Source: a virus. From it: 49,722 nucleotides of DNA. Below the pieces are notes generated by a model. The model did no database searches and was not told the origin of the DNA. It saw only the letters and a list, made by a program, of their open reading frames with translations. How positions within the stretch are numbered: the stretch's first letter is position 1; each line of letters opens with the position of its first letter. The DNA lies in the IMG/VR virus record IMGVR_UViG_3300045747_000037, positions 1 through 49,722 of that record; one strand, 5' to 3'. Position numbers and translations under genes: made by a program. Positions 1 through 49,722 of the stretch are shown here, in pieces.

Positions 1-127
1 AGGGGTAGGTACTGTGGTGGTGAAATAATCGCTCGTATGTGAGTTTAGTGGGCAGTGGTAAGTTGTTGATTAGTAACGCTGTGCAATGAGCACTACATTT
101 CAATAATAATTGAAGTGTTGTAGTGTT
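1..127. repeat. Terminal direct repeat, left copy (identical to 49596..49722). Most likely a circular-assembly overlap.
   Basis: Bases 1-127 read identically to the last 127 bases of the window, and the identity ends exactly at the window edge. Confidence 0.95.
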
Positions 128-136
128 ACTAGTAAC
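125..136. repeat. GTTACTAGTAAC perfect 12-bp palindrome, copy 1 (intergenic, straddles the end of the terminal repeat)
   Basis: Exact string read in sequence. It is its own reverse complement. Confidence 0.95.
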
Positions 137-459
137 AGGTGAACACCGATGCTGCTGCAAGCAGCCATCACTCACCCTTTGGGGGGAGGGATGTAGCCCC
201 CGTAGGGGGATAGAGGTGTGTAAGTGTTAAGGGTAGGGGGGGAGCAATGTTGTAAATACATATATATTCTTATGACAGCTTACAACACTGCTATATGTTT
301 TATAACATAGGGGGCTACACTATAGATGTTATAGCTACTGTTTGTTGTAGTAGCATATAAACAACACTAACATCAACAACAACATAGACAACAGACACTA
401 CTCTATACATATAATGTTACTAATAACAATAACAACATAGAACATAAACAGGGATGTTC

Positions 460-486
460 CTCTCTCTTCCAACAAGGAAGAGAGAG
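460..486 (+). promoter_or_regulatory. Strong hairpin in the non-coding control region (11-bp stem CTCTCTCTTCC / GGAAGAGAGAG, loop AACAA)
   Basis: Perfect inverted repeat at 460-470 and 476-486. Confidence 0.6.
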
Positions 487-515
487 ATATAAAGATAAAG
501 AGAACAAGGCTGTTT

Positions 516-548
516 AGAGGGAAGAAGCCAGTAGGCTTCTATCCCTCT
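516..548 (+). promoter_or_regulatory. Long hairpin (AGAGGGAAGAAGCC-AGTA-GGCTTCT(A)TCCCTCT, 14 bp with one bulge)
   Basis: Inverted repeat read at 516-529 and 534-548. Confidence 0.55.
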
Positions 549-567
549 TCTCTCAATTACGCCGTAG

Positions 568-610
568 GCACAATAATGAACCCGGACTGTACATTCGTAC
601 AGTATTGTGC
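568..610 (+). promoter_or_regulatory. Nested hairpin (outer GCACAATA/TATTGTGC, inner ACTGTAC-ATTC-GTACAGT)
   Basis: Inverted repeats at 568-575/603-610 and 586-592/597-603. It overlaps the candidate -35 of the late-arm promoter. Confidence 0.5.
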
Positions 611-632
611 TCCTTCAAGCTAGTGATATAGT
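605..632 (+). promoter_or_regulatory. Candidate sigma70-like promoter for the plus-strand arm (TTGTGC - 16 nt - TATAGT)
   Basis: The hexamers were read by eye about 30 nt upstream of the first plus-strand gene (ATG 664, SD AGGAG at 653-657). No scoring was possible. Confidence 0.25.
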
Positions 633-663
633 CCACTCCCAACTAGCAAGTTAGGAGCAAGAC

Positions 664-1200
664 ATGTCAGCATTAGGTGTTCTACGTAAACCAAAGCCTA
701 CTAGCAAGAAGCACAAGACTGCTCATTGGACACAACAGCAGAGACTTCAAGCTGTCAGTACTTACCTGATGCTAGGTAACATGGTTGAGACTGCTGCTGT
801 GACTGGCATCTCAATCAACACCCTCAATACGTGGAGATACCAAGACTGGTTCAAAGAGTTCTCATTGAAGCTTCAAGCAGAAGATGTTCAAGAGATGGAC
901 TCCAATATGAGAAGGATTGTTGGTAAGGCTCTCAAGGCTGTAGAAGACAGGATTGACTTGGGAGATGCACAGTACGACCAACGTACAGGGGGCATCGTAA
1001 GGGTACCTGTCAAGGCTCATGTTGCGTTAAAGATCTCTACAGAGTTGCTTACCAAGAGGGAGAAGCTCAATGACAGACCGATCAAACAAGAGATTGAAAA
1101 GACCATTGATGACCGTTTAGCCAAGCTCTCGGAAGAGTTTGCTAGGTTTGCTTCAATGAAGGTCATTGACGTACAAGGCAACGTAGTTGCCGATAAATGA
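664..1200 (+). CDS. Putative small terminase subunit / HTH DNA-binding protein
   Basis: This is the first plus-strand ORF. Its stop overlaps the terL start (ATGA at 1197-1200). It has an HTH-like segment GNMVETAAVTGISINTLNTW. The function is inferred from synteny only. Confidence 0.5.
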   Translation: MSALGVLRKPKPTSKKHKTAHWTQQQRLQAVSTYLMLGNMVETAAVTGISINTLNTWRYQDWFKEFSLKLQAEDVQEMDSNMRRIVGKALKAVEDRIDLGDAQYDQRTGGIVRVPVKAHVALKISTELLTKREKLNDRPIKQEIEKTIDDRLAKLSEEFARFASMKVIDVQGNVVADK

Positions 1201-2717
1201 GCAAGCTCAACGCAAGTGTTATGGAAGGATTCGTTAACACGGTCCTACGGAAGAACTTTGATAAGCCTGCTGAGACTCCTCAATTCCACAGAGAGATCTG
1301 GGAACTTGTTACTAGTAACAGCAAACAGGTAGCCATTGCAGCACCTCGGTACCATGCCAAATCCACAGCAGTTACCCATGCCTACACACTTGCTTCAGTC
1401 CTCTTCAGGGAGAGTAGGTACGTCCTTATTGTTTCAGACACGGTTACTCAGGCTGTACAGTTCCTTGGTGACATCAAGAAGGAACTCCTTGAGAACGAAG
1501 ACCTCCGTGCCTTCTTCTCCGTATCAAGTTTCCCGAAAGATACAGAGGACGATCTCATTGTTGAGATGGAAGACAAGCACACCTTTCGGATACAGGCTAA
1601 GGGCAGTGAACAAAAGCTGCGGGGTTTGAAGTGGGCTAACCTTCGTCCTGATCTTGTCATTGGTGATGACATGGAGAATGATGAGATCGTTATGAACAAG
1701 GACCGTAGGCTTAAGTTCAAACGTTGGTTCTATGGTGCTCTCATCCCTTGTGTCTCTTCTTCAGGGAAGATCCGCATAGTCGGAACCATCCTCCACTTGG
1801 ACAGCTTGTTAGAGAACTTGATGCCATCTTCTCTGCTTACCTCTTCCAAAGGTAATGGCAAGATAGCCCTCATCCAAGAGGATCTCAAAGAGTGGACAAG
1901 GATGAAGTTGTCTTGGAGGTCTATCAAGTACCGTGCTCATACCGATGACTTCAAGTTGCTCTTGTGGCCTGAGATGAAGTCTGCGGAGGAGTACAGGCTA
2001 CAAAAGGATGATTACGTCAGACAAGGTTTAGCTGATGTTTACTCCCAAGAGATGTTAAACATCCCTCTCGACATCACAGACACCTTCTTCAAGAAGGAAG
2101 ACTTTATCCCAATGAAGCAAGAGGATCACAAGAGGAACATGATGTTCTATGTGACTTGTGACTTGGCAGTATCAACCTCCAACAAAGCAGACTATTCTGC
2201 CTTTACTGTTGGTGGTATGGACGAAGAAGGCAAGCTCTATTGCAAACATGTCATCAAGGCACGTATGGACGCTTTAGAGATTGTCGATACAATCTTTATG
2301 CTGCAAAAGGTTTATAAGCCCGTACTCTTTGGGTTTGAGCAAGGAACCATTACGAAAGCTATAGGACCATATCTCAATGAGGCAATGCTCAAGAGGGGTG
2401 TGTTCATCTCCATGTCTATGCTCAAGCCTAGTGGAGACAAACTAACTCGTGCTAGAAGCATTCAAGCTCGTATGAGAAGTGGTGCTTGCAAGTTCGATAA
2501 GGATGCGGAATGGTACCAAGGCTTTGAAGATGAGCTTCTCAGATTCCCTAGAGATAAACATGATGACCAAGTAGATGCTTGGAGCTATCTTGGACTCATG
2601 CTCGATCAGATGTGGGAAGCACCAACCGACAAAGAAATTGAACTTGAAGAGTACGAGGCTTTTAAACGAGACAACCAGATGCAAGATGAAGGTCGTTCAC
2701 TAACCTGTGGGTATTGA
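1197..2717 (+). CDS. terL: Terminase large subunit
   Basis: Walker A-like AAPRYHAKST, Walker B LVIGDDMEND, and RNaseH-like nuclease motifs VTCDLAVS...ADYSAF and HDDQVDAWSY. Confidence 0.9.
   Translation: MSKLNASVMEGFVNTVLRKNFDKPAETPQFHREIWELVTSNSKQVAIAAPRYHAKSTAVTHAYTLASVLFRESRYVLIVSDTVTQAVQFLGDIKKELLENEDLRAFFSVSSFPKDTEDDLIVEMEDKHTFRIQAKGSEQKLRGLKWANLRPDLVIGDDMENDEIVMNKDRRLKFKRWFYGALIPCVSSSGKIRIVGTILHLDSLLENLMPSSLLTSSKGNGKIALIQEDLKEWTRMKLSWRSIKYRAHTDDFKLLLWPEMKSAEEYRLQKDDYVRQGLADVYSQEMLNIPLDITDTFFKKEDFIPMKQEDHKRNMMFYVTCDLAVSTSNKADYSAFTVGGMDEEGKLYCKHVIKARMDALEIVDTIFMLQKVYKPVLFGFEQGTITKAIGPYLNEAMLKRGVFISMSMLKPSGDKLTRARSIQARMRSGACKFDKDAEWYQGFEDELLRFPRDKHDDQVDAWSYLGLMLDQMWEAPTDKEIELEEYEAFKRDNQMQDEGRSLTCGY
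1308..1319. repeat. GTTACTAGTAAC palindrome, copy 2 (inside terL, read V-T-S-N)
   Basis: Exact string, in frame with the 1197 ORF (ELVTSNSK). Confidence 0.95.
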
Positions 2718-2719
2718 TT

Positions 2720-4795
2720 ATGCTAAACCTCAAAGAGAAGTTTAAGTTGGAAGAGTTGGTCTTTGAGACCAACATTGCCAAGATCATGTGCAAGGAGGAC
2801 CTTAATGCCATTGGTTCTCAAGTTGTCAGGGACTATGACAATGATCTTCTCTCAAGGTCTTCATGGGAAAAGAGAACCGAAGCCTCATTGAAGTTAGCTC
2901 TTCAGGTAGCCGAGACCAAGAACTTTCCTTGGCCCAATGCTTCCAATGTCAAGTTCCCCCTTATCACTATTGCTGCACTGCAATACCATGCTCGTAGCTA
3001 CCCTGTCCTGATTGACTCCGATCTTCCTGTCAAATGTCGTGTGATTGGTGCTGACAAGGAAGGTTTGCGTAAACTTCGTGCAGAGCGTGTTGAAACACAC
3101 ATGAGCTACCAACTCCTAGAGGAAGACGAGGATTGGGAATCTGAGATGGATAAGGTTCTCATCACACAGCCTATCGTTGGTTGTGCTTTCAAGAAGACCT
3201 ACTTTGATCCAATCAAGAAGCACAATGTCTCTGAGAACGTTCTAGCTAAGGACTTGGTTGTTAACTATTGGACCAAGAGCTTAGAGACTGCACCTCGTAT
3301 TACCCATGTCCTTCAGATGTCCACCAATGAGATCTATGAGCGTACTGCTCGTGGTTTATGGGTGGAAGGCATTCAAGAGGGCAGACAACAACAAGCAGCT
3401 TCTATCCTAGCGACTAGTGGCTTACAAACAGCACAAGACAAGGCACAAGGTCTTTCTCCTCCAGAACCAAACGACTCTAGCACTCCCATTGAGATCCTAG
3501 AGCAACACTGCTCAATAGACTTGGATGATGATGGCTATGAAGAGCCTTACATTGTCTATGTACGCAAAGACAACAAGAAGGTAGCTCGTATTGTTGCTAG
3601 GTTCATTGACATTGACATTGACAGAGATGACAAGGGAGTTGTCCTCTCAATCAAAGCGGAGCAGTACTTCACCAAGTACCCATTCATTCCTTCTCCTGAT
3701 GGTGGCTTCTATGACTTGGGTTTTGGTATGTTGCTTGGTCCTCTTAATGAGTCTATCAATACGATCATCAATCAACTGGTTGATGCTGGAACTATGGCTA
3801 ATACGGCGGGAGGTTTCCTTAGCCGTGGCATCAAGCTTCGTGGTGGTAATTACACTTTCAATCCTATGGAGTGGAAGCATGTGGATACCACAGGTGATGA
3901 CCTCCGTAAAGGCATCGTTCCACTTCCTGTACGTGAACCTAGTCAGGTACTATTTACCCTCTTGAATCTTCTGATCAACTACGGTGAGAGGGTAGGTGGC
4001 TCCGTAGACATCCTTACTGGTCAGAACCCCGGACAGAACACTCCTGCCGAGACTACCCGCACTATGGCAGAGCAGGGTATGAAGATCTTCAATGGGATCT
4101 TCAAGCGTACCTACCGTTCTCTCAAGCAAGAGTTCCGTAAGCTTTACCGCTTGAATCAGATCTTCATTACCGAGAACACCGAGTACGTAACCAACGCTGA
4201 AGGTGAAGGTATGGTCTTGGCTATTGACTATGAAGGTCCTGTCACTGATGTCATGCCAACTGCTGACCCAAGTATCACCTCTGATGCTCAACGTTCTAGG
4301 CAAGCCATGATCGTTGCTGACCGTACTGCCAATACTCCGGGCTTGTACAACCGATACGAAGCTGAGAGGATGATCCTCAAAGCTGCCAAGATTCCTGACA
4401 TTGACAAGGTGCTTCCAGATCCGAAGAGTCCGAATGCTGTTCAACCTCCTCCAAATCCGAAGCTACAGATTGAGCAGATGAAGATGCAAGCCAAGCAAGC
4501 TTCTGATCAGCTTGACATGAAGCTTGGTCTGTTGGAACTAATGAGTAAGGTTGAACTACAACAAGCTCAGATCAAGAAGCTAGAAGCAGAGGCAGAAGCA
4601 ATCAAGATTGGTGTTATTACCGAAGGTGAACAGATGCGCCTCAACAAGATCAATACGGAGATCGCTATGCAGCGTGAGCGCCGTGATGGTGTCTTGAGTT
4701 CCATACAGACCATGAACAGTGTGTATGAGACCATGATGAAAGGCCAACAGATGCAGATAGATGCAAAGGAGGCCAGTAGTGCAACTAAACCTTAA
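2720..4795 (+). CDS. Portal protein
   Basis: A roughly 690-aa ORF immediately after terL, with the size and position typical of a portal and a charged coiled-coil C-terminus. ATG 2720 is preferred over TTG 2714. Confidence 0.75.
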   Translation: MLNLKEKFKLEELVFETNIAKIMCKEDLNAIGSQVVRDYDNDLLSRSSWEKRTEASLKLALQVAETKNFPWPNASNVKFPLITIAALQYHARSYPVLIDSDLPVKCRVIGADKEGLRKLRAERVETHMSYQLLEEDEDWESEMDKVLITQPIVGCAFKKTYFDPIKKHNVSENVLAKDLVVNYWTKSLETAPRITHVLQMSTNEIYERTARGLWVEGIQEGRQQQAASILATSGLQTAQDKAQGLSPPEPNDSSTPIEILEQHCSIDLDDDGYEEPYIVYVRKDNKKVARIVARFIDIDIDRDDKGVVLSIKAEQYFTKYPFIPSPDGGFYDLGFGMLLGPLNESINTIINQLVDAGTMANTAGGFLSRGIKLRGGNYTFNPMEWKHVDTTGDDLRKGIVPLPVREPSQVLFTLLNLLINYGERVGGSVDILTGQNPGQNTPAETTRTMAEQGMKIFNGIFKRTYRSLKQEFRKLYRLNQIFITENTEYVTNAEGEGMVLAIDYEGPVTDVMPTADPSITSDAQRSRQAMIVADRTANTPGLYNRYEAERMILKAAKIPDIDKVLPDPKSPNAVQPPPNPKLQIEQMKMQAKQASDQLDMKLGLLELMSKVELQQAQIKKLEAEAEAIKIGVITEGEQMRLNKINTEIAMQRERRDGVLSSIQTMNSVYETMMKGQQMQIDAKEASSATKP

Positions 4796-4804
4796 GGAGT
4801 AAGT

Positions 4805-5041
4805 ATGGCAATTGAGATAGCGACAGAGGAAGCGTTTGAAGAGTGGAAGTACCACCCAATAACTCAGCGTCTTATGAAGATGCTCTTCTCGGATAGAGAA
4901 GCTATGAAGGAGGGGATTGTGAACAACGTCTTTGAGAACGCAGAAGAGGTTAAGGGTCGTTGTCGAGCCTTGGCTATCCTGTTGAACTTGGAGTACTCTG
5001 ACTTGGTTTCAATAGAGAGAGGTGATTCTTATGAGCAATGA
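4805..5041 (+). CDS. Hypothetical small head-module protein
   Basis: SD AAGGAG 8 nt upstream, with no competing frame. Confidence 0.6.
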   Translation: MAIEIATEEAFEEWKYHPITQRLMKMLFSDREAMKEGIVNNVFENAEEVKGRCRALAILLNLEYSDLVSIERGDSYEQ

Positions 5042-5381
5042 ATCAGGCATTAACCCTGTTGGTTGGAGAATCTTGATCAAGCCAAAGGAGATCATGGAGA
5101 AGTCTGCTGGTGGCATTATCTTGGCTACCGAGTCCACTAAGGAACGAGAGCAGATGGCTAACACTACAGGAGTTGTCATAGCAATGGGAGACCAATGCTA
5201 CCAAGACGAATCTACCCCGTGGTGTGTTGTTGGGGACAAAGTTATCTTTGCAAAGTACGCTGGGCTACTCTATACGGGTGGAGATGGTGAGAAGTATCGC
5301 ATTGTCAACGACAAAGACATTGTTGGAACACTAGATGCTTCTGTAGACCTAGTTGATCCGTACCTAGCTAGGGGGCAATGA
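5031..5381 (+). CDS. GroES/Cpn10-like co-chaperonin
   Basis: GWRILIKPKEIMEKSAGGIILATESTKE...VGDKVIFAKYAG...YRIVNDKDIVGTL is collinear with GroES (RVIVKR...KSAGGIVL...VGDIVIF...ILIMSESDILAIV). ATG 5031 is preferred to GTG 5022. Confidence 0.7.
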   Translation: MSNESGINPVGWRILIKPKEIMEKSAGGIILATESTKEREQMANTTGVVIAMGDQCYQDESTPWCVVGDKVIFAKYAGLLYTGGDGEKYRIVNDKDIVGTLDASVDLVDPYLARGQ

Positions 5382-5842
5382 TGTCTGAGACTCCAGAACG
5401 TAAAGCCTACATTAAAGAGTGGCAGGCTAGAAACAAAGACAGATGCCTAGAAACTAACAGAGCTTGGAAGCAACGTAACAAAGAGCATTGCCAAGCATAC
5501 TTCAAAGAGTGGGCCAAAAGTAATCCAGAGGTATTTGCTGCTTCTCATGTTAAGGCGACAGAATCCTACCGTAAAAGGAATACTGCTGCCTACTCTGCCT
5601 ATGCTGCTAAACGTAGAGCATTGGAACTAAAGGCTACTCCTAATTGGGCTAACCTTGCTGCGATTGAGATTGAGTACAAGTTGTCTGCTTGGTGCTCTAG
5701 TGTGATGGGACAACAGTACCATGTTGACCACATCATCCCACTCAAAGGAAAAAACGTTTGTGGATTACACGTAGAGAGCAACCTACAAGTGATTCCTGCT
5801 AGAGTAAATCAAAGCAAACACAACAAGTTTGTTGCTGCATAA
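5378..5842 (+). CDS. HNH endonuclease (free-standing, homing-type)
   Basis: HVDHIIPLKGKNVCGLHVESNLQVIPARVNQSKHNK is an HNH core. ATGA overlap with the upstream gene. Confidence 0.8.
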   Translation: MMSETPERKAYIKEWQARNKDRCLETNRAWKQRNKEHCQAYFKEWAKSNPEVFAASHVKATESYRKRNTAAYSAYAAKRRALELKATPNWANLAAIEIEYKLSAWCSSVMGQQYHVDHIIPLKGKNVCGLHVESNLQVIPARVNQSKHNKFVAA

Positions 5843-5852
5843 GGAGATAGAC

Positions 5853-6695
5853 ATGGCTGACACACAAACAGATGTTACTAGTAACGAAACACCCCCAGAG
5901 GTCCTGCATGAAGCAGAGTCTCAAGGCTGGGTGCCAAAGGATCGTTATCGAGGTAACGAAAAGGATTGGGTAGACGCAGAGACCTTCGTTAAGCGTGGTC
6001 GTGAGATCCTTCCAATCCTCAAAAAGAACAATGAGAACCTAGTCCGTGATTTGAATCAGACTAGGGAACAACTCAAAGAATTTCGTGAAGCTGCGGAAGA
6101 GTTCAAGAAGTTCCAGCGTGAGTCTTACGAACGTAAGGCAGCAGACTTTGAGGCTCAGATCAAAGCAATCAAGGAGAGCCGTGCTCAAGCCATTAGTGAT
6201 GGTGATGGGCAAAAGGTCAATGCCTTGGATGATGCCCTCGACACAGCCAAAGACAATCTCAAGGAAGCTAAACAAGCCGTTAAGGATGTTGTTAGCACTC
6301 CTGTTGTTGAAGCTCCTTCTTCGGCTAATCTTGATCCAAACTTACAAACGTGGCTAAATAGCAACGATTGGTTTGGGGTTGATAAGCGCATGACAGGCAT
6401 TGCCAATGGCATTGGTGAGAGCCTTCGCATTGAGTTTCCAATGCTCAAAGGACAGGCTTTCTTGGAAAAACTTGATGAGGTTCTGGCAGAAGAGTTCCCC
6501 AACAAGTTTGGCAAAACAACCAAACGGGCTGCTGGTTCACCTGTTGAATCTGGTTCTGGAAGACAAGGCCGTGGTAGCTCTAGCTCCAAGTCTTACGACA
6601 ACCTTCCCTCTGACGCTAAAGCAGCTTGCGATAAATTCGTTCGTCAAAAACTAATGACCAAAGATGAGTACGTGCAAGCGTATGACTGGTCTTAA
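5853..6695 (+). CDS. Putative scaffolding protein
   Basis: Acidic, K/E-rich, coiled-coil-like sequence between portal and capsid genes. SD AAGGAG at 5841-5846 precedes ATG 5853. Confidence 0.55.
   Translation: MADTQTDVTSNETPPEVLHEAESQGWVPKDRYRGNEKDWVDAETFVKRGREILPILKKNNENLVRDLNQTREQLKEFREAAEEFKKFQRESYERKAADFEAQIKAIKESRAQAISDGDGQKVNALDDALDTAKDNLKEAKQAVKDVVSTPVVEAPSSANLDPNLQTWLNSNDWFGVDKRMTGIANGIGESLRIEFPMLKGQAFLEKLDEVLAEEFPNKFGKTTKRAAGSPVESGSGRQGRGSSSSKSYDNLPSDAKAACDKFVRQKLMTKDEYVQAYDWS
5874..5885. repeat. GTTACTAGTAAC palindrome, copy 3 (in the scaffold-like gene, read V-T-S-N)
   Basis: Exact string, in frame (DVTSNETP). Confidence 0.95.
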
Positions 6696-6710
6696 CTTAA
6701 AGGAAACATC

Positions 6711-7232
6711 ATGCCAAGAGCACTTACCGAGATGGAAAAGAGGGATCGTATGTACGAAAAGATTGAGGAACGCAAGGCTGCTTTGGTCTCTGGACCCCCT
6801 GCTGCTGACGGAGCTACCCGCAAGCGTAGGAACATCTTTAATGGCACCGAATTAAAATTAGGTGTACGAGAACAGATTCCGGGGTATCATCTGCACATCT
6901 TTACGGATACGGGAACTCGTGTCCAAGAAGCCATTGATGGTGGATGGGAGTTTGTTACCCCTTCTGAAATCGGTGGGATTAGTGAGAATGTGGTCAGTCG
7001 TAATGGCGACCTAGGAGAAAGAATCAGGTACCTTGTTAACCCCCGTACTGGTGAAGGTACGGACAAGTTCGGATACTTGATGAAGATTCGGCAAGAGTGG
7101 TACGAGGAAGATCAAGCTGAACTTCAAGTTAAGAACAGTCAGGTTGATGCAGCTATCAAGCGTGGCAAGATTACTGGGGAAAACCCTAGCTTCTATGTCC
7201 CGAAGGGCGGCATTAGCATGAAACAAACGTAA
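6711..7232 (+). CDS. Hypothetical head-module protein
   Basis: SD AAGGA upstream and a clean single frame. No motif recognised. Confidence 0.65.
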   Translation: MPRALTEMEKRDRMYEKIEERKAALVSGPPAADGATRKRRNIFNGTELKLGVREQIPGYHLHIFTDTGTRVQEAIDGGWEFVTPSEIGGISENVVSRNGDLGERIRYLVNPRTGEGTDKFGYLMKIRQEWYEEDQAELQVKNSQVDAAIKRGKITGENPSFYVPKGGISMKQT

Positions 7233-7251
7233 TCTTTCTTAGGAGTTTTTT

Positions 7252-7920
7252 ATGGCACTGATCAATAAGCCTTCTGGCTTTAGCCCCGTACGCAGTCTAT
7301 TGGCTGGTGGGTTCAATGAACAAGGGACGTTGTACGCCATCCCTACCGCCGACACAACTAACAGCTATGCTATTGGTGATGTCGTTATGTCCCGTGCTAG
7401 TTCTGATGCTAACGGTATCCGTTACGTTCAGAAGTGGGGCGGTGCAACCACTACCTCTGCTTTGCCTCTCGGTATCATTGTTGGTATCCGTGTAGCTGAT
7501 CCGGGCGTTAGCTTGGTTGGTACTGCTCTATCATTAGAACAAACATACATTGCCGCAGGCACTCGTACTAACGTACGTTACGTCTACGTTGTGGATGATC
7601 CGTTTGTTGTATTTGAAGCCCAGTTCGACTCTACAGGTCCCACTCAAGCCCAGTTGTCTTTGAATGCTGCCGTGACTATCTCGGCTGCTAATCAGACTTC
7701 TTTGGCTCCAAGTGCTCCGTTCTCGGACATGGTGCTCACTGGTCCTGCTGTGACCGCTACTTTGCCAATCCGTATGTTGGGTGCTTCACAGCGTCCTGAA
7801 AACGTGCTGAATGGTTCTTCCGCTACTCCTTACATTCGTGTTCTGTGCAAATGGAACTACCACGAATACGGGGTTATCGGTTCTGCCTCTGGCACTGTTG
7901 TCAACTACCTCGCTGTTTAA
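7252..7920 (+). CDS. Hypothetical virion protein (possible capsid accessory/decoration protein)
   Basis: SD AGGAG upstream, sits directly before the major capsid gene. Function not recognisable. Confidence 0.6.
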   Translation: MALINKPSGFSPVRSLLAGGFNEQGTLYAIPTADTTNSYAIGDVVMSRASSDANGIRYVQKWGGATTTSALPLGIIVGIRVADPGVSLVGTALSLEQTYIAAGTRTNVRYVYVVDDPFVVFEAQFDSTGPTQAQLSLNAAVTISAANQTSLAPSAPFSDMVLTGPAVTATLPIRMLGASQRPENVLNGSSATPYIRVLCKWNYHEYGVIGSASGTVVNYLAV

Positions 7921-7932
7921 GGAGAACATATC

Positions 7933-8853
7933 ATGGCAGGCGTAATCACAACCGCATCGCATCCCAAGGCACTATGGCCCGGTATCAAGGCTTGGTGGGG
8001 ACAGACCTACAATGAACATCCTGAAGAGTACTGCGACATCTTTGATAAAGATACTTCTACGCAGAACTACGAAGAAGATGTTCAACTGTCTGGGTTTGGT
8101 CTTGCACCAATCAAGTCCGAAGGTGCTGGCATAGCATACGACTCGGAAATCCAAGGCTTCGTTACTCGGTACACCCACGTTGCTTACGCAATGGGGTACA
8201 TCGTGACCAAAGAAGAGATGGATGACAACCTGTATGAACAGGTCTCCAAGAAACGTGCTGCTGCATTGGCAATGTCTTTCCGTCAAACGAAAGAGAACGT
8301 TGCAGCTAACATCTACAACCGTGCTTTTAATGCTACCTACCTTGGTGGTGATGGTGTGCCTTTGGCTTCCACTGCTCACCCCAACACCTCTGGTGGTACA
8401 TGGGCTAACAAGCCTGCGGTAGATGTGGACTTGTCTGAAGCTGCTTTGGAAGATGCAGTGATCGCAATCATGGGTCTCCAAAATGACCGTGGTTTGTTGG
8501 TTGCTATCCAACCAAATAGCTTGCACATTGCTCGTCAAGAGTTGTTCAATGCCCAACGCATTCTGCACAGCACTTACCAGACTGGCAATGCCAACAATGA
8601 CATTAACGTTATCAAGTCAGGTAACTACCTGCCGGGTGGCTTTAAGGTCAACCACTACTTCACAAGCCCCCACGCTTGGTTTATCCGTAACACCATCCCC
8701 GGTGGTACTGGTATGAAGTACTACGAACGTCATGCCATTGCCTTTGACCAAGACAATGACTTCGACACAATGAACGCCAAGGCCAAAGGCTACGAGCGTT
8801 ACTCATTCGGCTGGAGTGATCCTCGCGCTGTTTGGGGGGTGAATGGACCGTGA
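7933..8853 (+). CDS. Major capsid protein (Mu gpT-like pattern)
   Basis: 306 aa. The N-terminal pattern ...YCDIFDKDTSTQNYEEDVQLSGFGLAPIKSEGAGIAYDS...EEMDDNLY resembles my recollection of the Mu gpT family. SD AAGGAG upstream, followed by an intrinsic terminator. Confidence 0.7.
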   Translation: MAGVITTASHPKALWPGIKAWWGQTYNEHPEEYCDIFDKDTSTQNYEEDVQLSGFGLAPIKSEGAGIAYDSEIQGFVTRYTHVAYAMGYIVTKEEMDDNLYEQVSKKRAAALAMSFRQTKENVAANIYNRAFNATYLGGDGVPLASTAHPNTSGGTWANKPAVDVDLSEAALEDAVIAIMGLQNDRGLLVAIQPNSLHIARQELFNAQRILHSTYQTGNANNDINVIKSGNYLPGGFKVNHYFTSPHAWFIRNTIPGGTGMKYYERHAIAFDQDNDFDTMNAKAKGYERYSFGWSDPRAVWGVNGP

Positions 8854-8885
8854 CGGTATAGGGACAACACAACCCTAAATAGTGC

Positions 8886-8914
8886 TTGACACTAAAGAAC
8901 CTCCTAGCTAGACT
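8886..8914 (+). promoter_or_regulatory. Candidate sigma70-like promoter (TTGACA - 17 nt - TAGACT) upstream of the second HNH gene
   Basis: Perfect -35 hexamer at 8886-8891 and TAnnnT at 8909-8914. It overlaps the terminator hairpin. Confidence 0.25.
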
Positions 8915-8937
8915 TAGGTCTCCTAGGAGGTATTTTT
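8899..8937 (+). terminator. Rho-independent terminator after the capsid gene. Its 3' arm contains the SD of the next gene.
   Basis: The 9-bp stem ACCTCCTAG (8899-8907) / CTAGGAGGT (8923-8931) is followed by ATTTTTA. Confidence 0.6.
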
Positions 8938-9531
8938 ATGTCTAAAAAGGCTGGTAAAGAGAAACATCCTTTGTTTAACTCATGGTCCCACTACAAACGT
9001 AAAGGGTACCTAACAGATAGGTGGAAAGACTTCTATCTGTTTGTAGAGGACGTTGGTGAGAGACAAGAGGACCACAGGCTAGTCATCACATGGGATGATA
9101 GAGGCATGTCTTGGAAGTGGGTTGAAGTAAAACAGAAACTCATGGACTATGAAAGTAAAACTGCTTATCAGAGAGAGTACATGAGGCGTAACCCAGATAA
9201 GCAAAAGAGTGCTGACCTCAAAAAGCATTTTGGAATAACGCTTGAAGAGTACCGGGGCAAACAAAAAAAGCAGGGTAATGTGTGTGCCATCTGTGGAAAC
9301 CCAGAGTGGACTATGGACAATAGGCTACAACGACCTCGTGAGCTATCTGTAGACCACAACCACAAAACACGACAGATCCGAGGCCTCTTGTGTCGAGGAT
9401 GCAACCAAGGCATCGGTAACTTCCAAGAAGATTTACAGCGGCTCAAAAAGGCTGTACATTACCTAGAATCCTTTGAGGTCTCTAAGGATGTTATTAGTAA
9501 CATGGAGAATGTTCCACATGAAACAATTTAA
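8938..9531 (+). CDS. HNH / endonuclease VII-type homing endonuclease
   Basis: CAICGNPE...LSVDHNHKTRQIRGLLCRGCNQGIGNF is a typical recombination endonuclease VII / HNH zinc-finger core. Confidence 0.8.
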   Translation: MSKKAGKEKHPLFNSWSHYKRKGYLTDRWKDFYLFVEDVGERQEDHRLVITWDDRGMSWKWVEVKQKLMDYESKTAYQREYMRRNPDKQKSADLKKHFGITLEEYRGKQKKQGNVCAICGNPEWTMDNRLQRPRELSVDHNHKTRQIRGLLCRGCNQGIGNFQEDLQRLKKAVHYLESFEVSKDVISNMENVPHETI

Positions 9532-9541
9532 GGAGAGCAAC

Positions 9542-9613
9542 ATGGGCTTTGAACAACAAGCAGCTAAAGGCAAGCGTCCTGATCCCGGAAAAATCCCCCC
9601 AAAGAACAAATGA
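9542..9613 (+). CDS. Possible 23-aa micro-ORF (MGFEQQAAKGKRPDPGKIPPKNK)
   Basis: SD AAGGAGAG lies just upstream of ATG 9542. It is below the ORF-track cut-off and has no other support. Confidence 0.2.
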   Translation: MGFEQQAAKGKRPDPGKIPPKNK

Positions 9614-9639
9614 GAGAGTAGAATCCCTCTTACCCAATG

Positions 9640-9675
9640 ACGATCTATGCAAAGTAGATCGTTGATTTAATCAAC
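9640..9675 (+). promoter_or_regulatory. Two adjacent hairpins upstream of gene 9692
   Basis: ACGATCTA (9640-9647) pairs with TAGATCGT (9655-9662), and GTTGAT (9661-9666) pairs with ATCAAC (9670-9675). Confidence 0.45.
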
Positions 9676-9691
9676 GTCAAAGGAGTTTTAA

Positions 9692-10465
9692 ATGGCCGCA
9701 CCCACACGCTTCCCCAATGGTGTATCTACACAACCTGTTGGATATAACCTTGGAATGTATCCCCAACCAGATCCAACAGAAGTAGCAACTGACTTCGATG
9801 ACTTTGCTAATTACGTTGCTGCTGATTGGACTGTTACCAATACAACCACACATCAAACCATTGGCTTAGTTGCTGGTGCTGGTGGCATTATCTCTAGTGT
9901 AGGTGGTGGCTCTTCGGTAGCCAATGATATTGGTGCCATCATTGCCAACCCACTCAACTTCAATCTGCCAGCTAATACTGTGTCTGGTACCTATCCACCC
10001 ACTGCTAAAGCTTGGTTCTATAGTGCCTTTAAAGCAACTACCGCTTTGAATGATCAACTCCAGATTGGTGTTACTTCTGCCAATGCTGCATTGACTCCTA
10101 CTGATGGCATCTACTTCAACAAAGCTGCTGCTGCTAATACGATTCAATTCGTAGTCCGTAAGGGTAGTGCTTCTCTTGCTGCTACTGCTTACTCTACAGG
10201 TACCACTACCATAGCTACTCTAGCTAATGCTACCTTCTTAGAGTTGGGCTGGTACTACGATGGCACTGGAAACATCGATGTGTTTGTCAATGAACAAAAG
10301 GTTTGTTCTGTAGATGTGGGTCAAGCTTCTGGAACTGTTGCTGCTACCTTCCCGGTTGCTACGGCACTTGGACATGGGTTTGGTATCAAGGCTTCTGCTA
10401 CTGCTCCAACAACGGCAGACATGGTTGTTGACTTCATGCTGACTGCCCAGACTCGTCCTTACTAA
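9692..10465 (+). CDS. Virion structural protein (function unassigned)
   Basis: SD AAGGAG upstream, A/T/G-rich beta-type composition, located in the structural block. Confidence 0.6.
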   Translation: MAAPTRFPNGVSTQPVGYNLGMYPQPDPTEVATDFDDFANYVAADWTVTNTTTHQTIGLVAGAGGIISSVGGGSSVANDIGAIIANPLNFNLPANTVSGTYPPTAKAWFYSAFKATTALNDQLQIGVTSANAALTPTDGIYFNKAAAANTIQFVVRKGSASLAATAYSTGTTTIATLANATFLELGWYYDGTGNIDVFVNEQKVCSVDVGQASGTVAATFPVATALGHGFGIKASATAPTTADMVVDFMLTAQTRPY

Positions 10466-10477
10466 TAGGAGTAGCAC

Positions 10478-10885
10478 ATGGCTAATTCCTACGCTGTTCA
10501 GATCATCTCAGATGGTCCACGCAATGCGATTGTCAAGCTTACGGGTGTCTTAGACACCTCTAATCTTGCTCAATCGCTTGCAGTGGACTTGAGTACTCTA
10601 TCCCCCATAGTTCCCGGAACTAACATCACCAAGCCTGCTGCTGTAGCTATCCACCATCTTGATTACTCTATTGCTGATCAGTTGGAAGTACAGCTAACAT
10701 GGGATGCTACTGCTCAAGTAGCTATCTTGCCTTTAGCAGGTCGTGGTCGTATGTCCTTTAAAGACTTTGGTGGCTTGCAAAACAATGCTGGTGCAGGTAA
10801 GACTGGCAATATCAACATCACCACTACAGGTTGGGCATCGGGTATCCAAGTGTTCTCCGTAGTCTTAGAGATGGTCAAGCAATGA
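10478..10885 (+). CDS. Virion structural protein (function unassigned)
   Basis: SD AGGAG upstream and a clean frame in the structural block. Confidence 0.6.
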   Translation: MANSYAVQIISDGPRNAIVKLTGVLDTSNLAQSLAVDLSTLSPIVPGTNITKPAAVAIHHLDYSIADQLEVQLTWDATAQVAILPLAGRGRMSFKDFGGLQNNAGAGKTGNINITTTGWASGIQVFSVVLEMVKQ

Positions 10886-10900
10886 TGAGGACATCCAACA

Positions 10901-11131
10901 ATGTCCTACGCTCACTATAACGTAGACGAAACACCACTCACTACCTTAGTTGATACCTCTGGTGGTACGGTCATCTACTTGGGGCAGTCTTTACCGGGGA
11001 CTGCTACCTCTGCCTTGTTGTGGAGGATTCAAAAGATAGACACTTCATCTGGTGTTCAGATGACTTACGCTAATGGCTCTCCCACCTTTCAAGTAGCTTG
11101 GGATAGCCGACTAACTTACGCCTACACATGA
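10901..11131 (+). CDS. Small structural-module protein
   Basis: Its stop overlaps the start of the next gene (ATGA at 11128-11131). Confidence 0.55.
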   Translation: MSYAHYNVDETPLTTLVDTSGGTVIYLGQSLPGTATSALLWRIQKIDTSSGVQMTYANGSPTFQVAWDSRLTYAYT

Positions 11132-13860
11132 GCGACTTTAAGATAGTCTCCCTCTTGAATCCCGTTCAGAATGTTTACAACATTTCTCAAACGGGTGTTG
11201 GTGTTGGAATCGAAGCAGGGATCTCTTCACAGACATCTGGGAACATCACACTAGGATCTTCTGCTGGTAACGTTACTTTTGGAATGCAGAATGGATACAT
11301 TACTGCTTCTGCTCCTAGTGGAGGAGGGGGTGGTTCCAATTATGTGTTCTCTAATGCCAATGGTGTTAGTTTTGGTACTCTAGGTTCTACTGTTACTGCC
11401 ACAGTAGCAACTAACTACATGGCTAGTAATCAGGCTAGCAACTTTCAGAGTGCTGGTGCATACCTAACCACTGCTGCTCAGAGTAATCACTCACACTCTC
11501 TAAACCAGATCCTCAACCCAACTGGGGATGTGTTCTTCTCGTTTAGTCAGAACCAACAGATTCAATTTCAGTTCTCCAACACCGGGACATTCACGACCAA
11601 CGCCAGTAAGCAGGCGATGTTTGAGATTGACATTCAAGGGAACCTTGTTGATGGTGCGGATGGCGTTCACATTCATCAATCTGACAATAACCCCAACATT
11701 GACTTGCTTCACATAGAGGCTTGGGGAACTAACGTCACAGGACTTCGGATCTCTGCATCTGCTTCCATAGCCGCTGAAATCAACAAGCCAATCAAGTTCG
11801 TAGGTACAGGTCTCCAGACTGCTTCTGTCCCAATGATCTTGCAGACAGGTATGACCAACTCGGTTCAGTACCTCAATGCTAACTTCTTGCAGGGTAAGGT
11901 CAGTAGTGAGTTCCAGAGCACTGGCGCTTACATAACTACAGCAGCCCAATCGAATCACAGTCATGCCTTTGCCACCACTACCACCAATGGTGCAGTCATT
12001 GTTGTTGGCACTACAAACAGTGCTGGAGCGACTATTGGAGTTCCTTCGTTCCTGACGACCTATGTGGGCCAGACTAATCAGACTGCTGCTAGTGGAAATA
12101 TAGCGGGAGTAGGAACTACATTTGCTGGAACTAATGTTACAGCTACGATGGCACTCAACAGTGCTGGCTTAGGGCTTAGCTTGTCTGCTGGTGCAGGGGG
12201 TGGAGGTGCTGATGGATATAACTCTGCTCAATTTACCAATAGCACTGCTAATAGCACTATGCCTCTCGTTTGGGCTGGCAATAGTAACGGTAGTGGCAAT
12301 GTCACCATCGGACTTACTGGCAGCACTATCACTATGTCTGCTGCTGGTGGGGGTGGTGCTGGTGATGGTTACAACATCCTTGGTGTCAATGTTGTTGCTA
12401 CATCTCTGTCTACGACTTATATCCTGAGCAATGCAAACAATGTGTCCTTTGGTTTGAACCTAGGGACTATCACTGCTAGTGCTTCGTATGTGAATGATCT
12501 AACCTCTGGCAGGGCTGGTGTAGGTTATACCTCTACTACTCAAGCTGGTGCTGTTGTCGGTGTTACTAATAACACTGCTGGCCTTAGCATGGCATGGCCT
12601 CCATTCCTTACGACTGCTGGTGCTACTAACGCATTGACAACAGCTAGAGCTAGTAACGATGCTCTTGGATTGAACACGGCTCTGACAGCTAACGGAGTAT
12701 CAATCACTGCTAACAGTTCTGGAGTGTCTTGGAACTTCCCTGCATTCCTAACCACGGCAGCACAATCAACCCACTCTCACAACTTTGCTACGACAGTTAC
12801 GGCTGGTGCAGTAGTCAATGTAGCTACAGCTAACAGTGCTGGTGTTACCGTGGGTATGCCAGCGTTTATTACAACCTACGTAGCACAGACGAATCAGACC
12901 GTAGCAAGTGGGAACATTGCAGGGGTTGGGACTACGTTTGCAGGGACGAACATTACCGCCACAATGGGCTTGAACAGCGCAGGTTTAGCACTTAGCCTAT
13001 CTGGTGCGGGTGGTGGGACAATCAACCAAACAGGTCCGAACATCGCTGTTGCCGGGTCTACCGTGACTTCTGGTGATGTTTACTTCTCCAACAGTCCTAC
13101 CGTGACCTTTGGGATGAATGGGTCAACTATCACTGCTAGTGCTGCGGGTGGTGGCGGTGGTGGTGGGGCTACGATCAACGGGTACGAACTGTTTCCCCCT
13201 CTTGGCGGTAACACAGCATTCAGTACGGGCGTGAATGGTACGCTGTACTTCCAGAAGTTCATTGCCCCGGCCAACATCGCATTCAGCAACTTTGAGCGTC
13301 GTTACTCAGGTTCCACGGTATCCAGTGCTATCAGCGCCCAAGCAGCACATTCGATTAGTTATGGACTGTATTCCAAGGGAACAGGCGCTAGCACTTCAAT
13401 CTACAACCTGATTGCATCAAGTAACTTTTTCATGCAAGCCAGCTACTCAAGCAACCTGAGTGCAGGACACACAGTAAGTGCAGGTGCAACCAGCTATACC
13501 AACTCAAGCGCAGGGACAGTTGGGCAAGGTAACTTGACAGGCTACAAGCACATGTACTTCCCGTTTGTGAGTACTTTAACTGCTGGAGTTGAATACGCCT
13601 ACGCTCAGATCGTGTCCTCTGCCACAACGGGTGCTACCGGGCCGCTGCGGATTGGTTTCCAAGAATTGTCAATCATCAACAACTTGACCATTGGCAAGAT
13701 TTACAACAGCACGGTAGCCGCTTCTAACGCAAGTTATGTTGGTGATTGGGCGCAGGGGGTTTATTCATCCTCATCCAATGGACTACCTAGCACCCTAGCT
13801 ATCAGTGGTTTGACCAATGCAGTTTCCCAGCAACGTATGTACCTACAACTCGACGCCTGA
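11128..13860 (+). CDS. Tail fibre-like protein, S/T/N/G/A-rich, with three AAQS(N/T)HSH motifs and an internal duplication of about 95 aa
   Basis: 910 aa of low-complexity fibre composition. It has poly-Gly hinges (GGGGG), repeats at about 11924-12215 and 12743-13020, and HSH motifs at about 11473, 11941 and 12757. Confidence 0.75.
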   Translation: MSDFKIVSLLNPVQNVYNISQTGVGVGIEAGISSQTSGNITLGSSAGNVTFGMQNGYITASAPSGGGGGSNYVFSNANGVSFGTLGSTVTATVATNYMASNQASNFQSAGAYLTTAAQSNHSHSLNQILNPTGDVFFSFSQNQQIQFQFSNTGTFTTNASKQAMFEIDIQGNLVDGADGVHIHQSDNNPNIDLLHIEAWGTNVTGLRISASASIAAEINKPIKFVGTGLQTASVPMILQTGMTNSVQYLNANFLQGKVSSEFQSTGAYITTAAQSNHSHAFATTTTNGAVIVVGTTNSAGATIGVPSFLTTYVGQTNQTAASGNIAGVGTTFAGTNVTATMALNSAGLGLSLSAGAGGGGADGYNSAQFTNSTANSTMPLVWAGNSNGSGNVTIGLTGSTITMSAAGGGGAGDGYNILGVNVVATSLSTTYILSNANNVSFGLNLGTITASASYVNDLTSGRAGVGYTSTTQAGAVVGVTNNTAGLSMAWPPFLTTAGATNALTTARASNDALGLNTALTANGVSITANSSGVSWNFPAFLTTAAQSTHSHNFATTVTAGAVVNVATANSAGVTVGMPAFITTYVAQTNQTVASGNIAGVGTTFAGTNITATMGLNSAGLALSLSGAGGGTINQTGPNIAVAGSTVTSGDVYFSNSPTVTFGMNGSTITASAAGGGGGGGATINGYELFPPLGGNTAFSTGVNGTLYFQKFIAPANIAFSNFERRYSGSTVSSAISAQAAHSISYGLYSKGTGASTSIYNLIASSNFFMQASYSSNLSAGHTVSAGATSYTNSSAGTVGQGNLTGYKHMYFPFVSTLTAGVEYAYAQIVSSATTGATGPLRIGFQELSIINNLTIGKIYNSTVAASNASYVGDWAQGVYSSSSNGLPSTLAISGLTNAVSQQRMYLQLDA

Positions 13861-14591
13861 TGGACCCACAAATTATTAGTAGTTATGACGGTGGTAAGCA
13901 CAATGCCGACCTGACGCAAACGATCAGTCGCCTATCGAAAGAGGGTGGGTACAAGGATTTGTCTTGCATCATGATCGTGCCTTGTTTCGGCTCTATTCCT
14001 ACGAAAGCGGTAGCCTCATGGATGAACCTGTACTCACCACCAAATGCAAAGTTTGTTCGATTGTTTGCTGTTGGGATGGAAGTGGGTTCTGCCTTTTCCA
14101 CTTGCATCGAGAGCATTCTGGCAAATCCAGAGCTATCGAAGTACAAGTACATCATCACGTTGGAGCACGACAATCTTCCACCTCCAGATGGCATAGTGAA
14201 GCTGCTGATGCGAATGGAGGCGAATCCCCATCTGTCATGCATTGGGGGACTGTATTTTACGAAGGGACCGGGAGGGTGTGCTCAGATCTGGGGAGATCCG
14301 AAAGACCCAGTGCTGAACTTCCGTCCACAACTCCCTATCCCTGAGACAGTGCAGGAGTGCTGTGGGACAGGGATGGGCTTCAACGTATGGCGGCTCAGTA
14401 TGTTTTCGGATAAGGCACTGCCTAGGCCACTGTTTGAAACGAAGACAAGCAATGGTGTAGCTACTCAGGACTTGGCTTTCTGGAGCAATGCTCGTAAGCT
14501 TGGCTATCGTTGTGCTATTGATACCAGTGTGAAGGTTGGTCATTACGATCTAGATGGAAAGGTAGGGGGCATCCCCGATATGACATGGTAA
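13860..14591 (+). CDS. GT-A fold (family-2-like) glycosyltransferase
   Basis: CIMIVPCFG (beta1), a TLEHDNLPPPDGIVKLL DxD-like region, GTGMGFNVWR, and TQDLAFWSNARKLGYRCAIDTSVKVGHY. The start overlaps the fibre stop (TGATG). Confidence 0.65.
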   Translation: MDPQIISSYDGGKHNADLTQTISRLSKEGGYKDLSCIMIVPCFGSIPTKAVASWMNLYSPPNAKFVRLFAVGMEVGSAFSTCIESILANPELSKYKYIITLEHDNLPPPDGIVKLLMRMEANPHLSCIGGLYFTKGPGGCAQIWGDPKDPVLNFRPQLPIPETVQECCGTGMGFNVWRLSMFSDKALPRPLFETKTSNGVATQDLAFWSNARKLGYRCAIDTSVKVGHYDLDGKVGGIPDMTW

Positions 14592-15139
14592 AGAAAATAC
14601 TAGCTCCCACTAAGCTTGACTTGGGATGTGGTTCCAAGAAGAAGGAAGGCTTTCACGGAGTAGACCAATACAAGATGGATGGTGTCGATACCGTCTTGAA
14701 GATTGGTTCTGCTAAGTGGCCCTTTGCGGATTCCTCTATTGAGGAAGCACACAGCTCTCATTTTCTGGAACACCTCACTGCATCGGAGAGGGTTCACTTT
14801 TACAATGAGCTTTACCGTGTGTTAAAACCGGGAGCTAGGGCTACCATAATCACTCCACATTGGGCATCAAACAGAGCCTACGGTGATCCCACTCATCAGT
14901 GGCCTCCCGTATCTGAAATGAGTTTCTACTATCTATCTAAAGAGTGGCGTTCAACTCAAGCACCACACACGGATATTAAATGGAACAAAGAAGGATTCTC
15001 TTGTGACTTCCAAGCTACTTGGGGGTATAGTTTCTCTCCTGAACTAGGCGCAAGGAATCAGGAGTACGTGCAGTTTGCTTTGTCTAACTACAAAGAAGCC
15101 TGTCAAGATCTCCATGCTACCCTAGTCAAACCTCTTTGA
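14585..15139 (+). CDS. Class I SAM-dependent methyltransferase
   Basis: Motif I LDLGCGS, then PFADSSIEEAHSSHFLEHL and YRVLKPGARATIITP (Methyltransf_11-like). Overlaps the glycosyltransferase gene by 7 nt. Confidence 0.75.
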   Translation: MVKKILAPTKLDLGCGSKKKEGFHGVDQYKMDGVDTVLKIGSAKWPFADSSIEEAHSSHFLEHLTASERVHFYNELYRVLKPGARATIITPHWASNRAYGDPTHQWPPVSEMSFYYLSKEWRSTQAPHTDIKWNKEGFSCDFQATWGYSFSPELGARNQEYVQFALSNYKEACQDLHATLVKPL

Positions 15140-15150
15140 AAGGACTCTTT

Positions 15151-15648
15151 ATGTTGACCCCTACCGACCTGTATGAAATCCGTAAGATCATTGTTGCGGC
15201 AAAACTCTTGGACTCTAAAGCCTTTGCTGCTGAAGTAGACAAGATGGAAGCTGCTGCTCAAGCTGCTACTGATGCTGGAGTAGCTGCTCTTGATGCTGCT
15301 AATGCTAAGGCAGTATCTCAAGCTGCTAAAGCCTATGATGAACTTGAGCTTAAAGAAGCGCAGCTTAAAGCTACTCAAGAAGACATTGCACAGCGTTCTG
15401 CACAGCTTGATATTAAGCAGGCAGAGTACAACAAGACTGCTGCTGAAGTAGGTGCCAAGCTTGATGAACTTGCTGCTACTTCTGTTCGTGTGCAAGAAGA
15501 GACCAATGCTCTTATTGCCAATGCTACTGCTAAGGCTGAAGAAGTAGCTAAGGCAGAACAACAACTTGCTGCCAGAGAATCACAGCTTGTACAAGCACAA
15601 GCTGACTTGGCTTCTAAGCTTGCTGCTCTTAAAGCAATTTCCGCTTAA
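15151..15648 (+). CDS. Ala-rich coiled-coil protein (structural or assembly)
   Basis: Long A/E/K/Q heptad-like sequence. ATG 15151 is preferred to TTG 15136. Confidence 0.6.
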   Translation: MLTPTDLYEIRKIIVAAKLLDSKAFAAEVDKMEAAAQAATDAGVAALDAANAKAVSQAAKAYDELELKEAQLKATQEDIAQRSAQLDIKQAEYNKTAAEVGAKLDELAATSVRVQEETNALIANATAKAEEVAKAEQQLAARESQLVQAQADLASKLAALKAISA

Positions 15649-15650
15649 CT

Positions 15651-15662
15651 GTTACTAGTAAC
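15651..15662. repeat. GTTACTAGTAAC palindrome, copy 4 (intergenic, 3 nt before ATG 15666)
   Basis: Exact string between stop 15648 and start 15666. Confidence 0.95.
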
Positions 15663-15665
15663 ACC

Positions 15666-15953
15666 ATGCCTTACGGGTCTACATACACAAGAGGTAGCTG
15701 GAAGGCTATCTGTGATGTCTGTGGTCGTGAGTTCAAAGCTCACGAGCTACGACAACGTTGGGATGGTTTGATGACATGTTTGGGAGACTGGGAGACTAGA
15801 CATCCCCAAGACTTTGTTAGAGGTGTAGCAGATAAAGTAGTTCCTCCTTGGGTTAGACCTGAAGCAGCAGATTACTTCATATACCCGTACAAGACAACCA
15901 CTGCTGATAGAACTATCAATGGTGCTCCAATAGACTCTACGGAGATAAATTGA
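15666..15953 (+). CDS. Small Cys-containing tail-module protein
   Basis: CDVCGREF...LMTCLGDWETRHPQD looks like a zinc-ribbon pattern. Located in the fibre block. Confidence 0.55.
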   Translation: MPYGSTYTRGSWKAICDVCGREFKAHELRQRWDGLMTCLGDWETRHPQDFVRGVADKVVPPWVRPEAADYFIYPYKTTTADRTINGAPIDSTEIN

Positions 15954-15954
15954 T

Positions 15955-16404
15955 ATGGGAATCAAGTTTGCAAATAACATTAGCACTACGCTAACTGTCT
16001 CTATCAATGCTGTTCAAACTAGCTTTGACATTGATAGTGTTGTAGGGATACCTGCACTAGGAGCTACAGATTACTTCTACGCCACTATAGTTGGACCCAT
16101 AAGTGGCTTGGAGATAGTTAAGGTTACAGGTGTTAGTGGTAATACAGTGACTTGTCTTCGTGGACAAGATGGCACTACTGCTCAAGCTTGGGTTAACAAT
16201 TCTAAGTTTGAGATGAGGGTTACAGCAGAGATACTTCGTGGATTTGGAAGCCCTTCATTAGGCATCTATTATGAGCATCTCAATACAGTGTCAACTAACG
16301 CAACCATAGCTTCTGGCAACAATGCTGTTAGTGCAGGACCAATGACAGTTAACTCTGGTATTACTGTGACAATTCCCCCCGGATCAACTTGGGCAATCGT
16401 ATGA
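15955..16404 (+). CDS. Tail fibre N-terminal (anchor)-like protein
   Basis: The pattern LEIVKVTGVSGNTVTCLRGQDGTTAQAW...RVTAEIL is common at fibre N-termini, as far as I remember. Confidence 0.55.
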   Translation: MGIKFANNISTTLTVSINAVQTSFDIDSVVGIPALGATDYFYATIVGPISGLEIVKVTGVSGNTVTCLRGQDGTTAQAWVNNSKFEMRVTAEILRGFGSPSLGIYYEHLNTVSTNATIASGNNAVSAGPMTVNSGITVTIPPGSTWAIV

Positions 16405-17528
16405 CAACGACTATTACTGGTGGTGGTGACATTCTCACCCTAAGTACAACCACGACAAACTCTCAGTTATACCAACCTACAGTAGGTGCTCCTAAGACTG
16501 TTGAGGCTACTTTGAGGGCGTTAGAGGCTGGGGGTGGTGGTGGAGGCGGGGGAATGGTATATCCAAGTTCAGGACTTGCTGTGAGCAACGGTCTTTCTTG
16601 GGGAGCCTCTATTCCACTACCCGGTGGTACAGCTAACTTCCTTCGGGCTGATGGAACCTTTGCTTTGCCTCCTGCGGCTGGATCAGTCATAGCTGCTGAT
16701 GTAACAGTAACTCCTTCTGGTAAGTTACTCGCTACGGATGCACAGACAGCCCTTACTACTATCTTCAACGAGACCCGAACAAAGCTGAGTGGCAGTACAA
16801 CTTACTACGTTGCAAATGCAGGTAATGACTCAACGGGGATAGGTACAACTGTCTTCCCTTGGCGTACTATCCAACACGCTTGGGATTGGATTGTTGCTAA
16901 CATTGATGCAAGTGGATACACAATCATCATTCAGTTTGTTGATGCGTTCTACTCAACCCCAACAGGTGTAGGGCTAGATGCAGTTATCCCTTTCGCTACG
17001 GGATCTATAATTATCAAGAGTTCTGGTGGTGGTGTGTTTACTTGTACTAATGGACCTGCTTGTTTCACTGCACGTAAGGGAGTGATCTTTTACTTACAGG
17101 ATATACAGCTTACAGGGACAGTCACTCAGGGACTGGTGTTTGCAGATGGTGGGAAAATCGTTTGCGGTGTATCAATGTCTTTCTCCACTAGCTCTTCTTC
17201 TCACATGAAAACTGTGAGTGCTGGCTATATCTACATGTCAATCTCCTATAGTGTTATAGGTAATGCAGTACGGCATTGGAATCCTACTGGGGGTGGCATT
17301 GTTCAAGTTAACGCTGTTTTAATAACAATTAGTGCTGGTCTCACCTTTACCTTCTGGGCAGATTGTGGAGGGGTTGCTTATCTCACTACAGCAGGTTGTT
17401 CATTTTCTACCTTGGCAGTAACTGGACAGAAGTACCAAGCTTATCAAAATGGTGTAATTGACTCAGGAATTGTCACCTACCCCGGTACTGTAGGTGGTAC
17501 TACTGTGACAGGGGGTATCTATGCCTAA
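16401..17528 (+). CDS. Tail fibre/receptor-binding protein
   Basis: ATGA overlap at 16401-16404, a poly-Gly hinge, and a YPSSGLAVSNGLSWGASIPLPGGTANFLRADGTFALP module shared with gene 19268. Confidence 0.6.
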   Translation: MTTTITGGGDILTLSTTTTNSQLYQPTVGAPKTVEATLRALEAGGGGGGGGMVYPSSGLAVSNGLSWGASIPLPGGTANFLRADGTFALPPAAGSVIAADVTVTPSGKLLATDAQTALTTIFNETRTKLSGSTTYYVANAGNDSTGIGTTVFPWRTIQHAWDWIVANIDASGYTIIIQFVDAFYSTPTGVGLDAVIPFATGSIIIKSSGGGVFTCTNGPACFTARKGVIFYLQDIQLTGTVTQGLVFADGGKIVCGVSMSFSTSSSSHMKTVSAGYIYMSISYSVIGNAVRHWNPTGGGIVQVNAVLITISAGLTFTFWADCGGVAYLTTAGCSFSTLAVTGQKYQAYQNGVIDSGIVTYPGTVGGTTVTGGIYA

Positions 17529-17607
17529 GTGGTTATTCATCTATCTCTGGAATCGACGTATTCGCAAAGACAAGCGTTCTGGCAACTGGCCCCTTTAAGG
17601 AGTTATT

Positions 17608-19266
17608 ATGAGTCTGCATGATCACGATGGACTATTGAAACTTGGTAATCAAGTCACCAATAGCAAAAACATTTCCTTGCAAGTAGAGATCTCTTCTGGA
17701 GACCTTGTGTTTTACAAGGGAGATACAGCAGAGATCTACCGTATCTATAACCAAGGCAATGCTAATCATAATGTAGCTAATGTTTGGCAGTACGGAGTAG
17801 TCGGTGGTGGAGCTAATGACACAGCAGCTATTCAAGCAGCGATCAATGATAACTATGGTGGATCGTTGTACTTTCCGGGAGGAAACTACTACACTACTGG
17901 TTTGACCATTACAGGAGAGATTCAACTCTTTGGAGATGGGTACTCACGTTCTGGGCTGTACTTGTATCCCGGCACTGCTAATGCTAACGTAGTACATGTA
18001 GTTAATAGCTCCCACTTCACTATGATGGATATGCTGATCTCAGGCAATAAGGCAGCATGTCCTTCTGGATACAGTGCAGTTCGCTTAGAAGGGTCCAATA
18101 CAGGTGCAGCTTTCTATCGGTGCTTCTTTGTCGACTCACATCTTGATGGATTAGCACAAGTAGATGTTTGTGACAACATTATCTTAAAAGATTGTATCGC
18201 TGAAGCCAATGATGCTTATGGCATTGACTTAGCTACAGCTAGTGGAATCATAGATAATTGCCGATGCGTAGTAAATGGAAGTGCAGGGATTGTTGTGACT
18301 GGGGATAACCTACAGATTACAAATAATCGTTGCTATGGTAATGGTAGGAATCAAAATGGCTCTGGTATCTCTGCTGTTGGTTCCGATTACCTTACCATCA
18401 CAGGTAACATGTGTTTTGGTAATGGAGTAGCCAGCACTTACTATGGGCATGGTATTGGAGTGAATGGGAGTACTTTCTATACCATTGCAGATAACTACTG
18501 TAATGGCAACATAGGCAACGGGATTGATGCAACACTCTCTAGCCCTAACGGAACCATAACGGGGAATGTCTGCTTTGCTAACTTTGATAATGGTATAGCA
18601 GTTGACTCAAGATCTGATTCTGTCACCATAAGTACTAATCACATTAGACTGAACTACAACGCAGGAATAAGTTTGTTTGCTTCTGCCTACTGTAGCATTA
18701 CTAGTAACATTATCCAAGAGAACGGGTTGAACCCAACTGCTTGTGTTTTTGCAGGATCAACACCAAACCCATACGGAATCTCTATGGTCGGATATGACAA
18801 TGGAGGAATCCCTTACTATAACTACTACACTATTATTTCTGATAACCAAATTATCTTTAATAACTATGCTGGGACTGGTGCTGGTATTTTCTTCCAAGAG
18901 GCAATGATAACGAAGGATTATTCTGTTACTTTAACCAACAATAACATTCTGTACAACACTCTACCAGTAACTTATGGTACAGGATCTTTAGGTACTGGTT
19001 CAAAGATAAGAGACAATCGTGGATTTGTTACGGAGAATAATGGTACGGCTACTATCACAGCGGCTCTTACTGCTGTTACAGTAACTCATGGATTAAGCTA
19101 CACACCTGCCGCCAAAGACATCACTTGGTCCTTAACCTCTGGTCCAACAAACGATATAGGCGATCAATGGATTACTGGCTTGACCTCCACACAGTTTGTT
19201 TTAAACTGTAGGAATGTTCCCGGTGCTGGTGGTGCTGTGTTTAATTGGAAAGCCTCAAGGAACTAA
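17608..19266 (+). CDS. Tailspike with right-handed parallel beta-helix (pectate-lyase-like depolymerase)
   Basis: DTAAIQAAINDNYGGSLYFPGGNYY, then tandem PbH1-type turns (ITNNRCYGNG, ITGNMCFGNG, IADNYCNGNIGNGI, ITGNVCFANFDNGI, ISTNHIRLNYNAGI). Confidence 0.8.
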   Translation: MSLHDHDGLLKLGNQVTNSKNISLQVEISSGDLVFYKGDTAEIYRIYNQGNANHNVANVWQYGVVGGGANDTAAIQAAINDNYGGSLYFPGGNYYTTGLTITGEIQLFGDGYSRSGLYLYPGTANANVVHVVNSSHFTMMDMLISGNKAACPSGYSAVRLEGSNTGAAFYRCFFVDSHLDGLAQVDVCDNIILKDCIAEANDAYGIDLATASGIIDNCRCVVNGSAGIVVTGDNLQITNNRCYGNGRNQNGSGISAVGSDYLTITGNMCFGNGVASTYYGHGIGVNGSTFYTIADNYCNGNIGNGIDATLSSPNGTITGNVCFANFDNGIAVDSRSDSVTISTNHIRLNYNAGISLFASAYCSITSNIIQENGLNPTACVFAGSTPNPYGISMVGYDNGGIPYYNYYTIISDNQIIFNNYAGTGAGIFFQEAMITKDYSVTLTNNNILYNTLPVTYGTGSLGTGSKIRDNRGFVTENNGTATITAALTAVTVTHGLSYTPAAKDITWSLTSGPTNDIGDQWITGLTSTQFVLNCRNVPGAGGAVFNWKASRN

Positions 19267-19267
19267 C

Positions 19268-20017
19268 ATGACTGGAACAATTAAGCTCTCTACACCTTCG
19301 GGTGGTTCTTTGTCTTTAGTTCCTGTTGATACAGCTACCAATGATGTATGGAACATAACTGCTGCTAGTGGTGGAATCACGTATCCCACAGTAGGGATAC
19401 CCGTATCTACTGGCTCTGCTTGGAGTACTTCCATTACCTTACCCGGTGGTACCACAAGTTTCTTAAGAGAAGATGGTGCGTTTGCAGTGCCAGCTAGCAG
19501 CATGACATATCCGGGAGCAGGTATACCAAATAGCACAGGGTCTGCTTGGGGAACTAGCTATACAACTACAGGTAGTGGTACTGTTTTGGCGTTGGCTACA
19601 TCTCCATCCTTAACTACCCCTGTTCTAGGAACCCCTACAAGTGGGAACTTAAGCAACTGTACGGCTGATGGTACAAATGCTATTGGTTATCTTCATGTCC
19701 CACAGAACTCTCAAAGTGTTGCTTACCAGACAGTTCTTACTGATGCTGGTAAACACATCCTCCATCCTAGTGCAGATACTACAGCACGTACCTTTACTAT
19801 CCCTGCTAATGGGACGGTAGCCTACCCTATTGGGACTGCCCTTACCTTTGTAAATCAGAATTCTGGTGGTGTAGTTACCATCGCCATTACAACGGATACG
19901 ATGAGGCTAGCTGGTGCTGGAACTACAGGGGATCGAACTCTTGCTGCTAATGGTATTGCTACAGCCTTGAAGTTAACTTCTACTGAGTGGATCATCTCAG
20001 GTACGGGGTTGACATGA
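19268..20017 (+). CDS. Tail fibre protein
   Basis: SD AAGGA before ATG 19268. Contains two YP..GIP.STGSAW modules and the LPGGTTSFLREDGAFAVP motif. Confidence 0.65.
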   Translation: MTGTIKLSTPSGGSLSLVPVDTATNDVWNITAASGGITYPTVGIPVSTGSAWSTSITLPGGTTSFLREDGAFAVPASSMTYPGAGIPNSTGSAWGTSYTTTGSGTVLALATSPSLTTPVLGTPTSGNLSNCTADGTNAIGYLHVPQNSQSVAYQTVLTDAGKHILHPSADTTARTFTIPANGTVAYPIGTALTFVNQNSGGVVTIAITTDTMRLAGAGTTGDRTLAANGIATALKLTSTEWIISGTGLT

Positions 20018-21294
20018 GTGGGGTAATGCAACTATTTGCTGCTGGTGGAAGTAGTGGGTCTGCGACTACCGACCCATATTGGGCGAACGTATCCCTGTTA
20101 CTGCACGGAGATGGAACAAACGGCTCAACTACGATTACTGATAGCGCCCCAACTCCGAAAACAGTCACGGCAGTTGGCAACGCACAGATTTCTACAGCAC
20201 AGTCTAAGTTCGGCGGAAGTTCCTTGTATTTCGATGGGACAGGGGATTACCTGTCAGTACCTGATAGCACTGACTTTGATTTCTTCTTAGGCGACTTCAC
20301 TATTGAAGCGTGGGTGTACGCTGTATCCCTAGCAAACTCTCCGATCATAGTCCACCAATGTAGCGCCAATTCGGGCCTCGTTATTGGTTGGTTTTTGGAG
20401 ATCGGGGCGAATACCGTCTACTTCGGAAACTCAAACTCTATCGGTACAGACTACGCCACTTTTACCGTATCCCTTACCACAAACACATGGACCCTCATTG
20501 CTGTGACGCGGGTTGGGGCTGTCCTAAACTGTTTTATAAACGGCGTGAGTCCGGGGGCGCAGACTAAGCCCACTGCTGTCAATAACGCAGATCAAACCGT
20601 ACCTTTTATCGTCGGTGGTGGGGGAACGATCTTTAGTGGACTCGACTTCAACGGTTACATCGACGACCTGAGAGTCACCAAGGGCGTTGCTAGATATACC
20701 GCCGACTTCGCCCCCCCGACACTCGCTTTCCCGGACGGTAGTCCCGCACTTACCTATGCTACTTTAAATCCTGCTGATAAACATGCTAATATTACCCTCT
20801 CTAATGGTGATCTTACTTGTACCAGTGCAGTAGCGGGCTATACTGCTGTGCGAGCTACTCAAGGTAAGAGTACAGGTAAATGGTATTGGGAGATTCATGC
20901 TGATAACCTTACCGCTGGTATACTTGTTGGTATTGGTAATGGCAGTATGACACTCAATAATTATGTAGGGGGAGATGCTAACGGTATAGGATATAACTCG
21001 TTTAATGGTAATAAGTATAATTCTACTAATGCTACTTATGGTAGTTCATGGTCAACTGGAAATACTATAGGTATAGCGTTAGACATGACAAATGGGAGAA
21101 TCTTTTTCTCAGTTAATGGGACATGGCAAAACTCAGGAGATCCTGTTGCTGGGACAGGATTTGCCTATAGTGGTCTTACTGGAACGATGTATCCTGCATG
21201 TTCGGCTTATAATGGAACTATATTAACTGCAAACTTTGGAGCTACTGCTTTTAGTTACACACCTCCTACTGGGTATGCAAGTGGGGTTTACTAA
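20014..21294 (+). CDS. LamG/concanavalin-like + SPRY (B30.2-like) two-domain receptor-binding protein
   Basis: LamG-type DFTIEAWVY...GYIDDLRVTKGVARY. SPRY-type GKWYWEI...GIGN...GIGYNSFNGNKY...GNTIGIALDMTNGRIFFSVNGTW. ATGA overlap at 20014-20017. Confidence 0.7.
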   Translation: MSGVMQLFAAGGSSGSATTDPYWANVSLLLHGDGTNGSTTITDSAPTPKTVTAVGNAQISTAQSKFGGSSLYFDGTGDYLSVPDSTDFDFFLGDFTIEAWVYAVSLANSPIIVHQCSANSGLVIGWFLEIGANTVYFGNSNSIGTDYATFTVSLTTNTWTLIAVTRVGAVLNCFINGVSPGAQTKPTAVNNADQTVPFIVGGGGTIFSGLDFNGYIDDLRVTKGVARYTADFAPPTLAFPDGSPALTYATLNPADKHANITLSNGDLTCTSAVAGYTAVRATQGKSTGKWYWEIHADNLTAGILVGIGNGSMTLNNYVGGDANGIGYNSFNGNKYNSTNATYGSSWSTGNTIGIALDMTNGRIFFSVNGTWQNSGDPVAGTGFAYSGLTGTMYPACSAYNGTILTANFGATAFSYTPPTGYASGVY

Positions 21295-21301
21295 TGAAAT
21301 T

Positions 21302-21372
21302 CTTGCGTAACTCCAAGTTGATTGGAAGTCTTTCGAAGGACTCGCCCGGTAGTTCAACGCAAGAAACCGGGC
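21302..21372 (+). promoter_or_regulatory. Structured intergenic RNA element with interleaved helices
   Basis: CTTGCGT (21302-08) pairs with ACGCAAG (21357-63). TCCAA (21312-16) pairs with TTGGA (21322-26). GCCCGGT (21344-50) pairs with ACCGGGC (21366-72). Confidence 0.45.
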
Positions 21373-21391
21373 ACCTATTTAAGGAAGTAGC

Positions 21392-22156
21392 ATGAGTAGC
21401 ACATACACGGTCACTAGGGATCAGATCATCGCTCTAGCTCTTCGCAAGATGGGTGTCTTGGAAATTGGAGATACACCAGACACCAACACTCTTAATAACG
21501 CTTCCATGTCTCTCAATCTGTTAATCAAACAGATGAGCACTGAAGGATTAAAGCTTTGGAAGAACTCCGAGTTGATCATTCCTCTTACAGCAGGACAGAC
21601 TACGTACACCTTGGGTGGTCCTACTAGTAGCCTGATGTATGACAGCTTGGCTCCATCTATTCCAATTACAGACAAGCCTTTGAAAGTTATACAAGGGTTC
21701 TATAGACGAACTACTGTTACCCCTGTCATTGATACACCAGTGATTCTGCTATCCAAGCAGGAGTACAACGTCTTGGGTTCCAAGTTCTCCACTGGTACTG
21801 CTAACAGCCTTTACTATAGTGTGAAGGTTCTTAGTGGGGTCTTGTATGTCTACCTCACACCAGACACTTACTCTCAAGGCAATTTGGAACTTCATCTTGT
21901 TGCTCAGATGCCTCTTAATGATGTCACTGCTTCTACTGATGTACCAGACTTCCCTAACGAGTGGATGAACACTCTTGTCTGGAACTTAGCTGATCAGTTA
22001 GCCATTGAGTATGGTGTCCCCATGAACTACCGCCAAGAGATCATGCAGAGGGCTATGCTCTATAAGGCACAGCTTACTGATTGGGATGTTGAAAGCTCTA
22101 GTACGTTCTTCCAACCAGACTTCCGCAGTGTTACTAATAACAGCTACGCTGGTTAA
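21392..22156 (+). CDS. Head-to-tail adaptor (P22 gp4-like N-terminus)
   Basis: TRDQIIALALRKMGVLEIGDTPD...SLNLLIKQM resembles my recollection of P22 gp4 (GDLVRAALRKLGV...). It lies directly upstream of the gp10-like gene. Confidence 0.5.
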   Translation: MSSTYTVTRDQIIALALRKMGVLEIGDTPDTNTLNNASMSLNLLIKQMSTEGLKLWKNSELIIPLTAGQTTYTLGGPTSSLMYDSLAPSIPITDKPLKVIQGFYRRTTVTPVIDTPVILLSKQEYNVLGSKFSTGTANSLYYSVKVLSGVLYVYLTPDTYSQGNLELHLVAQMPLNDVTASTDVPDFPNEWMNTLVWNLADQLAIEYGVPMNYRQEIMQRAMLYKAQLTDWDVESSSTFFQPDFRSVTNNSYAG

Positions 22157-22158
22157 GT

Positions 22159-23649
22159 ATGTCCACCGAACGCATTGCTCTTACCCAACCAATAGAGACC
22201 AGAGATGGCACTCTAACTAAAGACTCTCGCTCTACCAACTGTGTCTTTGAGACAAGGGATCAGAAGAGAGAGTTTATTAAGCGTCCCGGTCTAGTGTACG
22301 AGACACAATTAGTAGCTGTCACTCCTCCTGCGTACAAACTAAACCAAGGTCTTACTAGCTTCAATAGTAAGCTAATTGGTGTTGTTGCTGATAGTGGTGG
22401 TGCGAGTAGTACTGTTTACTCATATAACCCTCTCACTTCAGTTCAAACAGCTATTGGATCTTTGTCAACTTCTCAATCATTCGTCTACTTTACAAAGACT
22501 CCATTAGATGCCAACCTGTTCTTTCACAATAAAGTATCTGGGTACTTGTACACAAGTGGTGGTGTTTTTAGTAGTCCTGCTACCCTTCCTCCCGGTCCTT
22601 ATGTAGCTGGTACTGCTTTTTTGGATGCCTTTGTGTTTATTGGTACTGCTAATAATCGTATCTACAATAGTGCTTATCAAGACCCCTCCACTTGGGATGC
22701 TCTTAGCTACATAGCCTTTGAACAGACTACCGACACGTTGGTAGCTATCACAAAGCACTTGAACTACATCGTTGCCTTTGGTAAGGCAAGCACTCAGTTC
22801 TTCTATGACAACGGTACCTACACATCAACCACGACTCCTTTAGCTGTAGCCCAGAGCTATACGACAGAGATCGGATGTGCTCAAGGTGATAGTGTGGTAT
22901 CTACGAACAACACTGTTGTTTGGATGGGGTACTCCAAGACCAATGGTAGGTCCATCTATGTGATGGATGGTGTATCACCTATTAAGGTATCAAATCACAG
23001 CATTGACAAGATTATTGACAAGGACTCCTTAAGCAAGGTGTCTTCTTTTGCTTATAAGTTTGCTGGACATACTTTGTATGTACTTACTCTCCATGAGAGC
23101 TTGGTAACTATCGTCTATGACTTAGATGAGAAGATGTGGTACCAATGGACACAGTACTCCATTATGTCTAATGATCAACCTAATCCGGGTACTTACCAAG
23201 AGTCTTACTTTAGACCAGCCTTCTATGCCCAAGTAAACAACATCTCTTATGTCTTGGATGATGACACTGCCACTGTGTACCACTTTGATAAGAATTCTTA
23301 TCAAGATAACTCTCAATCAATCTACTGTCGCACTGTTACGGACATAGGTGACAACGGTACAACAAAGAGAAAGTTTTATGGAAGACTTGAGATTGTTGGT
23401 GACAAGGTTAGTGGTATTATGCAGGTACGCCACAGCGGAGATGACTACAACACATGGTCTTCTTACCGTTCTATAGACCTTAGTGCTTCTCGATCCCAAG
23501 TCTATCTCAGTGGCGCAGATAGACGCAGAGCTTGGGAGTTCCTTGTTACTAGTAACGTTCCTCTCCGATTAGACGGAGCAGAGATTGACTTCCGCTTGGG
23601 AGAACTAGATCAAGAACAGAACGTGGGTGGCGGTAATTACCGCCGTTAA
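22159..23649 (+). CDS. Tail hub / P22 gp10-like protein
   Basis: 496 aa. SPIKVSNHSIDKII...GHTLYVLTLHESLVTIVYD and the C-terminal LRLDGAEIDFRLGE are collinear with my recollection of P22 gp10. Confidence 0.5.
   Translation: MSTERIALTQPIETRDGTLTKDSRSTNCVFETRDQKREFIKRPGLVYETQLVAVTPPAYKLNQGLTSFNSKLIGVVADSGGASSTVYSYNPLTSVQTAIGSLSTSQSFVYFTKTPLDANLFFHNKVSGYLYTSGGVFSSPATLPPGPYVAGTAFLDAFVFIGTANNRIYNSAYQDPSTWDALSYIAFEQTTDTLVAITKHLNYIVAFGKASTQFFYDNGTYTSTTTPLAVAQSYTTEIGCAQGDSVVSTNNTVVWMGYSKTNGRSIYVMDGVSPIKVSNHSIDKIIDKDSLSKVSSFAYKFAGHTLYVLTLHESLVTIVYDLDEKMWYQWTQYSIMSNDQPNPGTYQESYFRPAFYAQVNNISYVLDDDTATVYHFDKNSYQDNSQSIYCRTVTDIGDNGTTKRKFYGRLEIVGDKVSGIMQVRHSGDDYNTWSSYRSIDLSASRSQVYLSGADRRRAWEFLVTSNVPLRLDGAEIDFRLGELDQEQNVGGGNYRR
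23545..23556. repeat. GTTACTAGTAAC palindrome, copy 5 (in the hub gene, read V-T-S-N)
   Basis: Exact string, in frame (LVTSNVPL). Confidence 0.95.
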
Positions 23650-23666
23650 CTTGAAGGAGAATTACT

Positions 23667-24686
23667 ATGCCTAGCTATGGTGGTGGTGGAGAGGGTGGGG
23701 GGGATGGAGTAGGTGGTGGTCCCGGTTCTGGTGGCTATGGTGTAGGCAATGGAGGTGGTGCTGCTGGTTCAGGTGGCTATGGCGGCGTAGGCACAGATCC
23801 TTCTGTTGCTAGCACTAACCCAACCACTAGCACTCCCACTGGTTTACCTTCCATGCCCGGATGGGCTACTGCTGGCTTAAGTTTAGCTGGATTAGGTCCA
23901 GCAGCAACAGCCTACAACGGAATTGCAGCAGTATCACACATGAGTACAACCACTTCAGACATCTCTGGAAATAAAACCCAAAACAACAATGGGCCTAGTG
24001 GCCCTACTGGTGGTGGCGGGGGAGGTGGCCCCTTTGATGGCAACTTATCCAACATCTTAGGCATTGCTGGGGGCATCAATGGGATTATGAATCAATCAGG
24101 TGGTGGTAGCAATAGCTACCAGAATGCTGCTGATCCTTTTGCTCCTTACCGATCTGGATTAGCTGCTTCGTACAACCAAGCTCTTACCCAAGGCAATCAA
24201 ACCGACATCACCAAGATGCCGGGGTACTCTCAATTCCAATCGGGGGTAATGAACCCTGCGCTTGAGGCTACACAAGGCAAACTAGCTGCATCTGGTATGT
24301 CCATGTCAGGTACAGAGTCCCAGTCTCTTAATAAGGTGGCACAACAAGGCTACTACGGCTTTATGACTGACTACATGAATCGGTTAGCTCAGGGTAGTGG
24401 TGCTGTTAACAACCCTGCTCAAGCTGCTGGCATGGGCTTTCAACAACAGAATCAAAACCAACAAGCTACTATGCAAGGCATTGGTGCTATTGGACAAGGG
24501 TTATCTGGATTGTTTGGGGGTGGTAGTGGTAACTACAGCCCGGATATGACCGGGTTCCAATCTCCGTATCAAGCTCCATCCTACACACCTTCATTTAGTA
24601 CACCCGATACTAGTGGGTTAGGAAGTGGTGGTTATGTCCCACCTAATGATCCCGGTAGTATAGATCCAGCTTGGTTCTCCTTTTAA
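23667..24686 (+). CDS. Gly-rich / Q,N-rich internal virion (ejection) protein candidate
   Basis: SD GAAGGAG upstream, a poly-Gly N-terminus, and a position after the hub gene as for P22 ejection proteins. Confidence 0.55.
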   Translation: MPSYGGGGEGGGDGVGGGPGSGGYGVGNGGGAAGSGGYGGVGTDPSVASTNPTTSTPTGLPSMPGWATAGLSLAGLGPAATAYNGIAAVSHMSTTTSDISGNKTQNNNGPSGPTGGGGGGGPFDGNLSNILGIAGGINGIMNQSGGGSNSYQNAADPFAPYRSGLAASYNQALTQGNQTDITKMPGYSQFQSGVMNPALEATQGKLAASGMSMSGTESQSLNKVAQQGYYGFMTDYMNRLAQGSGAVNNPAQAAGMGFQQQNQNQQATMQGIGAIGQGLSGLFGGGSGNYSPDMTGFQSPYQAPSYTPSFSTPDTSGLGSGGYVPPNDPGSIDPAWFSF

Positions 24687-24698
24687 ATTGGACAGACT

Positions 24699-26027
24699 AT
24701 GGCCTACCTAATGTCCGACATGGCTGCTGGGAGTGATGCAGCCTTAAAGATGCAGCAGAACATGGCTGCTGCTCCAGATGTGAAGCAAGCTCAAAGCAAC
24801 TTCATGCAAGAGCAACAGTTAAAGATCCAACAAGAACAAGCCAATGTAGAGAAGACTCGTCTTAGTAACATGGTGTCCGAGAGTGGCTTTCAAGCTTCTC
24901 AAGATGCTAAGGCCAAGCTACAAGGGTTGATGAAGACTCCTGAATGGCAGGGGGCTGATGATGCTGAACGTCTTCGTATGGCATCTCTTGTCCAGATGGA
25001 GACAGGTGATGTCGAGGGAGGAGCAAAGACTCTGCAAGCATCTGAAGTCTTTGATGCCAAGAAAGCTGCTGCTGAACAAAAGAAGCTTGATACCCAAGCA
25101 CAAATTATCGGCAATGCTTATGGTGTCTTGGAAGCTGTTCCCAATGACAAGGTGGATGAGTTCTTTGCTCGTATGCCCAAGGCACAACAGGATGCCCTAG
25201 TCTCTCAAGTTGGTAAAGATAACTGGGATGGTATGTCTGGGGAGCAGAAGAAAGCTGCTGCTAAGAACCTAATGATGAACGCTAAGGGGCAACTAGCTCA
25301 ACAGAAGTGGTTGGCTGACTTGGTTAAGCAGAAAGAGATTGATGCTAGTCGTGAGAAGGTTGCTGAGATTACTGGCAACAGCCGTATAGCTGCCAAGACT
25401 GTTGGTGTAGGTAGTGGTACATCCAAGACTGATTTGGAAGCCTTAAAGGTTTTTCAAACACAACATCAGAAGGATCAAGTCGCTTACAAGTCTCAACAGA
25501 CTGCCTTGGTTACTGCTTACGAAGCTGCTAACCAAGAGGTTGAGAAGGATAGGTTGTTTGGCAATCTCTTTAGTGCCAAGGATGATGCTATTGGTAAACG
25601 TGATGCCATTGGTAAACGTATCCAAGACTTTGAAATCAAACAACTCAAACGAGATGTAGAGACTGCTTCTCTATTGCCTCCCGGTTCTACCAAGACTAAC
25701 ATCATGGAAGAACTAAAGAGGCGTGGTGCTCTCTTGGGTATAGATGGCAAACAAGAAGAACCTTCTACTGCTAATGTCGAGGGTAATAAGGGACTTGATA
25801 TGTCCAAGGTTACTCCTGAGCAGAAGAAGATGATGGAGTCCCAAGATCCTCAAGCTATGGCTAGAGGTGCTGCTAGGTTTGAAGCTTCCAAAGGTGGGGA
25901 TGTTCCTAGTAACAAAGGCGAAGAAGAGATCAAGAAGAAGGTCGAAGCTTCTGGTCAGAAGTACGAACCTTCAAAGTACATGTACCGCATAGCTCCCGAT
26001 GGATCAGTTCAACGTAAGGCTAAATAA
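24699..26027 (+). CDS. Coiled-coil internal virion (ejection) protein candidate
   Basis: K/Q/E/A-rich. Contains an 18-bp tandem duplication (DAIGKR x2) at 25584-25619. Confidence 0.55.
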   Translation: MAYLMSDMAAGSDAALKMQQNMAAAPDVKQAQSNFMQEQQLKIQQEQANVEKTRLSNMVSESGFQASQDAKAKLQGLMKTPEWQGADDAERLRMASLVQMETGDVEGGAKTLQASEVFDAKKAAAEQKKLDTQAQIIGNAYGVLEAVPNDKVDEFFARMPKAQQDALVSQVGKDNWDGMSGEQKKAAAKNLMMNAKGQLAQQKWLADLVKQKEIDASREKVAEITGNSRIAAKTVGVGSGTSKTDLEALKVFQTQHQKDQVAYKSQQTALVTAYEAANQEVEKDRLFGNLFSAKDDAIGKRDAIGKRIQDFEIKQLKRDVETASLLPPGSTKTNIMEELKRRGALLGIDGKQEEPSTANVEGNKGLDMSKVTPEQKKMMESQDPQAMARGAARFEASKGGDVPSNKGEEEIKKKVEASGQKYEPSKYMYRIAPDGSVQRKAK

Positions 26028-29000
26028 TGGCTTCCAACGATGGATGGGAAACAGTAGCTCCCCCTCCCACTGCTGCTAGTGCTCCTTCTGGCAATGATGG
26101 CTGGGAGACTGTTGCTCCTAGTAGCTCACAGGATGAGCCTATTAAGGCTGCTGCTAAGCCCAGTATGGGTGCTTCCTTCTTAGCTGGTACTGCCTCTGCT
26201 CTTGACTTTCCTCTCTCTGCTCCCGGCTTTGTAGCCGCTACTGCTGCTGAGTTGGCTACTACCACAGGTGGTATGTTGGCATCTCCCTTTACTGGAGAGA
26301 CTTCTAAGCAAGCCTATGGTCGTGGTGCTAAGGTGGGTGAGGCTGTTGGTGGTGCACTGATGAACCCCATGCAGAAGATCATGTCCATGTTTGATGGTGC
26401 AGAGGCTTATGCTGCTGCTCCTCTCCCACAGGCTATGTCTTGGTTTGGTGAGAAGCTACAAGCTGGTGGTAAGAAGCTTGAAGAGAAGACTGGTATCCCT
26501 TCCGAGTCAGTTCCTTTGATGGCTAACTTTGGTATGTCCGTAGCTGGTACCAAGGGTGGCGCTGCTGCTATTAGCAAAGGAAAAGAGATGGTCAAGGGGT
26601 CGGGTACCCCTGAGAGATCAAAGGCTCCTACAGGCGATATTCCACCTAAGCCTCCCGAAGATTCTTCCCCCCAAGAGAAGGCTGCTTTCATTGATGACTT
26701 GAAGAAGACTCTCAAGGAACGTGCAGACAAGCTCCCTGTTGTTGAAGCTGCTATTAGGAACAAGGAAACTGGTGCCATAGAACGTATGGGACCGAAGCAT
26801 GATGAAGCACGTAAAGCGGAAACAGTTGACACACACGAACAAGGCTTTGTTGATGAGAAGGGAAACTTTCTCACTAGGCAAGAGGCTTGGAACCGTGCTA
26901 AGAAGACTGGACAGATACCTGAAGGTCAGATCCCAGAACGTCCAAAGGAAGGCTTACACAGTGGCGACTTACGCACTGCTGGTGACGAACGGTTTAAGGT
27001 AACTCCCGAACAACCTACTGGGGAACCTAAGCCTATAGCAGAACCTACCAAGCCCGTGACTCGTGATGAGCATAGGATGGAGATTGCTAATCTCGATACA
27101 CAGATGCACGAGGAAATGATCAAGAGCCTTGAAGCTGGTATCAAGGGTGACAACGAACTAGCTGCTAGGCATGATTCCAAGTTTGCTGAGTTGCAGAAGC
27201 AGGTTGATCAGTTGAAGAAAGATATGCCTGCTGCTACCTTCAAGGACAAGGCTGCTCCTACTTGGGAAGAGGTGCATGATCTTACTTGGGATGCCAAGAA
27301 CATTGGTGAGGTGTTTGACCGTATCCAAGCTTCTGACATTGGTGGTGCAGGACAGAAGGCTCTTGTAGCTGCTCTTAACAAGTCCTCTTACATCCGTAGT
27401 ACTGGGTTCATGCCACGAGACATGCGCTTAGAATTTACAGACAAGTCTGGTACATCCCAACCTGCTATTGGGTTCTATCACCCTGACTCGCATAGCATTG
27501 ATCTTGGACAGGGTGGTGGTGTCACTACTATCCTCCATGAAGCTATCCATGCTGGTACCCACAAGCTCATTGAAGCTGGTAACACCAAGGCTGCTAAGGA
27601 ACTAACTCGTTTATATGACTTGCATAAGCAACGTGCTGAAGGTAAGTACGAGAAGGACTTGGAACAGTTCAAACTCAATAACCCCAATGCAACCATCAAG
27701 CAGCTTAAAGAGTTTGAGAAGACTAACAAGCTTGACTACGGTTTTGAGAACACACATGAGTTCATTGCAGAAGCTTTCACCAACGGTAAGTTCCGTAATC
27801 TCTTAGCTGAGATCCCTAGTGATAGCACCAAGCCTCTATCCAAGCTGAACAACCTGTGGACTAAGTTCAAGGAAGCTATTGCTGATGGCTTGGGTGTTAA
27901 GGACCGTACCTCTCTTGATGATGTCTTGGATCAGGGCATCAAGATCATTGAGAAGTCCAAGACTCTTGACAAGGCTGCTAAGGGTGATGTTACTAGTATC
28001 AAGGAGGTCACTGCTGAAGCTCTAGCCTCTAGGATGTCAAAGGACATTCATAAGGAGTTGGAGCGTGAGGGCATACCTGTAGCCCATGACTCCCCCCATA
28101 AGTTTGGGATGTTCAACTGGATCAAACATGCTCTCTCTGGTGAGGGTGCTATGGTCAAGGGTGCTGGTACATACCTGTCCACTGGGAATGTGCAGTCCAA
28201 GTACTACCATGAGATGGCTAAAGGCAGAGCTATAGAAAAGGCTGGAAACGACTTCAAAGACAAGTGGGGCTTTGATCCAATAGACCTCACCTTTATGCGA
28301 GACATGGTAAAGAAGAATGAGGATTGGGTAGCTGAACACACTCGTATGGCTGCTTACACGTATGAAGAGTATCTGGCTGACACTAACTCCAATATGTGGC
28401 GGGGTAAGACCAAGGAAGACTACAACTCATTTATAGAAGACCAAAAAGCACATGCTAAACAGTGGCAAAAAGAACTTGATAAAAAGAAACAAGAATACTC
28501 TGCTATCCCGGAGAGTGCTCGTGCAGATGCTGCTGCTTTGCGTGATACTAAGGTACCCACTTACCACTCTTCTTTAGATGCTAAACCTGAGCAGCTACTT
28601 GATTGGAACTCTACCAAGCAAAGTGGGTTGGTCAATAGAGCCTTTGAAGCATTGGGTATTCAAACCAAGACTACCATTGCTGAAGAGAAGTGGAGTTGGA
28701 CAATACAGAAGCTGGTTGGTGGTGGAGAGCAGATGATCCATCATGGAGCCTTTGTAGACTCCTCCAACAAACCCCAGAGATGGACCATCACAAGACAAGG
28801 TGCTGGGTATCGCTACACTAACAATGCTAGCCCTAGGGAAGGCATTGCACGGACACTTGAAGAGGCTAAACAAGGTGTGCGGGATAGCATTGAACAGGCT
28901 AAGGATGGAGAACGTCTATATAGTGAGTTGTCCAAGAAGTTTGAACCCCAAGGTGAAGCTCGTGGGCACCTGACAGAAGGAGAAGCTCAAAACATTGGTG

Positions 29001-31396
29001 ATACCAAGGCTTCTATTGCTCTTGCTGAACAAGGTGTTATTGGTAACGTCCACGATGCTGCTGGTGGTAAAGAGACAAAGAATCGCAACTACGTTGTCTA
29101 TGATGACACCAAGATCAAACAGAACTTCGTTGGTCTAGCTTCCAAGGCTGAAGAGATCAAACCACCCATCGACACTACCAAGACTGATCCACGTGATGTC
29201 AAGTCTCCTGAAGAGTTTCACGAGATTGCTGCTGACATCTTGGAGAAGCACGGTGAGGTTGAGGCTGTCAAGTTCTATGAGGGCTATAAGGCTTATCAAA
29301 AGACTTGGTTAGAACCTGTTGGTGAGACTGAGAAGTTTGTTGGCATGAACTTGAAGAACAAGTTAGCCAATGAACGGATCATCCATAACCAGAAGGACAA
29401 GATCCTCCAAGAGCTTCCTGATGTTAAGAGCCGTGAGCGTGTTGCTCTAGCTGTTGATGCTGGTGATCTGTCGATGCTTACTGATGCTGAGAAGGCAGTG
29501 GCTACCAAGTACTCTAACCTTGTTAGAGACATTGGTGAACGTGCTGTGGAGCATGGTGTGGTTAAGGGTCTCTTGGAAGACTACGTTACTCACATCGTTG
29601 ATTGGACTGGTGCTCCCAAGGATGCTAAGACAGAGTTCATTGAAGCATTGCTAGGAACACAACAACGTGACCCCTCAATGAGGGGGATGGATGTTACTAG
29701 TAAATTCGGTAAGCAACGTACCTTCAAGACCTTTGCTGACTTGCAAGAGTACATCGACAAGGCTAACGAACGTATTGCTGCTGCTGGTAAGTCTGACTTC
29801 CGTTTGAAGATCAAGACACACGACATCGCAGACTTGTACAAGGAGTACGCTCTCTCAATGGAGAAGGCGATTGAGAACAAGAAGCTCATTGACAACCTCA
29901 AACAGGTTCGTAACCCTGCTGGTGAACCTTGGGTACGTGAAGTAACCAAAGAAGACCCTCTGCGTAGAGGCTTTGCTCTCATTGATAGTCCTCAGTTCTC
30001 TGGGTACTCCGTGCATGAGAACATGGTCCCTGCTTTGAAGTTTGTGTTTGATGCTGGTCCCGGTGACTTGATGAAGGCTCTAGGTGCTATCTCTAACCTT
30101 ACCAAGAGGATGAACGTCATTGGTTCTTTCTTCCATGCAAAGTCTCTCATGGAAGTTATCTCTGGTTCTCAGATCCCAATCTGGTCTCCCCTCAAGGAGG
30201 TCACTCTAGGTGGTGTGGACAAGTTACTAGGAACAAAGTACTCTGGTATCACCAAGGCTGTTGATCAGTACCGTAATGGTGGTGCTGGGGATAACATTGA
30301 TCGTTGGATCAAGGAAAGTGGCTTACAGCTTGAGATCCCAGAGGATGTCTCTACTGGTGTGATCACTGCGACTGGTAAGTTTGCTGATGAGATGATTGGC
30401 AAGTACGGTCCTAAGGGCCGTGTGTTGGAGAAGTCTTTGGGTACTGTTGAGAAGTACACCTTGGGTTACTTCGATAAGTTCACTTGGGACTTCCTCCATA
30501 CTGGTGGCAAGATCATGGTGGCTGATGCCAAGTTGGATCAGGCTAGGCAACAAGCTGCTAAGGCAGGTAAACCATTTGATGAGGCTGCTGCTCGTAAAGA
30601 GATTGCTAACTTCGTCAATGACTCCTTTGGTGGATTAAATTGGTTTGATGCTGCTACTTCTGCTCGTACCAAGATTGGTAAAGAGCTAGCCATGTCTACC
30701 ATGTCTCCTCAAGGTCGTAGGGGTCTTCAGGTGTTGTTGTTTGCTCCTGACTGGACACTCTCAACATTGAGGGCGTTCACTGCTGCTCTACCTTCTAAGT
30801 TGAACCCTTTGAAGTGGCATCCTGTTGAAGGTATCAAGGGCATGACAGTCCCAACTACCAAAGCAGACTACGCTAGGTTGTACCAGTTCAAGACAGCATT
30901 GACGTACCTTACCTTGTTGAATGCTATCAATCAGATCACTGCTAACCGCAACATCTGGGACAACAAAGATCCGACTCGTATCGAGTGGCCTGATGGGACA
31001 TCCATGCAGGCAATGAAACACGCTATGGAACCCTTCCACTGGATGATGGACCCTGACAAGACGTTTGCTAACAAGCTAGGGTTTATTCCAAAGGCAATGG
31101 TTGTTGGCTTTGCTGGTGTTGAGTACGCCTCTCCTAATGCTCAGAAGCTTGTTGATCCTAGTGGTCCGGGTAGGTTGAAGGCTGTGGGTCAGATGGTTCT
31201 TCCGTTCCAAGCTCAGGCTGCTGTTGGTGCTCCTGAAGGTGAGGGTGCTAAGAGGGCGTTACTAGGAACATTGGGCTTCCCTGTCTACGGCTCTACCAAA
31301 GAGCAGAAGAAGGAAGCTAGAGCAGCACGAGAGAAGGCACTCAAGAAGGCTGCTAAAGAGTACCATCAGAAAGCTAAAGAGAAGGGTTGGGAATAA
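26027..31396 (+). CDS. Giant (1789-aa) internal virion / DNA-ejection protein with a zincin-like HExxH motif
   Basis: Longest ORF in the window. HEAIH at 27536-27550 is followed by NTHEFIAEAF. N-terminal NDGWETVAP x2. Sits in the ejection-protein position. Confidence 0.7.
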   Translation: MASNDGWETVAPPPTAASAPSGNDGWETVAPSSSQDEPIKAAAKPSMGASFLAGTASALDFPLSAPGFVAATAAELATTTGGMLASPFTGETSKQAYGRGAKVGEAVGGALMNPMQKIMSMFDGAEAYAAAPLPQAMSWFGEKLQAGGKKLEEKTGIPSESVPLMANFGMSVAGTKGGAAAISKGKEMVKGSGTPERSKAPTGDIPPKPPEDSSPQEKAAFIDDLKKTLKERADKLPVVEAAIRNKETGAIERMGPKHDEARKAETVDTHEQGFVDEKGNFLTRQEAWNRAKKTGQIPEGQIPERPKEGLHSGDLRTAGDERFKVTPEQPTGEPKPIAEPTKPVTRDEHRMEIANLDTQMHEEMIKSLEAGIKGDNELAARHDSKFAELQKQVDQLKKDMPAATFKDKAAPTWEEVHDLTWDAKNIGEVFDRIQASDIGGAGQKALVAALNKSSYIRSTGFMPRDMRLEFTDKSGTSQPAIGFYHPDSHSIDLGQGGGVTTILHEAIHAGTHKLIEAGNTKAAKELTRLYDLHKQRAEGKYEKDLEQFKLNNPNATIKQLKEFEKTNKLDYGFENTHEFIAEAFTNGKFRNLLAEIPSDSTKPLSKLNNLWTKFKEAIADGLGVKDRTSLDDVLDQGIKIIEKSKTLDKAAKGDVTSIKEVTAEALASRMSKDIHKELEREGIPVAHDSPHKFGMFNWIKHALSGEGAMVKGAGTYLSTGNVQSKYYHEMAKGRAIEKAGNDFKDKWGFDPIDLTFMRDMVKKNEDWVAEHTRMAAYTYEEYLADTNSNMWRGKTKEDYNSFIEDQKAHAKQWQKELDKKKQEYSAIPESARADAAALRDTKVPTYHSSLDAKPEQLLDWNSTKQSGLVNRAFEALGIQTKTTIAEEKWSWTIQKLVGGGEQMIHHGAFVDSSNKPQRWTITRQGAGYRYTNNASPREGIARTLEEAKQGVRDSIEQAKDGERLYSELSKKFEPQGEARGHLTEGEAQNIGDTKASIALAEQGVIGNVHDAAGGKETKNRNYVVYDDTKIKQNFVGLASKAEEIKPPIDTTKTDPRDVKSPEEFHEIAADILEKHGEVEAVKFYEGYKAYQKTWLEPVGETEKFVGMNLKNKLANERIIHNQKDKILQELPDVKSRERVALAVDAGDLSMLTDAEKAVATKYSNLVRDIGERAVEHGVVKGLLEDYVTHIVDWTGAPKDAKTEFIEALLGTQQRDPSMRGMDVTSKFGKQRTFKTFADLQEYIDKANERIAAAGKSDFRLKIKTHDIADLYKEYALSMEKAIENKKLIDNLKQVRNPAGEPWVREVTKEDPLRRGFALIDSPQFSGYSVHENMVPALKFVFDAGPGDLMKALGAISNLTKRMNVIGSFFHAKSLMEVISGSQIPIWSPLKEVTLGGVDKLLGTKYSGITKAVDQYRNGGAGDNIDRWIKESGLQLEIPEDVSTGVITATGKFADEMIGKYGPKGRVLEKSLGTVEKYTLGYFDKFTWDFLHTGGKIMVADAKLDQARQQAAKAGKPFDEAAARKEIANFVNDSFGGLNWFDAATSARTKIGKELAMSTMSPQGRRGLQVLLFAPDWTLSTLRAFTAALPSKLNPLKWHPVEGIKGMTVPTTKADYARLYQFKTALTYLTLLNAINQITANRNIWDNKDPTRIEWPDGTSMQAMKHAMEPFHWMMDPDKTFANKLGFIPKAMVVGFAGVEYASPNAQKLVDPSGPGRLKAVGQMVLPFQAQAAVGAPEGEGAKRALLGTLGFPVYGSTKEQKKEARAAREKALKKAAKEYHQKAKEKGWE

Positions 31397-32733
31397 TGCT
31401 TAACGTCCTCATCATTGATGCGACTGGTGTATGCCTAGACCTTGCTATGAGGTGCAAGGTTTATGGGCATAATGTTCGTGCATACATTCGCAACGATAGG
31501 ACTGGGGTTAGATCTCGTACTGGTGATGGACTGATTGAGCGTGTCTCTGATTGGGAAGCTCACATGAACTGGGCTGATCTCATCTTCTGTACTGACAACC
31601 TCTTCTACTTACATCAGTTGGAACGCTATAGGGACAAAGGCTACCCTATTCTTGGTCCTAGTATTGACACTAACCGTTGGGAACAAGACCGTCAGCATGG
31701 TGCAGATGTCTTTGAGAAGGCGGGTATCCCTGTCATCCCTTCTGTGGAGTTCACTAGCTATGACGATGCCATAAGTTTTGTTATCAAGAATAACAAACGT
31801 TATGTTTCTAAGCCGTTAGGTGACGGAGATAAGGCTCTTAGCTACGTATCAAAGACTGCTGCTGACATGGTGTTCATGCTTCAGAAGTGGAAGAAGAGTA
31901 ACGCCTACAAAGGTTCTTTCATACTTCAGGAGTTTCATGGTGGTATTGAGATTGCTGTTGGTGGTTGGTTTGGTAGCAATGGTTTCTCTAAACACTTCTG
32001 TATCAACCACGAGTTTAAGAAGCTACTTGCTGGGGACTTAGGAGTATCTACTGGAGAAGAAGGTACAATCTTGTACTATGTACAAGATTCTCTGTTAGCA
32101 GATAAGGTACTCAAACCATTAGAGTCAATGCTAATGGGCTTAGGGTATACCGGGTACATAGATGTCAACTGCATTGTTGATGACAAAGGTACTCCTTGGC
32201 CTTTAGAGTTCACCATGAGACCGGGATGGCCTCTCTTTATGATCCAACAAGCTCTTCATAAGGGTGATCCTTGTCAATGGATGTTAGACCTCATTGGTGG
32301 CAAAGACACTCTACGTGTCTCTGATAAGATTGCTTGCGGTGTAGTGATTACTATGCCACCCTATCCTCACGACAAGGGTACTCCTCAAGACGAACACATT
32401 GGGTATCCCATGTTTGATCTTACCGAAGAGGATGTTACTAAGAACGTTCATCTTGCTTCTGTGAAGTGGGGTACTGCTCCGGCTATGGTTGATGGTAAGG
32501 TCAAGTTGAAGCACGAGCAGTTTGTTACTGCTGGGAACTACGTTTGTATTGTTACTGGTGTAGGTGACTCTGTTGAAGGCGCTAGTGAGGATTGCTACAC
32601 CCGCATCAAGAAGAAGATCCACATACCTAATTCGATTGGGTACAGAAATGACATTGGACGTAGGTTAAAGGATCAACTTCCTATTCTCAACACTATGGGC
32701 TACTCAGACAAGGTGTACGAAGATGGCGACTAA
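31396..32733 (+). CDS. ATP-grasp protein, PurD (GAR synthetase)-like
   Basis: Collinear with PurD: LGPS...WEQDRQHGADVFEKAGIPV, NHEFKKLLAGDLGVSTGEEG, GYTGYIDVNCIVDDKGTPWPLEFTMRPGWP, and YVCIVTGVGDSVEGA...GYRNDIG. The N-terminal GGREHA-type loop is not conserved. Confidence 0.7.
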   Translation: MLNVLIIDATGVCLDLAMRCKVYGHNVRAYIRNDRTGVRSRTGDGLIERVSDWEAHMNWADLIFCTDNLFYLHQLERYRDKGYPILGPSIDTNRWEQDRQHGADVFEKAGIPVIPSVEFTSYDDAISFVIKNNKRYVSKPLGDGDKALSYVSKTAADMVFMLQKWKKSNAYKGSFILQEFHGGIEIAVGGWFGSNGFSKHFCINHEFKKLLAGDLGVSTGEEGTILYYVQDSLLADKVLKPLESMLMGLGYTGYIDVNCIVDDKGTPWPLEFTMRPGWPLFMIQQALHKGDPCQWMLDLIGGKDTLRVSDKIACGVVITMPPYPHDKGTPQDEHIGYPMFDLTEEDVTKNVHLASVKWGTAPAMVDGKVKLKHEQFVTAGNYVCIVTGVGDSVEGASEDCYTRIKKKIHIPNSIGYRNDIGRRLKDQLPILNTMGYSDKVYEDGD

Positions 32734-33139
32734 TCTACCTAATGTTCCAATACCCCAAGACAAGATTGGGGAGAGCTTTGTTTGGAGAGACTGGTTTCAA
32801 CGCCTAGGTAATCGTGTCTTTGGAAGTATGTCGGCTCAGAATACCAACGCTGTCTTTATTACTGGTGGTACTGTTGATAACACTGTTGTTGGTAGTGTTA
32901 CTCCTGCTGCTGGTACCTTTACTGCTTTAACTGGCACCTTTACTGGTGGAAGCATAAACAATACTCCTATAGGAGCAACCACTCCAAGCACTATTAAAGG
33001 TACTACAGTACAAGCTAGCACTGTTGCTGGATTTAAGAGTAGTGACGGTAGTACTGGATACACAGGAACAATAACCACTGCTTCTCTTGTTGGTAAGACC
33101 GTTACCATCAAAGATGGCATCATTACGAACATAGCATGA
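32723..33139 (+). CDS. Small fibre-like protein
   Basis: ITGGTVDNTVVGSVTPAAGTFTALTGTFTGGSINNTPIGATTPS is a fibre-type repeat. Confidence 0.55.
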   Translation: MATNLPNVPIPQDKIGESFVWRDWFQRLGNRVFGSMSAQNTNAVFITGGTVDNTVVGSVTPAAGTFTALTGTFTGGSINNTPIGATTPSTIKGTTVQASTVAGFKSSDGSTGYTGTITTASLVGKTVTIKDGIITNIA

Positions 33140-33597
33140 ACATGATCTTCTCTTCAAATGGGTTAGAGATTCTCAAACGTTTAGAGGGATTCTCTGCTAC
33201 AGCTTACCCAGATGCTGCTGGTAAGCAGACTATTGGGTACGGGCACTTAATAGTTAAAGATGATGATCTTCCTAGCACTGGGTCAATTAGCTTTGAGAAG
33301 GCTACGGAGCTTTTGGAACAGGATGTGCAGAAGGCCATTGACTGCGTAAACAACTGTGTTACTAGTAACCTCACTCAGAATCAGTTTGATGCTTTGGTGA
33401 TTTTTACCTACAATGTTGGTACCAATGCTCTTCAGAACTCAACCTTATTAGACTTGATCAATGCGGGTAAGTTGGAAGATGCTTCTGATCAACTACCTCG
33501 TTGGTGTAAGGTACATACAAAGCAAGGTGCTTTCGTTGAAATAGCTGGATTAAGAAATCGTAGGTTAGCAGAACAGGATCTATTTGATCTTGCGTAA
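33136..33597 (+). CDS. Endolysin, GH24 (T4/lambda lysozyme-type) muramidase
   Basis: LKRLEGFSATAYPDAAGKQTIGYGH...NQFDALVIFTYNVG is the catalytic E-D-T region pattern. No N-terminal signal or SAR segment. Confidence 0.85.
   Translation: MNMIFSSNGLEILKRLEGFSATAYPDAAGKQTIGYGHLIVKDDDLPSTGSISFEKATELLEQDVQKAIDCVNNCVTSNLTQNQFDALVIFTYNVGTNALQNSTLLDLINAGKLEDASDQLPRWCKVHTKQGAFVEIAGLRNRRLAEQDLFDLA
33358..33369. repeat. GTTACTAGTAAC palindrome, copy 6 (in the endolysin gene, read V-T-S-N)
   Basis: Exact string, in frame (CVTSNLTQ). Confidence 0.95.
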
Positions 33598-33599
33598 AT

Positions 33600-33983
33600 A
33601 TGCACCAAGATGTCCCTAACGATGAACTCTTGTCTGACTCTGATTTCATACGTCTGGACTTCGACGTGACTCAACGCGACCAACGCACGACAGATAAGGA
33701 AATCATTGAGTTGGTCAGACAGATGTTTGTGGAACTTCGACAAATGCGACAAGACTTGCACCTTCACATCCAAGACGAAAAGGCAGTGATTACCCATGCC
33801 TTCCCCAATGCTGACCCAGTCGGACACCGTGCAGCGCATGACGCATGGATACGCAAGGCTGAAGCACAGGCAAAGTTCTGGGAAACGCTGTACACCACAT
33901 TGCGTATTGGGGGTATCGTGTCTTTGCTTGGTTTTCTATTGGTAGCAGGCTGGGAAGTTTTCTTGAGAGGTCCACCCAAATGA
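33600..33983 (+). CDS. Lysis-cassette protein with a C-terminal transmembrane segment
   Basis: The TM-like stretch is IGGIVSLLGFLLVAGWEVFL. ATGA-coupled to the next gene. Confidence 0.55.
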   Translation: MHQDVPNDELLSDSDFIRLDFDVTQRDQRTTDKEIIELVRQMFVELRQMRQDLHLHIQDEKAVITHAFPNADPVGHRAAHDAWIRKAEAQAKFWETLYTTLRIGGIVSLLGFLLVAGWEVFLRGPPK

Positions 33984-34198
33984 ACTTCTCGGAAGTAAAT
34001 GTTGATGATCCCAGATGGACCGACAGGGAAAGGCTTGTGTTCAATCACCTTTTCCGTACACGCCAGCGGTACATTGACGAGAACCGCAGGCTTGAAGCCC
34101 ACGGAATGTCTAAAGCTATATTCGTCATGGCGAACGTGTTGGAAGCTTATATCAACGCTCAGGTCACAAGCTCTGATCTTTTCCAAACAAAGCTATGA
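33980..34198 (+). CDS. Hypothetical protein (lysis cassette)
   Basis: ATGA overlaps at both ends. Confidence 0.5.
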   Translation: MNFSEVNVDDPRWTDRERLVFNHLFRTRQRYIDENRRLEAHGMSKAIFVMANVLEAYINAQVTSSDLFQTKL

Positions 34199-34392
34199 AG
34201 CACCCGTTTACCATCACACCCCACGCGCTTAAACAGCAGCTTGAAGCATTGAAAGAACTGCTCGATAAACGGGACAAGGTGTGGAAGGAATCTTTTGCTG
34301 ACACTGAGCGATTGCCTAAAGGCGATGAATGCACAGCTTTCGATGATGACGAGTTGGATGAGATTCGTAAGATTGAGAGACACAGGCCATGA
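34195..34392 (+). CDS. Hypothetical protein (lysis cassette)
   Basis: ATGA overlaps at both ends. Hydrophilic and acidic. Confidence 0.5.
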   Translation: MKHPFTITPHALKQQLEALKELLDKRDKVWKESFADTERLPKGDECTAFDDDELDEIRKIERHRP

Positions 34393-34583
34393 ACTTACAA
34401 AAGCTTGGTGGTCGTCGATTCTTATTGACAGTGATGGCTGGATGGCTAGCAACGTGGTTGCAGTACAGCGGAAAGCTGGACCCCGCAGGAGCTAACTACA
34501 TGCTTGTCGTTATTGGGACTGTCGGTGCTTACATCACTGGCAACGTGTTCGAAAACAAGCATAACGTCGAGAACGCCAAATGA
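34389..34583 (+). CDS. Holin candidate (64 aa, two TM segments)
   Basis: FLLTVMAGWLATWLQY and YMLVVIGTVGAYITGNVF, with a charged C-terminus. Confidence 0.5.
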   Translation: MNLQKLGGRRFLLTVMAGWLATWLQYSGKLDPAGANYMLVVIGTVGAYITGNVFENKHNVENAK

Positions 34584-35071
34584 AATATCTTTACGCCCCT
34601 CTAGTTGGTTTTATCATCATGGTGTTGAATCTATTGGCCCCACTATTGGTGCTGCTAGTATTGCCCTTTGCCCGTTGGGATGCGGAGCCGACAGACGGAT
34701 ACCTTCGTGGTGATCTACCCGACTGGGCATCATGGCTATCCACACCAGATGAGCGTTTACCCGGTGGCTTGTACGAGCCAGCACACCTCGCTTTGTTTGA
34801 GAAGTACGGCAAGTGGGTTGCAAGCTGGGTATGGTTGGGCTGGAGAAACCCATTGTTCGGGCTGTCATTCACATTCGGCAAACCCGCTATTGACTACATG
34901 CCTGAGATGGTGGCGATGACTGGGTTGTGGGAAAGGGCTGAGGATGCTATCTGGCAGTACGGAGCACGGCTAGGTTCGCTCAAATTTGCTTGTGGGTACA
35001 AGGTCTATAGATTGCCGATTGGCAGTTTCTGGGCCGTGCCTTGTTTCACTGTAATGAATCGGCCTATATGA
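34580..35071 (+). CDS. Membrane protein (N-terminal TM), lysis-cassette associated
   Basis: LVGFIIMVLNLLAPLLVLLVLPF. ATGA overlaps at both ends. Confidence 0.55.
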   Translation: MKYLYAPLVGFIIMVLNLLAPLLVLLVLPFARWDAEPTDGYLRGDLPDWASWLSTPDERLPGGLYEPAHLALFEKYGKWVASWVWLGWRNPLFGLSFTFGKPAIDYMPEMVAMTGLWERAEDAIWQYGARLGSLKFACGYKVYRLPIGSFWAVPCFTVMNRPI

Positions 35072-35499
35072 ACCCATTACTCATCTCTGCCTTGATTGCT
35101 GGTGCTTTAGGGTTTGGTTCTGCATGGACTTGGCAAGGATATAGGCAAGATGCCTACAAACTGGAGATTTCAAATGAACGTATTGCAACTGAAGCAGCAA
35201 ATAGAAAAGCTTTGGCAGATGCTCAAAGCAAAGTTACTGCTGCTCAAGCAGAATCCCAAGCTGCTACTGATAGGGTTAAGCGTGATGCTGTTGGTGCTAG
35301 TCGTTCTGCTGTCGGGGTGCGCGACTCACTCGCCAATGCCGTGCGAACCGCTGCCACCGATCTCACCTCCTGTACCGCCCAAGTCGCTACCCTCAGTGAG
35401 CTACTCGCTGGAAGTACAGACTTGGCTAGAAGGCTTGCAACAGAAGCTGATGACTGGGCCATCCAAGCCGTGACTCTTCAACAAGCATGGCCCAAGTAA
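35068..35499 (+). CDS. i-spanin (Rz-like)
   Basis: N-terminal TM MNPLLISALIAGALGFGSAW followed by an A/Q/E-rich coiled coil. It contains the o-spanin in the +1 frame. ATG 35068 (ATGA) is preferred to 35041. Confidence 0.65.
   Translation: MNPLLISALIAGALGFGSAWTWQGYRQDAYKLEISNERIATEAANRKALADAQSKVTAAQAESQAATDRVKRDAVGASRSAVGVRDSLANAVRTAATDLTSCTAQVATLSELLAGSTDLARRLATEADDWAIQAVTLQQAWPK
35285..35473 (+). CDS. o-spanin (Rz1-like lipoprotein), fully embedded in the i-spanin gene
   Basis: MLLVLVVLLSGC is a lipobox, followed by the Pro-rich mature part ATHSPMPCEPLPPISPPVPP. This is the internal Met of track ORF 35114-35473. Confidence 0.7.
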   Translation: MLLVLVVLLSGCATHSPMPCEPLPPISPPVPPKSLPSVSYSLEVQTWLEGLQQKLMTGPSKP

Positions 35500-35580
35500 C
35501 TTGTGGTATACTGATTACCTCCCTTGGCACTAGTCCCCTCCACGAGGGGTGCTTATCGTAGCAGTTGTCCTAGTGTCTTA

Positions 35581-35621
35581 AAGCCCCTTACAGTGTCATT
35601 CCTGTTTGGGGCTTCTTTTTT
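35581..35621 (+). terminator. Terminator at the end of the plus-strand arm
   Basis: AAGCCCC (35581-87) pairs with GGGGCTT (35608-14), followed by C+TTTTTT. The loop is long (20 nt). Confidence 0.5.
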
Positions 35622-35630
35622 AGGTGAGGT

Positions 35631-35642
35631 GTTACTAGTAAC
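35631..35642. repeat. GTTACTAGTAAC palindrome, copy 7 (at the convergence point of the two arms)
   Basis: Exact string. Its last base is also the first plus-strand base (35642) of the stop-codon triplet of the last minus-strand gene. Confidence 0.95.
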
Positions 35643-35848
35643 TAGGAGTCTCGTTTAGCTTGAGCATCTCCTAGGATGAAGTAAACATTCTCCAAGACAT
35701 CTTTTGCAGTGCCTTGGTCATACTTCTTGTGTTGTCGTATAGCGTTGTATGCTTCTCGTATAGCAGTCCAAGCTACATCGGAGTAGTGTGCTGAAGCAAA
35801 CTCATCCATCTCCTCAGGCATCTTGTACGACACGGTTATGGTGGTCAT
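35642..35848 (-). CDS. Hypothetical protein (68 aa)
   Basis: ATG at 35848 in ATGA overlap with the upstream micro-gene, preferred over GTG 35872. Confidence 0.55.
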   Translation of the reverse strand: MTTITVSYKMPEEMDEFASAHYSDVAWTAIREAYNAIRQHKKYDQGTAKDVLENVYFILGDAQAKRDS

Positions 35849-36012
35849 TTCTTCTCTTCTTTCATAGGACACTTCTCATCGAAATTAGGAGCTTGTTTTG
35901 TCTCTCCAGAGACAGGCTTTCCAAATGGATGTTTGAGTTTGCATCCTGCACATTCGGGATGTAGTGTCCATCCAAAAGTGACCGGGGTGTACTTGGGTAA
36001 ACACGTAGTCAT
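35845..36012 (-). CDS. Unlisted 55-aa Cys-rich protein (MTTCLPKYTPVTFGWTLHPECAGCKLKHPFGKPVSGETKQAPNFDEKCPMKEEKK)
   Basis: Translated by hand. ATGA overlaps at both ends (36009-36012 and 35845-35848). It fills a gap otherwise covered only by a conflicting-frame ORF. Confidence 0.5.
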   Translation of the reverse strand: MTTCLPKYTPVTFGWTLHPECAGCKLKHPFGKPVSGETKQAPNFDEKCPMKEEKK

Positions 36013-36347
36013 AAAGCCTCCTTGATAGTGGTGATCGCGTTGTTGGTTTCATCATTAGGTCTATGATCTTGCACAGACTTAAGCGCATCCAAAGCCACCC
36101 GCAGTGCAGCTTTCTTAGCATCTAGGCTACCCATTAAGGCAGCGTTCACGATGACAAGATTCTTGTTTGTCAGTGTGAGAAGTTCAATATCTGCCAGTGC
36201 ATTCACCAGCGTCTGGGTGTTGTCGGTGGCGATGGATAAATTTGGTTCGTTGTGAAACTCATGCTGACACTGAACACAACCAAAGCGAGTACGTCTATCA
36301 TCCTTATCAGTGGCATCACACCACGGACAACTTGTGTACTTGTTCAT
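36009..36347 (-). CDS. Zinc-ribbon protein
   Basis: CPWC...17 aa...CVQC, followed by a helical tail. Confidence 0.6.
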   Translation of the reverse strand: MNKYTSCPWCDATDKDDRRTRFGCVQCQHEFHNEPNLSIATDNTQTLVNALADIELLTLTNKNLVIVNAALMGSLDAKKAALRVALDALKSVQDHRPNDETNNAITTIKEAL

Positions 36348-36904
36348 GTCTTGCTCCTGATGGCAGCTTCAATCTTTCGAGCAAACTCAATCGCATCATG
36401 TTCATCAAGATCAGACTCCACCCATATCGCTTCAATTTCCTCATCACTTAGAGGATTAGGCACTGGCGGGTGGGTGAATAATGGAATATCTTCTGGGTTA
36501 GGTTCACCATCTTCAGTGCATGATTGATACCACCATAGATTACCTTTACCGCCTTTTGTTATCCAAGCCACAGGCTCCGCACTCGGCTTTGCCAGAGCAG
36601 CTTGCAAACTGAATCCACCATTCACCGCTGGATCAGTTGCCACAGCAACGTGCCAATCAATCAGGGTCTTTAACTTCACTTTGGCTGTCTCAAAGCTGTC
36701 GCTGAGTTCTGCAACTCCAAGGTGAGCGCAGACAAGTTCTTCATCAGCGGCAATCAGCCAACCATAAGTTGATTGCTTAGGTTCCTTCTCAAGCGCAGCT
36801 TGCAATGCGGCGATGATGTCTTCCGTACCTTCCATAGCCGCATCCTCATGGTAGGCAAAGATCAGCGCATCCAGCGCCAGTTTCATCGTTTCGATGTGTG
36901 TCAT
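36344..36904 (-). CDS. Hypothetical protein (186 aa)
   Basis: ATGA-coupled at both ends, clean frame. Confidence 0.65.
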   Translation of the reverse strand: MTHIETMKLALDALIFAYHEDAAMEGTEDIIAALQAALEKEPKQSTYGWLIAADEELVCAHLGVAELSDSFETAKVKLKTLIDWHVAVATDPAVNGGFSLQAALAKPSAEPVAWITKGGKGNLWWYQSCTEDGEPNPEDIPLFTHPPVPNPLSDEEIEAIWVESDLDEHDAIEFARKIEAAIRSKT

Positions 36905-37098
36905 GGTGTCTCCCTATCTGATCTGCGTTTTAACTCATTCACTGCGCCGCGTAGGAACCCCTCTTGTTCATCATCCAATGCGTCTTTGTGAAGCGCTGCT
37001 GCTTCTACAACAACATCAATTGGTGTGTCTCTCCATACGAACCAGCGGCCATTCAAGTGTTTCCAGTAGGCTTTGATTACCTCGATGTAAAACTTCAT
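36901..37098 (-). CDS. Hypothetical protein
   Basis: ATGA-coupled chain member. Confidence 0.55.
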   Translation of the reverse strand: MKFYIEVIKAYWKHLNGRWFVWRDTPIDVVVEAAALHKDALDDEQEGFLRGAVNELKRRSDRETP

Positions 37099-37292
37099 TC
37101 TGTTTTCTCCTTGAGCATGGCCTGCATAGCCAGAATTGGAGCATGATTATTCCGATATGCTTCTATACAAGCCTCAACCGTCGCAGCTTGGAAGGCAAGC
37201 ATCTGAGCTTCGGTGTAGTACCTAATAGGACGCAACTCAGGGAAATCGTTGTTTACGAAGTCTGGTTCAGGCAACTTGGGTAGCGTTGTCAT
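37095..37292 (-). CDS. Hypothetical protein
   Basis: ATGA-coupled chain member. Confidence 0.55.
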   Translation of the reverse strand: MTTLPKLPEPDFVNNDFPELRPIRYYTEAQMLAFQAATVEACIEAYRNNHAPILAMQAMLKEKTE

Positions 37293-37480
37293 GGGTTCTC
37301 CATCATCTTGAGTACTGTTACGCCCAGAGGCAGCTTGACTGACTTCTTGGGCAGGGGTTTACCGGGCTTTGGGCCGGGCTTCTTCTTTACCTTGGGTGTC
37401 ACCACCTTGGGCTTTTTCTTGGCAACATAAGCCTTATAGCGGCGGTCCCACTCACTCTGAGGCTCAGTGTGGTGGATCAT
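37289..37480 (-). CDS. Lys/Pro-rich basic protein
   Basis: KKKPKVVTPKVKKKPGPKPGKPLPKK. ATG 37480 is in ATGA overlap with the upstream gene. Confidence 0.5.
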   Translation of the reverse strand: MIHHTEPQSEWDRRYKAYVAKKKPKVVTPKVKKKPGPKPGKPLPKKSVKLPLGVTVLKMMENP

Positions 37481-37626
37481 TTGAAGTACCACCAGAGAAT
37501 GCCGCAGCTAACAAATATCGCAAGCAGCACACCTACCACGACATAGCGGATAAGGTCGGTGTCCTCGATGCGGTAGTCTTCAGCAGGTTTTGGCTTACGT
37601 AGTGTTCCTTTGGTTCCGTAGATCAT
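37477..37626 (-). CDS. Small membrane protein (49 aa, C-terminal TM)
   Basis: VVVGVLLAIFVSCGILWWYF. ATG 37626 is 1 nt after the stop of the upstream gene. Confidence 0.45.
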   Translation of the reverse strand: MIYGTKGTLRKPKPAEDYRIEDTDLIRYVVVGVLLAIFVSCGILWWYFK

Positions 37627-37627
37627 G

Positions 37628-37978
37628 TTATAACCCTCTTGATTGGATGTGCTTATTTCCATTGTTACGTTGGTACGTGGTAGTGGGTGTGTAGTGCCCA
37701 ATCATCTTGTTGATCTGTTGTGGCTTAACAATCTCTCCTACCAAGGAACGGTACCTGATGATTCTGCCTGCTAGTGCAGTACCATCTACCAAAAGGTAGT
37801 AGCAAAGATAGTTCTTGTTAGGCACTGCCTTGCTCTCCACCAGACCATCTGTAATAAGCTCTTGTATGGCTCTCCTAAACACTCCGGGAGCAATCTGTAG
37901 CTTCTCAATGATGGGGAGATAGGGGGACTCTCTTTCGTTAAAGAGGTAAACGAGGATGTCTTGTTCGTAGGTTGTCAT
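37628..37978 (-). CDS. Winged-helix (MarR-like) DNA-binding protein
   Basis: IIEKLQIAPGVFRRAIQELITDGLVES is an HTH plus wing pattern. Confidence 0.55.
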   Translation of the reverse strand: MTTYEQDILVYLFNERESPYLPIIEKLQIAPGVFRRAIQELITDGLVESKAVPNKNYLCYYLLVDGTALAGRIIRYRSLVGEIVKPQQINKMIGHYTPTTTYQRNNGNKHIQSRGL

Positions 37979-38376
37979 TTGATGTGGTCCTTAATGAATT
38001 TAGTCCAAGTGTCTACGTCAGAGAAGGTACATACAGGTAATCCCTGCTTAGTTGCCCAATCAATGTAAGTCGTAGAACTCTTCTTAGAGAGCTTCTGGTT
38101 CCTATACAAAACGTAGAGGATGGTTATCTCTGGATGTTGTTCCTTGATAAGACATGCCTTCTGTCTGTCTACGGATGTCCATAATCCTTTGGTCTCGATG
38201 TAAACGTTATTAGTAACAGTGAAGTCGGGTGTGTACGTGTGTCCCTTGGCAGGAATAACGAACTTTATCCGATCCTGTTCGTAAGGTAGCTTCCAACCTC
38301 TTGCTTCACAAGCTAGTTGGAACCTCTGTTCAAGCCCACTTTTGTAAGCTGCTTCTAGGTGTCGTTTAGGCTTCAT
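37975..38376 (-). CDS. Holliday-junction resolvase, T7 endonuclease I (gp3) homologue
   Basis: GHTYTPDFTVTNNVYIETKGLW...LIKEQHPEITILYV matches T7 gp3 HTYTPDFLLPNGIFVETKGLW...LIREQHPELDIRIV. Confidence 0.85.
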   Translation of the reverse strand: MKPKRHLEAAYKSGLEQRFQLACEARGWKLPYEQDRIKFVIPAKGHTYTPDFTVTNNVYIETKGLWTSVDRQKACLIKEQHPEITILYVLYRNQKLSKKSSTTYIDWATKQGLPVCTFSDVDTWTKFIKDHIK

Positions 38377-38542
38377 GCTGTTGTTGTCCCTTCCCCGAAC
38401 GCTTCCCGTGGGGGAAGGTTCGTGGGTGCTGCTCCCGTGGGGCTGTTGTTGCTGTTCCCCTCTCGGCAACCTTCGGTAGCCTCGCGGGTTGTTGCTTTGT
38501 GTTTTACGTAGTATGCTGCTCCCATAGAGCCTAGTTTTAGCT
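38377..38542 (-). promoter_or_regulatory. GC-rich structured intergenic leader
   Basis: CCTTCCCC (38389-96) pairs with GGGGAAGG (38411-18). TCCCGTGGGG occurs as a direct repeat at 38404 and 38433. CAACC (38467-71) pairs with GGTTG (38487-91). Confidence 0.45.
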
Positions 38543-39214
38543 TCATACTAATTCCTTTGTAGGTACTTCCCAGATGTCATTTGGTTTCTGCCAGATCCAA
38601 AGCAACTTCAAGTTGAGATGGAATCTCTCGTCATCGTTGTAGATCTCACGACAGGCTTGGTAGTACTCTTCAGGTAGCAATGGATCTAGGATCTTTGCAG
38701 CCTTTACTGGGCCAATGCCAGCTATGCCTGTGATGTTGTCACTACGATCTCCAACAAGAGTCTGCATGAACAAGGCTTTGAGACCCTGATCGTATGTGAC
38801 CTCTTGAAACTCCTTCTTGACGAAGTTGTAATGCTTTCCGGGGATCATCAACAGGTCTTTGTCAATCGAGCAGATGACAGTGGACTTACCACTCTTGTCT
38901 TGGTCAATTCCCATTTGATCATCAGCTTCAAAGCCATCACAGATGATTGCCTTGTGCTGTGTTACTAGGAACTCTCGTACTGCTTGCCAATGTGCAGGTC
39001 TCTCATCAGGTCTGTTAGCCTTGTAGGTAGGTGTCAACTCTCTACGAAAGTTACCAGAGCCAGTGAGAAAGACCTTGTAGCTGTCTGCATGGGTGTCTTC
39101 CAAGATGTCTTGGATTGTCTTATCAGCCCTAGTCAAGGCTACCCATACTTCGTCTTTCTCTGCACTGCAAGCACATCGGTAGTTAACGATGTCTCCGTCA
39201 ATCAACGCTATCAT
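38543..39214 (-). CDS. 5'-3' exonuclease / flap endonuclease (PIN + H3TH)
   Basis: LIDGDIVNYR, FEADDQMG, SIDKDLLM and GDRSDNITGIAGIGPVKAAKIL. Confidence 0.85.
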   Translation of the reverse strand: MIALIDGDIVNYRCACSAEKDEVWVALTRADKTIQDILEDTHADSYKVFLTGSGNFRRELTPTYKANRPDERPAHWQAVREFLVTQHKAIICDGFEADDQMGIDQDKSGKSTVICSIDKDLLMIPGKHYNFVKKEFQEVTYDQGLKALFMQTLVGDRSDNITGIAGIGPVKAAKILDPLLPEEYYQACREIYNDDERFHLNLKLLWIWQKPNDIWEVPTKELV

Positions 39215-39398
39215 TCTTCTCTCCTGTTGTTGATCTGCTTCGATCTCTTCCCCATCCGAATCTCAAGATATTCTTGGGTGGGTGTAGCCTAGTGACCCTA
39301 TCAATATCCATTGCTTGTTTGGCTGTCAATCCTTCCCAGAAGATGTCTTTACCATCCTCAGTAGTGATATAAAACGCCATGTTTCTATCTGCTGGCAT
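39198..39398 (-). CDS. Hypothetical protein (66 aa)
   Basis: SD AAGGAG lies 7 nt upstream of ATG 39398. Confidence 0.45.
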   Translation of the reverse strand: MPADRNMAFYITTEDGKDIFWEGLTAKQAMDIDRVTRLHPPKNILRFGWGRDRSRSTTGEKNDSVD

Positions 39399-39486
39399 AT
39401 GCACTCTCCTTGTTAAGTGGCAGTCCAATAGGGCCAAGGATTGCTCCTTGACCCTTCTAACAAGTTCTACTGTGTTTTGTGTAGAA

Positions 39487-39738
39487 CTACTTAGAGTAGT
39501 ACATCTTCAAGAGGTTAGCCAAGCTGACCATCGGAAGCTCTTTCTTCCAGAAGGTCAAGAAAGCACCTAACTTGTCAACATCCGACTCCTTGACTACTAC
39601 GTTACTAGTAACAACCTTGGGAACCAAGACAACCTTGGGTTTGTTTGGGGTACCCTTTGGGCGACCTATTTTCTTCTTGGGTACGATAGAGACATCCACT
39701 GCTGCTAATGGGTTGATTTGTTTAGCTTCCATTTTCAT
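39487..39738 (-). CDS. AT-hook-containing small DNA-binding protein
   Basis: KKKIGRPKGTPNKPK is a GRP AT-hook core. The gene itself carries palindrome copy 8. Confidence 0.55.
   Translation of the reverse strand: MKMEAKQINPLAAVDVSIVPKKKIGRPKGTPNKPKVVLVPKVVTSNVVVKESDVDKLGAFLTFWKKELPMVSLANLLKMYYSK
39601..39612. repeat. GTTACTAGTAAC palindrome, copy 8 (in a minus-strand gene, still read V-T-S-N)
   Basis: Exact string, in frame on the minus strand (VVTSNVVV). Confidence 0.95.
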
Positions 39739-40289
39739 TTTCCTTCGTTGATAAGTTCTGCCATGTGAGCGTCTTGCTCTGCTGTCTCTTCCTTCAAGGC
39801 TTCTGCCATGTCCAAGTCCCCTGCTGTATAAGCTTCAAACTTACGAGCAAACGAGATAACAAGATCAAGAGCCATCCCATCCAAGTCAAAGGCTTTGGCT
39901 CCTCTAGCAGCAATGAAGAGATCAGTTGCACGAGCTAAAGCGTTCTGACGAACGATAGAACGATCACCATGAAGAGGTGGGATAGGGAACACCTTGGCGT
40001 TGTAGCTAGAATAGCTCTTTGCAGGAGCAGCCGCAGGCGTAGGAGTCGATACAACAGTAGTGCTAGGGGGTGGGGTGCGGGAGATGATATTAACGCTCTT
40101 AGTCTCCATCCCGTAGGTTGTAGAGGTAGCGTCAAAGTCAACGGTAAAGCCTACGTCAACATTCGGGTTCTTGAAACCAGCTTTGATCCAAGTCCCATTG
40201 ACCTTGAAGCTGTACGTGGGCTTAACACCAAACTTGGTGGTAACGTCTTTGGTAGATACGGCTTCTACCACTCCATTCATCATTGCCAT
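39735..40289 (-). CDS. Putative ssDNA-binding protein
   Basis: Beta-rich OB-like N-terminus, Pro/Thr/Ala linker and acidic C-terminal tail. Lies between the DNA polymerase and nuclease genes. Inferred from architecture and synteny. Confidence 0.45.
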   Translation of the reverse strand: MAMMNGVVEAVSTKDVTTKFGVKPTYSFKVNGTWIKAGFKNPNVDVGFTVDFDATSTTYGMETKSVNIISRTPPPSTTVVSTPTPAAAPAKSYSSYNAKVFPIPPLHGDRSIVRQNALARATDLFIAARGAKAFDLDGMALDLVISFARKFEAYTAGDLDMAEALKEETAEQDAHMAELINEGK

Positions 40290-42241
40290 TATTTAACTTC
40301 TTCCATTGAAAACCAATTGATCCCGTAAGAGACACTTGCATTGAGCTTCAGTGCTAACGGGTGCTTGAATGTTTCCTTAAAGTACTTGTCTGTGTCTTGA
40401 AATACCTCCTGTACGTCCATAATAAACTCTACTACCGCCTCTTTCGTTACGTCAAACATCACGCTATCGTGAATCGTATTGACCAACAAAATCCCTTCTT
40501 TGTTCAAGAACTTCCTGAACAACACACCCAACATCATCGGAACTATGTCCCCTGTGGCTAATGATTGAACTGGGTAGTTCTTTAGCTCTGTTGGTGAGAA
40601 GTTGTACATCTTGGGAGACCAAGTACTATCATTAAAATACTCAGTAAATACAAACCTCCGACCAGTCTCAGCAGTATAAACACAAGTTCTAAACTTTTCC
40701 AATAATCCTTTACTATCGACAAGGTGTTTTGCATCTTTATCTACTATCGCAGCAAACATCCTATGCCAGTCAGCAACTTGTGGGTAGCGTTTATAGAACA
40801 CATCCACAAACTTCTTTGCTTCATCAAAGGAACACTTAGCTGATTTGGCTATTGCCTTAGCTCCTGCTCCATAAATCAGTTGAAAGCTTCTAGCCTTGAA
40901 AGGCTTACGCTCTTCTTTGGTAGGCATCCTTCCAAACATATCCTTGTAGAGCATACTGTGAATGTCACCACCATTAACGATGTCAGTGATCAGTTGCGTG
41001 TCTCTAGTAACATGGGCAAGAGCAACAACCTCTAGCTGTGAGAAGTCAACTTCAACGATGTAGCCACCTTCATACCTTGATGTGAAGATCTGTTTGATTG
41101 GGTTGTTGGAGATGTTCTGTAGGTTAGGGGAGGTTGAGCTAAGTCTTCCTGTGACTGTTGCTGTGTGGTTCAACTTACCGTAGATGTGGTCATTCATCAC
41201 ATGCTTGGACAGCCCTTGTACATAGGTTGATAGCTGCTTTGATAGCTCTCTGTACTTCAACAAGTGTTGGATCAGAACCTTGGCCCTAGGATTGAAGATG
41301 TGATCCATCATGTCAGTCAAGACATCATCATCAACAGAGATCTGACCAGTCTTGTCACTCACCTTGTCTGGATCAGGTGTGTAGTCAACCATAGGCGAGA
41401 TCGTAATGATCTCTTCTGTCAACTTGGTCTTGACCTTACCGTTCTTGTACATCCCAACTGGCTTCTTAACCATCGTCTTCTTCTTACCACCAAAGAAGCA
41501 TTGGGACCACTGCTTAGGGCTGTTGATGTCTTCAACCAAACCTGCTGCATGTTCTTCCAAGTCAAGCTTGACCTTCACATACTCGTTGACCACTTCAACT
41601 GTGTAAGAGTCGAGAGCAGCCTTGTCAATGTGAAGACCGTTGTACATCATCTCAGCAGTGGCTTGTAGAGCTTCCATCTGGGATAGGATTAAAGGTAGCT
41701 GGTCCTGCTCAACTGCTTTGTTCCATTGCTTGTAGGCTATGGCGTAAGTATTTTCAACATCTTGTTTGAGGTAAGGGACTATTTCATCAAGAGGAATCTT
41801 GTCACTGCCAATACCTGCTGTGAAGTAGGTTTTTAGCTTATCGTCTTTGAGTGGTAGTCCGTACTTGATAGACAACTCATCTAAGCTAGAGAACTTGCTA
41901 CGTTGTCCTGTAAGGATGTACTCTGCTAGTTGGGTATCCCAGATCTTTGAAGCTTGGAGAACATCCTTCATGCTTGGCTTGGTTTTATACAAGTACAACA
42001 GATCAAAAGAGAAGTTATGTCCACAGTAGGTTGCATAAGGGGAGTACCCTTTCAAAGCTACTTCAAACATGTCTGGGTCATCACAATAAGCGTGGCCTTT
42101 GCCAGTACTGTCTGTAATGCCGAAGTGAACTACCCTGTTATCAGGGTGCATAGGGTGAGCTAATCCAACATCTTCATTGCCATTGAGCGTAGTCTCTACG
42201 TCAACAGCTATGAACTGCGGTCTGGTTGTGGAAACAGTCAT
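40289..42241 (-). CDS. Family A DNA polymerase with 3'-5' exonuclease domain
   Basis: Exo I IAVDVETT, Exo II GHNFSFDLLYL, Exo III YLKQDVENTY. Motif A VEVDFSQLEVV, motif B RKPFKARSFQLIYG, motif C NTIHDSVMF. Confidence 0.92.
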   Translation of the reverse strand: MTVSTTRPQFIAVDVETTLNGNEDVGLAHPMHPDNRVVHFGITDSTGKGHAYCDDPDMFEVALKGYSPYATYCGHNFSFDLLYLYKTKPSMKDVLQASKIWDTQLAEYILTGQRSKFSSLDELSIKYGLPLKDDKLKTYFTAGIGSDKIPLDEIVPYLKQDVENTYAIAYKQWNKAVEQDQLPLILSQMEALQATAEMMYNGLHIDKAALDSYTVEVVNEYVKVKLDLEEHAAGLVEDINSPKQWSQCFFGGKKKTMVKKPVGMYKNGKVKTKLTEEIITISPMVDYTPDPDKVSDKTGQISVDDDVLTDMMDHIFNPRAKVLIQHLLKYRELSKQLSTYVQGLSKHVMNDHIYGKLNHTATVTGRLSSTSPNLQNISNNPIKQIFTSRYEGGYIVEVDFSQLEVVALAHVTRDTQLITDIVNGGDIHSMLYKDMFGRMPTKEERKPFKARSFQLIYGAGAKAIAKSAKCSFDEAKKFVDVFYKRYPQVADWHRMFAAIVDKDAKHLVDSKGLLEKFRTCVYTAETGRRFVFTEYFNDSTWSPKMYNFSPTELKNYPVQSLATGDIVPMMLGVLFRKFLNKEGILLVNTIHDSVMFDVTKEAVVEFIMDVQEVFQDTDKYFKETFKHPLALKLNASVSYGINWFSMEEVK

Positions 42242-42270
42242 GGTTTTCTGTTTGCCTTTCTATTGGTTGG

Positions 42271-43533
42271 TTATTCGTAACGGGCGACAGTAGGAACTAT
42301 CGTCACCATATATTGTCCGTGTCGTTCTGCTTCTTCTTGCTTTGGACCTCCTCCGGGTAGTTTGTTCTTAGGAACATTGATCGTCCGAATCATCTCTTCT
42401 TCGGGACTTTTGGGTTCTTTGTACTTGCCAATGGTTATCACTGCATCTGCTTCACCGGGCTTGTCAGTCTTGGAACCACGTAATGCTTCCATACCAATGA
42501 ACGGTGGGTCTTTCATCTCCACTGCTGATGCTGAGAGTTGAGAAGCTGCTATCACTGGTCCGTATGTACGAGCAAGCTCTCTAGCCCACTTGTACAACTT
42601 ACCTAGCATCTGGTCTTCTCTCTCATCACCTCTGAAGCCATCAACCTTATCCAACTGGTCAAAGACAATCATGCCGGGATTAACTTCCTTGAATAGAACC
42701 TCCAAGTCACGGATGTTATTAGTATCTTTTGTGACCCTTATCTTGTTCTTGTCTCCACCCATTAGGGCTGTGTATCTAGCCATAGCACTTGGAGTATCAG
42801 CAATAATGTCCTTGCTCTGTTCACCAAGAGCAGCTTGGACTATACGGAAGAACACTACAGCAGATTCCTCTTCGTTATTAACCCAAACCACTGGTCTGTT
42901 CTTGGGTAACTGCTGGGCTATATAGCTAATCTCACTAGCCAAGAAGGTAGTTTTACCTACCTCTACTCTAGCTGCCACGATAATGAAGTTACTAGTACGT
43001 AGAGGGCCAAGGGAACGGTTAAGGACATCCAAGCGCCACTCATACCCCGTGCTAGAAATTCGACTAGCAATCTCAGTGAGATCTGCATTGACAAATAACT
43101 CATCTTTTTCAATGTACCTTTCAACATCCTTCAAAGCATTAGTAGCTAGTAAATGAACATCCTCCAAGTCACTGCTACCTTCCTTAACTCTTTCACACTC
43201 TTCCATAATCTTAGCTAGATAATCTAACTCAATGAGAGTCTTGATTACCTCTTCATGTGCTAAATGAGGTATAAAGCTTTGAGCTTTGGTAAGAGTAATA
43301 CGCAGCTTAACCAAAGACTCTTCTGCCAATCTCTTGCTTTGATCAGCAATAAGGTATGCAGAGAATGGTTCCCAATAGAATCCCTTAACACTGGGGAATA
43401 CCTTGTAGTACTTCTCCATACCATCAAGGATTATCATTGTCTCTTTGGTTACTACATGAGGCTTGATATACCTCTTGTATCTTGTTAGATTCTCTTTGCT
43501 TTGACTGCAAAGGTGTAATACTGAATAGTCCAT
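42271..43533 (-). CDS. DnaB-like replicative helicase
   Basis: Walker A AARVEVGKTTF, Walker B MIVFDQLDKV, and an arginine-finger region ALRGSKTDK. Confidence 0.85.
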   Translation of the reverse strand: MDYSVLHLCSQSKENLTRYKRYIKPHVVTKETMIILDGMEKYYKVFPSVKGFYWEPFSAYLIADQSKRLAEESLVKLRITLTKAQSFIPHLAHEEVIKTLIELDYLAKIMEECERVKEGSSDLEDVHLLATNALKDVERYIEKDELFVNADLTEIASRISSTGYEWRLDVLNRSLGPLRTSNFIIVAARVEVGKTTFLASEISYIAQQLPKNRPVVWVNNEEESAVVFFRIVQAALGEQSKDIIADTPSAMARYTALMGGDKNKIRVTKDTNNIRDLEVLFKEVNPGMIVFDQLDKVDGFRGDEREDQMLGKLYKWARELARTYGPVIAASQLSASAVEMKDPPFIGMEALRGSKTDKPGEADAVITIGKYKEPKSPEEEMIRTINVPKNKLPGGGPKQEEAERHGQYMVTIVPTVARYE

Positions 43534-43542
43534 CTGTTACCC

Positions 43543-44343
43543 TTATATTAGATGTTCTCTTAACTCTTTTGGAGAGCACTGTTTAGGCTCTTTATCTGTA
43601 GCGTATATCGCTATCTTGGTGTTACTTAAGAAGTGTGTTAGTTGGTGTTGTGCTTTGATAGCTCCTTTAATACCTGCTTCATCTGGATCTAACCATATAA
43701 AGATAACGTCAAACTTCAATTCATGTATCTGTAGTAGTGTTCTATCTGTTATAGATGTTCTTAGTAACGCTACTGAGCTAAAGAGTGTGTCTCTAGCTAC
43801 CCTATATGCGCTTAGATAATCTTCAGTGATTACCAGCATATTGTTGTTCTTATTAAACCAGCTAGATTCTCCGTGGTTGGTAGTATCTGTGTAGCTGGTT
43901 AGATACTTCTGTGGTGCTCCTTTGATTAGGTTTCTTATCTGCCAGCCTATCGGCTGTTGTTGTGCATTATGTAGTTTCAAGGCTACGGAGTCTGGTCTGT
44001 GCTCCACTCCTGCGAAGTTCTCGTCAAGATGGTTGCAGTGGTACGTGGTCAACCACATCTTCCCGTGTAGGCTGATAGGAGCCGTTTTTATCGAAAGTGA
44101 GGGGTAGGGTACCACCAAGCTCTTTTCGTCGCTCCTAAGCCAATGGCGCAGTCTGGAATTGGCATCATCAGCCACTCCATGCTCTGTACAATGATGACAG
44201 TACGCAATGATCCCGGTTGAGGTACGCTTGATGTACAACCTACGCTTGTGGTCCTCTCCCGCAGGACATCCAACATGGTTCACATGGGATTGCTCTCCAA
44301 TGTTACTAGGAGCATTCTTCAATATCAAACTACGGCTAATCAC
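43543..44343 (-). CDS. DNA primase (zinc finger + TOPRIM)
   Basis: CPAGEDH...CHHC zinc motif. TOPRIM LVITEDYLSA and IWLDPDEAG. GTG start 7 nt after SD AAGGAG. Confidence 0.8.
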   Translation of the reverse strand: MISRSLILKNAPSNIGEQSHVNHVGCPAGEDHKRRLYIKRTSTGIIAYCHHCTEHGVADDANSRLRHWLRSDEKSLVVPYPSLSIKTAPISLHGKMWLTTYHCNHLDENFAGVEHRPDSVALKLHNAQQQPIGWQIRNLIKGAPQKYLTSYTDTTNHGESSWFNKNNNMLVITEDYLSAYRVARDTLFSSVALLRTSITDRTLLQIHELKFDVIFIWLDPDEAGIKGAIKAQHQLTHFLSNTKIAIYATDKEPKQCSPKELREHLI

Positions 44344-44388
44344 TTACTCTCTCCTTATTAGAATCTAGATGACAGTACCCCCTTGCGG

Positions 44389-44403
44389 AGATACTGGGTA
44401 TCT
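44389..44403 (-). promoter_or_regulatory. Small hairpin between the AAA+ and primase genes, flanked by a TAGAATCTA direct repeat
   Basis: AGATAC-TGG-GTATCT. TAGAATCTA occurs twice in 44359-44411. Confidence 0.35.
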
Positions 44404-44411
44404 AGAATCTA

Positions 44412-45545
44412 TTAGACAGTAGTACCGTAGATCTTAGTGAATAACTCGGAAGCTACCTTACGTTGAGTATCATTGAGCTTATTGAGATAAGCCAAGGTAT
44501 ATGCTTGGAGAAGAGTATCTCCATTACCAAGCTTACGACAGATACTAAAGAGGGTACGAGGTGAGAATGTCAGGTTAAACTGACCTGCTTTATAGCCTTG
44601 ACGAATCAAGTTAGCGAGTTTCACCAATTCCTTAGCAGCTTTGGGAGATACTACGTGTCCCCATTTGCTTTTAATCATCTTTTCCTCCACGGTACTAGGA
44701 AGGTAATCAACGTAAACACAAGTGCCAAAACGGTCAAGGGTTGCACTGTTCTGAACGTTGGTACCTGCATGTGCTCCTGTGTCATCTCCTTGCCCTTGAG
44801 TGTTGCCGATAGCAACAATCCGAAAGAACTCGTGAGTAGAGATCATCTTGTCCTTGGCAGAACCGGGCATCTCTTTTAAGAAGAGCTTGCCATTGTCCTC
44901 CAAAAGCCACTGTAAGCCCATCGAAATTTCAGCAGGAGTCACATCCCACTCATCCCAAGCGAATACAGCACCATGACGAACAGCTTCAGTCACAACACCA
45001 TCTACCCAATGAGTAGAGCCATCCTTGGCAGTGAGTTGACCAAAGATCATTGATGAGTCCATGTCACCTGTGCAGTTCACACGGATGTAAGGCCGATAGG
45101 TGTGAGCACACAGTTGTTCAATCAATGAAGATTTACCAGCACCAGTAGGACCATAGCAAAGCACCTTCTCATCCAGTTCCCAAGCCTTCAAGATGCTAGA
45201 TGCCAACTGTGGGTCAATGATATATTGCTTGTCAATCTCTGGAACAAACGAAGCAATCGCAAGGTTCCAAGAGTAGTCTTTGAAGCAACTTACAGCAAAG
45301 TCTTGGGCAGTTCCACCCTTAACGATGTCCGAAAAGTAGATTTGGTTGTCTGCTTTGGGTATTGGTTTAGAAGGAAGAACAACAGCAGTGGGAACTTCTA
45401 CGATTGTTGGTTTACCGTCTACCTCTTCAATGGCTAGGGAGTGTTCCATGCCAATGTCAGCACTCTTCTTACGTTTTTCCATAGCTTCTCTCAAAGCAAC
45501 TTTAACAAGGTCTTCGACCTTAGGGGATTTCAGTTCATCACTCAT
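44412..45545 (-). CDS. AAA+ ATPase, CobS/MoxR-like
   Basis: Walker A CYGPTGAGKSS, Walker B VFAWDEWD, and sensor regions. Overlaps the vWA gene by ATGA. Confidence 0.8.
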   Translation of the reverse strand: MSDELKSPKVEDLVKVALREAMEKRKKSADIGMEHSLAIEEVDGKPTIVEVPTAVVLPSKPIPKADNQIYFSDIVKGGTAQDFAVSCFKDYSWNLAIASFVPEIDKQYIIDPQLASSILKAWELDEKVLCYGPTGAGKSSLIEQLCAHTYRPYIRVNCTGDMDSSMIFGQLTAKDGSTHWVDGVVTEAVRHGAVFAWDEWDVTPAEISMGLQWLLEDNGKLFLKEMPGSAKDKMISTHEFFRIVAIGNTQGQGDDTGAHAGTNVQNSATLDRFGTCVYVDYLPSTVEEKMIKSKWGHVVSPKAAKELVKLANLIRQGYKAGQFNLTFSPRTLFSICRKLGNGDTLLQAYTLAYLNKLNDTQRKVASELFTKIYGTTV

Positions 45546-47362
45546 GTTAGTAACCTCTTTTCTATTAACTCTAACAACTTATTCGGAATTTCTGATGGCT
45601 CATTGACTACTGACCGATGCTTGTAGTACGTACTAACTGCAGTACTGCACAAACCTAATCCGTAAATATCAACCAGTTTATCTTTCTCTATCTCTTGGAT
45701 AACCTGTAATGTGAATCTCTCTACGCCCAGAGTACTGCCAGATGCACAAGGCTCACCATCTGACATAACTATGAACAGTCGCTTCTTCTCCTTTCGTTTG
45801 AGTAACCTGTCGTAAGACCAGAGTATGTTCTCACCATCTGGATTACCTGTCATAAAATGGCTAGCCTTACTAAAGTAACTAACCAAATCATCCGTAGTTA
45901 CTCGTAAGTTCTGGAAGTTCTTGAATATGAACATTTGAGGAACATAATCACCTAATGTTCGGTTAAACTCATCTGAGAACCCAGTAATCTCTAGTGGAAT
46001 ACCCAAGGTTGAGCACACCTCATTGAGTAACACCGTAGCTCCTATTGCGTTATAGACCTTATCACCACCCATAGAGCCTGACATATCTACCAACACAGAT
46101 ACAGCAGCATCAAGAGTCTTGTTTTCTATCTTCCTCTTAAATACCTTCTCATTCAAACCGGGAGCATTGAAGCAGATACGAGACAGCCTAGCTTGGTCAA
46201 GCTTTCCTTTACGGACACCGTACTCAGTCTGCACCTTAGCTCTGATTTGAATCAACCGTCTTACCTGTTGAGCAAAGTTCTCTTGGGCTACCATCTTGCT
46301 ACCAACACGGCTATTGAAGGTAGATAAAAAGCCCGGATTGGAAGCATTAAGATACCTTTCCTCACCAAGATTGTTTGGGTAGTCAACAATGCAGAAGTCT
46401 TTGTAGTCAGTTAGCTTCCATCCATCCCTGTGAAGTGCTACAGGCTCATGGTTGATACCTGTGTTAGACATCTTTGTGGGATCTCTAGGCTTAGTGATTG
46501 AGTAGCTTTCAAGGTCCTCTTCAGTCAGAACAATAGTGATAATCTCAAACTTGTCAGTCCGACTGTCATCTTCTGAAGGAGCTTTGTCTTCTCCCTCTCC
46601 ACCTTTGGATGATTTCTTTCTTGCTTCACTGTCAGCACTAGCAGGTTTACCAGTTGGTGATTCTTCATCATTCTCTTCTCCTCTATCAGATTTAACTTTG
46701 GTCTTTGTCTTATCCTCTTTCATTGGTACATCTTCAGCAAGCTTCTTGCAAATATCAACTGCTAGTTGGTAGGTAGCAGTACTTCCTATCCTCTTGTCAA
46801 GAATGCTTTGGCAATCAAGCAAACGATCAGTAAAGTTACTAAGAACATCCAAGACATCCTTCCTAGCAACAAACTTACTAGCTGCCATTTCAATAAGTGG
46901 GAACATAGAAGTATTGATACTAGCTTCCCAACATACTAGGGCAGTAATTAGAGAACCCATGACACTAGTGGTGTCTTTGCTGGTCTTGGTCAGTATCTCA
47001 GTAGTGAGATCACTGGTACTAGCGTCCCAGTTCTCTCTAAAGCCACGATACTCTCTAGCTTCAATAGCATTAACTCTGGAGTCTTCTAGGAAGTTCCAGA
47101 CATACATCAAAGCAGAATCATGAGTAACTGGCTTCTCTTTCAACACCTCAAAGGAGCTAAAGCGATCATGGGCTACTTCGTGGTCAACAGAAGCCATGAA
47201 CTCAATAAGCTGCTTATCAGTGGTAGAGCGTGTTATCTCTGGCAGATAAATGGTCTTGCCATCATGCCTAGGTTGGTTGATGTGCTCAAAGACTACTGAG
47301 AGACCAGCCCTACCTGCGCTAGCTCTACAGTATCTTTGAACCTGAATGCCATTGGTTAGCAT
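45542..47362 (-). CDS. CobT-like vWA-domain protein with an N-terminal HExxH motif and an acidic linker
   Basis: MIDAS VLVDMSGSMGG, later FIVMSDGEP. HEVAH near the N-terminus. The linker is E/D/K/S-rich (EENDEESPTGK...GEGEDKAPSEDD). Confidence 0.75.
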   Translation of the reverse strand: MLTNGIQVQRYCRASAGRAGLSVVFEHINQPRHDGKTIYLPEITRSTTDKQLIEFMASVDHEVAHDRFSSFEVLKEKPVTHDSALMYVWNFLEDSRVNAIEAREYRGFRENWDASTSDLTTEILTKTSKDTTSVMGSLITALVCWEASINTSMFPLIEMAASKFVARKDVLDVLSNFTDRLLDCQSILDKRIGSTATYQLAVDICKKLAEDVPMKEDKTKTKVKSDRGEENDEESPTGKPASADSEARKKSSKGGEGEDKAPSEDDSRTDKFEIITIVLTEEDLESYSITKPRDPTKMSNTGINHEPVALHRDGWKLTDYKDFCIVDYPNNLGEERYLNASNPGFLSTFNSRVGSKMVAQENFAQQVRRLIQIRAKVQTEYGVRKGKLDQARLSRICFNAPGLNEKVFKRKIENKTLDAAVSVLVDMSGSMGGDKVYNAIGATVLLNEVCSTLGIPLEITGFSDEFNRTLGDYVPQMFIFKNFQNLRVTTDDLVSYFSKASHFMTGNPDGENILWSYDRLLKRKEKKRLFIVMSDGEPCASGSTLGVERFTLQVIQEIEKDKLVDIYGLGLCSTAVSTYYKHRSVVNEPSEIPNKLLELIEKRLLT

Positions 47363-47815
47363 TTAAGCAGCCTCTGATTGGAAGAACACAGAGATAGCAG
47401 TCCAAACCTTGCTCTTGTGTTCTGAAGGAACACGAGTAAGCCTACCAACAAGATACTTCACCTCTGCTTCTGGATCAAACTCCTTCTCTTCAGTCTTAGC
47501 AGCTTTGATACTGTTCTGAAGAGCAGTCTTTCCATAGAAAGATCCATTGGTATCAACTAGCTTGATGTTCATCTTCATTGCTGTCTGGATAACAGACTTA
47601 CCTGATCTCCAAGGACCGGGCATTGAAGAGATCTCAAACTCCTTCTTGATGATTGCTTCAGTGTCTTTCAACTCATTCTGAAAGGTCTCCAAGGTTGAAT
47701 GACTATAAGCCACAGCAATCATCTTTTCAAATGTGCTATTGGCTGACGCATCGCTCACCAAACTTTCTGTAGCGGCTGCATAAAGAGCACTACCTACGGC
47801 TTTCTCATCTGACAT
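47363..47815 (-). CDS. Hypothetical protein (150 aa)
   Basis: SD GGAGA before ATG 47815. Its stop abuts the vWA gene start. Confidence 0.6.
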   Translation of the reverse strand: MSDEKAVGSALYAAATESLVSDASANSTFEKMIAVAYSHSTLETFQNELKDTEAIIKKEFEISSMPGPWRSGKSVIQTAMKMNIKLVDTNGSFYGKTALQNSIKAAKTEEKEFDPEAEVKYLVGRLTRVPSEHKSKVWTAISVFFQSEAA

Positions 47816-47845
47816 GGTTATCTCCAATAAAGGCAGGATTGCCTC

Positions 47846-47875
47846 ATTAGTCTGCTAAGTTAATAACAGACTAAT
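47846..47875 (-). promoter_or_regulatory. 9-bp-stem hairpin between early genes
   Basis: ATTAGTCTG (47846-54) pairs with CAGACTAAT (47867-75). No U-tract follows. Confidence 0.35.
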
Positions 47876-47883
47876 AAAGTACC

Positions 47884-48084
47884 CTAATAGGAATCAAACT
47901 CAGACATCTCCCCATCATAGAACCAATTCAAGTAGGCATGGATGCCTGATTTGAAATGATTATCAAATTCACACTCTTCTTCTAACCCAGCTTGTTCTAA
48001 AGTGACCTTTTCAATTTTATCGCTTTCTTCCCAACTCATCTCATCAACGAGATCAATTGTTTCTAACTCAAGTTTTAAGCTCAT
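47884..48084 (-). CDS. Highly acidic early protein (66 aa)
   Basis: SD AAGGAG before ATG 48084. About 19 D/E against about 4 K/R. Confidence 0.55.
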   Translation of the reverse strand: MSLKLELETIDLVDEMSWEESDKIEKVTLEQAGLEEECEFDNHFKSGIHAYLNWFYDGEMSEFDSY

Positions 48085-48245
48085 AGCTAACTCCTTAATA
48101 AGTACTAACTTAACTAACACAAATAGGAAGGGACTGCCTCACGGCCCCCACTCCCAGTGGGCCGGGAGCAGGCCCGACATCTATTACATCTTTCAGCACG
48201 CAGCACGAGTGACTGAGCGAAGCGAAGGCACGAGGGATGCCTTGG

Positions 48246-48467
48246 CTATTGGGGATCATCATGCCTCTCTGTGAAGATGTCATCTTGGCATTGTTGGCAG
48301 AGACCAGAGATTTGATATTCTTTGACAGAGAACAGATTTCTAAACCCAATGATCGGTTTAGAACAGAGAGGACATTTACCAGCTTTGACAGCGGCTCTAG
48401 TTCCGGGGAACATGTGCTCAAGAGCATCTTTCATCTCTGGGGATTTATTTGACATAGGAGATTTCAT
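48246..48467 (-). CDS. Small zinc-ribbon protein
   Basis: CPLC...19 aa...CQQC. ATG 48467 is in ATGA overlap with the upstream gene. Confidence 0.5.
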   Translation of the reverse strand: MKSPMSNKSPEMKDALEHMFPGTRAAVKAGKCPLCSKPIIGFRNLFSVKEYQISGLCQQCQDDIFTERHDDPQ

Positions 48468-48706
48468 ACGTAGTCCATTTCTTTGATAAGTTGATTCCAT
48501 TGATCTTCATTGAGGATTTCAAGATCTTCAATGTCGTACAGATATTCCAACAGCATCAGTTGTGTTTTGAACACATGACGTGTTGAATCATTTGGTGGTG
48601 TAAACACACGAGCACCATATTCAAACTCTCTGTCATTAACACCACATGAGTTATCTTGTTTGATAACAGCAGTGTTACTAGGAACATGGATAAGAGCGTG
48701 GAACAT
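48464..48706 (-). CDS. Hypothetical early protein (80 aa)
   Basis: Clean frame. Contains a one-mismatch palindrome variant read V-P-S-N. Confidence 0.5.
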   Translation of the reverse strand: MFHALIHVPSNTAVIKQDNSCGVNDREFEYGARVFTPPNDSTRHVFKTQLMLLEYLYDIEDLEILNEDQWNQLIKEMDYV

Positions 48707-48798
48707 GGTTAATCCAAGTAGTATGAGAGCAGAGGAGTAATGAAGAAGATAATGAACAACAGTGTGTTGATAATCAAATCTTCAGTTACATGAGAATA

Positions 48799-48811
48799 GG
48801 GCCGTAGGCCC
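48799..48811 (-). terminator. Second hairpin (GGGCC-TAC-GGCCC on the minus strand), a weak terminator or attenuator
   Basis: 5-bp GC stem followed on the minus strand by TATTCTCAT. Confidence 0.3.
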
Positions 48812-48840
48812 ATCTGTGGTTTCATAGCGAGTATGAACAT

Positions 48841-48859
48841 AAGAAAAGGGCCGAAGCCC
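48841..48859 (-). terminator. Rho-independent terminator after the first early gene (GGGC-TTCG-GCCC + TTTTCTT on the minus strand)
   Basis: Read at 48848-48859, with a T-run on the transcribed strand from 48847 down to 48841. It lies 5 nt after stop 48865. Confidence 0.5.
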
Positions 48860-48864
48860 AATTC

Positions 48865-49122
48865 TTACTTCGTCCCGTTGTCGATCTCTGCGCTGCCGGA
48901 CTTGCGTTCCCGTGCTGCTGCGTCTGCTTTGAGATCGTTGCGAAGACCCTTGATCTCCGCAACCACTGCCAAGACCGCATCAACGCGAGGGTTGTCAAAG
49001 CGTTGGAAGTTCCATGCTGCGTTACTGAGCAACTGTTGGGCCAAGAAGACCTGCAACCCTGCTGGGATGTGATCTGTCAGATAGTTGAATTCCTTGAAGT
49101 CGAAATCGTTCTGCTGTGCCAT
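48865..49122 (-). CDS. First early protein (85 aa), function unknown
   Basis: SD AAGGAG 7 nt upstream of ATG 49122. First gene next to the non-coding control region. Confidence 0.6.
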   Translation of the reverse strand: MAQQNDFDFKEFNYLTDHIPAGLQVFLAQQLLSNAAWNFQRFDNPRVDAVLAVVAEIKGLRNDLKADAAARERKSGSAEIDNGTK

Positions 49123-49154
49123 GATAGGCTCCTTGTTGAGTTATGAGGAGGTAC

Positions 49155-49182
49155 CGCCCCCCTCACAGCGAAGCGGGGGGCG
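49155..49182. promoter_or_regulatory. GC hairpin in the early leader (CGCCCCCC / GGGGGGCG, 12-nt loop)
   Basis: Perfect 8-bp inverted repeat at 49155-62 and 49175-82. The loop carries one copy of CACAGCGAAGCG. Confidence 0.5.
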
Positions 49183-49256
49183 CGTATCGCCGAATCAACA
49201 AGGATAGTGGAGTGGCCCCGATAGCAACCGGAACACACTCATCGCTAGGCGAATGA

Positions 49257-49288
49257 CACAGCGAAGCGACAAGCGACGAAGGAGCGAC
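49257..49288. repeat. Iteron-like cluster: second CACAGCGAAGCG copy plus three AGCGAC repeats
   Basis: CACAGCGAAGCG at 49164-75 and 49257-68. AGCGAC at 49265, 49272 and 49283. Confidence 0.6.
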
Positions 49289-49595
49289 TGGCGTGAGACT
49301 AGCGCCACTACAACATAACGACATCAAACACCGCAAGGGCCACGTAACGTAAGCCGTGAATGGGATAGCAGGAATAACGATGAGACCAAGGATTACAACT
49401 GACAGTTGAGCATCTAAGGGTGCACAGAGCCTTGGCTTGACAGTGTGAACAGACGCACAAGGAACTAACGATTGATAACACTCCGTTTGTAAAGAAGGTA
49501 GGCAGGGTGAAGGAGACAAGGGTTGGAGCTACCTCAAGAAGACACACAACGGAGCAAGTGCTGTAAGCGTAGGATCGACGAACGAGGAGTGGGTA

Positions 49596-49722
49596 AGGGG
49601 TAGGTACTGTGGTGGTGAAATAATCGCTCGTATGTGAGTTTAGTGGGCAGTGGTAAGTTGTTGATTAGTAACGCTGTGCAATGAGCACTACATTTCAATA
49701 ATAATTGAAGTGTTGTAGTGTT
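49596..49722. repeat. Terminal direct repeat, right copy (identical to 1..127)
   Basis: AGGGGTAGGTACTGTGGTGG...GTGTTGTAGTGTT matches the window start base for base. Confidence 0.95.

Follow-up and report, generated by a model that had tools for sequence, protein, structure and literature searches.

A Dispersed 14-bp Palindrome in Two Freshwater Phage Lineages as the Putative Recognition Site of a Dimeric DNA-Binding Protein

Introduction

Plasmid RK2 (~60 kb) contains 12 copies of the KorB operator OB, a 13-bp palindrome (TTTAGCSGCTAAA). Sites of the ParB/parS type are TGTT...AACA palindromes, and both KorB and ParB act at a distance by sliding or spreading. Cluster A mycobacteriophages, which are temperate and encode the repressor, carry asymmetric stoperators that follow the direction of transcription and lie mainly between genes. 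The sites of SlmA (SBS, GTGAGTACTCAC), Noc (NBS), and MatP (matS) are host chromosome sites that occur roughly once per 50 kb, and HIP1 (highly iterated palindrome, GCGATCGC), which occurs in cyanobacteria and some cyanophages, is 8 bp long with thousands of copies in the host. Localized single-strand nick sites are described for tf/LUZ24, phiKMV, and T5 (PMC3517423). Site-specific nicks occur in other podoviruses at short conserved words in conserved positions, the tf-type consensus (TACT/RTGMC) being asymmetric and restricted to a single strand (PMC3517423).

The window analyzed here is the whole 49,722-nucleotide stretch of the virus record IMGVR_UViG_3300045747_000037. It carries a 14-bp mirror-symmetric word in ~25 copies that lie at fairly regular intervals and mostly within genes. 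Selection on the DNA itself retains the word in two phage lineages of different build, and it most likely serves as a recognition site for a paired DNA-binding protein.

Results

Copy Number and Location

The exact 12-mer GTTACTAGTAAC is present in eight copies and a further 13 copies contain one mismatch (table 1); the recount agrees with the positions given in an earlier note on this DNA and with its two recurring single-substitution derivatives, GTTACTAATAAC/GTTATTAGTAAC and GTTACTAGGAAC/GTTCCTAGTAAC, of five copies each. The exact word was absent from every dinucleotide shuffle, and copies with at most one mismatch reached a mean of 0.17 in the shuffles versus 21 in the window. The motif is longer than the 12-mer and spans 14 bp (T at position -1 in 17 and A at position +1 in 14 of the 21 copies), with no conservation in the flanks beyond these two positions. 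The degenerate dyad was defined as GTT[AC][CT]TA[AG][GT]AAC; GTTNNTANNAAC has 22 matches, all in agreement with tGTTMYTARKAACa and four of them two-mismatch copies (labeled degenerate in table 1). Together with three one-mismatch copies outside the degenerate dyad (18697, 27989, and 29693) this amounts to 25 sites, and four copies in the window are non-coding.

The ends of the contig contain an exact duplication of 127 nt. This length is a common maximum assembler k-mer, so the supposed terminal repeat is read as a circular-assembly overlap and the position of site 125 at its edge as coincidental, which removes one of the landmarks proposed earlier while leaving the site within the divergent non-coding region. 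The other two landmarks, site 15651 directly upstream of a start codon and site 35631 at the convergence of the transcription arms, hold and are extended by a stop codon just upstream of the former and a terminator adjoining the latter.

Table 1. Positions, readings, and surroundings of the 25 sites in the window.
Site	Position	Word or reading	Surroundings
Exact	125..136	GTTACTAGTAAC	~1.1-kb divergent non-coding control region
One mismatch	416..427	GTTACTAATAAC	Control region, directly 3' of TATAAT hexamer
Exact	1308..1319	VTSN	Large terminase gene, codons 38-41
Exact	5874..5885	VTSN	Start of gene 5853-6695; inserted EndoVII/HNH ORF ends 32 nt before
One mismatch	9490..9501	GTTATTAGTAAC	Near 3' end of second inserted EndoVII/HNH ORF
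One mismatch	12562..12573	VTNN	910-aa gene
Exact, intergenic	15651..15662		2 nt past upstream stop codon, 3 nt before ATG 15666
One mismatch	18697..18708	ATTACTAGTAAC, ITSN	
One mismatch	22130..22141	VTNN	9 codons short of gene end
Exact	23545..23556	VTSN	Gene 22159-23649 (PHROG head-closure match)
One mismatch	25902..25913	GTTCCTAGTAAC, VPSN	
One mismatch	27989..28000	VTSI	1789-aa gene
One mismatch	29693..29704	VTSK	1789-aa gene
One mismatch	30223..30234	GTTACTAGGAAC	Alternative frame (LLG)
One mismatch	31258..31269	GTTACTAGGAAC	Alternative frame
Degenerate	32434..32445	GTTACTAAGAAC, VTKN	Fits tGTTMYTARKAACa dyad
Exact	33358..33369	VTSN	Endolysin gene
Exact	35631..35642		Arm convergence; 3' of + arm intrinsic terminator 35583-35625; last base overlaps stop codon of last - strand gene
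One mismatch	38206..38217	VTNN	Endonuclease I gene (- strand)
One mismatch	38961..38972		5'-3' exonuclease gene, alternative frame
Exact	39601..39612	VTSN	- strand ORF 39487-39738
Degenerate	42364..42375	GTTCTTAGGAAC	DnaB-like helicase gene
Degenerate	43757..43768	GTTCTTAGTAAC	Primase gene
Degenerate	46835..46846	GTTACTAAGAAC	CobT gene
One mismatch	48674..48685	VPSN	Codon 8 of early ORF 48464-48706

Selection at the DNA Level

As the earlier note had stated, all five exact coding copies and 9 of the 12 one-mismatch coding copies are read in the frame GTT-ACT-AGT-AAC. In its third frame the word contains the stop codons TAG-TAA, and reading it in the remaining open frame takes the minor codons TTA, CTA, and GTA (13%, 15%, and 24% of their synonymous families), which explains the frame bias and supports the suggestion that the word is tolerated in genes in one frame only. 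Each of the five VTSN peptides is encoded by the exact word, for which the expectation from codon usage is 0.02 per peptide. The proposed codon-preserving shuffles were run and yielded ~0.09 exact copies and ~0.8 copies with at most one mismatch in coding sequence, versus 5 and 17 observed.

The motif is present in ~200 related freshwater metagenome loci, in part at orthologous positions. The search of relatives for the word, which had also been proposed, gave 130 exact and 145 one-mismatch copies in 1.17 Mb of related loci, many of which are orthologous so that the raw counts across loci are not independent. Each reconstructed relative holds 6-14 copies with at most one mismatch, and the two fully covered relatives hold 22 and 24 sites according to the degenerate definition. 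Site 5874 has an orthologous counterpart at about +4237, the control region of the relatives likewise contains a site, followed by a G-rich tract, and a site is found beside a terminator as well, as at 35631. Approximately 20% of the unique-context sites have no long ORF across them, and many of these lie 0-20 nt past a stop codon. Within the terminase gene of 68 closer relatives (79-85% identical) the codons CTT-GTT-ACT-AGT (L-V-T-S) display majority-codon shares of 0.97-0.99, the median for the 366 comparable columns being 0.66, and relatives without the site retain V-T-S with scattered codons. Synonymous positions are thus frozen only inside the word and free to change in the neighboring codons, which places the selection at the level of the DNA; the earlier claim to this effect is borne out by both the shuffles and the relatives. 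A genome scan for the word showed, among the 120 matches listed, only single chance or coding occurrences, and the rpsQ gene of Flavobacteriia carries the same 14-mer by coding coincidence.

Dyad Symmetry and Spacing

The isolated half-site GTTACTA was seen 3 and 6 times versus ~3.8 expected. Half-sites on their own are at chance level, so the functional unit is the dyad, and its perfect symmetry agrees with the earlier idea of a putative site for a dimeric protein. The hairpin that the motif could form reaches only -1.1 to -1.8 kcal/mol, and promoter hexamers were not found at a fixed offset from the sites. The sites cover the genome evenly: in three complete genomes the gaps between sites have coefficients of variation of 0.56, 0.54, and 0.69 versus 0.94 for random placement (P = 0.002, 0.001, and 0.047), and the largest gaps are 4.1-4.6 kb.

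A Second Lineage and a Sister Motif

A second, Zobellviridae-like lineage, with a terminase related to that of the window at the profile level only, contains 125 sites in 893 kb versus ~2 expected from word frequency. The two lineages carry different structural modules, and sites are also present in non-homologous genes. Conservation is family-wide and includes a sister specificity, as the palindrome tGTTCTTARGAACa is found in divergent sub-clades of both lineages and each lineage has some sub-clades with motif 1 (GTTACTAGTAAC) and others with motif 2 (GTTCTTAAGAAC). A distantly homologous replication module is shared (exonuclease 42% and helicase 41% identity to phage MEP402), so the two lineages are not fully independent; the marine isolate MEP402 itself, with the same type of replication module, lacks the motif. 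Sampling of the second lineage covered, at most of its loci, ~20 kb surrounding the terminase, and profile searches within the sampled DNA revealed no small protein, and no small-terminase homologues, common to both lineages. In the one nearly complete genome of this lineage the spacing is not even (coefficient of variation 1.1) and five sites lie within 1.2 kb of small early genes, an early control region that looks more like a classical operator array.

Candidate Binding Proteins

The winged helix-turn-helix (wHTH) protein (37628-37978) and the "AT-hook" protein (39487-39738), put forward earlier as candidate binders, are both unsupported: neither has a homologue in any of the 203 related loci, which include two fully reconstructed motif-bearing genomes. 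Two conserved early proteins were modeled and display no DNA-binding fold, the models giving a helical hairpin for the first early gene family and an all-helical structure with no significant fold match for the 150-aa family adjoining CobT. Integrases, repressors, and ParB or KorB family proteins were not detected among the ORFs scanned.

Discussion

That the word has no function as DNA, and stems from common descent, codon bias, or selection for a VTSN peptide or an RNA element, is scarcely credible. The orthology of many copies in the relatives and the coincidental 14-mer in rpsQ fit such an origin, but the shuffles and the synonymous sites already speak against it; in addition, four copies are non-coding, sites occur in non-homologous genes and in a lineage with different structural genes, and neither an RNA nor a peptide element needs a perfect palindrome. 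It is improbable that the sites are there for a sequence-specific enzyme to act on, either a nickase or endonuclease (acting in recombination-dependent replication or producing virion nicks) or a DNA modifier. Precedents are the podoviruses with site-specific nicks at short conserved words (PMC3517423), the word includes the SpeI site ACTAGT, and the window has genes for endonuclease I and a 5'-3' exonuclease as well as two EndoVII/HNH ORFs, all of which adjoin a site. However, relatives that have retained the motif lack the HNH ORFs, sites are not found beside HNH homologues elsewhere, the sole methyltransferase-like ORF is a generic SAM enzyme (adjoining a weak glycosyltransferase-like match), and the ends of BLAST alignments between relatives are not enriched at sites. 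The analogy with tf-type nicks drawn in the earlier note fails, since known nick consensuses are asymmetric and one-stranded, TACT here precedes AGTAAC so that TACT/RTGMC is not matched, and in a perfect palindrome both strands would be nicked; double-strand cutting would result in ~25 genome breaks. Still less probable are sites through which the phage's own machines mark phage DNA, either for lagging-strand priming or helicase loading on either strand or for packaging, with the small terminase recognizing pac-like sites spread over the genome. Even spacing with no gap above 4.6 kb is comparable to Okazaki fragments, the palindrome reads identically on both strands, a T7-like replication module, distantly related, is common to both lineages, and the circular assembly is consistent with headful packaging; against this, known primases read 3-5 nt and not 14-bp dyads, the hairpin is too weak for a structural signal, MEP402 has the module type without the motif, small-terminase homologues are not common to the lineages, and the second-lineage genome is unevenly spaced.

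Operators of a phage-encoded regulator are a more serious alternative, albeit an unlikely one. An early repressor or activator would time or block transcription in a stoperator-like manner, bound to sites within transcription units as well as to those at gene borders and in the control region, and the common specificity of the two lineages would result from exchange of its gene. The sites in the divergent control region and beside the terminators at the arm convergence, here and in relatives, the unique-context sites that lack a long ORF and often follow a stop codon, and the early five-site cluster of the second lineage all suit an operator, and the sister motif of the sub-clades recalls the drift of immunity specificity in Cluster A mycobacteriophages. 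On the other side, the protein searches recovered neither a conserved DNA-binding protein (the wHTH is unique to this genome, and the two modeled families are helical) nor an integrase or repressor among the scanned ORFs, nor a small protein common to the sampled regions of both lineages; moreover, most sites are deep in genes and even spacing is not expected of promoter operators.

On balance, the sites are probably genome-wide putative binding sites of a symmetric dimeric protein supplied in trans, with a role for the whole chromosome. The word is the core of the 14-bp dyad tGTTMYTARKAACa, probably acting as duplex DNA and predicted to be recognized by a symmetric (homodimeric) sequence-specific DNA-binding protein, and ~22-25 sites per 42-50-kb genome, on both transcription arms and with no gap above ~4.6 kb, are upheld by purifying selection. 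Intragenic sites occupy the frame that is cheapest for the protein, Val-Thr-Ser-Asn and its near variants. The recogniser is presumably neither the wHTH nor the "AT-hook" protein; because two structurally different lineages each hold motif-1 and motif-2 sub-clades, the most likely source is the host or a small module swapped between co-infecting phages. Given the common replication module and the ~20-kb sampling, a phage-encoded recogniser common to both lineages may also exist. The sites would serve the chromosome as a whole and not the control of individual promoters, possibly as points at which a protein is loaded, halted, or bridged so as to coat, organize, silence, or protect the phage DNA.

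Analogues of such a role are the KorB operators on plasmid RK2, ParB/parS, the Noc and SlmA sites, and the mycobacteriophage stoperators. HIP1 is similarly an over-represented, largely coding palindrome with a frame preference that occurs in phages and, in its own case, in their hosts as well; it differs in its length of 8 bp and its thousands of host copies. The nick sites of tf/LUZ24, phiKMV, and T5 share a short conserved word with 5-14 copies at conserved positions and a podovirus with two convergent arms; their words, in contrast, are asymmetric and on one strand only. Stoperators and the conserved inverted repeats of the Streptomyces phage phiC31 are short words bound by a repressor and likewise have tens of copies genome-wide and inside transcription units, with a consensus that drifts between sub-clades; the present motif differs from stoperators in its perfect symmetry, its predominantly coding location and its even spacing, and no repressor or integrase was found among the scanned ORFs. 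The SlmA, Noc, and MatP sites are also 12-14-bp palindromes scattered in coding DNA, are read by dimers and mark a whole DNA domain, and 8 of the 12 positions of the SlmA SBS, symmetrically placed, are as in the phage motif, although the phage density is one per 2 kb. Compared with KorB and parS sites, the phage site measures 14 and not 16 bp, is mostly intragenic and belongs to an apparently lytic phage replicon with no ParB or KorB family protein among its scanned ORFs, but it shares with them a short perfect dyad (predicted to be bound by a dimer), a dozen or more dispersed copies on a 40-60-kb replicon with some sites far from promoters, and outer TGTT/AACA bases identical to those of canonical parS.

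Sequence and distribution of the palindrome

The 12-bp palindrome GTTACTAGTAAC is the sole conspicuous repeated word of the genome, codon repeats aside. The eight exact copies reported in the earlier note are present in the window where it had placed them, not one was generated in any dinucleotide shuffle, and 13 further copies carry a single mismatch. Among these 21 copies the base before the word is T in 17 and the base after it is A in 14, and no position farther out in the flanks is informative; the element is therefore a 14-bp perfect dyad (tGTTMYTARKAACa, motif 1). All 22 matches to GTTNNTANNAAC within the window fit GTT[AC][CT]TA[AG][GT]AAC and, together with three one-mismatch copies outside this pattern, give a total of 25 sites (copies of the word, named by their start coordinates). 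Isolated half-sites are not enriched above chance level, which identifies the dyad as the functional unit and rules out a Chi-like orientation-dependent word, which is single-stranded and asymmetric and would be enriched by itself. A promoter or terminator element is likewise ruled out: no promoter-like hexamers were found at a constant offset from the sites, the flanks are not conserved, and the hairpin that a single-stranded site could form is marginal (-1.1 to -1.8 kcal/mol, with 14-86 of 200 shuffles folding equally well or better).

The gaps between sites are more regular than random in each of the three complete genomes (CV 0.56, 0.54, and 0.69 vs. 0.94; P = 0.002, 0.001, and 0.047) and the largest gaps measure 4.1-4.6 kb. 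Three successive gaps in the window (sites 9490, 12562, 15651, and 18697) are nearly equal (3072, 3089, and 3046 bp), a pattern that was not seen in relatives and may be coincidence. Recurrent site positions are the flanks of terminators and the divergent control region, where the site often precedes a G-rich tract. About one-fifth of the sites have no long ORF across them, and many of these are located at most 20 nt past a stop codon, a group that includes many orthologous copies of one site. Taken together, the sequence features describe a duplex site for a putative symmetric-dimer reader, with the site density held at a certain level along the entire chromosome. A search for the 12-mer in the searchable literature returned two unrelated primer-type matches only, and none in a phage-motif context.

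Selection on the word within coding sequences

The coding copies were compared with a null model in which synonymous codons were shuffled within each gene, preserving the proteins and the codon usage. The shuffled genomes contained 0.09 exact and approximately 0.8 near-exact coding copies, far below the observed 5 and 17. The proteome contains five Val-Thr-Ser-Asn (VTSN) tetrapeptides, all of which are encoded by the exact word (codon usage predicts 0.02 each). The reading GTT-ACT-AGT-AAC is used by all five exact and by 9 out of 12 one-mismatch coding copies, the same bias that the earlier note had described. This bias arises because one of the remaining frames reads TAG-TAA and the other needs the minor codons TTA, CTA, and GTA (13%, 15%, and 24% of their synonymous families). 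Of the unique contexts in the related loci, 296 are read as Val-Thr-Ser-Asn, 74 use the second open frame, 4 fall in the frame that contains stop codons, and 94 have no long ORF; the counts follow the same order (78, 18, 1, and 19) in a second phage lineage described below. The common variants (AGG, AGC, AAT, ATT, and CCT) are those that alter one amino acid, a pattern suggestive of a trade-off between protein and site.

A total of 203 related loci from freshwater metagenomes were retrieved from IMG/VR with the terminase, the gene at 22159-23649, and the DNA polymerase as queries. The search for the word in related phages, like the codon-aware shuffle a check named in the earlier note, identified 130 exact and 145 one-mismatch copies in the 80 terminase loci (1.17 Mb). 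Among the relatives, 13 could be reconstructed in part or completely, and each of these contains 6-14 copies with at most one mismatch; the two that are fully covered have 22 and 24 sites under the degenerate definition. Site positions are in part common to the relatives and in part not, and the number of sites per genome is kept. The terminase site (+111 nt) is found at the orthologous position in nearly all relatives with a terminase that is at least 79% identical. Within the terminase alignment CTT-GTT-ACT-AGT(-AAC) is near-invariant and adjacent conserved residues vary freely in codon: the majority-codon share within the word is 0.97-0.99 compared with a median of 0.66, and just 19 out of 366 comparable columns reach 0.97. 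Terminases that lack the site keep the residues V-T-S with scattered codons. Judged by codon choice and alignment, selection is acting on the DNA, and the earlier suggestion of a dimeric-protein site tolerated in one reading frame was right in kind, with the dyad as the unit.

Genome organization

The two ends of the window are identical over 127 nt (1-127 = 49596-49722, exact). Since 127 nt is a common maximum assembler k-mer, the duplication is taken to be an overlap left by circular assembly; the contig is probably circular, with a true genome of 49,595 bp and no biological terminal repeat, and the edge of a terminal repeat, which had been considered a landmark for one of the sites, is lost as such. 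The genome is divided into two arms that are separated by a divergent noncoding region (table below), which may be the origin or promoter region; two ORF calls within it look spurious. The control region of relatives is laid out likewise, with the G-rich tract coming after a motif site. The GroES gene and the CobS-CobT pair are kept across the family. Homologues of two large blocks are nearly absent from the related loci, yet motif sites are as dense there as usual.

No integrase or repressor was identified in the ORFs scanned (Pfam, PHROG, and NCBIfam), and a scan of the window returned no Rfam families and no tRNAs. The reference phage collection contains no close relative at the DNA level; the closest terminase proteins are those of a Manatee Spring metagenomic phage (46%) and of Alcaligenes phage QDWS535 (52% over 77% of the protein).

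Features of the window and location of DUF6321 genes in other loci
Feature	Position	Strand or length	Content or context
Plus arm	664-35499	+	small and large terminase, portal, GroES, major capsid protein, tail proteins, 1789-aa protein, endolysin
GroES co-chaperonin gene	5022-5381		within head module
EndoVII/HNH ORF 1	5378-5842		insertion after GroES, beside site 5874
EndoVII/HNH ORF 2	8938-9531		insertion after major capsid gene, beside site 9490
Poorly shared blocks	10.9-21.3 kb; 33.6-37.98 kb		910-aa protein, weak glycosyltransferase-like and SAM methyltransferase-like pair, tail fibres, run of small ORFs including wHTH
Intrinsic terminator	35583-35625		end of plus arm, directly before site 35631; AAAGCCCC...GGGGCTTCTTTTTT
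Minus arm	35642 to ~49122	-	endonuclease I, 5'-3' exonuclease, family A DNA polymerase, DnaB-like helicase, Toprim primase, CobS-like AAA protein, CobT
wHTH protein	37628-37978
'AT-hook' protein	39487-39738
CobS-like AAA and CobT pair	44412-47362		early arm
150-aa protein	47363-47827		adjoins CobT
First early gene	48865-49122	85 aa
Divergent noncoding region	49123-49595 + 1-663	~1.1 kb	TATA-rich stretches, long G tracts (180-245)
Apparently spurious ORF calls	49163-49519; 49534-49698		in divergent region
Strong hairpins	~455-485; 519-545; 570-609		in divergent region
DUF6321 gene, first lineage	L079 5992-6264; L080; L524 8765-9034
DUF6321 gene, second lineage	L452; L460; L493; L521

Candidate readers and alternative origins of the sites

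The two binders proposed in the earlier note, the wHTH (the only one found in the window) and the 'AT-hook' protein, occur in this genome alone, with no homologue of either in the 203 related loci, among them two complete motif-bearing genomes. Two conserved early proteins were modelled. The product of the first early gene was predicted to form a helical hairpin (pLDDT 79) and the model of the 150-aa protein is all-helical (pLDDT 85); these folds, without a significant PDB match by sequence or structure, argue against both as binders. The two lineages share a small and strongly basic DUF6321 protein at 61% identity, which implies recent exchange; its absence from the window excludes it as the binder. 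In many relatives the structural arm starts with the DUF6321 gene.

Each of the two EndoVII/HNH ORFs of the window lies directly upstream of a motif site or overlaps one, as would be expected if the sites were linked to homing endonucleases. Both ORFs are missing from the relatives except L020 (distant HNH homologues occur in a few other loci), and the HNH homologues of other loci are located 254-3336 bp from the closest site, which rejects such a link. The sites are not hotspots of recombination or module junctions either: the ends of BLAST alignments that pair the window with related loci show no excess within 25 bp of a site (0.039 vs. 0.026 ± 0.018, a level reached by 103 out of 500 random site sets), and the signal that is present stems from the single HNH insertion at 5874.

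A second lineage and a sister motif

A scan of IMG/VR with the 14-mer identified a second, Zobellviridae-like phage group (L268, L280, L303, and relatives) with a terminase that is related to that of the window at profile level only. Its closest isolates are the OM43 Methylophilales phages MEP401 and MEP402 (56%) and the cobaviruses, family Zobellviridae. The group contains 125 sites in 893 kb (approximately 2 expected from the word frequency). Divergent sub-clades of both groups (L079, L080, and L072 in the first; L519-L522 in the second) carry a sister dyad, tGTTCTTARGAACa (motif 2). The LexA box of Verrucomicrobia, TGTTC-N4-GAACA, has a variable spacer and lies upstream of SOS genes; motif 2 resembles this box but was rejected as one, since the four bases in the middle of the sites are fixed (CTAG or TTAA) and most sites fall within coding sequences of the phages.

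Common to both groups are tail-fibre domains, CobT, an endolysin, an occasional HNH or DUF6321 gene, and a distantly related replication module, and no small protein that tracks the motif across the two groups was found in the sampled DNA. As two specificities arose in parallel in two lineages, their simplest source lies outside the phage backbone, and the distribution is most simply explained by a reader encoded by the host or by a small module that phages can exchange and that lies outside the sampled DNA. This explanation is tempered by the incomplete sampling of the second group, by the replication module that it shares, and by its uneven spacing, which includes a cluster of five early-region sites. 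Neither MEP402 (no repeated 12-bp palindrome) nor the Manatee Spring phage (no comparable repeated word) contains a copy of the word. QDWS535 (L204, 25-48 kb) has its own palindrome, tCCTAAYRTTAGGa, in 11 copies located mostly in short gaps between early genes, as well as 11 copies of TGATCGACC, all on one strand; lineage-specific dispersed words may thus be common in the wider phage group.

A scan of 185,579 species genomes with the 14-mer did not identify the host, and no motif-dense genome was present among the 120 matches listed (L323-L442), on which the following figures are based. A single site was found in 116 of the 120 stretches, and about one-third of the matches listed (by eye; 18 by a strict pattern) are rpsQ genes of Flavobacteriia. 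In many Flavobacteriia among these matches, the exact 14-mer TGTTACTAGTAACA is conserved within rpsQ (ribosomal protein S17, GVVTSNKM), a coding coincidence that dominates the matches listed. One Anaerolineae MAG contig end (L381, 104-238) carries four copies with an exact 41-bp period as a tandem repeat.

Possible function of the sites

On balance we favor the reading that the sites, spread over the genome, are bound by a symmetric DNA-binding protein acting in trans, most likely a host-linked one, which would organize, silence, or protect the whole phage chromosome. A more specific version, which we consider rather unlikely, is that two structurally different lineages infecting the same uncultured freshwater hosts each carry some 20 sites to which a dimeric DNA-binding protein of the host would bind with high affinity, with the phage DNA itself as the effector. 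The candidate would then be a factor of the ParB, Noc, or SlmA/TetR type that organizes the chromosome or controls division, and the site variant (motif 1 or motif 2) would track the host lineage. The phage DNA would recruit or titrate the protein to coat, compartmentalize, or protect the replicating phage chromosome, or to turn off a host process such as cell division.

To our knowledge, short words selected within coding sequence over a whole phage genome are rare, and the understood cases (stoperators, Chi, parS, and OB sites) reveal a genome-wide mechanism. The signal described here is very clean, with fixed synonymous positions, regular spacing, and a pair of related specificities, and it is found again across uncultured podoviruses that abound in fresh water and lack a close isolate among the reference phages. 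Were the reader a host protein, the motif would mark host range from sequence alone for hundreds of metagenomic phages and would be a new route by which a phage exploits a host factor via DNA; if it is a phage protein, it would represent a new family of genome-wide regulators in lytic-looking phages. Under either reading, the motif provides a direct experimental handle (oligonucleotide pull-down).

Comparison with known systems

HIP1-like iterated palindromes are words that are highly frequent in the host genome too. Stoperators are asymmetric and come from temperate phages that encode their own repressor. Those of the Cluster A phages are oriented with transcription, whereas the motif is palindromic and present on both arms, and the Cluster A phages encode a repressor together with an integrase or partition gene, none of which was identified here in the ORFs scanned (Pfam, PHROG, and NCBIfam).

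The nick words of phages tf, phiKMV, and T5 are asymmetric and strand-specific, with the tf consensus 5'-TACT/RTGMC-3' (PMC3517423). The analogy to tf-type nicks drawn in the earlier note does not hold: the motif has AGTAAC after TACT, with G-T where the tf/LUZ24 consensus needs T-G (positions 6-7), and the nick words lie on one strand whereas the motif, a perfect palindrome, is identical on both strands.

The parS and OB sites of ParB and KorB are short perfect palindromes in multiple copies on a replicon, as is the motif. Replicons of this kind encode a ParB-family protein, whereas none was identified in the ORFs scanned here (small ORFs in part). The sites closest to the motif in form, copy number, or dispersal are the KorB OB sites of RK2, parS, and the binding sites of Noc and SlmA.

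Follow-up and report, generated by a model that had tools for sequence, protein, structure and literature searches.

A glycosyltransferase and methyltransferase gene pair linked to a fibre-like gene in phage contigs

Genes and predicted products at the locus

The window, here the whole 49,722-nt stretch of IMG/VR virus record IMGVR_UViG_3300045747_000037, is the complete contig of an apparently lytic, podovirus-like phage. Its late structural operon carries a fibre-like gene followed by genes for a glycosyltransferase (GT) and a methyltransferase (MT), whilst the replication module lies on the opposite strand. The features of the region are as follows.

10901..11131, + strand: p76, a small ORF whose last 4 nt overlap the start of the fibre gene
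11128..13860, + strand: 910-aa fibre-like protein
11893..12177, + strand: internal repeat module of the fibre, copy 1 (aa 256-350), with the motif TTAAQSNHSH inside
12709..13002, + strand: internal repeat module, copy 2 (aa 528-625), with the motif TTAAQSTHSH inside
13183..13860, + strand: C-terminal 'knob' domain (aa 686-910), the conserved part of the fibre family, always C-terminal
13860..14591, + strand: 243-aa GT, predicted soluble and of GT-A fold, from a phage-restricted family without a Pfam model
14163..14171, + strand: codons of GT E102-H103-D104, the DXD-equivalent, invariant in 38-39 sequences
14466..14474, + strand: codons of GT Q203-D204-L205; D204 is invariant and a candidate catalytic base
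14538..14549, + strand: codons of GT G227-H228-Y229-D230; H228 is invariant and a candidate second metal ligand
14585..15139, + strand: 184-aa class I SAM-dependent MT, with a family-specific C-terminal half (HW..RAYGDPTHQWPP)
14615..14632, + strand: codons of MT L11-D-L-G-C-G16, SAM-binding motif I; G14 and G16 are invariant
15151..15648, + strand: p170, an alanine-rich coiled-coil protein with its probable true start at ATG 15151

Both enzyme ORFs and their junctions are as the preliminary description gave them. The last base of the fibre gene's TGA stop is also the first of the GT gene's ATG (TGATG), and the GT and MT genes overlap by 7 nt (ATGGTAA). Homologues have conserved N-termini that match the two starts, and related loci show the -1 and -7 nt overlaps again. 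At E<=1e-3, searches recovered 5181 GT and 3361 MT homologues, and length was constant in nearly all of them. Judged by sequence, both ORFs are thus real genes and not chance. Their neighbours are fibre- or spike-like genes, p149 having a tail-fibre N-terminal domain and p552 being a beta-helix, and the pair therefore lies within the receptor-binding region, as first proposed. Upstream, p76 was present in only 4 of 84 GT loci and thus marks a backbone-specific end of the cassette; it is possibly a cassette member, for example a fibre adaptor. Homologues of p170 come after the MT gene in two related loci (L052 and L065), and p170 is a possible downstream edge.

The 910-aa protein matched neither a Pfam nor a PHROG family and had no relative of solved structure, and we infer the label 'fibre' from its composition, repeats, HxH motifs and genomic position. 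It consists of 12.2% S, 12.5% T, 9.0% N, 13.2% G and 12.7% A, with 4.3% charged residues. The two repeat modules are visibly similar side by side; self-BLAST gave no off-diagonal match. Of 84 GT loci, 15 contained the motif (Y/F)(L/I)TTAA(Q/L)S, compared with 1 of 80 control loci. Homologues vary in length from about 500 to 1550 aa, and the knob forms the C-terminus in 68 of 120. The richness in S, T, N and G reported earlier was thus confirmed, but as a sign of a glycan acceptor it failed a control. Fibres next to a GT had an S+T+N+G+A fraction of 0.58 and an S+T fraction of 0.27, compared with 0.51 and 0.25 in fibre-like ORFs of relatives lacking the cassette. The argument from S/T-richness is weak because the compositions are so similar. 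The fibre contains 27 N-x-S/T sequons where 19.8 +/- 3.7 were expected (z about 2), a marginal enrichment. The proteins encoded upstream of the GT showed no single shared acceptor motif and no common tag at the C-terminus.

The GT had been called GT2-like, which stands at the level of the GT-A fold but not for membership of Pfam GT2. Its match to the Pfam Glycos_transf_2 profile reached 16.4 bits (E=0.009), under the gathering cut-off of 23.3 bits, and the term is therefore valid at fold level only. A Pfam GT2 match at E<=0.01 was obtained for only 10 of 38 family members (best 2e-4), and the precomputed Pfam column read '-' for every GT homologue among the matches listed. By these profile scores the GT falls outside Pfam GT2 as defined and represents a separate, divergent family.

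The AF2 model of the GT (pLDDT 84.5, pTM 0.82) gave 111 Foldseek matches to the PDB at E<=1e-3, and almost all of the best 50 of these 111, which were inspected, are GT-A enzymes. The top solved match was STIV A197 (2c0n; E 6.6e-10, TM 0.70 on the target, 17% identity), followed by the LH3 GT domain, SpsA, mimivirus R699, ColGalT1 and ppGalNAcT2. Polysaccharide enzymes among the listed matches were SpsA, hyaluronan and heparosan synthases, and RmlT. The protein-modifying GT-A enzymes scored a TM of about 0.5-0.56 on the query, with polysaccharide GT2 enzymes similar. In BFVD the best matches were phage GT-A proteins. The model thus identifies the protein as a divergent glycosyltransferase of predicted GT-A fold, with a single Rossmann-like alpha/beta/alpha domain for the nucleotide-sugar.

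Profile alignment places H103-D104 against the Asp-Asp pair of SpsA, and distant family members read E-D-D, TQD and GH.D at the conserved motifs. In the place of the acidic DXD motif that follows strand beta4 in GT-A enzymes, E102-H103-D104 probably binds the metal and the nucleotide-sugar, its spelling (E-H-D) being a variant one. In inverting GT-A enzymes the catalytic base lies about 100 residues past the DXD motif. D204 stands at that distance from the DXD-equivalent and by analogy may be the base, with H228 a likely second metal ligand.

The MT is a class I SAM methyltransferase, and here profile search and fold both upheld the original identification. It scored 26.5 bits against Methyltransf_11 (PF08241; cut-off 21.2 bits), and the top PDB matches of its AF2 model (pLDDT 87) were all class I methyltransferases. 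In motif I, L11, D12 and C15 are nearly invariant, and the acidic residue at the end of beta2 is the invariant D27 of G-V-D-Q. The fold matches are generic and do not separate a sugar from a protein or lipid substrate. In agreement with the earlier reading, the MT sequence contains no DPPY/NPPY and no PC dipeptide, its sole PP lying in H-Q-W-P-P-V, and no DNA-methyltransferase family appeared among its profile matches. No transmembrane segment was predicted in either enzyme.

Linkage and distribution of the cassette

The MT gene lay downstream of the GT gene in all 84 viral loci. A search of 185,579 bacterial and archaeal species genomes met the family on no more than 8 MAG contigs, and the same order held in the six MAG loci long enough to judge (6/6). 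By these counts the GT and MT appear virtually confined to phage contigs. The phages carrying the GT-MT system are uncultured and probably aquatic.

Searching IMG/VR with the knob alone recovered 13 loci, each with GT and then MT directly downstream (13/13). In the 25 closest relatives by major capsid protein (MCP; 88-94% identity), the fibre, GT, MT, p76 and p170 genes were jointly absent whilst the flanking genes were retained. The check proposed at the outset, whether such pairs co-occur with similar fibres in related phages, thus came out positive in both search directions, the genes being gained or lost as a unit. The same cassette was also found behind unrelated head modules. Knob, GT and MT identities were 78, 65 and 41% in locus L176 and 49, 70 and 88% in L184; this discordance indicates recombination inside the cassette, yet the triad was kept. 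Linkage of the three genes was obligatory among the loci checked, which is a new result. An accessory cassette at about 10.9-15.6 kb, within a variable host-recognition region, is the best explanation of these observations.

GT proteins were 53-94% identical whilst the adjacent fibres and knob proteins diverged beyond recognition. In divergent loci an unrelated protein of about 230 aa, not the knob, lies directly upstream and overlaps the GT start by 4 nt, and the acceptor may therefore not be the knob. Variations on the pair occur elsewhere: S-CRM01 g90 is a GT-MT fusion in another phage, BFVD holds a GT-FkbM fusion protein, and in ctKR88, the only GenBank relative, the homologous fibre is surrounded by a GT2-TPR-GT4 protein, two further GTs and an additional MT. 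In Paenibacillus phage PG1 an MT homologue stands solitary after the last tail gene, with no GT. Taken together, these sequence comparisons support a specific functional link between fibre, GT and MT, far stronger than the preliminary description could know.

Proposed role and alternative explanations

In each related contig checked that has this fibre gene, the same two enzyme genes follow it, which suggests that these phages may decorate the fibre with which they bind the host with a methylated sugar. We give a probability of about one half to the reading that the GT and MT modify the fibre in the cytoplasm. A single late transcript would encode fibre, GT and MT, with each enzyme's start codon overlapping the stop codon before it. 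Late in infection, the GT, probably metal-dependent through its E-H-D motif and H228, would take a sugar from a common host nucleotide-sugar and transfer it in the cytoplasm onto the newly made fibre or an associated knob protein. The MT would then methylate the transferred sugar, and the released virion would carry a methyl-glycosylated receptor-binding fibre. The acceptor, the donor, the order of the reactions and the benefit, whether stability, shielding or receptor tuning, are what we infer; that both enzymes act on one product is argued from the GT-MT fusions elsewhere. Several results count against modification of the fibre: its S/T/N/G/A richness is unspecific, its sequon excess is marginal, an acceptor motif or tag was not found, the TM to protein-modifying GT-A enzymes is modest and the MT fold matches are generic.

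The main rival, weakened and on balance unlikely, is that the GT and MT alter an LPS, capsule or S-layer glycan precursor of the host envelope late in infection. Masking the receptor of the adjacent fibre would reduce superinfection or the loss of progeny on debris, which we likewise consider unlikely. T5 offers a precedent for a receptor-blocking gene beside a receptor-binding gene, with llp next to pb5. Linkage of receptor-binding and receptor-modifying genes would give the same synteny, and the tight association and joint gain and loss of fibre, GT and MT would be explained too. Polysaccharide pathways often contain GT2-type and Methyltransf_11-type enzymes, and hosts are known to change serotype through the action of phage GTs (PMC12619734). 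However, both enzymes lack membrane segments, the cassette has no flippase or membrane partner, and no integrase was found in the window's scanned ORFs. The near absence of the family from cellular genomes is unlike seroconversion genes, and enzymes expressed together with a late structural gene would come late for exclusion. A conserved GT next to diverging fibres, in a cassette on unrelated backbones, better fits a phage-borne or generic acceptor. A target elsewhere on the virion is slightly less probable again: the enzymes might modify the proteins of about 230 aa, p170 or the capsid, or the MT might methylate a protein side chain. The overlap of a protein unrelated to the knob with the GT start in divergent loci fits this, as do an MT fold that gives no substrate class and the PG1 homologue without a GT. 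Tail-protein methylation matters for the infectivity of one mycobacteriophage (PMC13445384). Against it, the window has no gene for a protein of about 230 aa between fibre and GT, and the GT-MT fusions argue for one shared product. The window's capsid protein is the same length and 88-94% identical in relatives without the cassette, and hence carries no special acceptor extension.

We consider it very unlikely that the GT-like protein is catalytically dead and serves as a chaperone in fibre assembly. Many fibre chaperones are encoded immediately after their fibre with stop and start codons overlapping, just as the GT is here, but the catalytic-type residues do not vary across 38 sequences, counterparts of them are kept in distant members, and a constant SAM-enzyme partner with an intact motif I would be hard to explain. 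Least likely of all is modification of the phage's DNA, glycosylated by the GT and methylated by the MT to evade restriction, even though DNA modification is what the GTs of lytic phages are best known for (PMC12619734, PMC12801897). The window's scanned ORFs include no dCMP/dUMP hydroxymethylase or other base-hypermodification gene, in line with the doubt about a DNA target voiced at the outset. Moreover, the genes sit in the late structural operon and not the replication module, the MT is without DPPY/NPPY and PC motifs, and close relatives lack both genes in a pattern of loss that tracks the fibre, not the replication genes.

If the fibre is indeed the target, one class of receptor-binding fibre could depend on the two-enzyme system for its maturation in thousands of uncultured phages, a broader proposal that we hold tentatively, at somewhat under even odds. 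The methyl-glycan would then be needed for fibre folding or stability, or would itself be part of the host-recognition surface. The GT would also stand for a new GT-A family that acts on a protein, and the system would be the first machinery dedicated to fibre glycosylation outside the Actinobacteria-infecting group of tailed phages.

Comparison with known systems

In mycobacteriophages the capsid and tail tube are glycosylated by phage-encoded GTs (Freeman et al. 2023, Cell Host Microbe, as cited in PMC12619734 and PMC12582341). There the GT genes lie within or beside the structural operon and the acceptors are the phage's own virion proteins, modified in the infected cell, as is proposed here. 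The GT gene of the window likewise sits in the structural block next to the presumed acceptor gene. In those siphoviruses of Actinobacteria, capsid and tail-tube subunits accept the sugar at their C-termini, whereas here the linked gene is a fibre. The capsid, of equal length in cassette-less relatives, shows no acceptor extension of that type, and no tail-tube gene was found in the window. If the system is mycobacteriophage-like, its acceptor class thus differs. Further differences are the podovirus-like aquatic phage, the unannotated GT-A family and the obligate MT.

The best structural match, STIV A197, is proposed to glycosylate the capsid protein B345 in the cytoplasm with host donors and is essential (PMC10551542). 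Both it and the GT are compact, soluble viral GT-A enzymes made of a single domain, but A197, a minimal enzyme, belongs to an archaeal virus of another realm and has no partner MT; its acceptor and donor are likewise putative. Giant viruses provide a parallel for the pairing of activities. Chlorovirus A064R has GT and methyltransferase domains, and the fibrils of mimivirus carry glycans. Mimivirus R699 and LH3-like GT domains were among the structure matches of the GT. In these viruses, GT-A enzymes and a sugar methyltransferase decorate the virion exterior independently of the host glycosylation machinery, as proposed here. They infect eukaryotes, however, and use large multi-enzyme pathways with their own sugar-nucleotide synthesis, in contrast to a minimal two-enzyme set in a phage of about 50 kb.

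GtrABC seroconversion also ties phage-encoded GT2-type enzymes to host-recognition biology, but its components are membrane proteins of temperate phages acting on lipid-linked O-antigen, features absent here. A Gtr-type module was rejected for the lack of a TM segment and an integrase and for the mere 8 MAG contigs among the 185,579 species genomes. DNA glucosylation like that of the T4 alpha/beta-GT was rejected on the position of the cassette in the late operon and the absence of a hydroxymethyl-pyrimidine gene from the scanned ORFs. A DNA methyltransferase (N6A/N4C or C5) was likewise rejected for the MT, in which motif IV (D/N/S)PP(Y/F/W) and PC with ENV are absent.

A further comparison is with bacterial adhesins. 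In AIDA-I/Aah, TibA/TibC and HMW1/HMW1C, the gene for an S/T/N-rich repetitive adhesin lies beside that for a soluble cytoplasmic GT. Glycosylation of these adhesins precedes export or assembly and is needed for stability or adhesion. Their GTs belong to other fold families (heptosyltransferase BAHT and GT41), neither of which occurred among the best 50 of the 111 GT fold matches, and no methyltransferase is involved. Of the systems compared, such adhesin-dedicated GTs nevertheless offer the nearest model of how the cassette might operate.

The cassette in a podovirus-like phage

At 49,722 bp the window is as long as the longest recorded contig that encodes its fibre protein, and is thus probably an entire contig. 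Its main genes are arranged as follows.

Main features of the window
1197-2717, + strand: terminase
2714-4795, + strand: portal
7933-8853, + strand: major capsid protein (MCP)
Between MCP and Hc3 in gene order, + strand: block of fibre- and spike-like genes
22159-23649, + strand: P22 gp10-like 'stabilisation' protein (PHROG 'head closure Hc3')
After Hc3 in gene order, + strand: 1789-aa protein, then lysozyme
Replication module, - strand: T7-type, with DNA polymerase A, DnaB-like helicase, Toprim primase, endonuclease I and 5'-3' exonuclease
44412-47362, - strand: CobS-like AAA ATPase and CobT-like genes, in the replication arm

We detected neither an integrase nor any tape-measure, tube or sheath protein in the window, and can therefore reasonably infer a lytic, podovirus-like phage. 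Its sole GenBank relative, ctKR88, is likewise filed as Podoviridae sp. CobS/CobT-like pairs occur in several aquatic phage groups. Models of defence and anti-defence systems gave no match. Between the capsid gene and p257 (window proteins are named by their length in amino acids) lies an endonuclease VII/HNH-type ORF (8938-9531, + strand), which is missing from all 25 close relatives and is therefore probably a homing-endonuclease insertion. A 448-aa ORF directly 3' of the 1789-aa virion-type protein (31387-32733, + strand) gave sub-threshold matches to ATP-grasp (GARS_A) and GARS_C, domains of glycinamide ribonucleotide synthetase.

The cassette ORFs and their junctions are as the preliminary description had them: a fibre of 910 aa (11128-13860), a glycosyltransferase (GT) of 243 aa (13860-14591) and a SAM methyltransferase (MT) of 184 aa (14585-15139). 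The fibre and GT genes meet at TGATG, the GT and MT genes overlap by 7 nt, and within the block promoter- and terminator-like signals do not exceed background. The next ORF, p170 (15136-15648), was called mechanically from TTG 15136; its true start is likely ATG 15151, which is preceded by AAAGGA, and its homologues begin MPLTPNDL or MTITAGNL.

The 910-aa protein had no family match and no solved relative, and a single-sequence search against PDB chains returned nothing. It is nearly uncharged (D+E+K+R = 4.3 %), with S, T, G and A at about 12-13 % each and N at 9 %, and contains Gly runs and two visibly similar modules of about 95 aa. There are three copies of the motif (Y/F)(L/I)TTAAQS-x-HSH (11467-11496, 11935-11964 and 12751-12780; aa 114-123, 270-279 and 542-551), and its core TTAA(Q/L)S was present in 15 of 84 loci collected with the GT against 1 of 80 control loci. 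HxH motifs are known in trimeric phage fibres, where they bind metal. Homologue length varies between about 500 and 1550 aa. What stays constant is a C-terminal domain of about 225 aa (aa 686-910, the 'knob'), found at the very C-terminus in 68 of 120 homologues. Nearby genes encode a 552-aa beta-helix protein and p149, whose N-terminal domain is of the tail-fibre type. Taken together, composition, modules, HxH motifs, length variation, C-terminal domain and neighbourhood mark the 910-aa protein as a putative fibre. In p149 (15955-16404, + strand) the N-terminal domain (phrog_8469) is joined to a C-terminal piece of about 55 aa that is also found C-terminally in very large fibre families (phrog_34255, phrog_5342).

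The two enzymes

The GT had been described as GT-A/GT2-like. The GT-A fold was borne out by an AF2 model (pLDDT 84.5) and by structure search, whilst membership of GT2 as Pfam defines it was not: the Glycos_transf_2 match (E=0.009) is below threshold, and any match to the model is limited to 10 of 38 family members. PHROG gave no usable assignment, its sole match being an unnamed family (E=0.01). Among solved structures the best match was STIV A197, from an archaeal virus (E 6.6e-10); next came the GT domain of human LH3, SpsA, mimivirus R699, ColGalT1, B4GALNT1, POMGnT1 and ppGalNAcT2. The top matches in a viral structure library were GT-A proteins from uncultured tailed phages, one of which is a fusion with an FkbM-type methyltransferase.

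Invariant residues are T100, E102-H103-D104, Q203-D204-L205 and G227-H228-Y229-D230. Against PDB chains the single GT sequence found nothing and the profile gave one weak match, SpsA, with H103-D104 aligned on the SpsA Asp-Asp. Distant members keep the motifs in the spellings E-D-D, TQD and GH.D. From this invariance, alignment and retention, the catalytic apparatus looks intact; by analogy with GT-A enzymology, D104 and H228 would bind metal and D204 would act as base.

Homologues are numerous (5181 at E<=1e-3) and uniform at about 243 aa each, are 'hypothetical' or nameless, and carry no precomputed Pfam domain. An exhaustive profile search with the GT gave 1440 clusters at 50 % identity. 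Since nearly all members are single-domain, domain fusions were rejected as a clue to the acceptor. The long members owe their size to an insertion that resembles an intein, to a C-terminal extension of unrelated sequence or to coiled-coil extensions at the N-terminus. In one 562-aa homologue (P0381), an intein-like/LAGLIDADG-type insertion of about 320 aa lies within the conserved GG.AQIWGDP loop; inteins usually occupy conserved sites of important enzymes.

The MT is, as proposed, a class I SAM methyltransferase: it passes the Methyltransf_11 threshold, is modelled in the class I fold (AF2 pLDDT 87) and is without DNA-MTase motifs. Motif I reads L-D-L-G-C-G, with D27 invariant, and the second half carries the family-specific pattern H92-W93...R97-x-Y99-G100-D101-x-T103-H104-x-W106-P107; this C-terminal half is distinctive, but the protein is otherwise an ordinary Methyltransf_11 member. 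Its fold matches are small-molecule, lipid and sugar MTs (RebM among them), too generic to inform on substrate class, and were rejected for that purpose. A lone MT homologue, 42 % identical over the SAM-binding half, lies after the last tail gene and before the holin of Paenibacillus phage PG1 (5959-6579), with no GT. In other phages GT and MT are fused, so the two probably act on one product, a methylated sugar.

Linkage of fibre, GT and MT

The preliminary description had asked whether GT and MT pairs accompany related fibres elsewhere, and they do so whether loci are collected from the GT or from the knob. Using the GT we assembled 84 loci, 80 from IMG/VR (of 482 positives) and the others from GenBank and ENA. 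The MT is downstream of the GT in 84 of 84, mostly overlapping or within tens of bases and at most about 1 kb away. A fibre homologue is detectable by tblastn in 53 of the 84, and the last 220 aa are related in 61 of 78 proteins upstream of the GT. An independent search of IMG/VR with the knob, using a 7-sequence alignment (an 18-sequence version was too diverse for pattern search), yielded 13 loci, every one with a GT directly downstream and then an MT. Among 185,579 species genomes the GT family is very rare, occurring only on 8 MAG contigs whose DNA looks like that of phages; the MT follows the GT in all 6 that could be judged. One of the loci assembled comes from Manatee Spring, a spring, and another from a groundwater MAG.

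Relatives of the window that lack the cassette provide a natural deletion control. The nearest MCPs are 88-94 % identical (aa), in at least 599 stretches, and in 25 loci the sequence continues for 6 kb or more past the MCP gene. All 25 are without fibre, GT, MT, p76 and p170; they retain p95 (23/25), p257 (21) and, where the locus extends far enough, p254 and Hc3.

Identities of knob, GT and MT are discordant among loci, at 78/65/41 % in one (L176) and 49/70/88 % in another (L184). The cassette parts thus recombine, yet the triad persists, which argues for functional dependence over mere shared descent. Two further loci share 11.9 kb of 99 % identical DNA beginning within the fibre gene (L002 8874-20732, L003 3861-15722), whilst their upstream head modules bear no relation to each other: one has a Mu gpT-like capsid, the other an HK97-type capsid and a ClpP protease. 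Either the fibre N-terminus contains a mosaic junction or the shared segment reflects an assembly chimera. In divergent loci, where the GT is about 60-65 % identical, the order is a long fibre, 1-3 small ORFs, a hypervariable protein of about 230 aa, GT and MT. The gene for the hypervariable protein overlaps the GT start by 4 nt, and hhalign found no homology of these proteins to the knob.

Cassette DNA had no match among GenBank phages, and a protein search of GenBank gave a single uncultured relative, ctKR88 (MW202524). Around its homologous fibre (3120-11978) are a GT2-TPR-GT4 protein (770 aa), two more GT-annotated genes (309 aa, no Pfam match here; 333 aa, GT4-type) and a second MT. Judged by its gene content, the cassette slot in ctKR88 holds a predicted multi-step glycan assembly line. 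Such extra GTs are rare, with 1 case among the other loci; in L028 a large GT4-containing ORF lies just upstream of the fibre. The strict fibre-GT-MT linkage, in thousands of uncultured phages, is our main result and a solid lead.

The acceptor and comparison with known systems

Phage GTs have documented roles in glycosylating DNA, in converting host serotype and in glycosylating virions (PMC12619734). For this cassette the best-supported option, with a probability of about 0.5, is that the phage modifies its own fibre: GT and MT would place a methylated sugar on the fibre. Genes for sugar-nucleotide synthesis are lacking from the cassette, and conservation of the GT extends across phage backbones, as would be expected with a common donor and an acceptor borne by the phage. 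STIV A197, the closest solved structure, is a viral enzyme that has been proposed to act in the cytoplasm, using donors of the host to glycosylate a capsid protein (PMC10551542). The interpretation in the preliminary description is partly supported, and a glycosylated fibre is predicted from genomic evidence. The main argument of that description, that S/T/N/G richness marks the fibre as acceptor, fell to a control: fibre-like ORFs of cassette-less relatives are similar (STNGA 0.51, S+T 0.25) to proteins upstream of the GT (0.58, 0.27), the only clear difference being the lower charge of the latter (0.05 against 0.10). Composition was therefore rejected as acceptor evidence and the count of STNGA-rich ORFs upstream of the GT (78/79) is devalued, leaving the homology-based counts to carry weight. 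N-x-S/T sequons are marginally enriched in the fibre (27 against 19.8 +/- 3.7 expected; reversed pattern 22 against 19.8) and were rejected as too weak. No universal acceptor motif or shared C-terminal tag was found in proteins upstream of the GT; their recurring endings (RMYLQLDA, APAIMFINSTV, VPYFKIGAI, AW[IV]xA) probably just reflect terminal beta-strands.

The main rival is receptor masking, with GT and MT aimed at the host envelope. It predicts identical synteny, a receptor-blocking gene beside a receptor-binding gene, and we consider it possible, on balance unlikely. Envelope modification as Gtr-type serotype conversion is contradicted by the solubility of both enzymes (neither has a membrane segment), by the lack of a lysogeny module and by the near absence of the family from species genomes. 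That the acceptor is another virion protein, or that the MT acts on protein, is more doubtful still. DNA glycosylation is very unlikely, as neither a hydroxymethylase nor any other gene for base modification is present, the cassette genes sit in a late structural operon and GT/MT loss tracks the fibre. A non-catalytic chaperone role for the GT is improbable because catalytic-type residues are invariant and the SAM-enzyme partner is constant.

Mechanism aside, the three-gene linkage provides a clear annotation for over 5000 'hypothetical proteins'. Should the fibre prove to be the acceptor, glycosylated receptor-binding proteins would be common in environmental phages rather than a mycobacteriophage curiosity, host-range predictions from fibre sequence or structure models would overlook glycans, and engineered fibre transfer without the fibre's own enzymes may fail. 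This would also have a bearing on virion resistance to proteases, grazers or antibodies, and a compact soluble GT-A and MT pair with a protein acceptor would be a possible glyco-engineering tool.

Open-access full-text literature yielded no description of tailed-phage fibre glycosylation or of the cassette. That viruses glycosylate their own virion proteins is known; new are the GT enzyme family, the acceptor class and the fixed GT and MT pairing, with function predicted. The functionally nearest systems are mycobacteriophage virion glycosylation and STIV A197 with capsid protein B345; giant-virus capsid and fibril glycosylation, which includes sugar methyltransferases, is also near. The best mechanistic analogy is with bacterial adhesins that have a dedicated neighbouring cytoplasmic GT, such as Aah/AIDA-I, TibC/TibA and HMW1C/HMW1.

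Follow-up and report, generated by a model that had tools for sequence, protein, structure and literature searches.

The window, a stretch of 49,722 nucleotides from IMG/VR virus record IMGVR_UViG_3300045747_000037, carries a gene for a PurD-derived ATP-grasp ligase on the + strand (31396..32733), as do all the features described below. The reading frame runs from the ATG at 31396 to the TAA ending at 32733 and encodes 445 amino acids plus stop. The open reading frame listing extends this frame 5' to a TTG at 31387, but we prefer the ATG because homologues of 441-446 amino acids align from it; a public gene call on the same contig, which starts at M57 and yields 389 amino acids, is too short.

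Upstream lies an ejection block opened by an SU10-type adaptor (21392..22156) and a head-closure Hc3/P22 gp10-like gene (22159..23649), both identified by profile match. Two ORFs follow (23667..26027), one encoding a Gly/Q/N-rich product of 339 amino acids and the other a coiled-coil-like product of 442; no family matches were found for either, and from their position they are presumed to be smaller ejection or internal proteins. The next ORF encodes a giant protein of 1789 amino acids (26027..31396), read as an internal/ejection protein of the 'polyvalent' type, a reading that its placement after the head-closure gene fits. Residues 414-650 (27266..27976) form a zincin-like metallopeptidase region recognized by tblastn (a match to a crAss-like 'RNAP associated protein fused to zincin protease', E 2e-4) and by an HExxH motif, HEAIH, at residues 504-508, and the protein also weakly matches the 8vb2 ejection protein. 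At its N-terminus the sequence NDGWETVAP is duplicated (residues 4-12 and 23-31; 26036..26119). Such lineage-specific repeats, in two to four copies, occur in nearly all giant homologues, including that of phage QDWS535, which has no ligase gene.

The giant ORF and the ligase gene are joined at a TAATG stop/start junction (31394..31398, in the context GGGAA-TAATG-CTT), where the TAA and the ATG share one A, the 1-nt overlap described in the original prediction. Between 20 and 35.5 kb, the block of + strand genes showed neither a terminator nor a promoter signal exceeding chance. The ligase gene was also said to be flanked by the giant ejection protein and the lysis genes; the placement holds, except that a small variable ORF of 138 amino acids (32723..33139), whose first 11 nt overlap the 3' end of the ligase gene, precedes the phage lysozyme (endolysin) gene (33136..33597; profile match). 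In relatives this slot 3' of the ligase is filled by ORFs of 118-674 amino acids, with Gly-rich fibre-like proteins in subclade II.

As originally proposed, no other purine-pathway gene was found in the window. In a tblastn search of its six-frame translation with queries taken from an authentic purine operon, purE, C, F, M, N, H and L gave no match below E 0.4 and purD alone matched (31534-32664, E 9e-15); the larger ORFs of the window, scanned against Pfam and PHROG, likewise yielded no purine genes.

Fold and relationship to PurD

The closest known system is PurD (glycinamide ribonucleotide synthetase; EC 6.3.4.13; TIGR00877; Pfam GARS_N/A/C; PDB 2YW2, 2XCL, 1GSO, 2QK4). An AF2 model of the ligase (pLDDT 90.4, pTM 0.90) has the full four-domain N-A-B-C fold of PurD, and in a Foldseek search of the PDB ranks 1-15 are all PurD (E 3e-26 to 5e-21, TMq 0.66-0.73; best structural match at a TM of about 0.7), followed by a second tier of biotin carboxylase, PurK and YwfE at E of about 1e-15 to 1e-16. 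The top PDB matches by sequence are also all PurD. The two proteins are collinear from about residue 60 to the C-terminus, with TIGR00877 profile positions 82-422 aligning with ligase residues 76-423, so the collinearity seen in the original reading of the 445-residue product stands. PurT, PurK and the L-amino-acid ligase YwfE/BacD, which belong to the PurD/biotin-carboxylase clade and have altered acceptors, share the same chemistry, in which a carboxylate and ATP give an acyl-phosphate that is then attacked by an amine, but they are far weaker matches to the ligase, which has the PurD-specific GARS_C-type C domain.

Despite this likeness, the ligase is only about 20% identical to PurD and falls under all curated cutoffs. 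It scores 71.8 bits against TIGR00877, where the PurD cutoff is 288; the Pfam profile search found no GARS_N match, and the GARS_A and GARS_C matches are under their gathering scores. It also carries at its C-terminus an additional helix of some 15 amino acids that ends in GY, and it lacks a purine-operon context.

Retained and replaced residues

We scored residue conservation on 83 family representatives at ≤50% identity. The ATP-binding lysine and B-loop equivalent, K139-P-x-G-D-G-D-K146 (31810..31833), corresponds to VIK-ADGLAAGKG in PurD, and K139 is present in 82 of the 83. Also kept, each in 75-83 of 83, are G183-x-E185, E206-x-K208, T219-G-E221-x-G223, D256-x-N258, E271-x-T273-x-R275 and R417-x-D419. 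Features common to PurD and the ligase include the ATP-binding Lys and Glu, R275 (human R292, the acyl-phosphate Arg), E/D206 (human D217) and the C-terminal YRxDIG.

The differences from PurD are concentrated in its substrate loops. The N-domain GGREHA, PGNxG and GPExPL loops are replaced; the position of the GxGGREHA loop, reported missing in the original prediction, reads IIDATGVCLDLA, and the residues corresponding to PurD R13 and E14 are gone, these R/E positions varying across the family. In E206-F-K208-K209 ... T219-G-E221-E-G223 (32011..32064), which corresponds to DHKR and NTGGMG, the latter has become TGExG. The Mg/acyl-phosphate loop, D256-V-N258 ... E271-F-T273-M-R275-P-G-W278-P-L280 (32161..32235), is LYAG ... 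EFNxRFGDPE in PurD. Here LYAG has become xDxN, which brings back an acidic/Asn position canonical in ATP-grasp enzymes and missing from PurD, and in place of RFGDPE the family has R[FP]G[WY]P[LAT], which in this protein is the RPGWP noted earlier. PurD D295 is W or Y in the ligase family and E297 is L, A or T. Finally, PurD GGRV is represented by Gx[YH..], here G380-N-Y382-V (32533..32544), with Y in place of the Arg that in human GARS, as R385, belongs to the pocket proposed to bind PRA/GAR (PMC2978367). R13, E14, D295, E297 and R385 are the PurD residues proposed to hold PRA and to position the general base (PMC2978367).

As judged from the alignment, all the loops by which PurD holds phosphoribosylamine have been rebuilt, together with half the glycine site, in which R275 and E206 still match two of the four PurD residues that contact glycine. 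The ExN motif has Thr in place of its Mg-ligand Asn; the invariant D256 and N258 may compensate for this change, and we predict an active enzyme. The rebuilt pocket appears acidic and aromatic (E221, D256, W/Y278, Y382). With PurD-specific substrate residues replaced across the family and the ATP and acyl-phosphate residues near-invariant, the gene reads as a PurD descendant that has lost the former and kept the ATP-ligase machinery.

The ligase has a dN/dS of 0.04-0.09, indicating strong purifying selection, and is the most conserved gene of its block, exceeding DNA polymerase: identities between close relatives are 83-84% for the ligase and 66-73% for the polymerase, and between farther relatives 58-68% and down to 24-30%. 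Over the whole family mean identity is about 30%, yet the residues of the nucleotide and Mg sites hardly vary. Inteins in relatives are inserted exactly in the catalytic motifs, at one site directly before T219 and at another between T273 and R275.

Family extent and gene neighbourhood

The family comprises 460 clusters at 50% identity and is found at more than 570 IMG/VR loci; we found no cultured representative. Highly conserved, stand-alone cellular homologues with the same residue signature are found in no fewer than 590 species; their surroundings are ordinary chromosomal ones, with no phage context found. They are not named PurD by NCBI's PGAP. In a neighbor-joining tree without support values, the cellular clade is shallow and nested within a viral radiation that holds the deep diversity. 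The family is also present in CPR and DPANN lineages, which are not known to carry out de novo purine synthesis. Neofunctionalisation is old and not limited to this phage; the family is very large and has a cellular branch.

Among the viral contigs inspected, covering hundreds of loci, the ligase always lies within the head/ejection module, and at no locus was it in a replication or nucleotide-metabolism module. Four layouts were seen. In one the ligase follows the giant zincin-bearing ejection protein, with a stop/start overlap of 1 nt or 4 nt (ATGA) at 66 of 70 loci; at 54 of 57 related loci, the ORF before the ligase reaches 500 amino acids or more. In subclade II it lies either between TerL and portal (15 loci) or in a P22-like order of head-closure Hc3, three ORFs forming an ejection-protein-sized trio, ligase and fibre (19 loci). 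In the fourth it is next to MuF, at one locus in the order ligase, 131-aa ORF, MuF, prohead protease. Furthermore, portal, ligase and MuF are fused in a single ORF on three contigs belonging to one 50% cluster. The conserved link is with head and ejection genes (giant ejection protein, TerL/portal, MuF), and adjacency to lysis genes is incidental. QDWS535, the closest cultured relative, lacks the gene, so particles as such can be assembled without it.

Possible roles of the ligase

Most likely the ligase carries out a non-PurD ligation linked to the virion. Our leading, tentative explanation is that the gene encodes a neofunctionalised ATP-grasp carboxylate-amine ligase that is produced together with the internal virion proteins and is probably delivered along with them. 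The original suggestion of a neofunctionalised enzyme co-expressed with late virion genes, as opposed to a purine gene, is supported by the fold, the residue pattern, the purifying selection, the missing purine partners and the virion-module placement. Such a PurD descendant would no longer make GAR; since the substrate loops are rebuilt and the parts that bind ATP-Mg and form the acyl-phosphate are retained, it would ligate another carboxylate, which may still be an amino acid, to another amine. Its translation goes in tandem with that of the giant zincin-bearing protein, and the ligase would most likely be packaged with the internal proteins, enter the cell alongside the DNA and there spend host ATP on modifying a widely conserved host or phage component. 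A cell-wall precursor had been named as one possible substrate, but nothing in this analysis favours it.

The logic would resemble that of T4 Alt and of MuF- or portal-fused effector domains. Phage polyvalent, MuF-fused and portal-fused effectors, as well as P1 DarB and N4 vRNAP, are likewise enzymes encoded among head or internal-protein genes; the ligase adjoins a giant protein with an HExxH-zincin region resembling that of crAss cargo proteins, in keeping with zincin-bearing polyvalent proteins, and in one lineage is fused between portal and MuF, an architecture regarded by Iyer et al. (2017, PMC5512222) as the hallmark of head-packaged proteins delivered with DNA. It differs in usually being a separate coupled ORF instead of a domain of the giant protein, and the catalogue of Iyer et al. 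contains no PurD-like or amidoligase ATP-grasp domain.

Gene placement would serve equally well for an unpackaged enzyme acting late in assembly, forming amide or ester bonds on a virion component such as the giant ejection protein, portal or MuF-type internal proteins, or having a second role in assembly like that of T4 RNA ligase 1 (gp63) in tail-fibre attachment. Translational coupling points to the ligase and the giant protein being made in step, and the portal-ligase-MuF fusion would put the ligase physically at the assembling portal vertex. We nevertheless consider this unlikely: across the four layouts the partners change, and they evolve fast, in contrast to the extreme conservation of the ligase, the cellular clade has no virion partner, and the obvious substrate candidates failed, the giant-protein N-terminal repeats being present in QDWS535 and the acidic C-termini being dictated by the ATGA overlap. 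About equally doubtful is an auxiliary metabolic gene for the widespread reaction of the cellular homologues, for which the late operon would merely be a permissive insertion site. The cellular clade, stand-alone and with a shared signature, would be explained at least as readily by a general metabolic or housekeeping reaction as by an anti-host effector, and GNAT, GT2-like, methyltransferase and AdoMet decarboxylase genes are also scattered through late regions of these phages. Against this stand the confinement to the head/ejection module in four independent layouts, the conserved stop/start coupling, the portal and MuF fusion, and the shallow nesting of the cellular clade.

Action on the packaged genome or its counter-ions, by acylating a modified base that bears an amine or making a co-packaged aminoacyl-polyamine, would suit the position between TerL and portal, a pocket that could accommodate a cationic amine, and an AdoMet decarboxylase gene that lies three genes 3' of the ligase at one locus. 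We regard this as improbable, since that adjacency is a single case, no DNA-hypermodification genes were found in the window and the cellular homologues lack such a context. A genuine but divergent PurD boosting de novo purine synthesis is more improbable still. JGI, NCBI and virome AMG surveys label the protein phosphoribosylamine--glycine ligase or list the gene as PurD, and the fold, the collinearity, R275 and E206 agree with this. However, the profile scores are below threshold, the PRA-holding residues are replaced family-wide, and the window has no PurF to supply PRA, whose half-life is about 5 s (PMC2978367). The PGAP naming and the occurrence in CPR and DPANN also speak against it, and the published 'purD AMG' label for the family is probably wrong. 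Least likely of all is a catalytically dead structural protein reusing the PurD fold: the ExN Thr and a B-loop unlike that of PurD could be read this way, but the near-invariant nucleotide and Mg sites, the inteins homing to exactly these motifs and the low dN/dS argue for an enzyme.

Phage-encoded ATP-grasp ligases are also found in the ATP-grasp, amidoligase, GATase-II and gamma-glutamyl cyclotransferase cassette of LUZ24-like phages and Alcaligenes phage QDWS535. These belong to another ATP-grasp family of about 220-290 amino acids and lie with partner enzymes in the early/replication-side region, whereas the ligase described here stands alone within the virion module.

Fold and active-site residues

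The ligase gene is intact at window positions 31396-32733 on the plus strand, with 445 codons and a stop. Its start had been predicted to overlap the stop of the 1789-aa virion ORF (the giant protein, 26027-31396) by 1 nt, and the junction, read directly, is GGGAA-TAATG-CTT, in which the ligase ATG (31396) and the TAA stop of the upstream ORF have one A in common. A purine-rich AGAAGGG is located upstream of the ATG, and the ORF 3' of the ligase begins at 32723, overlapping the ligase end by 11 nt. Within the plus-strand block from about 20 to 35.5 kb, we found no intrinsic-terminator-like site of note, and promoter-like sites were not above shuffled expectation. In the public annotation of this contig, the ligase starts at M57 (31564), which yields a 389-aa protein (P0002) from which the N domain is lost.

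Sequence profiles recognise PurD in the ligase, but far short of the curated thresholds. It scores 71.8 bits against the TIGR00877 equivalog (curated cutoff 288), 20.7 against Pfam GARS_A (gathering threshold 27) and 33.0 against GARS_C (34.8), with no match to GARS_N and no matching family in PHROGs. Structure prediction, which the original prediction had proposed as a check, returned the ATP-grasp core in a PurD fold: an AF2 model built from a 43-sequence alignment (pLDDT 90.4, pTM 0.90) has the four-domain N-A-B-C arrangement of PurD, aligned by Foldseek over about 450 columns. The first 15 ranks against the PDB are PurD without exception (E 3e-26 to 5e-21, TMq 0.66-0.73), followed by a second tier of biotin carboxylase, PurK and the amino-acid ligase YwfE (about 1e-15 to 1e-16). 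The viral structure library BFVD gave generic ATP-grasp matches only, the best with a TMq of 0.46.

To map residues, we made two alignments, one of the family profile with PurDs of solved structure and a direct one of the ligase with three genuine PurDs, and we counted conservation in 83 representatives with mutual identity of at most 50%. PurD VIK-ADGLAAGKG corresponds to VSK139-PxGDGDK146 in the family, GEE to G183-I-E185, DHKR to E206-F-K208-K209, GPNTGGMG to GVxT219-G-E221-xG, LYAG to I-D256-V-N258, EFNxRFGDPE to E271-F-T273-M-R275-P-G-W278-P-L280, GGRV to G380-N-Y382-V, and YRKDIG to Y-R417-x-D419-I-G. K139, E185, K208, D256/N258, E271 and R275 are near-invariant in the 83 representatives and supply what an ATP-grasp ligase needs, namely Lys and Glu for nucleotide binding, acidic and Asn residues at the Mg site and an Arg to stabilise the acyl-phosphate, with one deviation, the Asn of ExN being Thr273 in the ligase.

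The substrate residues of PurD have fared differently. In human GARS, R13 and E14 of the GGREHA loop, R292, D295 and R385 form the proposed PRA/acyl-phosphate site, glycine is bound by D217, R292, D295 and E297, and D295 of the RFGDPE loop is taken to be the general base (PMC2978367). The ligase had been described as lacking a GxGGREHA-type loop and as reading RPGWP in place of FGDPE. Both descriptions hold in the alignment to PurDs, where the ligase sequence at the former position is IIDATGVCLDLA; indeed, the factual statements of the original prediction were all borne out. R13 and E14 are lost, these positions being variable across the family, and the RFGDPE loop retains its Arg and Gly alone (family consensus R-[FP]-G-[YW]-P-[ATL]), with D295 replaced by Trp or Tyr and E297 by Leu, Ala or Thr. 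The R385 position is Tyr in 57 of the 83 representatives, and Arg is not among its five commonest residues. Overall, the family keeps equivalents of only D217 (as Glu) and R292 among the human GARS substrate residues, and gains invariant E221, D256 and N258 on the active-site face; N258 aligns with the Mg-ligand Glu267 of PurT and with a Gly of PurD. Because the ATP and acyl-phosphate residues are kept while the PurD substrate residues are replaced, the nucleotide/acyl-phosphate half of the site is intact and the acceptor half rebuilt, a pattern seen across the 83 representatives. The residues lining the pocket are E206, E221, D256, W278, L280 and Y382. With E206 and R275 retained, the carboxylate substrate could still be amino-acid-like; more speculatively, E221, D256, W278 and Y382, which are acidic or aromatic replacements, would suit a cationic amine.

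The absence of other purine genes was confirmed by comparing the proteins of a real purECFMN-HDL operon with the window by tblastn, in which purD alone matched (E 9e-15). Neither PurF, the source of PRA, nor any other purine gene was found in the window or in the related viral loci inspected. We consider a genuine PurD role for the ligase highly improbable.

Family size, selection and genomic context

A word-indexed search returned 2159 matches, the best 120 of which are 440-450 aa long, at least 59% identical and on contigs of up to about 50 kb. An exhaustive profile search found 3193 representatives with E <1e-3 and 460 with E <1e-30, and the family comprises 460 clusters at 50% identity. 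At least 570 confirmed loci were retrieved from IMG/VR with just two peptide patterns. Phage entries in GenBank yielded one relative only, the uncultured Manatee Spring genome MW202796.1, whose ligase ORF (42140-43465) was left unannotated.

Other GenBank "phage" matches (Pseudomonas phage Y11, human-gut "Bacteriophage sp." contigs, and Salmonella and Staphylococcus records) were rejected as leads to cultured phages, since the two inspected proved to be cellular DNA: MT836023.1, a record in the phage collection, holds a complete purECFMN..HDL operon, and the UNVERIFIED record of Pseudomonas phage Y11 (OQ572412.1, 56957-67807) is Pseudomonas chromosome with aroQ, accB, purH and purD. Any count of "phage purD" would be inflated by cellular entries of this kind. 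The two Salmonella records are contigs of bacterial genomes carrying annotated purD, and the remaining matches are 22-25% identical.

The ligase is under strong constraint, with pairwise dN/dS of 0.04-0.09. Between close relatives it is 83-84% identical, compared with 66-73% for DNA polymerase and 65-72% for the head-closure protein, making it the most conserved gene of the compared block, and it is still 58-68% identical in relatives whose polymerases share just 24-30%. Many members (P0124, P0176, P0233 and about 15 others) are enlarged to 740-1120 aa by inteins with Hint and LAGLIDADG domains. Insertion occurs either directly before T219 (..GVN|C...HN|TGEMGT; equivalent to about nt 32050 of the window) or between T273 and R275 (EWT|C...GN|CRFGWP; about nt 32215), and P0233 has two inteins. 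Both sites coincide with the most conserved catalytic motifs of the family, and inteins typically occupy such motifs in indispensable enzymes. From residue conservation, the low dN/dS and the intein positions, we infer that the ligase is very probably an active, ATP-dependent carboxylate-amine ligase acting on a substrate pair other than that of PurD.

The window is essentially an entire podovirus-type genome of about 50 kb. Its plus strand carries TerL, an SU10-type portal, capsid, a beta-helix tailspike, an SU10-type adaptor, a head-closure Hc3/P22 gp10-like protein, ORFs of 339, 442 and 1789 aa, the ligase, a 138-aa ORF, lysozyme and a spanin-like ORF. The minus strand carries family-A DNA polymerase, a DnaB-like helicase, primase, T7-type endonuclease I, a 5'-3' exonuclease and, adjoining these replication genes at 44412-47362, a CobS/CobT-like pair (an AAA_5 ATPase of CobS/MoxR type with a CobT/VWA protein).

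We surveyed 76 IMG/VR loci with a full ligase ORF from subclade I, the phage branch of the window's type. The ligase is 441-446 aa long in 71 of them, and in 70 a same-strand upstream ORF ends within 30 nt of it. Of these 70, 66 show translational coupling through a stop/start overlap, which measures 4 nt (ATGA) at 54 loci and 1 nt at the other 12. In 54 of the 57 loci whose sequence extends 1.6 kb or more upstream, the upstream ORF reaches 500 aa or more (median 1140, maximum 1960). The other phage branch, subclade II, was surveyed at 47 loci and has two recurrent layouts. In one (15 loci), the ligase stands between TerL and portal, with the major head protein further along; in the other (19 loci), the order is head-closure Hc3, ORFs of about 250, 460 and 570 aa, ligase and Gly-rich fibre, and we take the three ORF sizes to resemble those of the P22 ejection proteins. 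At two further loci (L091 and L092), the ligase lies upstream of a MuF minor-head gene and a Mu-type prohead protease. Finally, one cluster (P0241) is a portal-ligase-MuF fusion, a single 1236-aa ORF found directly after TerL on three contigs, with a portal region at about residues 60-360, the ligase at 598-1020 with the family signature RPGYP kept, and MuF at 1107-1229. Four independent arrangements thus tie the ligase to the head/ejection module, and no viral locus examined placed it with genes for replication or nucleotide metabolism.

The closest cultured relative, Alcaligenes phage QDWS535 (portal identity 39%), has the same block of GNAT acetyltransferase, ORFs of 354 and 332 aa and giant ORF, but its giant gene runs directly into lysozyme with no ligase between them, which indicates that the ligase is a discrete addition at this junction and dispensable for assembly. 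The early region of QDWS535 (L177 35678-44432) carries a cassette of ATP-grasp, GATase-II, amidoligase, COOH-NH2 ligase and gamma-glutamyl cyclotransferase genes. The GNAT gene, a further enzyme of the internal-protein block and absent from the window, starts the ejection-protein block just after the head-closure gene in QDWS535 (L177 12778-13206), in MW202796.1 (L090 7936-8346) and in L002 (4681-5127).

Downstream of the ligase by two to four genes, the divergent phages at L006 (9904-11159) and L007 (10842-11474) encode a trypsin-like serine protease. It is accompanied by AdoMet decarboxylase at L006, the one locus where that gene occurs near the ligase, and we therefore set aside a polyamine link.

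Cellular relatives

Searching with the ligase domain of the portal-ligase-MuF fusion, we found relatives of about 430 aa on contigs of up to 1.2 Mb, named in NCBI at domain level only as [quoted passage not shown]. Among the 120 matches listed, all are without GGREHA and all have EFT[AS]RFGYPT, TGEMGT, EHKK and GYxDxNCI, motifs that make them members of the ligase family. A scan of species-representative genomes gave at least 590 confirmed loci, one per species, in Hyphomonadaceae/Parvularculaceae, Acidobacteriota, Omnitrophota, CPR/Patescibacteria, Bdellovibrionales, Woeseiaceae, Cytophagales, Planctomycetes, DPANN and Methanosarcinales, among others; the best 80 of these are 64-88% identical to the Parvularcula protein. 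Examples are Parvularcula maris (NZ_JANIBC010000001.1), Hyphobacterium (NZ_OZ245930.1) and a Woesearchaeota contig (PCXY01000003.1).

The cellular genes stand alone in ordinary chromosomal surroundings, with nitroreductase, rhomboid, YchF and Pth as neighbours in Parvularcula and TBP, SRP54 and SecY among the neighbours at an archaeal locus. We found no neighbours conserved across phyla, and discarded the recurrent ones as a clue to function since the largest clusters reflect synteny inside Acidobacteriota. Searches of the PADLOC-DB defence models gave no matches for the window protein, two cellular members or two phage members.

In a neighbor-joining tree rooted on PurD and calculated without support values, the family forms one monophyletic group at the end of a long stem, and the cellular sequences form a shallow cluster inside subclade II, among phage members; on this tentative evidence the cellular clade is nested in the phage radiation. 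The closest IMG/VR match to the cellular clade is 39% identical. The deep diversity of the family is viral, and the very high identity across domains combined with a patchy distribution indicates that the cellular genes have spread horizontally.

The giant neighbour protein and possible roles of the ligase

A zincin-like metallopeptidase region occupies aa 414-650 of the giant protein (window 27266-27976), with an HEAIH zincin motif at aa 504-508. Its aa 414-625 resemble a crAss-like "RNAP-associated protein fused to zincin protease" (tblastn E 2e-4), and the protein also has a weak match to the solved structure 8vb2, a "tetrameric ejection protein"; together, these features fit the "polyvalent protein" class. 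At the window locus, therefore, the ligase is associated with a zincin-bearing giant virion protein.

The giant protein opens with a repeated short motif, NDGWETVAP (window 26036-26119, aa 4-31), and nearly every giant ORF inspected (L002-L087 and QDWS535) likewise opens with two to four copies of a short acidic/aromatic motif. The motifs are lineage-specific: NDGWETVAP, IVDPF, FDPSSAK, ISFDDLIPK, GPWxxYK, TFxGP, FVDPD and GFE[IV]V. We rejected these repeats as graspetide-like substrates, since three copies of GFE[IV]V also occur in the ligase-free QDWS535; they could serve as a multivalent signal for docking or capsid targeting. A G-[FLM]-P-[VI]-Y-G motif with a basic tail is found at the C-terminal end of the giant protein. 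Nor do the C-terminal tails of the giant proteins qualify as RimK/TTL-type substrates, being variable and frequently ending in E, Q or P because the NNA-TGA/ATGA overlap forces it.

The ligase shows features expected of an injected effector: its position in the head/internal-protein block, the portal and MuF fusion and, in the window, the zincin-bearing giant neighbour. T4 Alt, effector domains fused to MuF or portal proteins, and zincin-bearing polyvalent proteins follow a packaged-effector logic (Iyer et al., 2017; PMC5512222), and by analogy the ligase could travel with the internal virion proteins and act after ejection, a reading that we regard as plausible, if somewhat short of probable. 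The effector catalogue of that study is without a PurD-like or amidoligase domain, so an injected amide ligase would represent a new chemical class of phage effector. Extended further, and with more doubt, the proposal would be that a capsid-packaged ATP-grasp amide ligase, ejected with the genome and the giant zincin protein, aminoacylates or acylates a universally conserved cellular molecule early in infection, and that a sub-branch was domesticated by bacteria and DPANN/CPR lineages.

The main rivals to packaging and injection are that the ligase is a late-acting assembly or modification enzyme that stays outside the virion, or that it is an auxiliary metabolic gene for the reaction catalysed by its cellular homologues. 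A metabolic role draws its strongest support from the cellular branch; the strongest arguments the other way are the four independent module placements and the portal-MuF fusion. In virome surveys, viral "phosphoribosylamine-glycine ligase" is counted as a purine auxiliary gene, and one survey notes that its viral copies exceed its cellular copies in number (PMC11360552); should the gene not be PurD, the metabolic conclusions of these surveys would be mistaken for a gene that is very abundant. In the literature searched, we found no description of a phage PurD-like ligase or of a MuF and ATP-grasp combination. ATP-grasp ligases and virion-module enzymes are both known kinds, and the ligase is not a new category. 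It does represent a large uncharacterised enzyme family, abundant and probably mis-annotated, that has changed very little across hundreds of species of bacteria and archaea, CPR and DPANN members among them. The family is experimentally tractable: the small protein has a well-folded predicted structure, making its function directly testable, and learning what it acts on would bring to light either an injected host-takeover enzyme of a new type or a modification of virion or DNA that is itself new.

Several other genes of these phages deserve mention. Among the window's tail genes (13860-15139, plus strand) are a weakly GT2-like glycosyltransferase ORF and a methyltransferase (phrog_6636), and relatives such as L006 have GT1/GT2 and a B12-radical-SAM gene in the matching operon. 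ORFs with an endonuclease VII domain, which look like mobile endonucleases, lie immediately 3' of the major capsid gene in the window (8938-9531, plus strand) and directly upstream of the ligase at L007 (7547-7999). In MW202796.1, the closest GenBank relative, an ORF annotated as "ubiquitin" (L090 3988-4233) is found among the tail-fibre genes.
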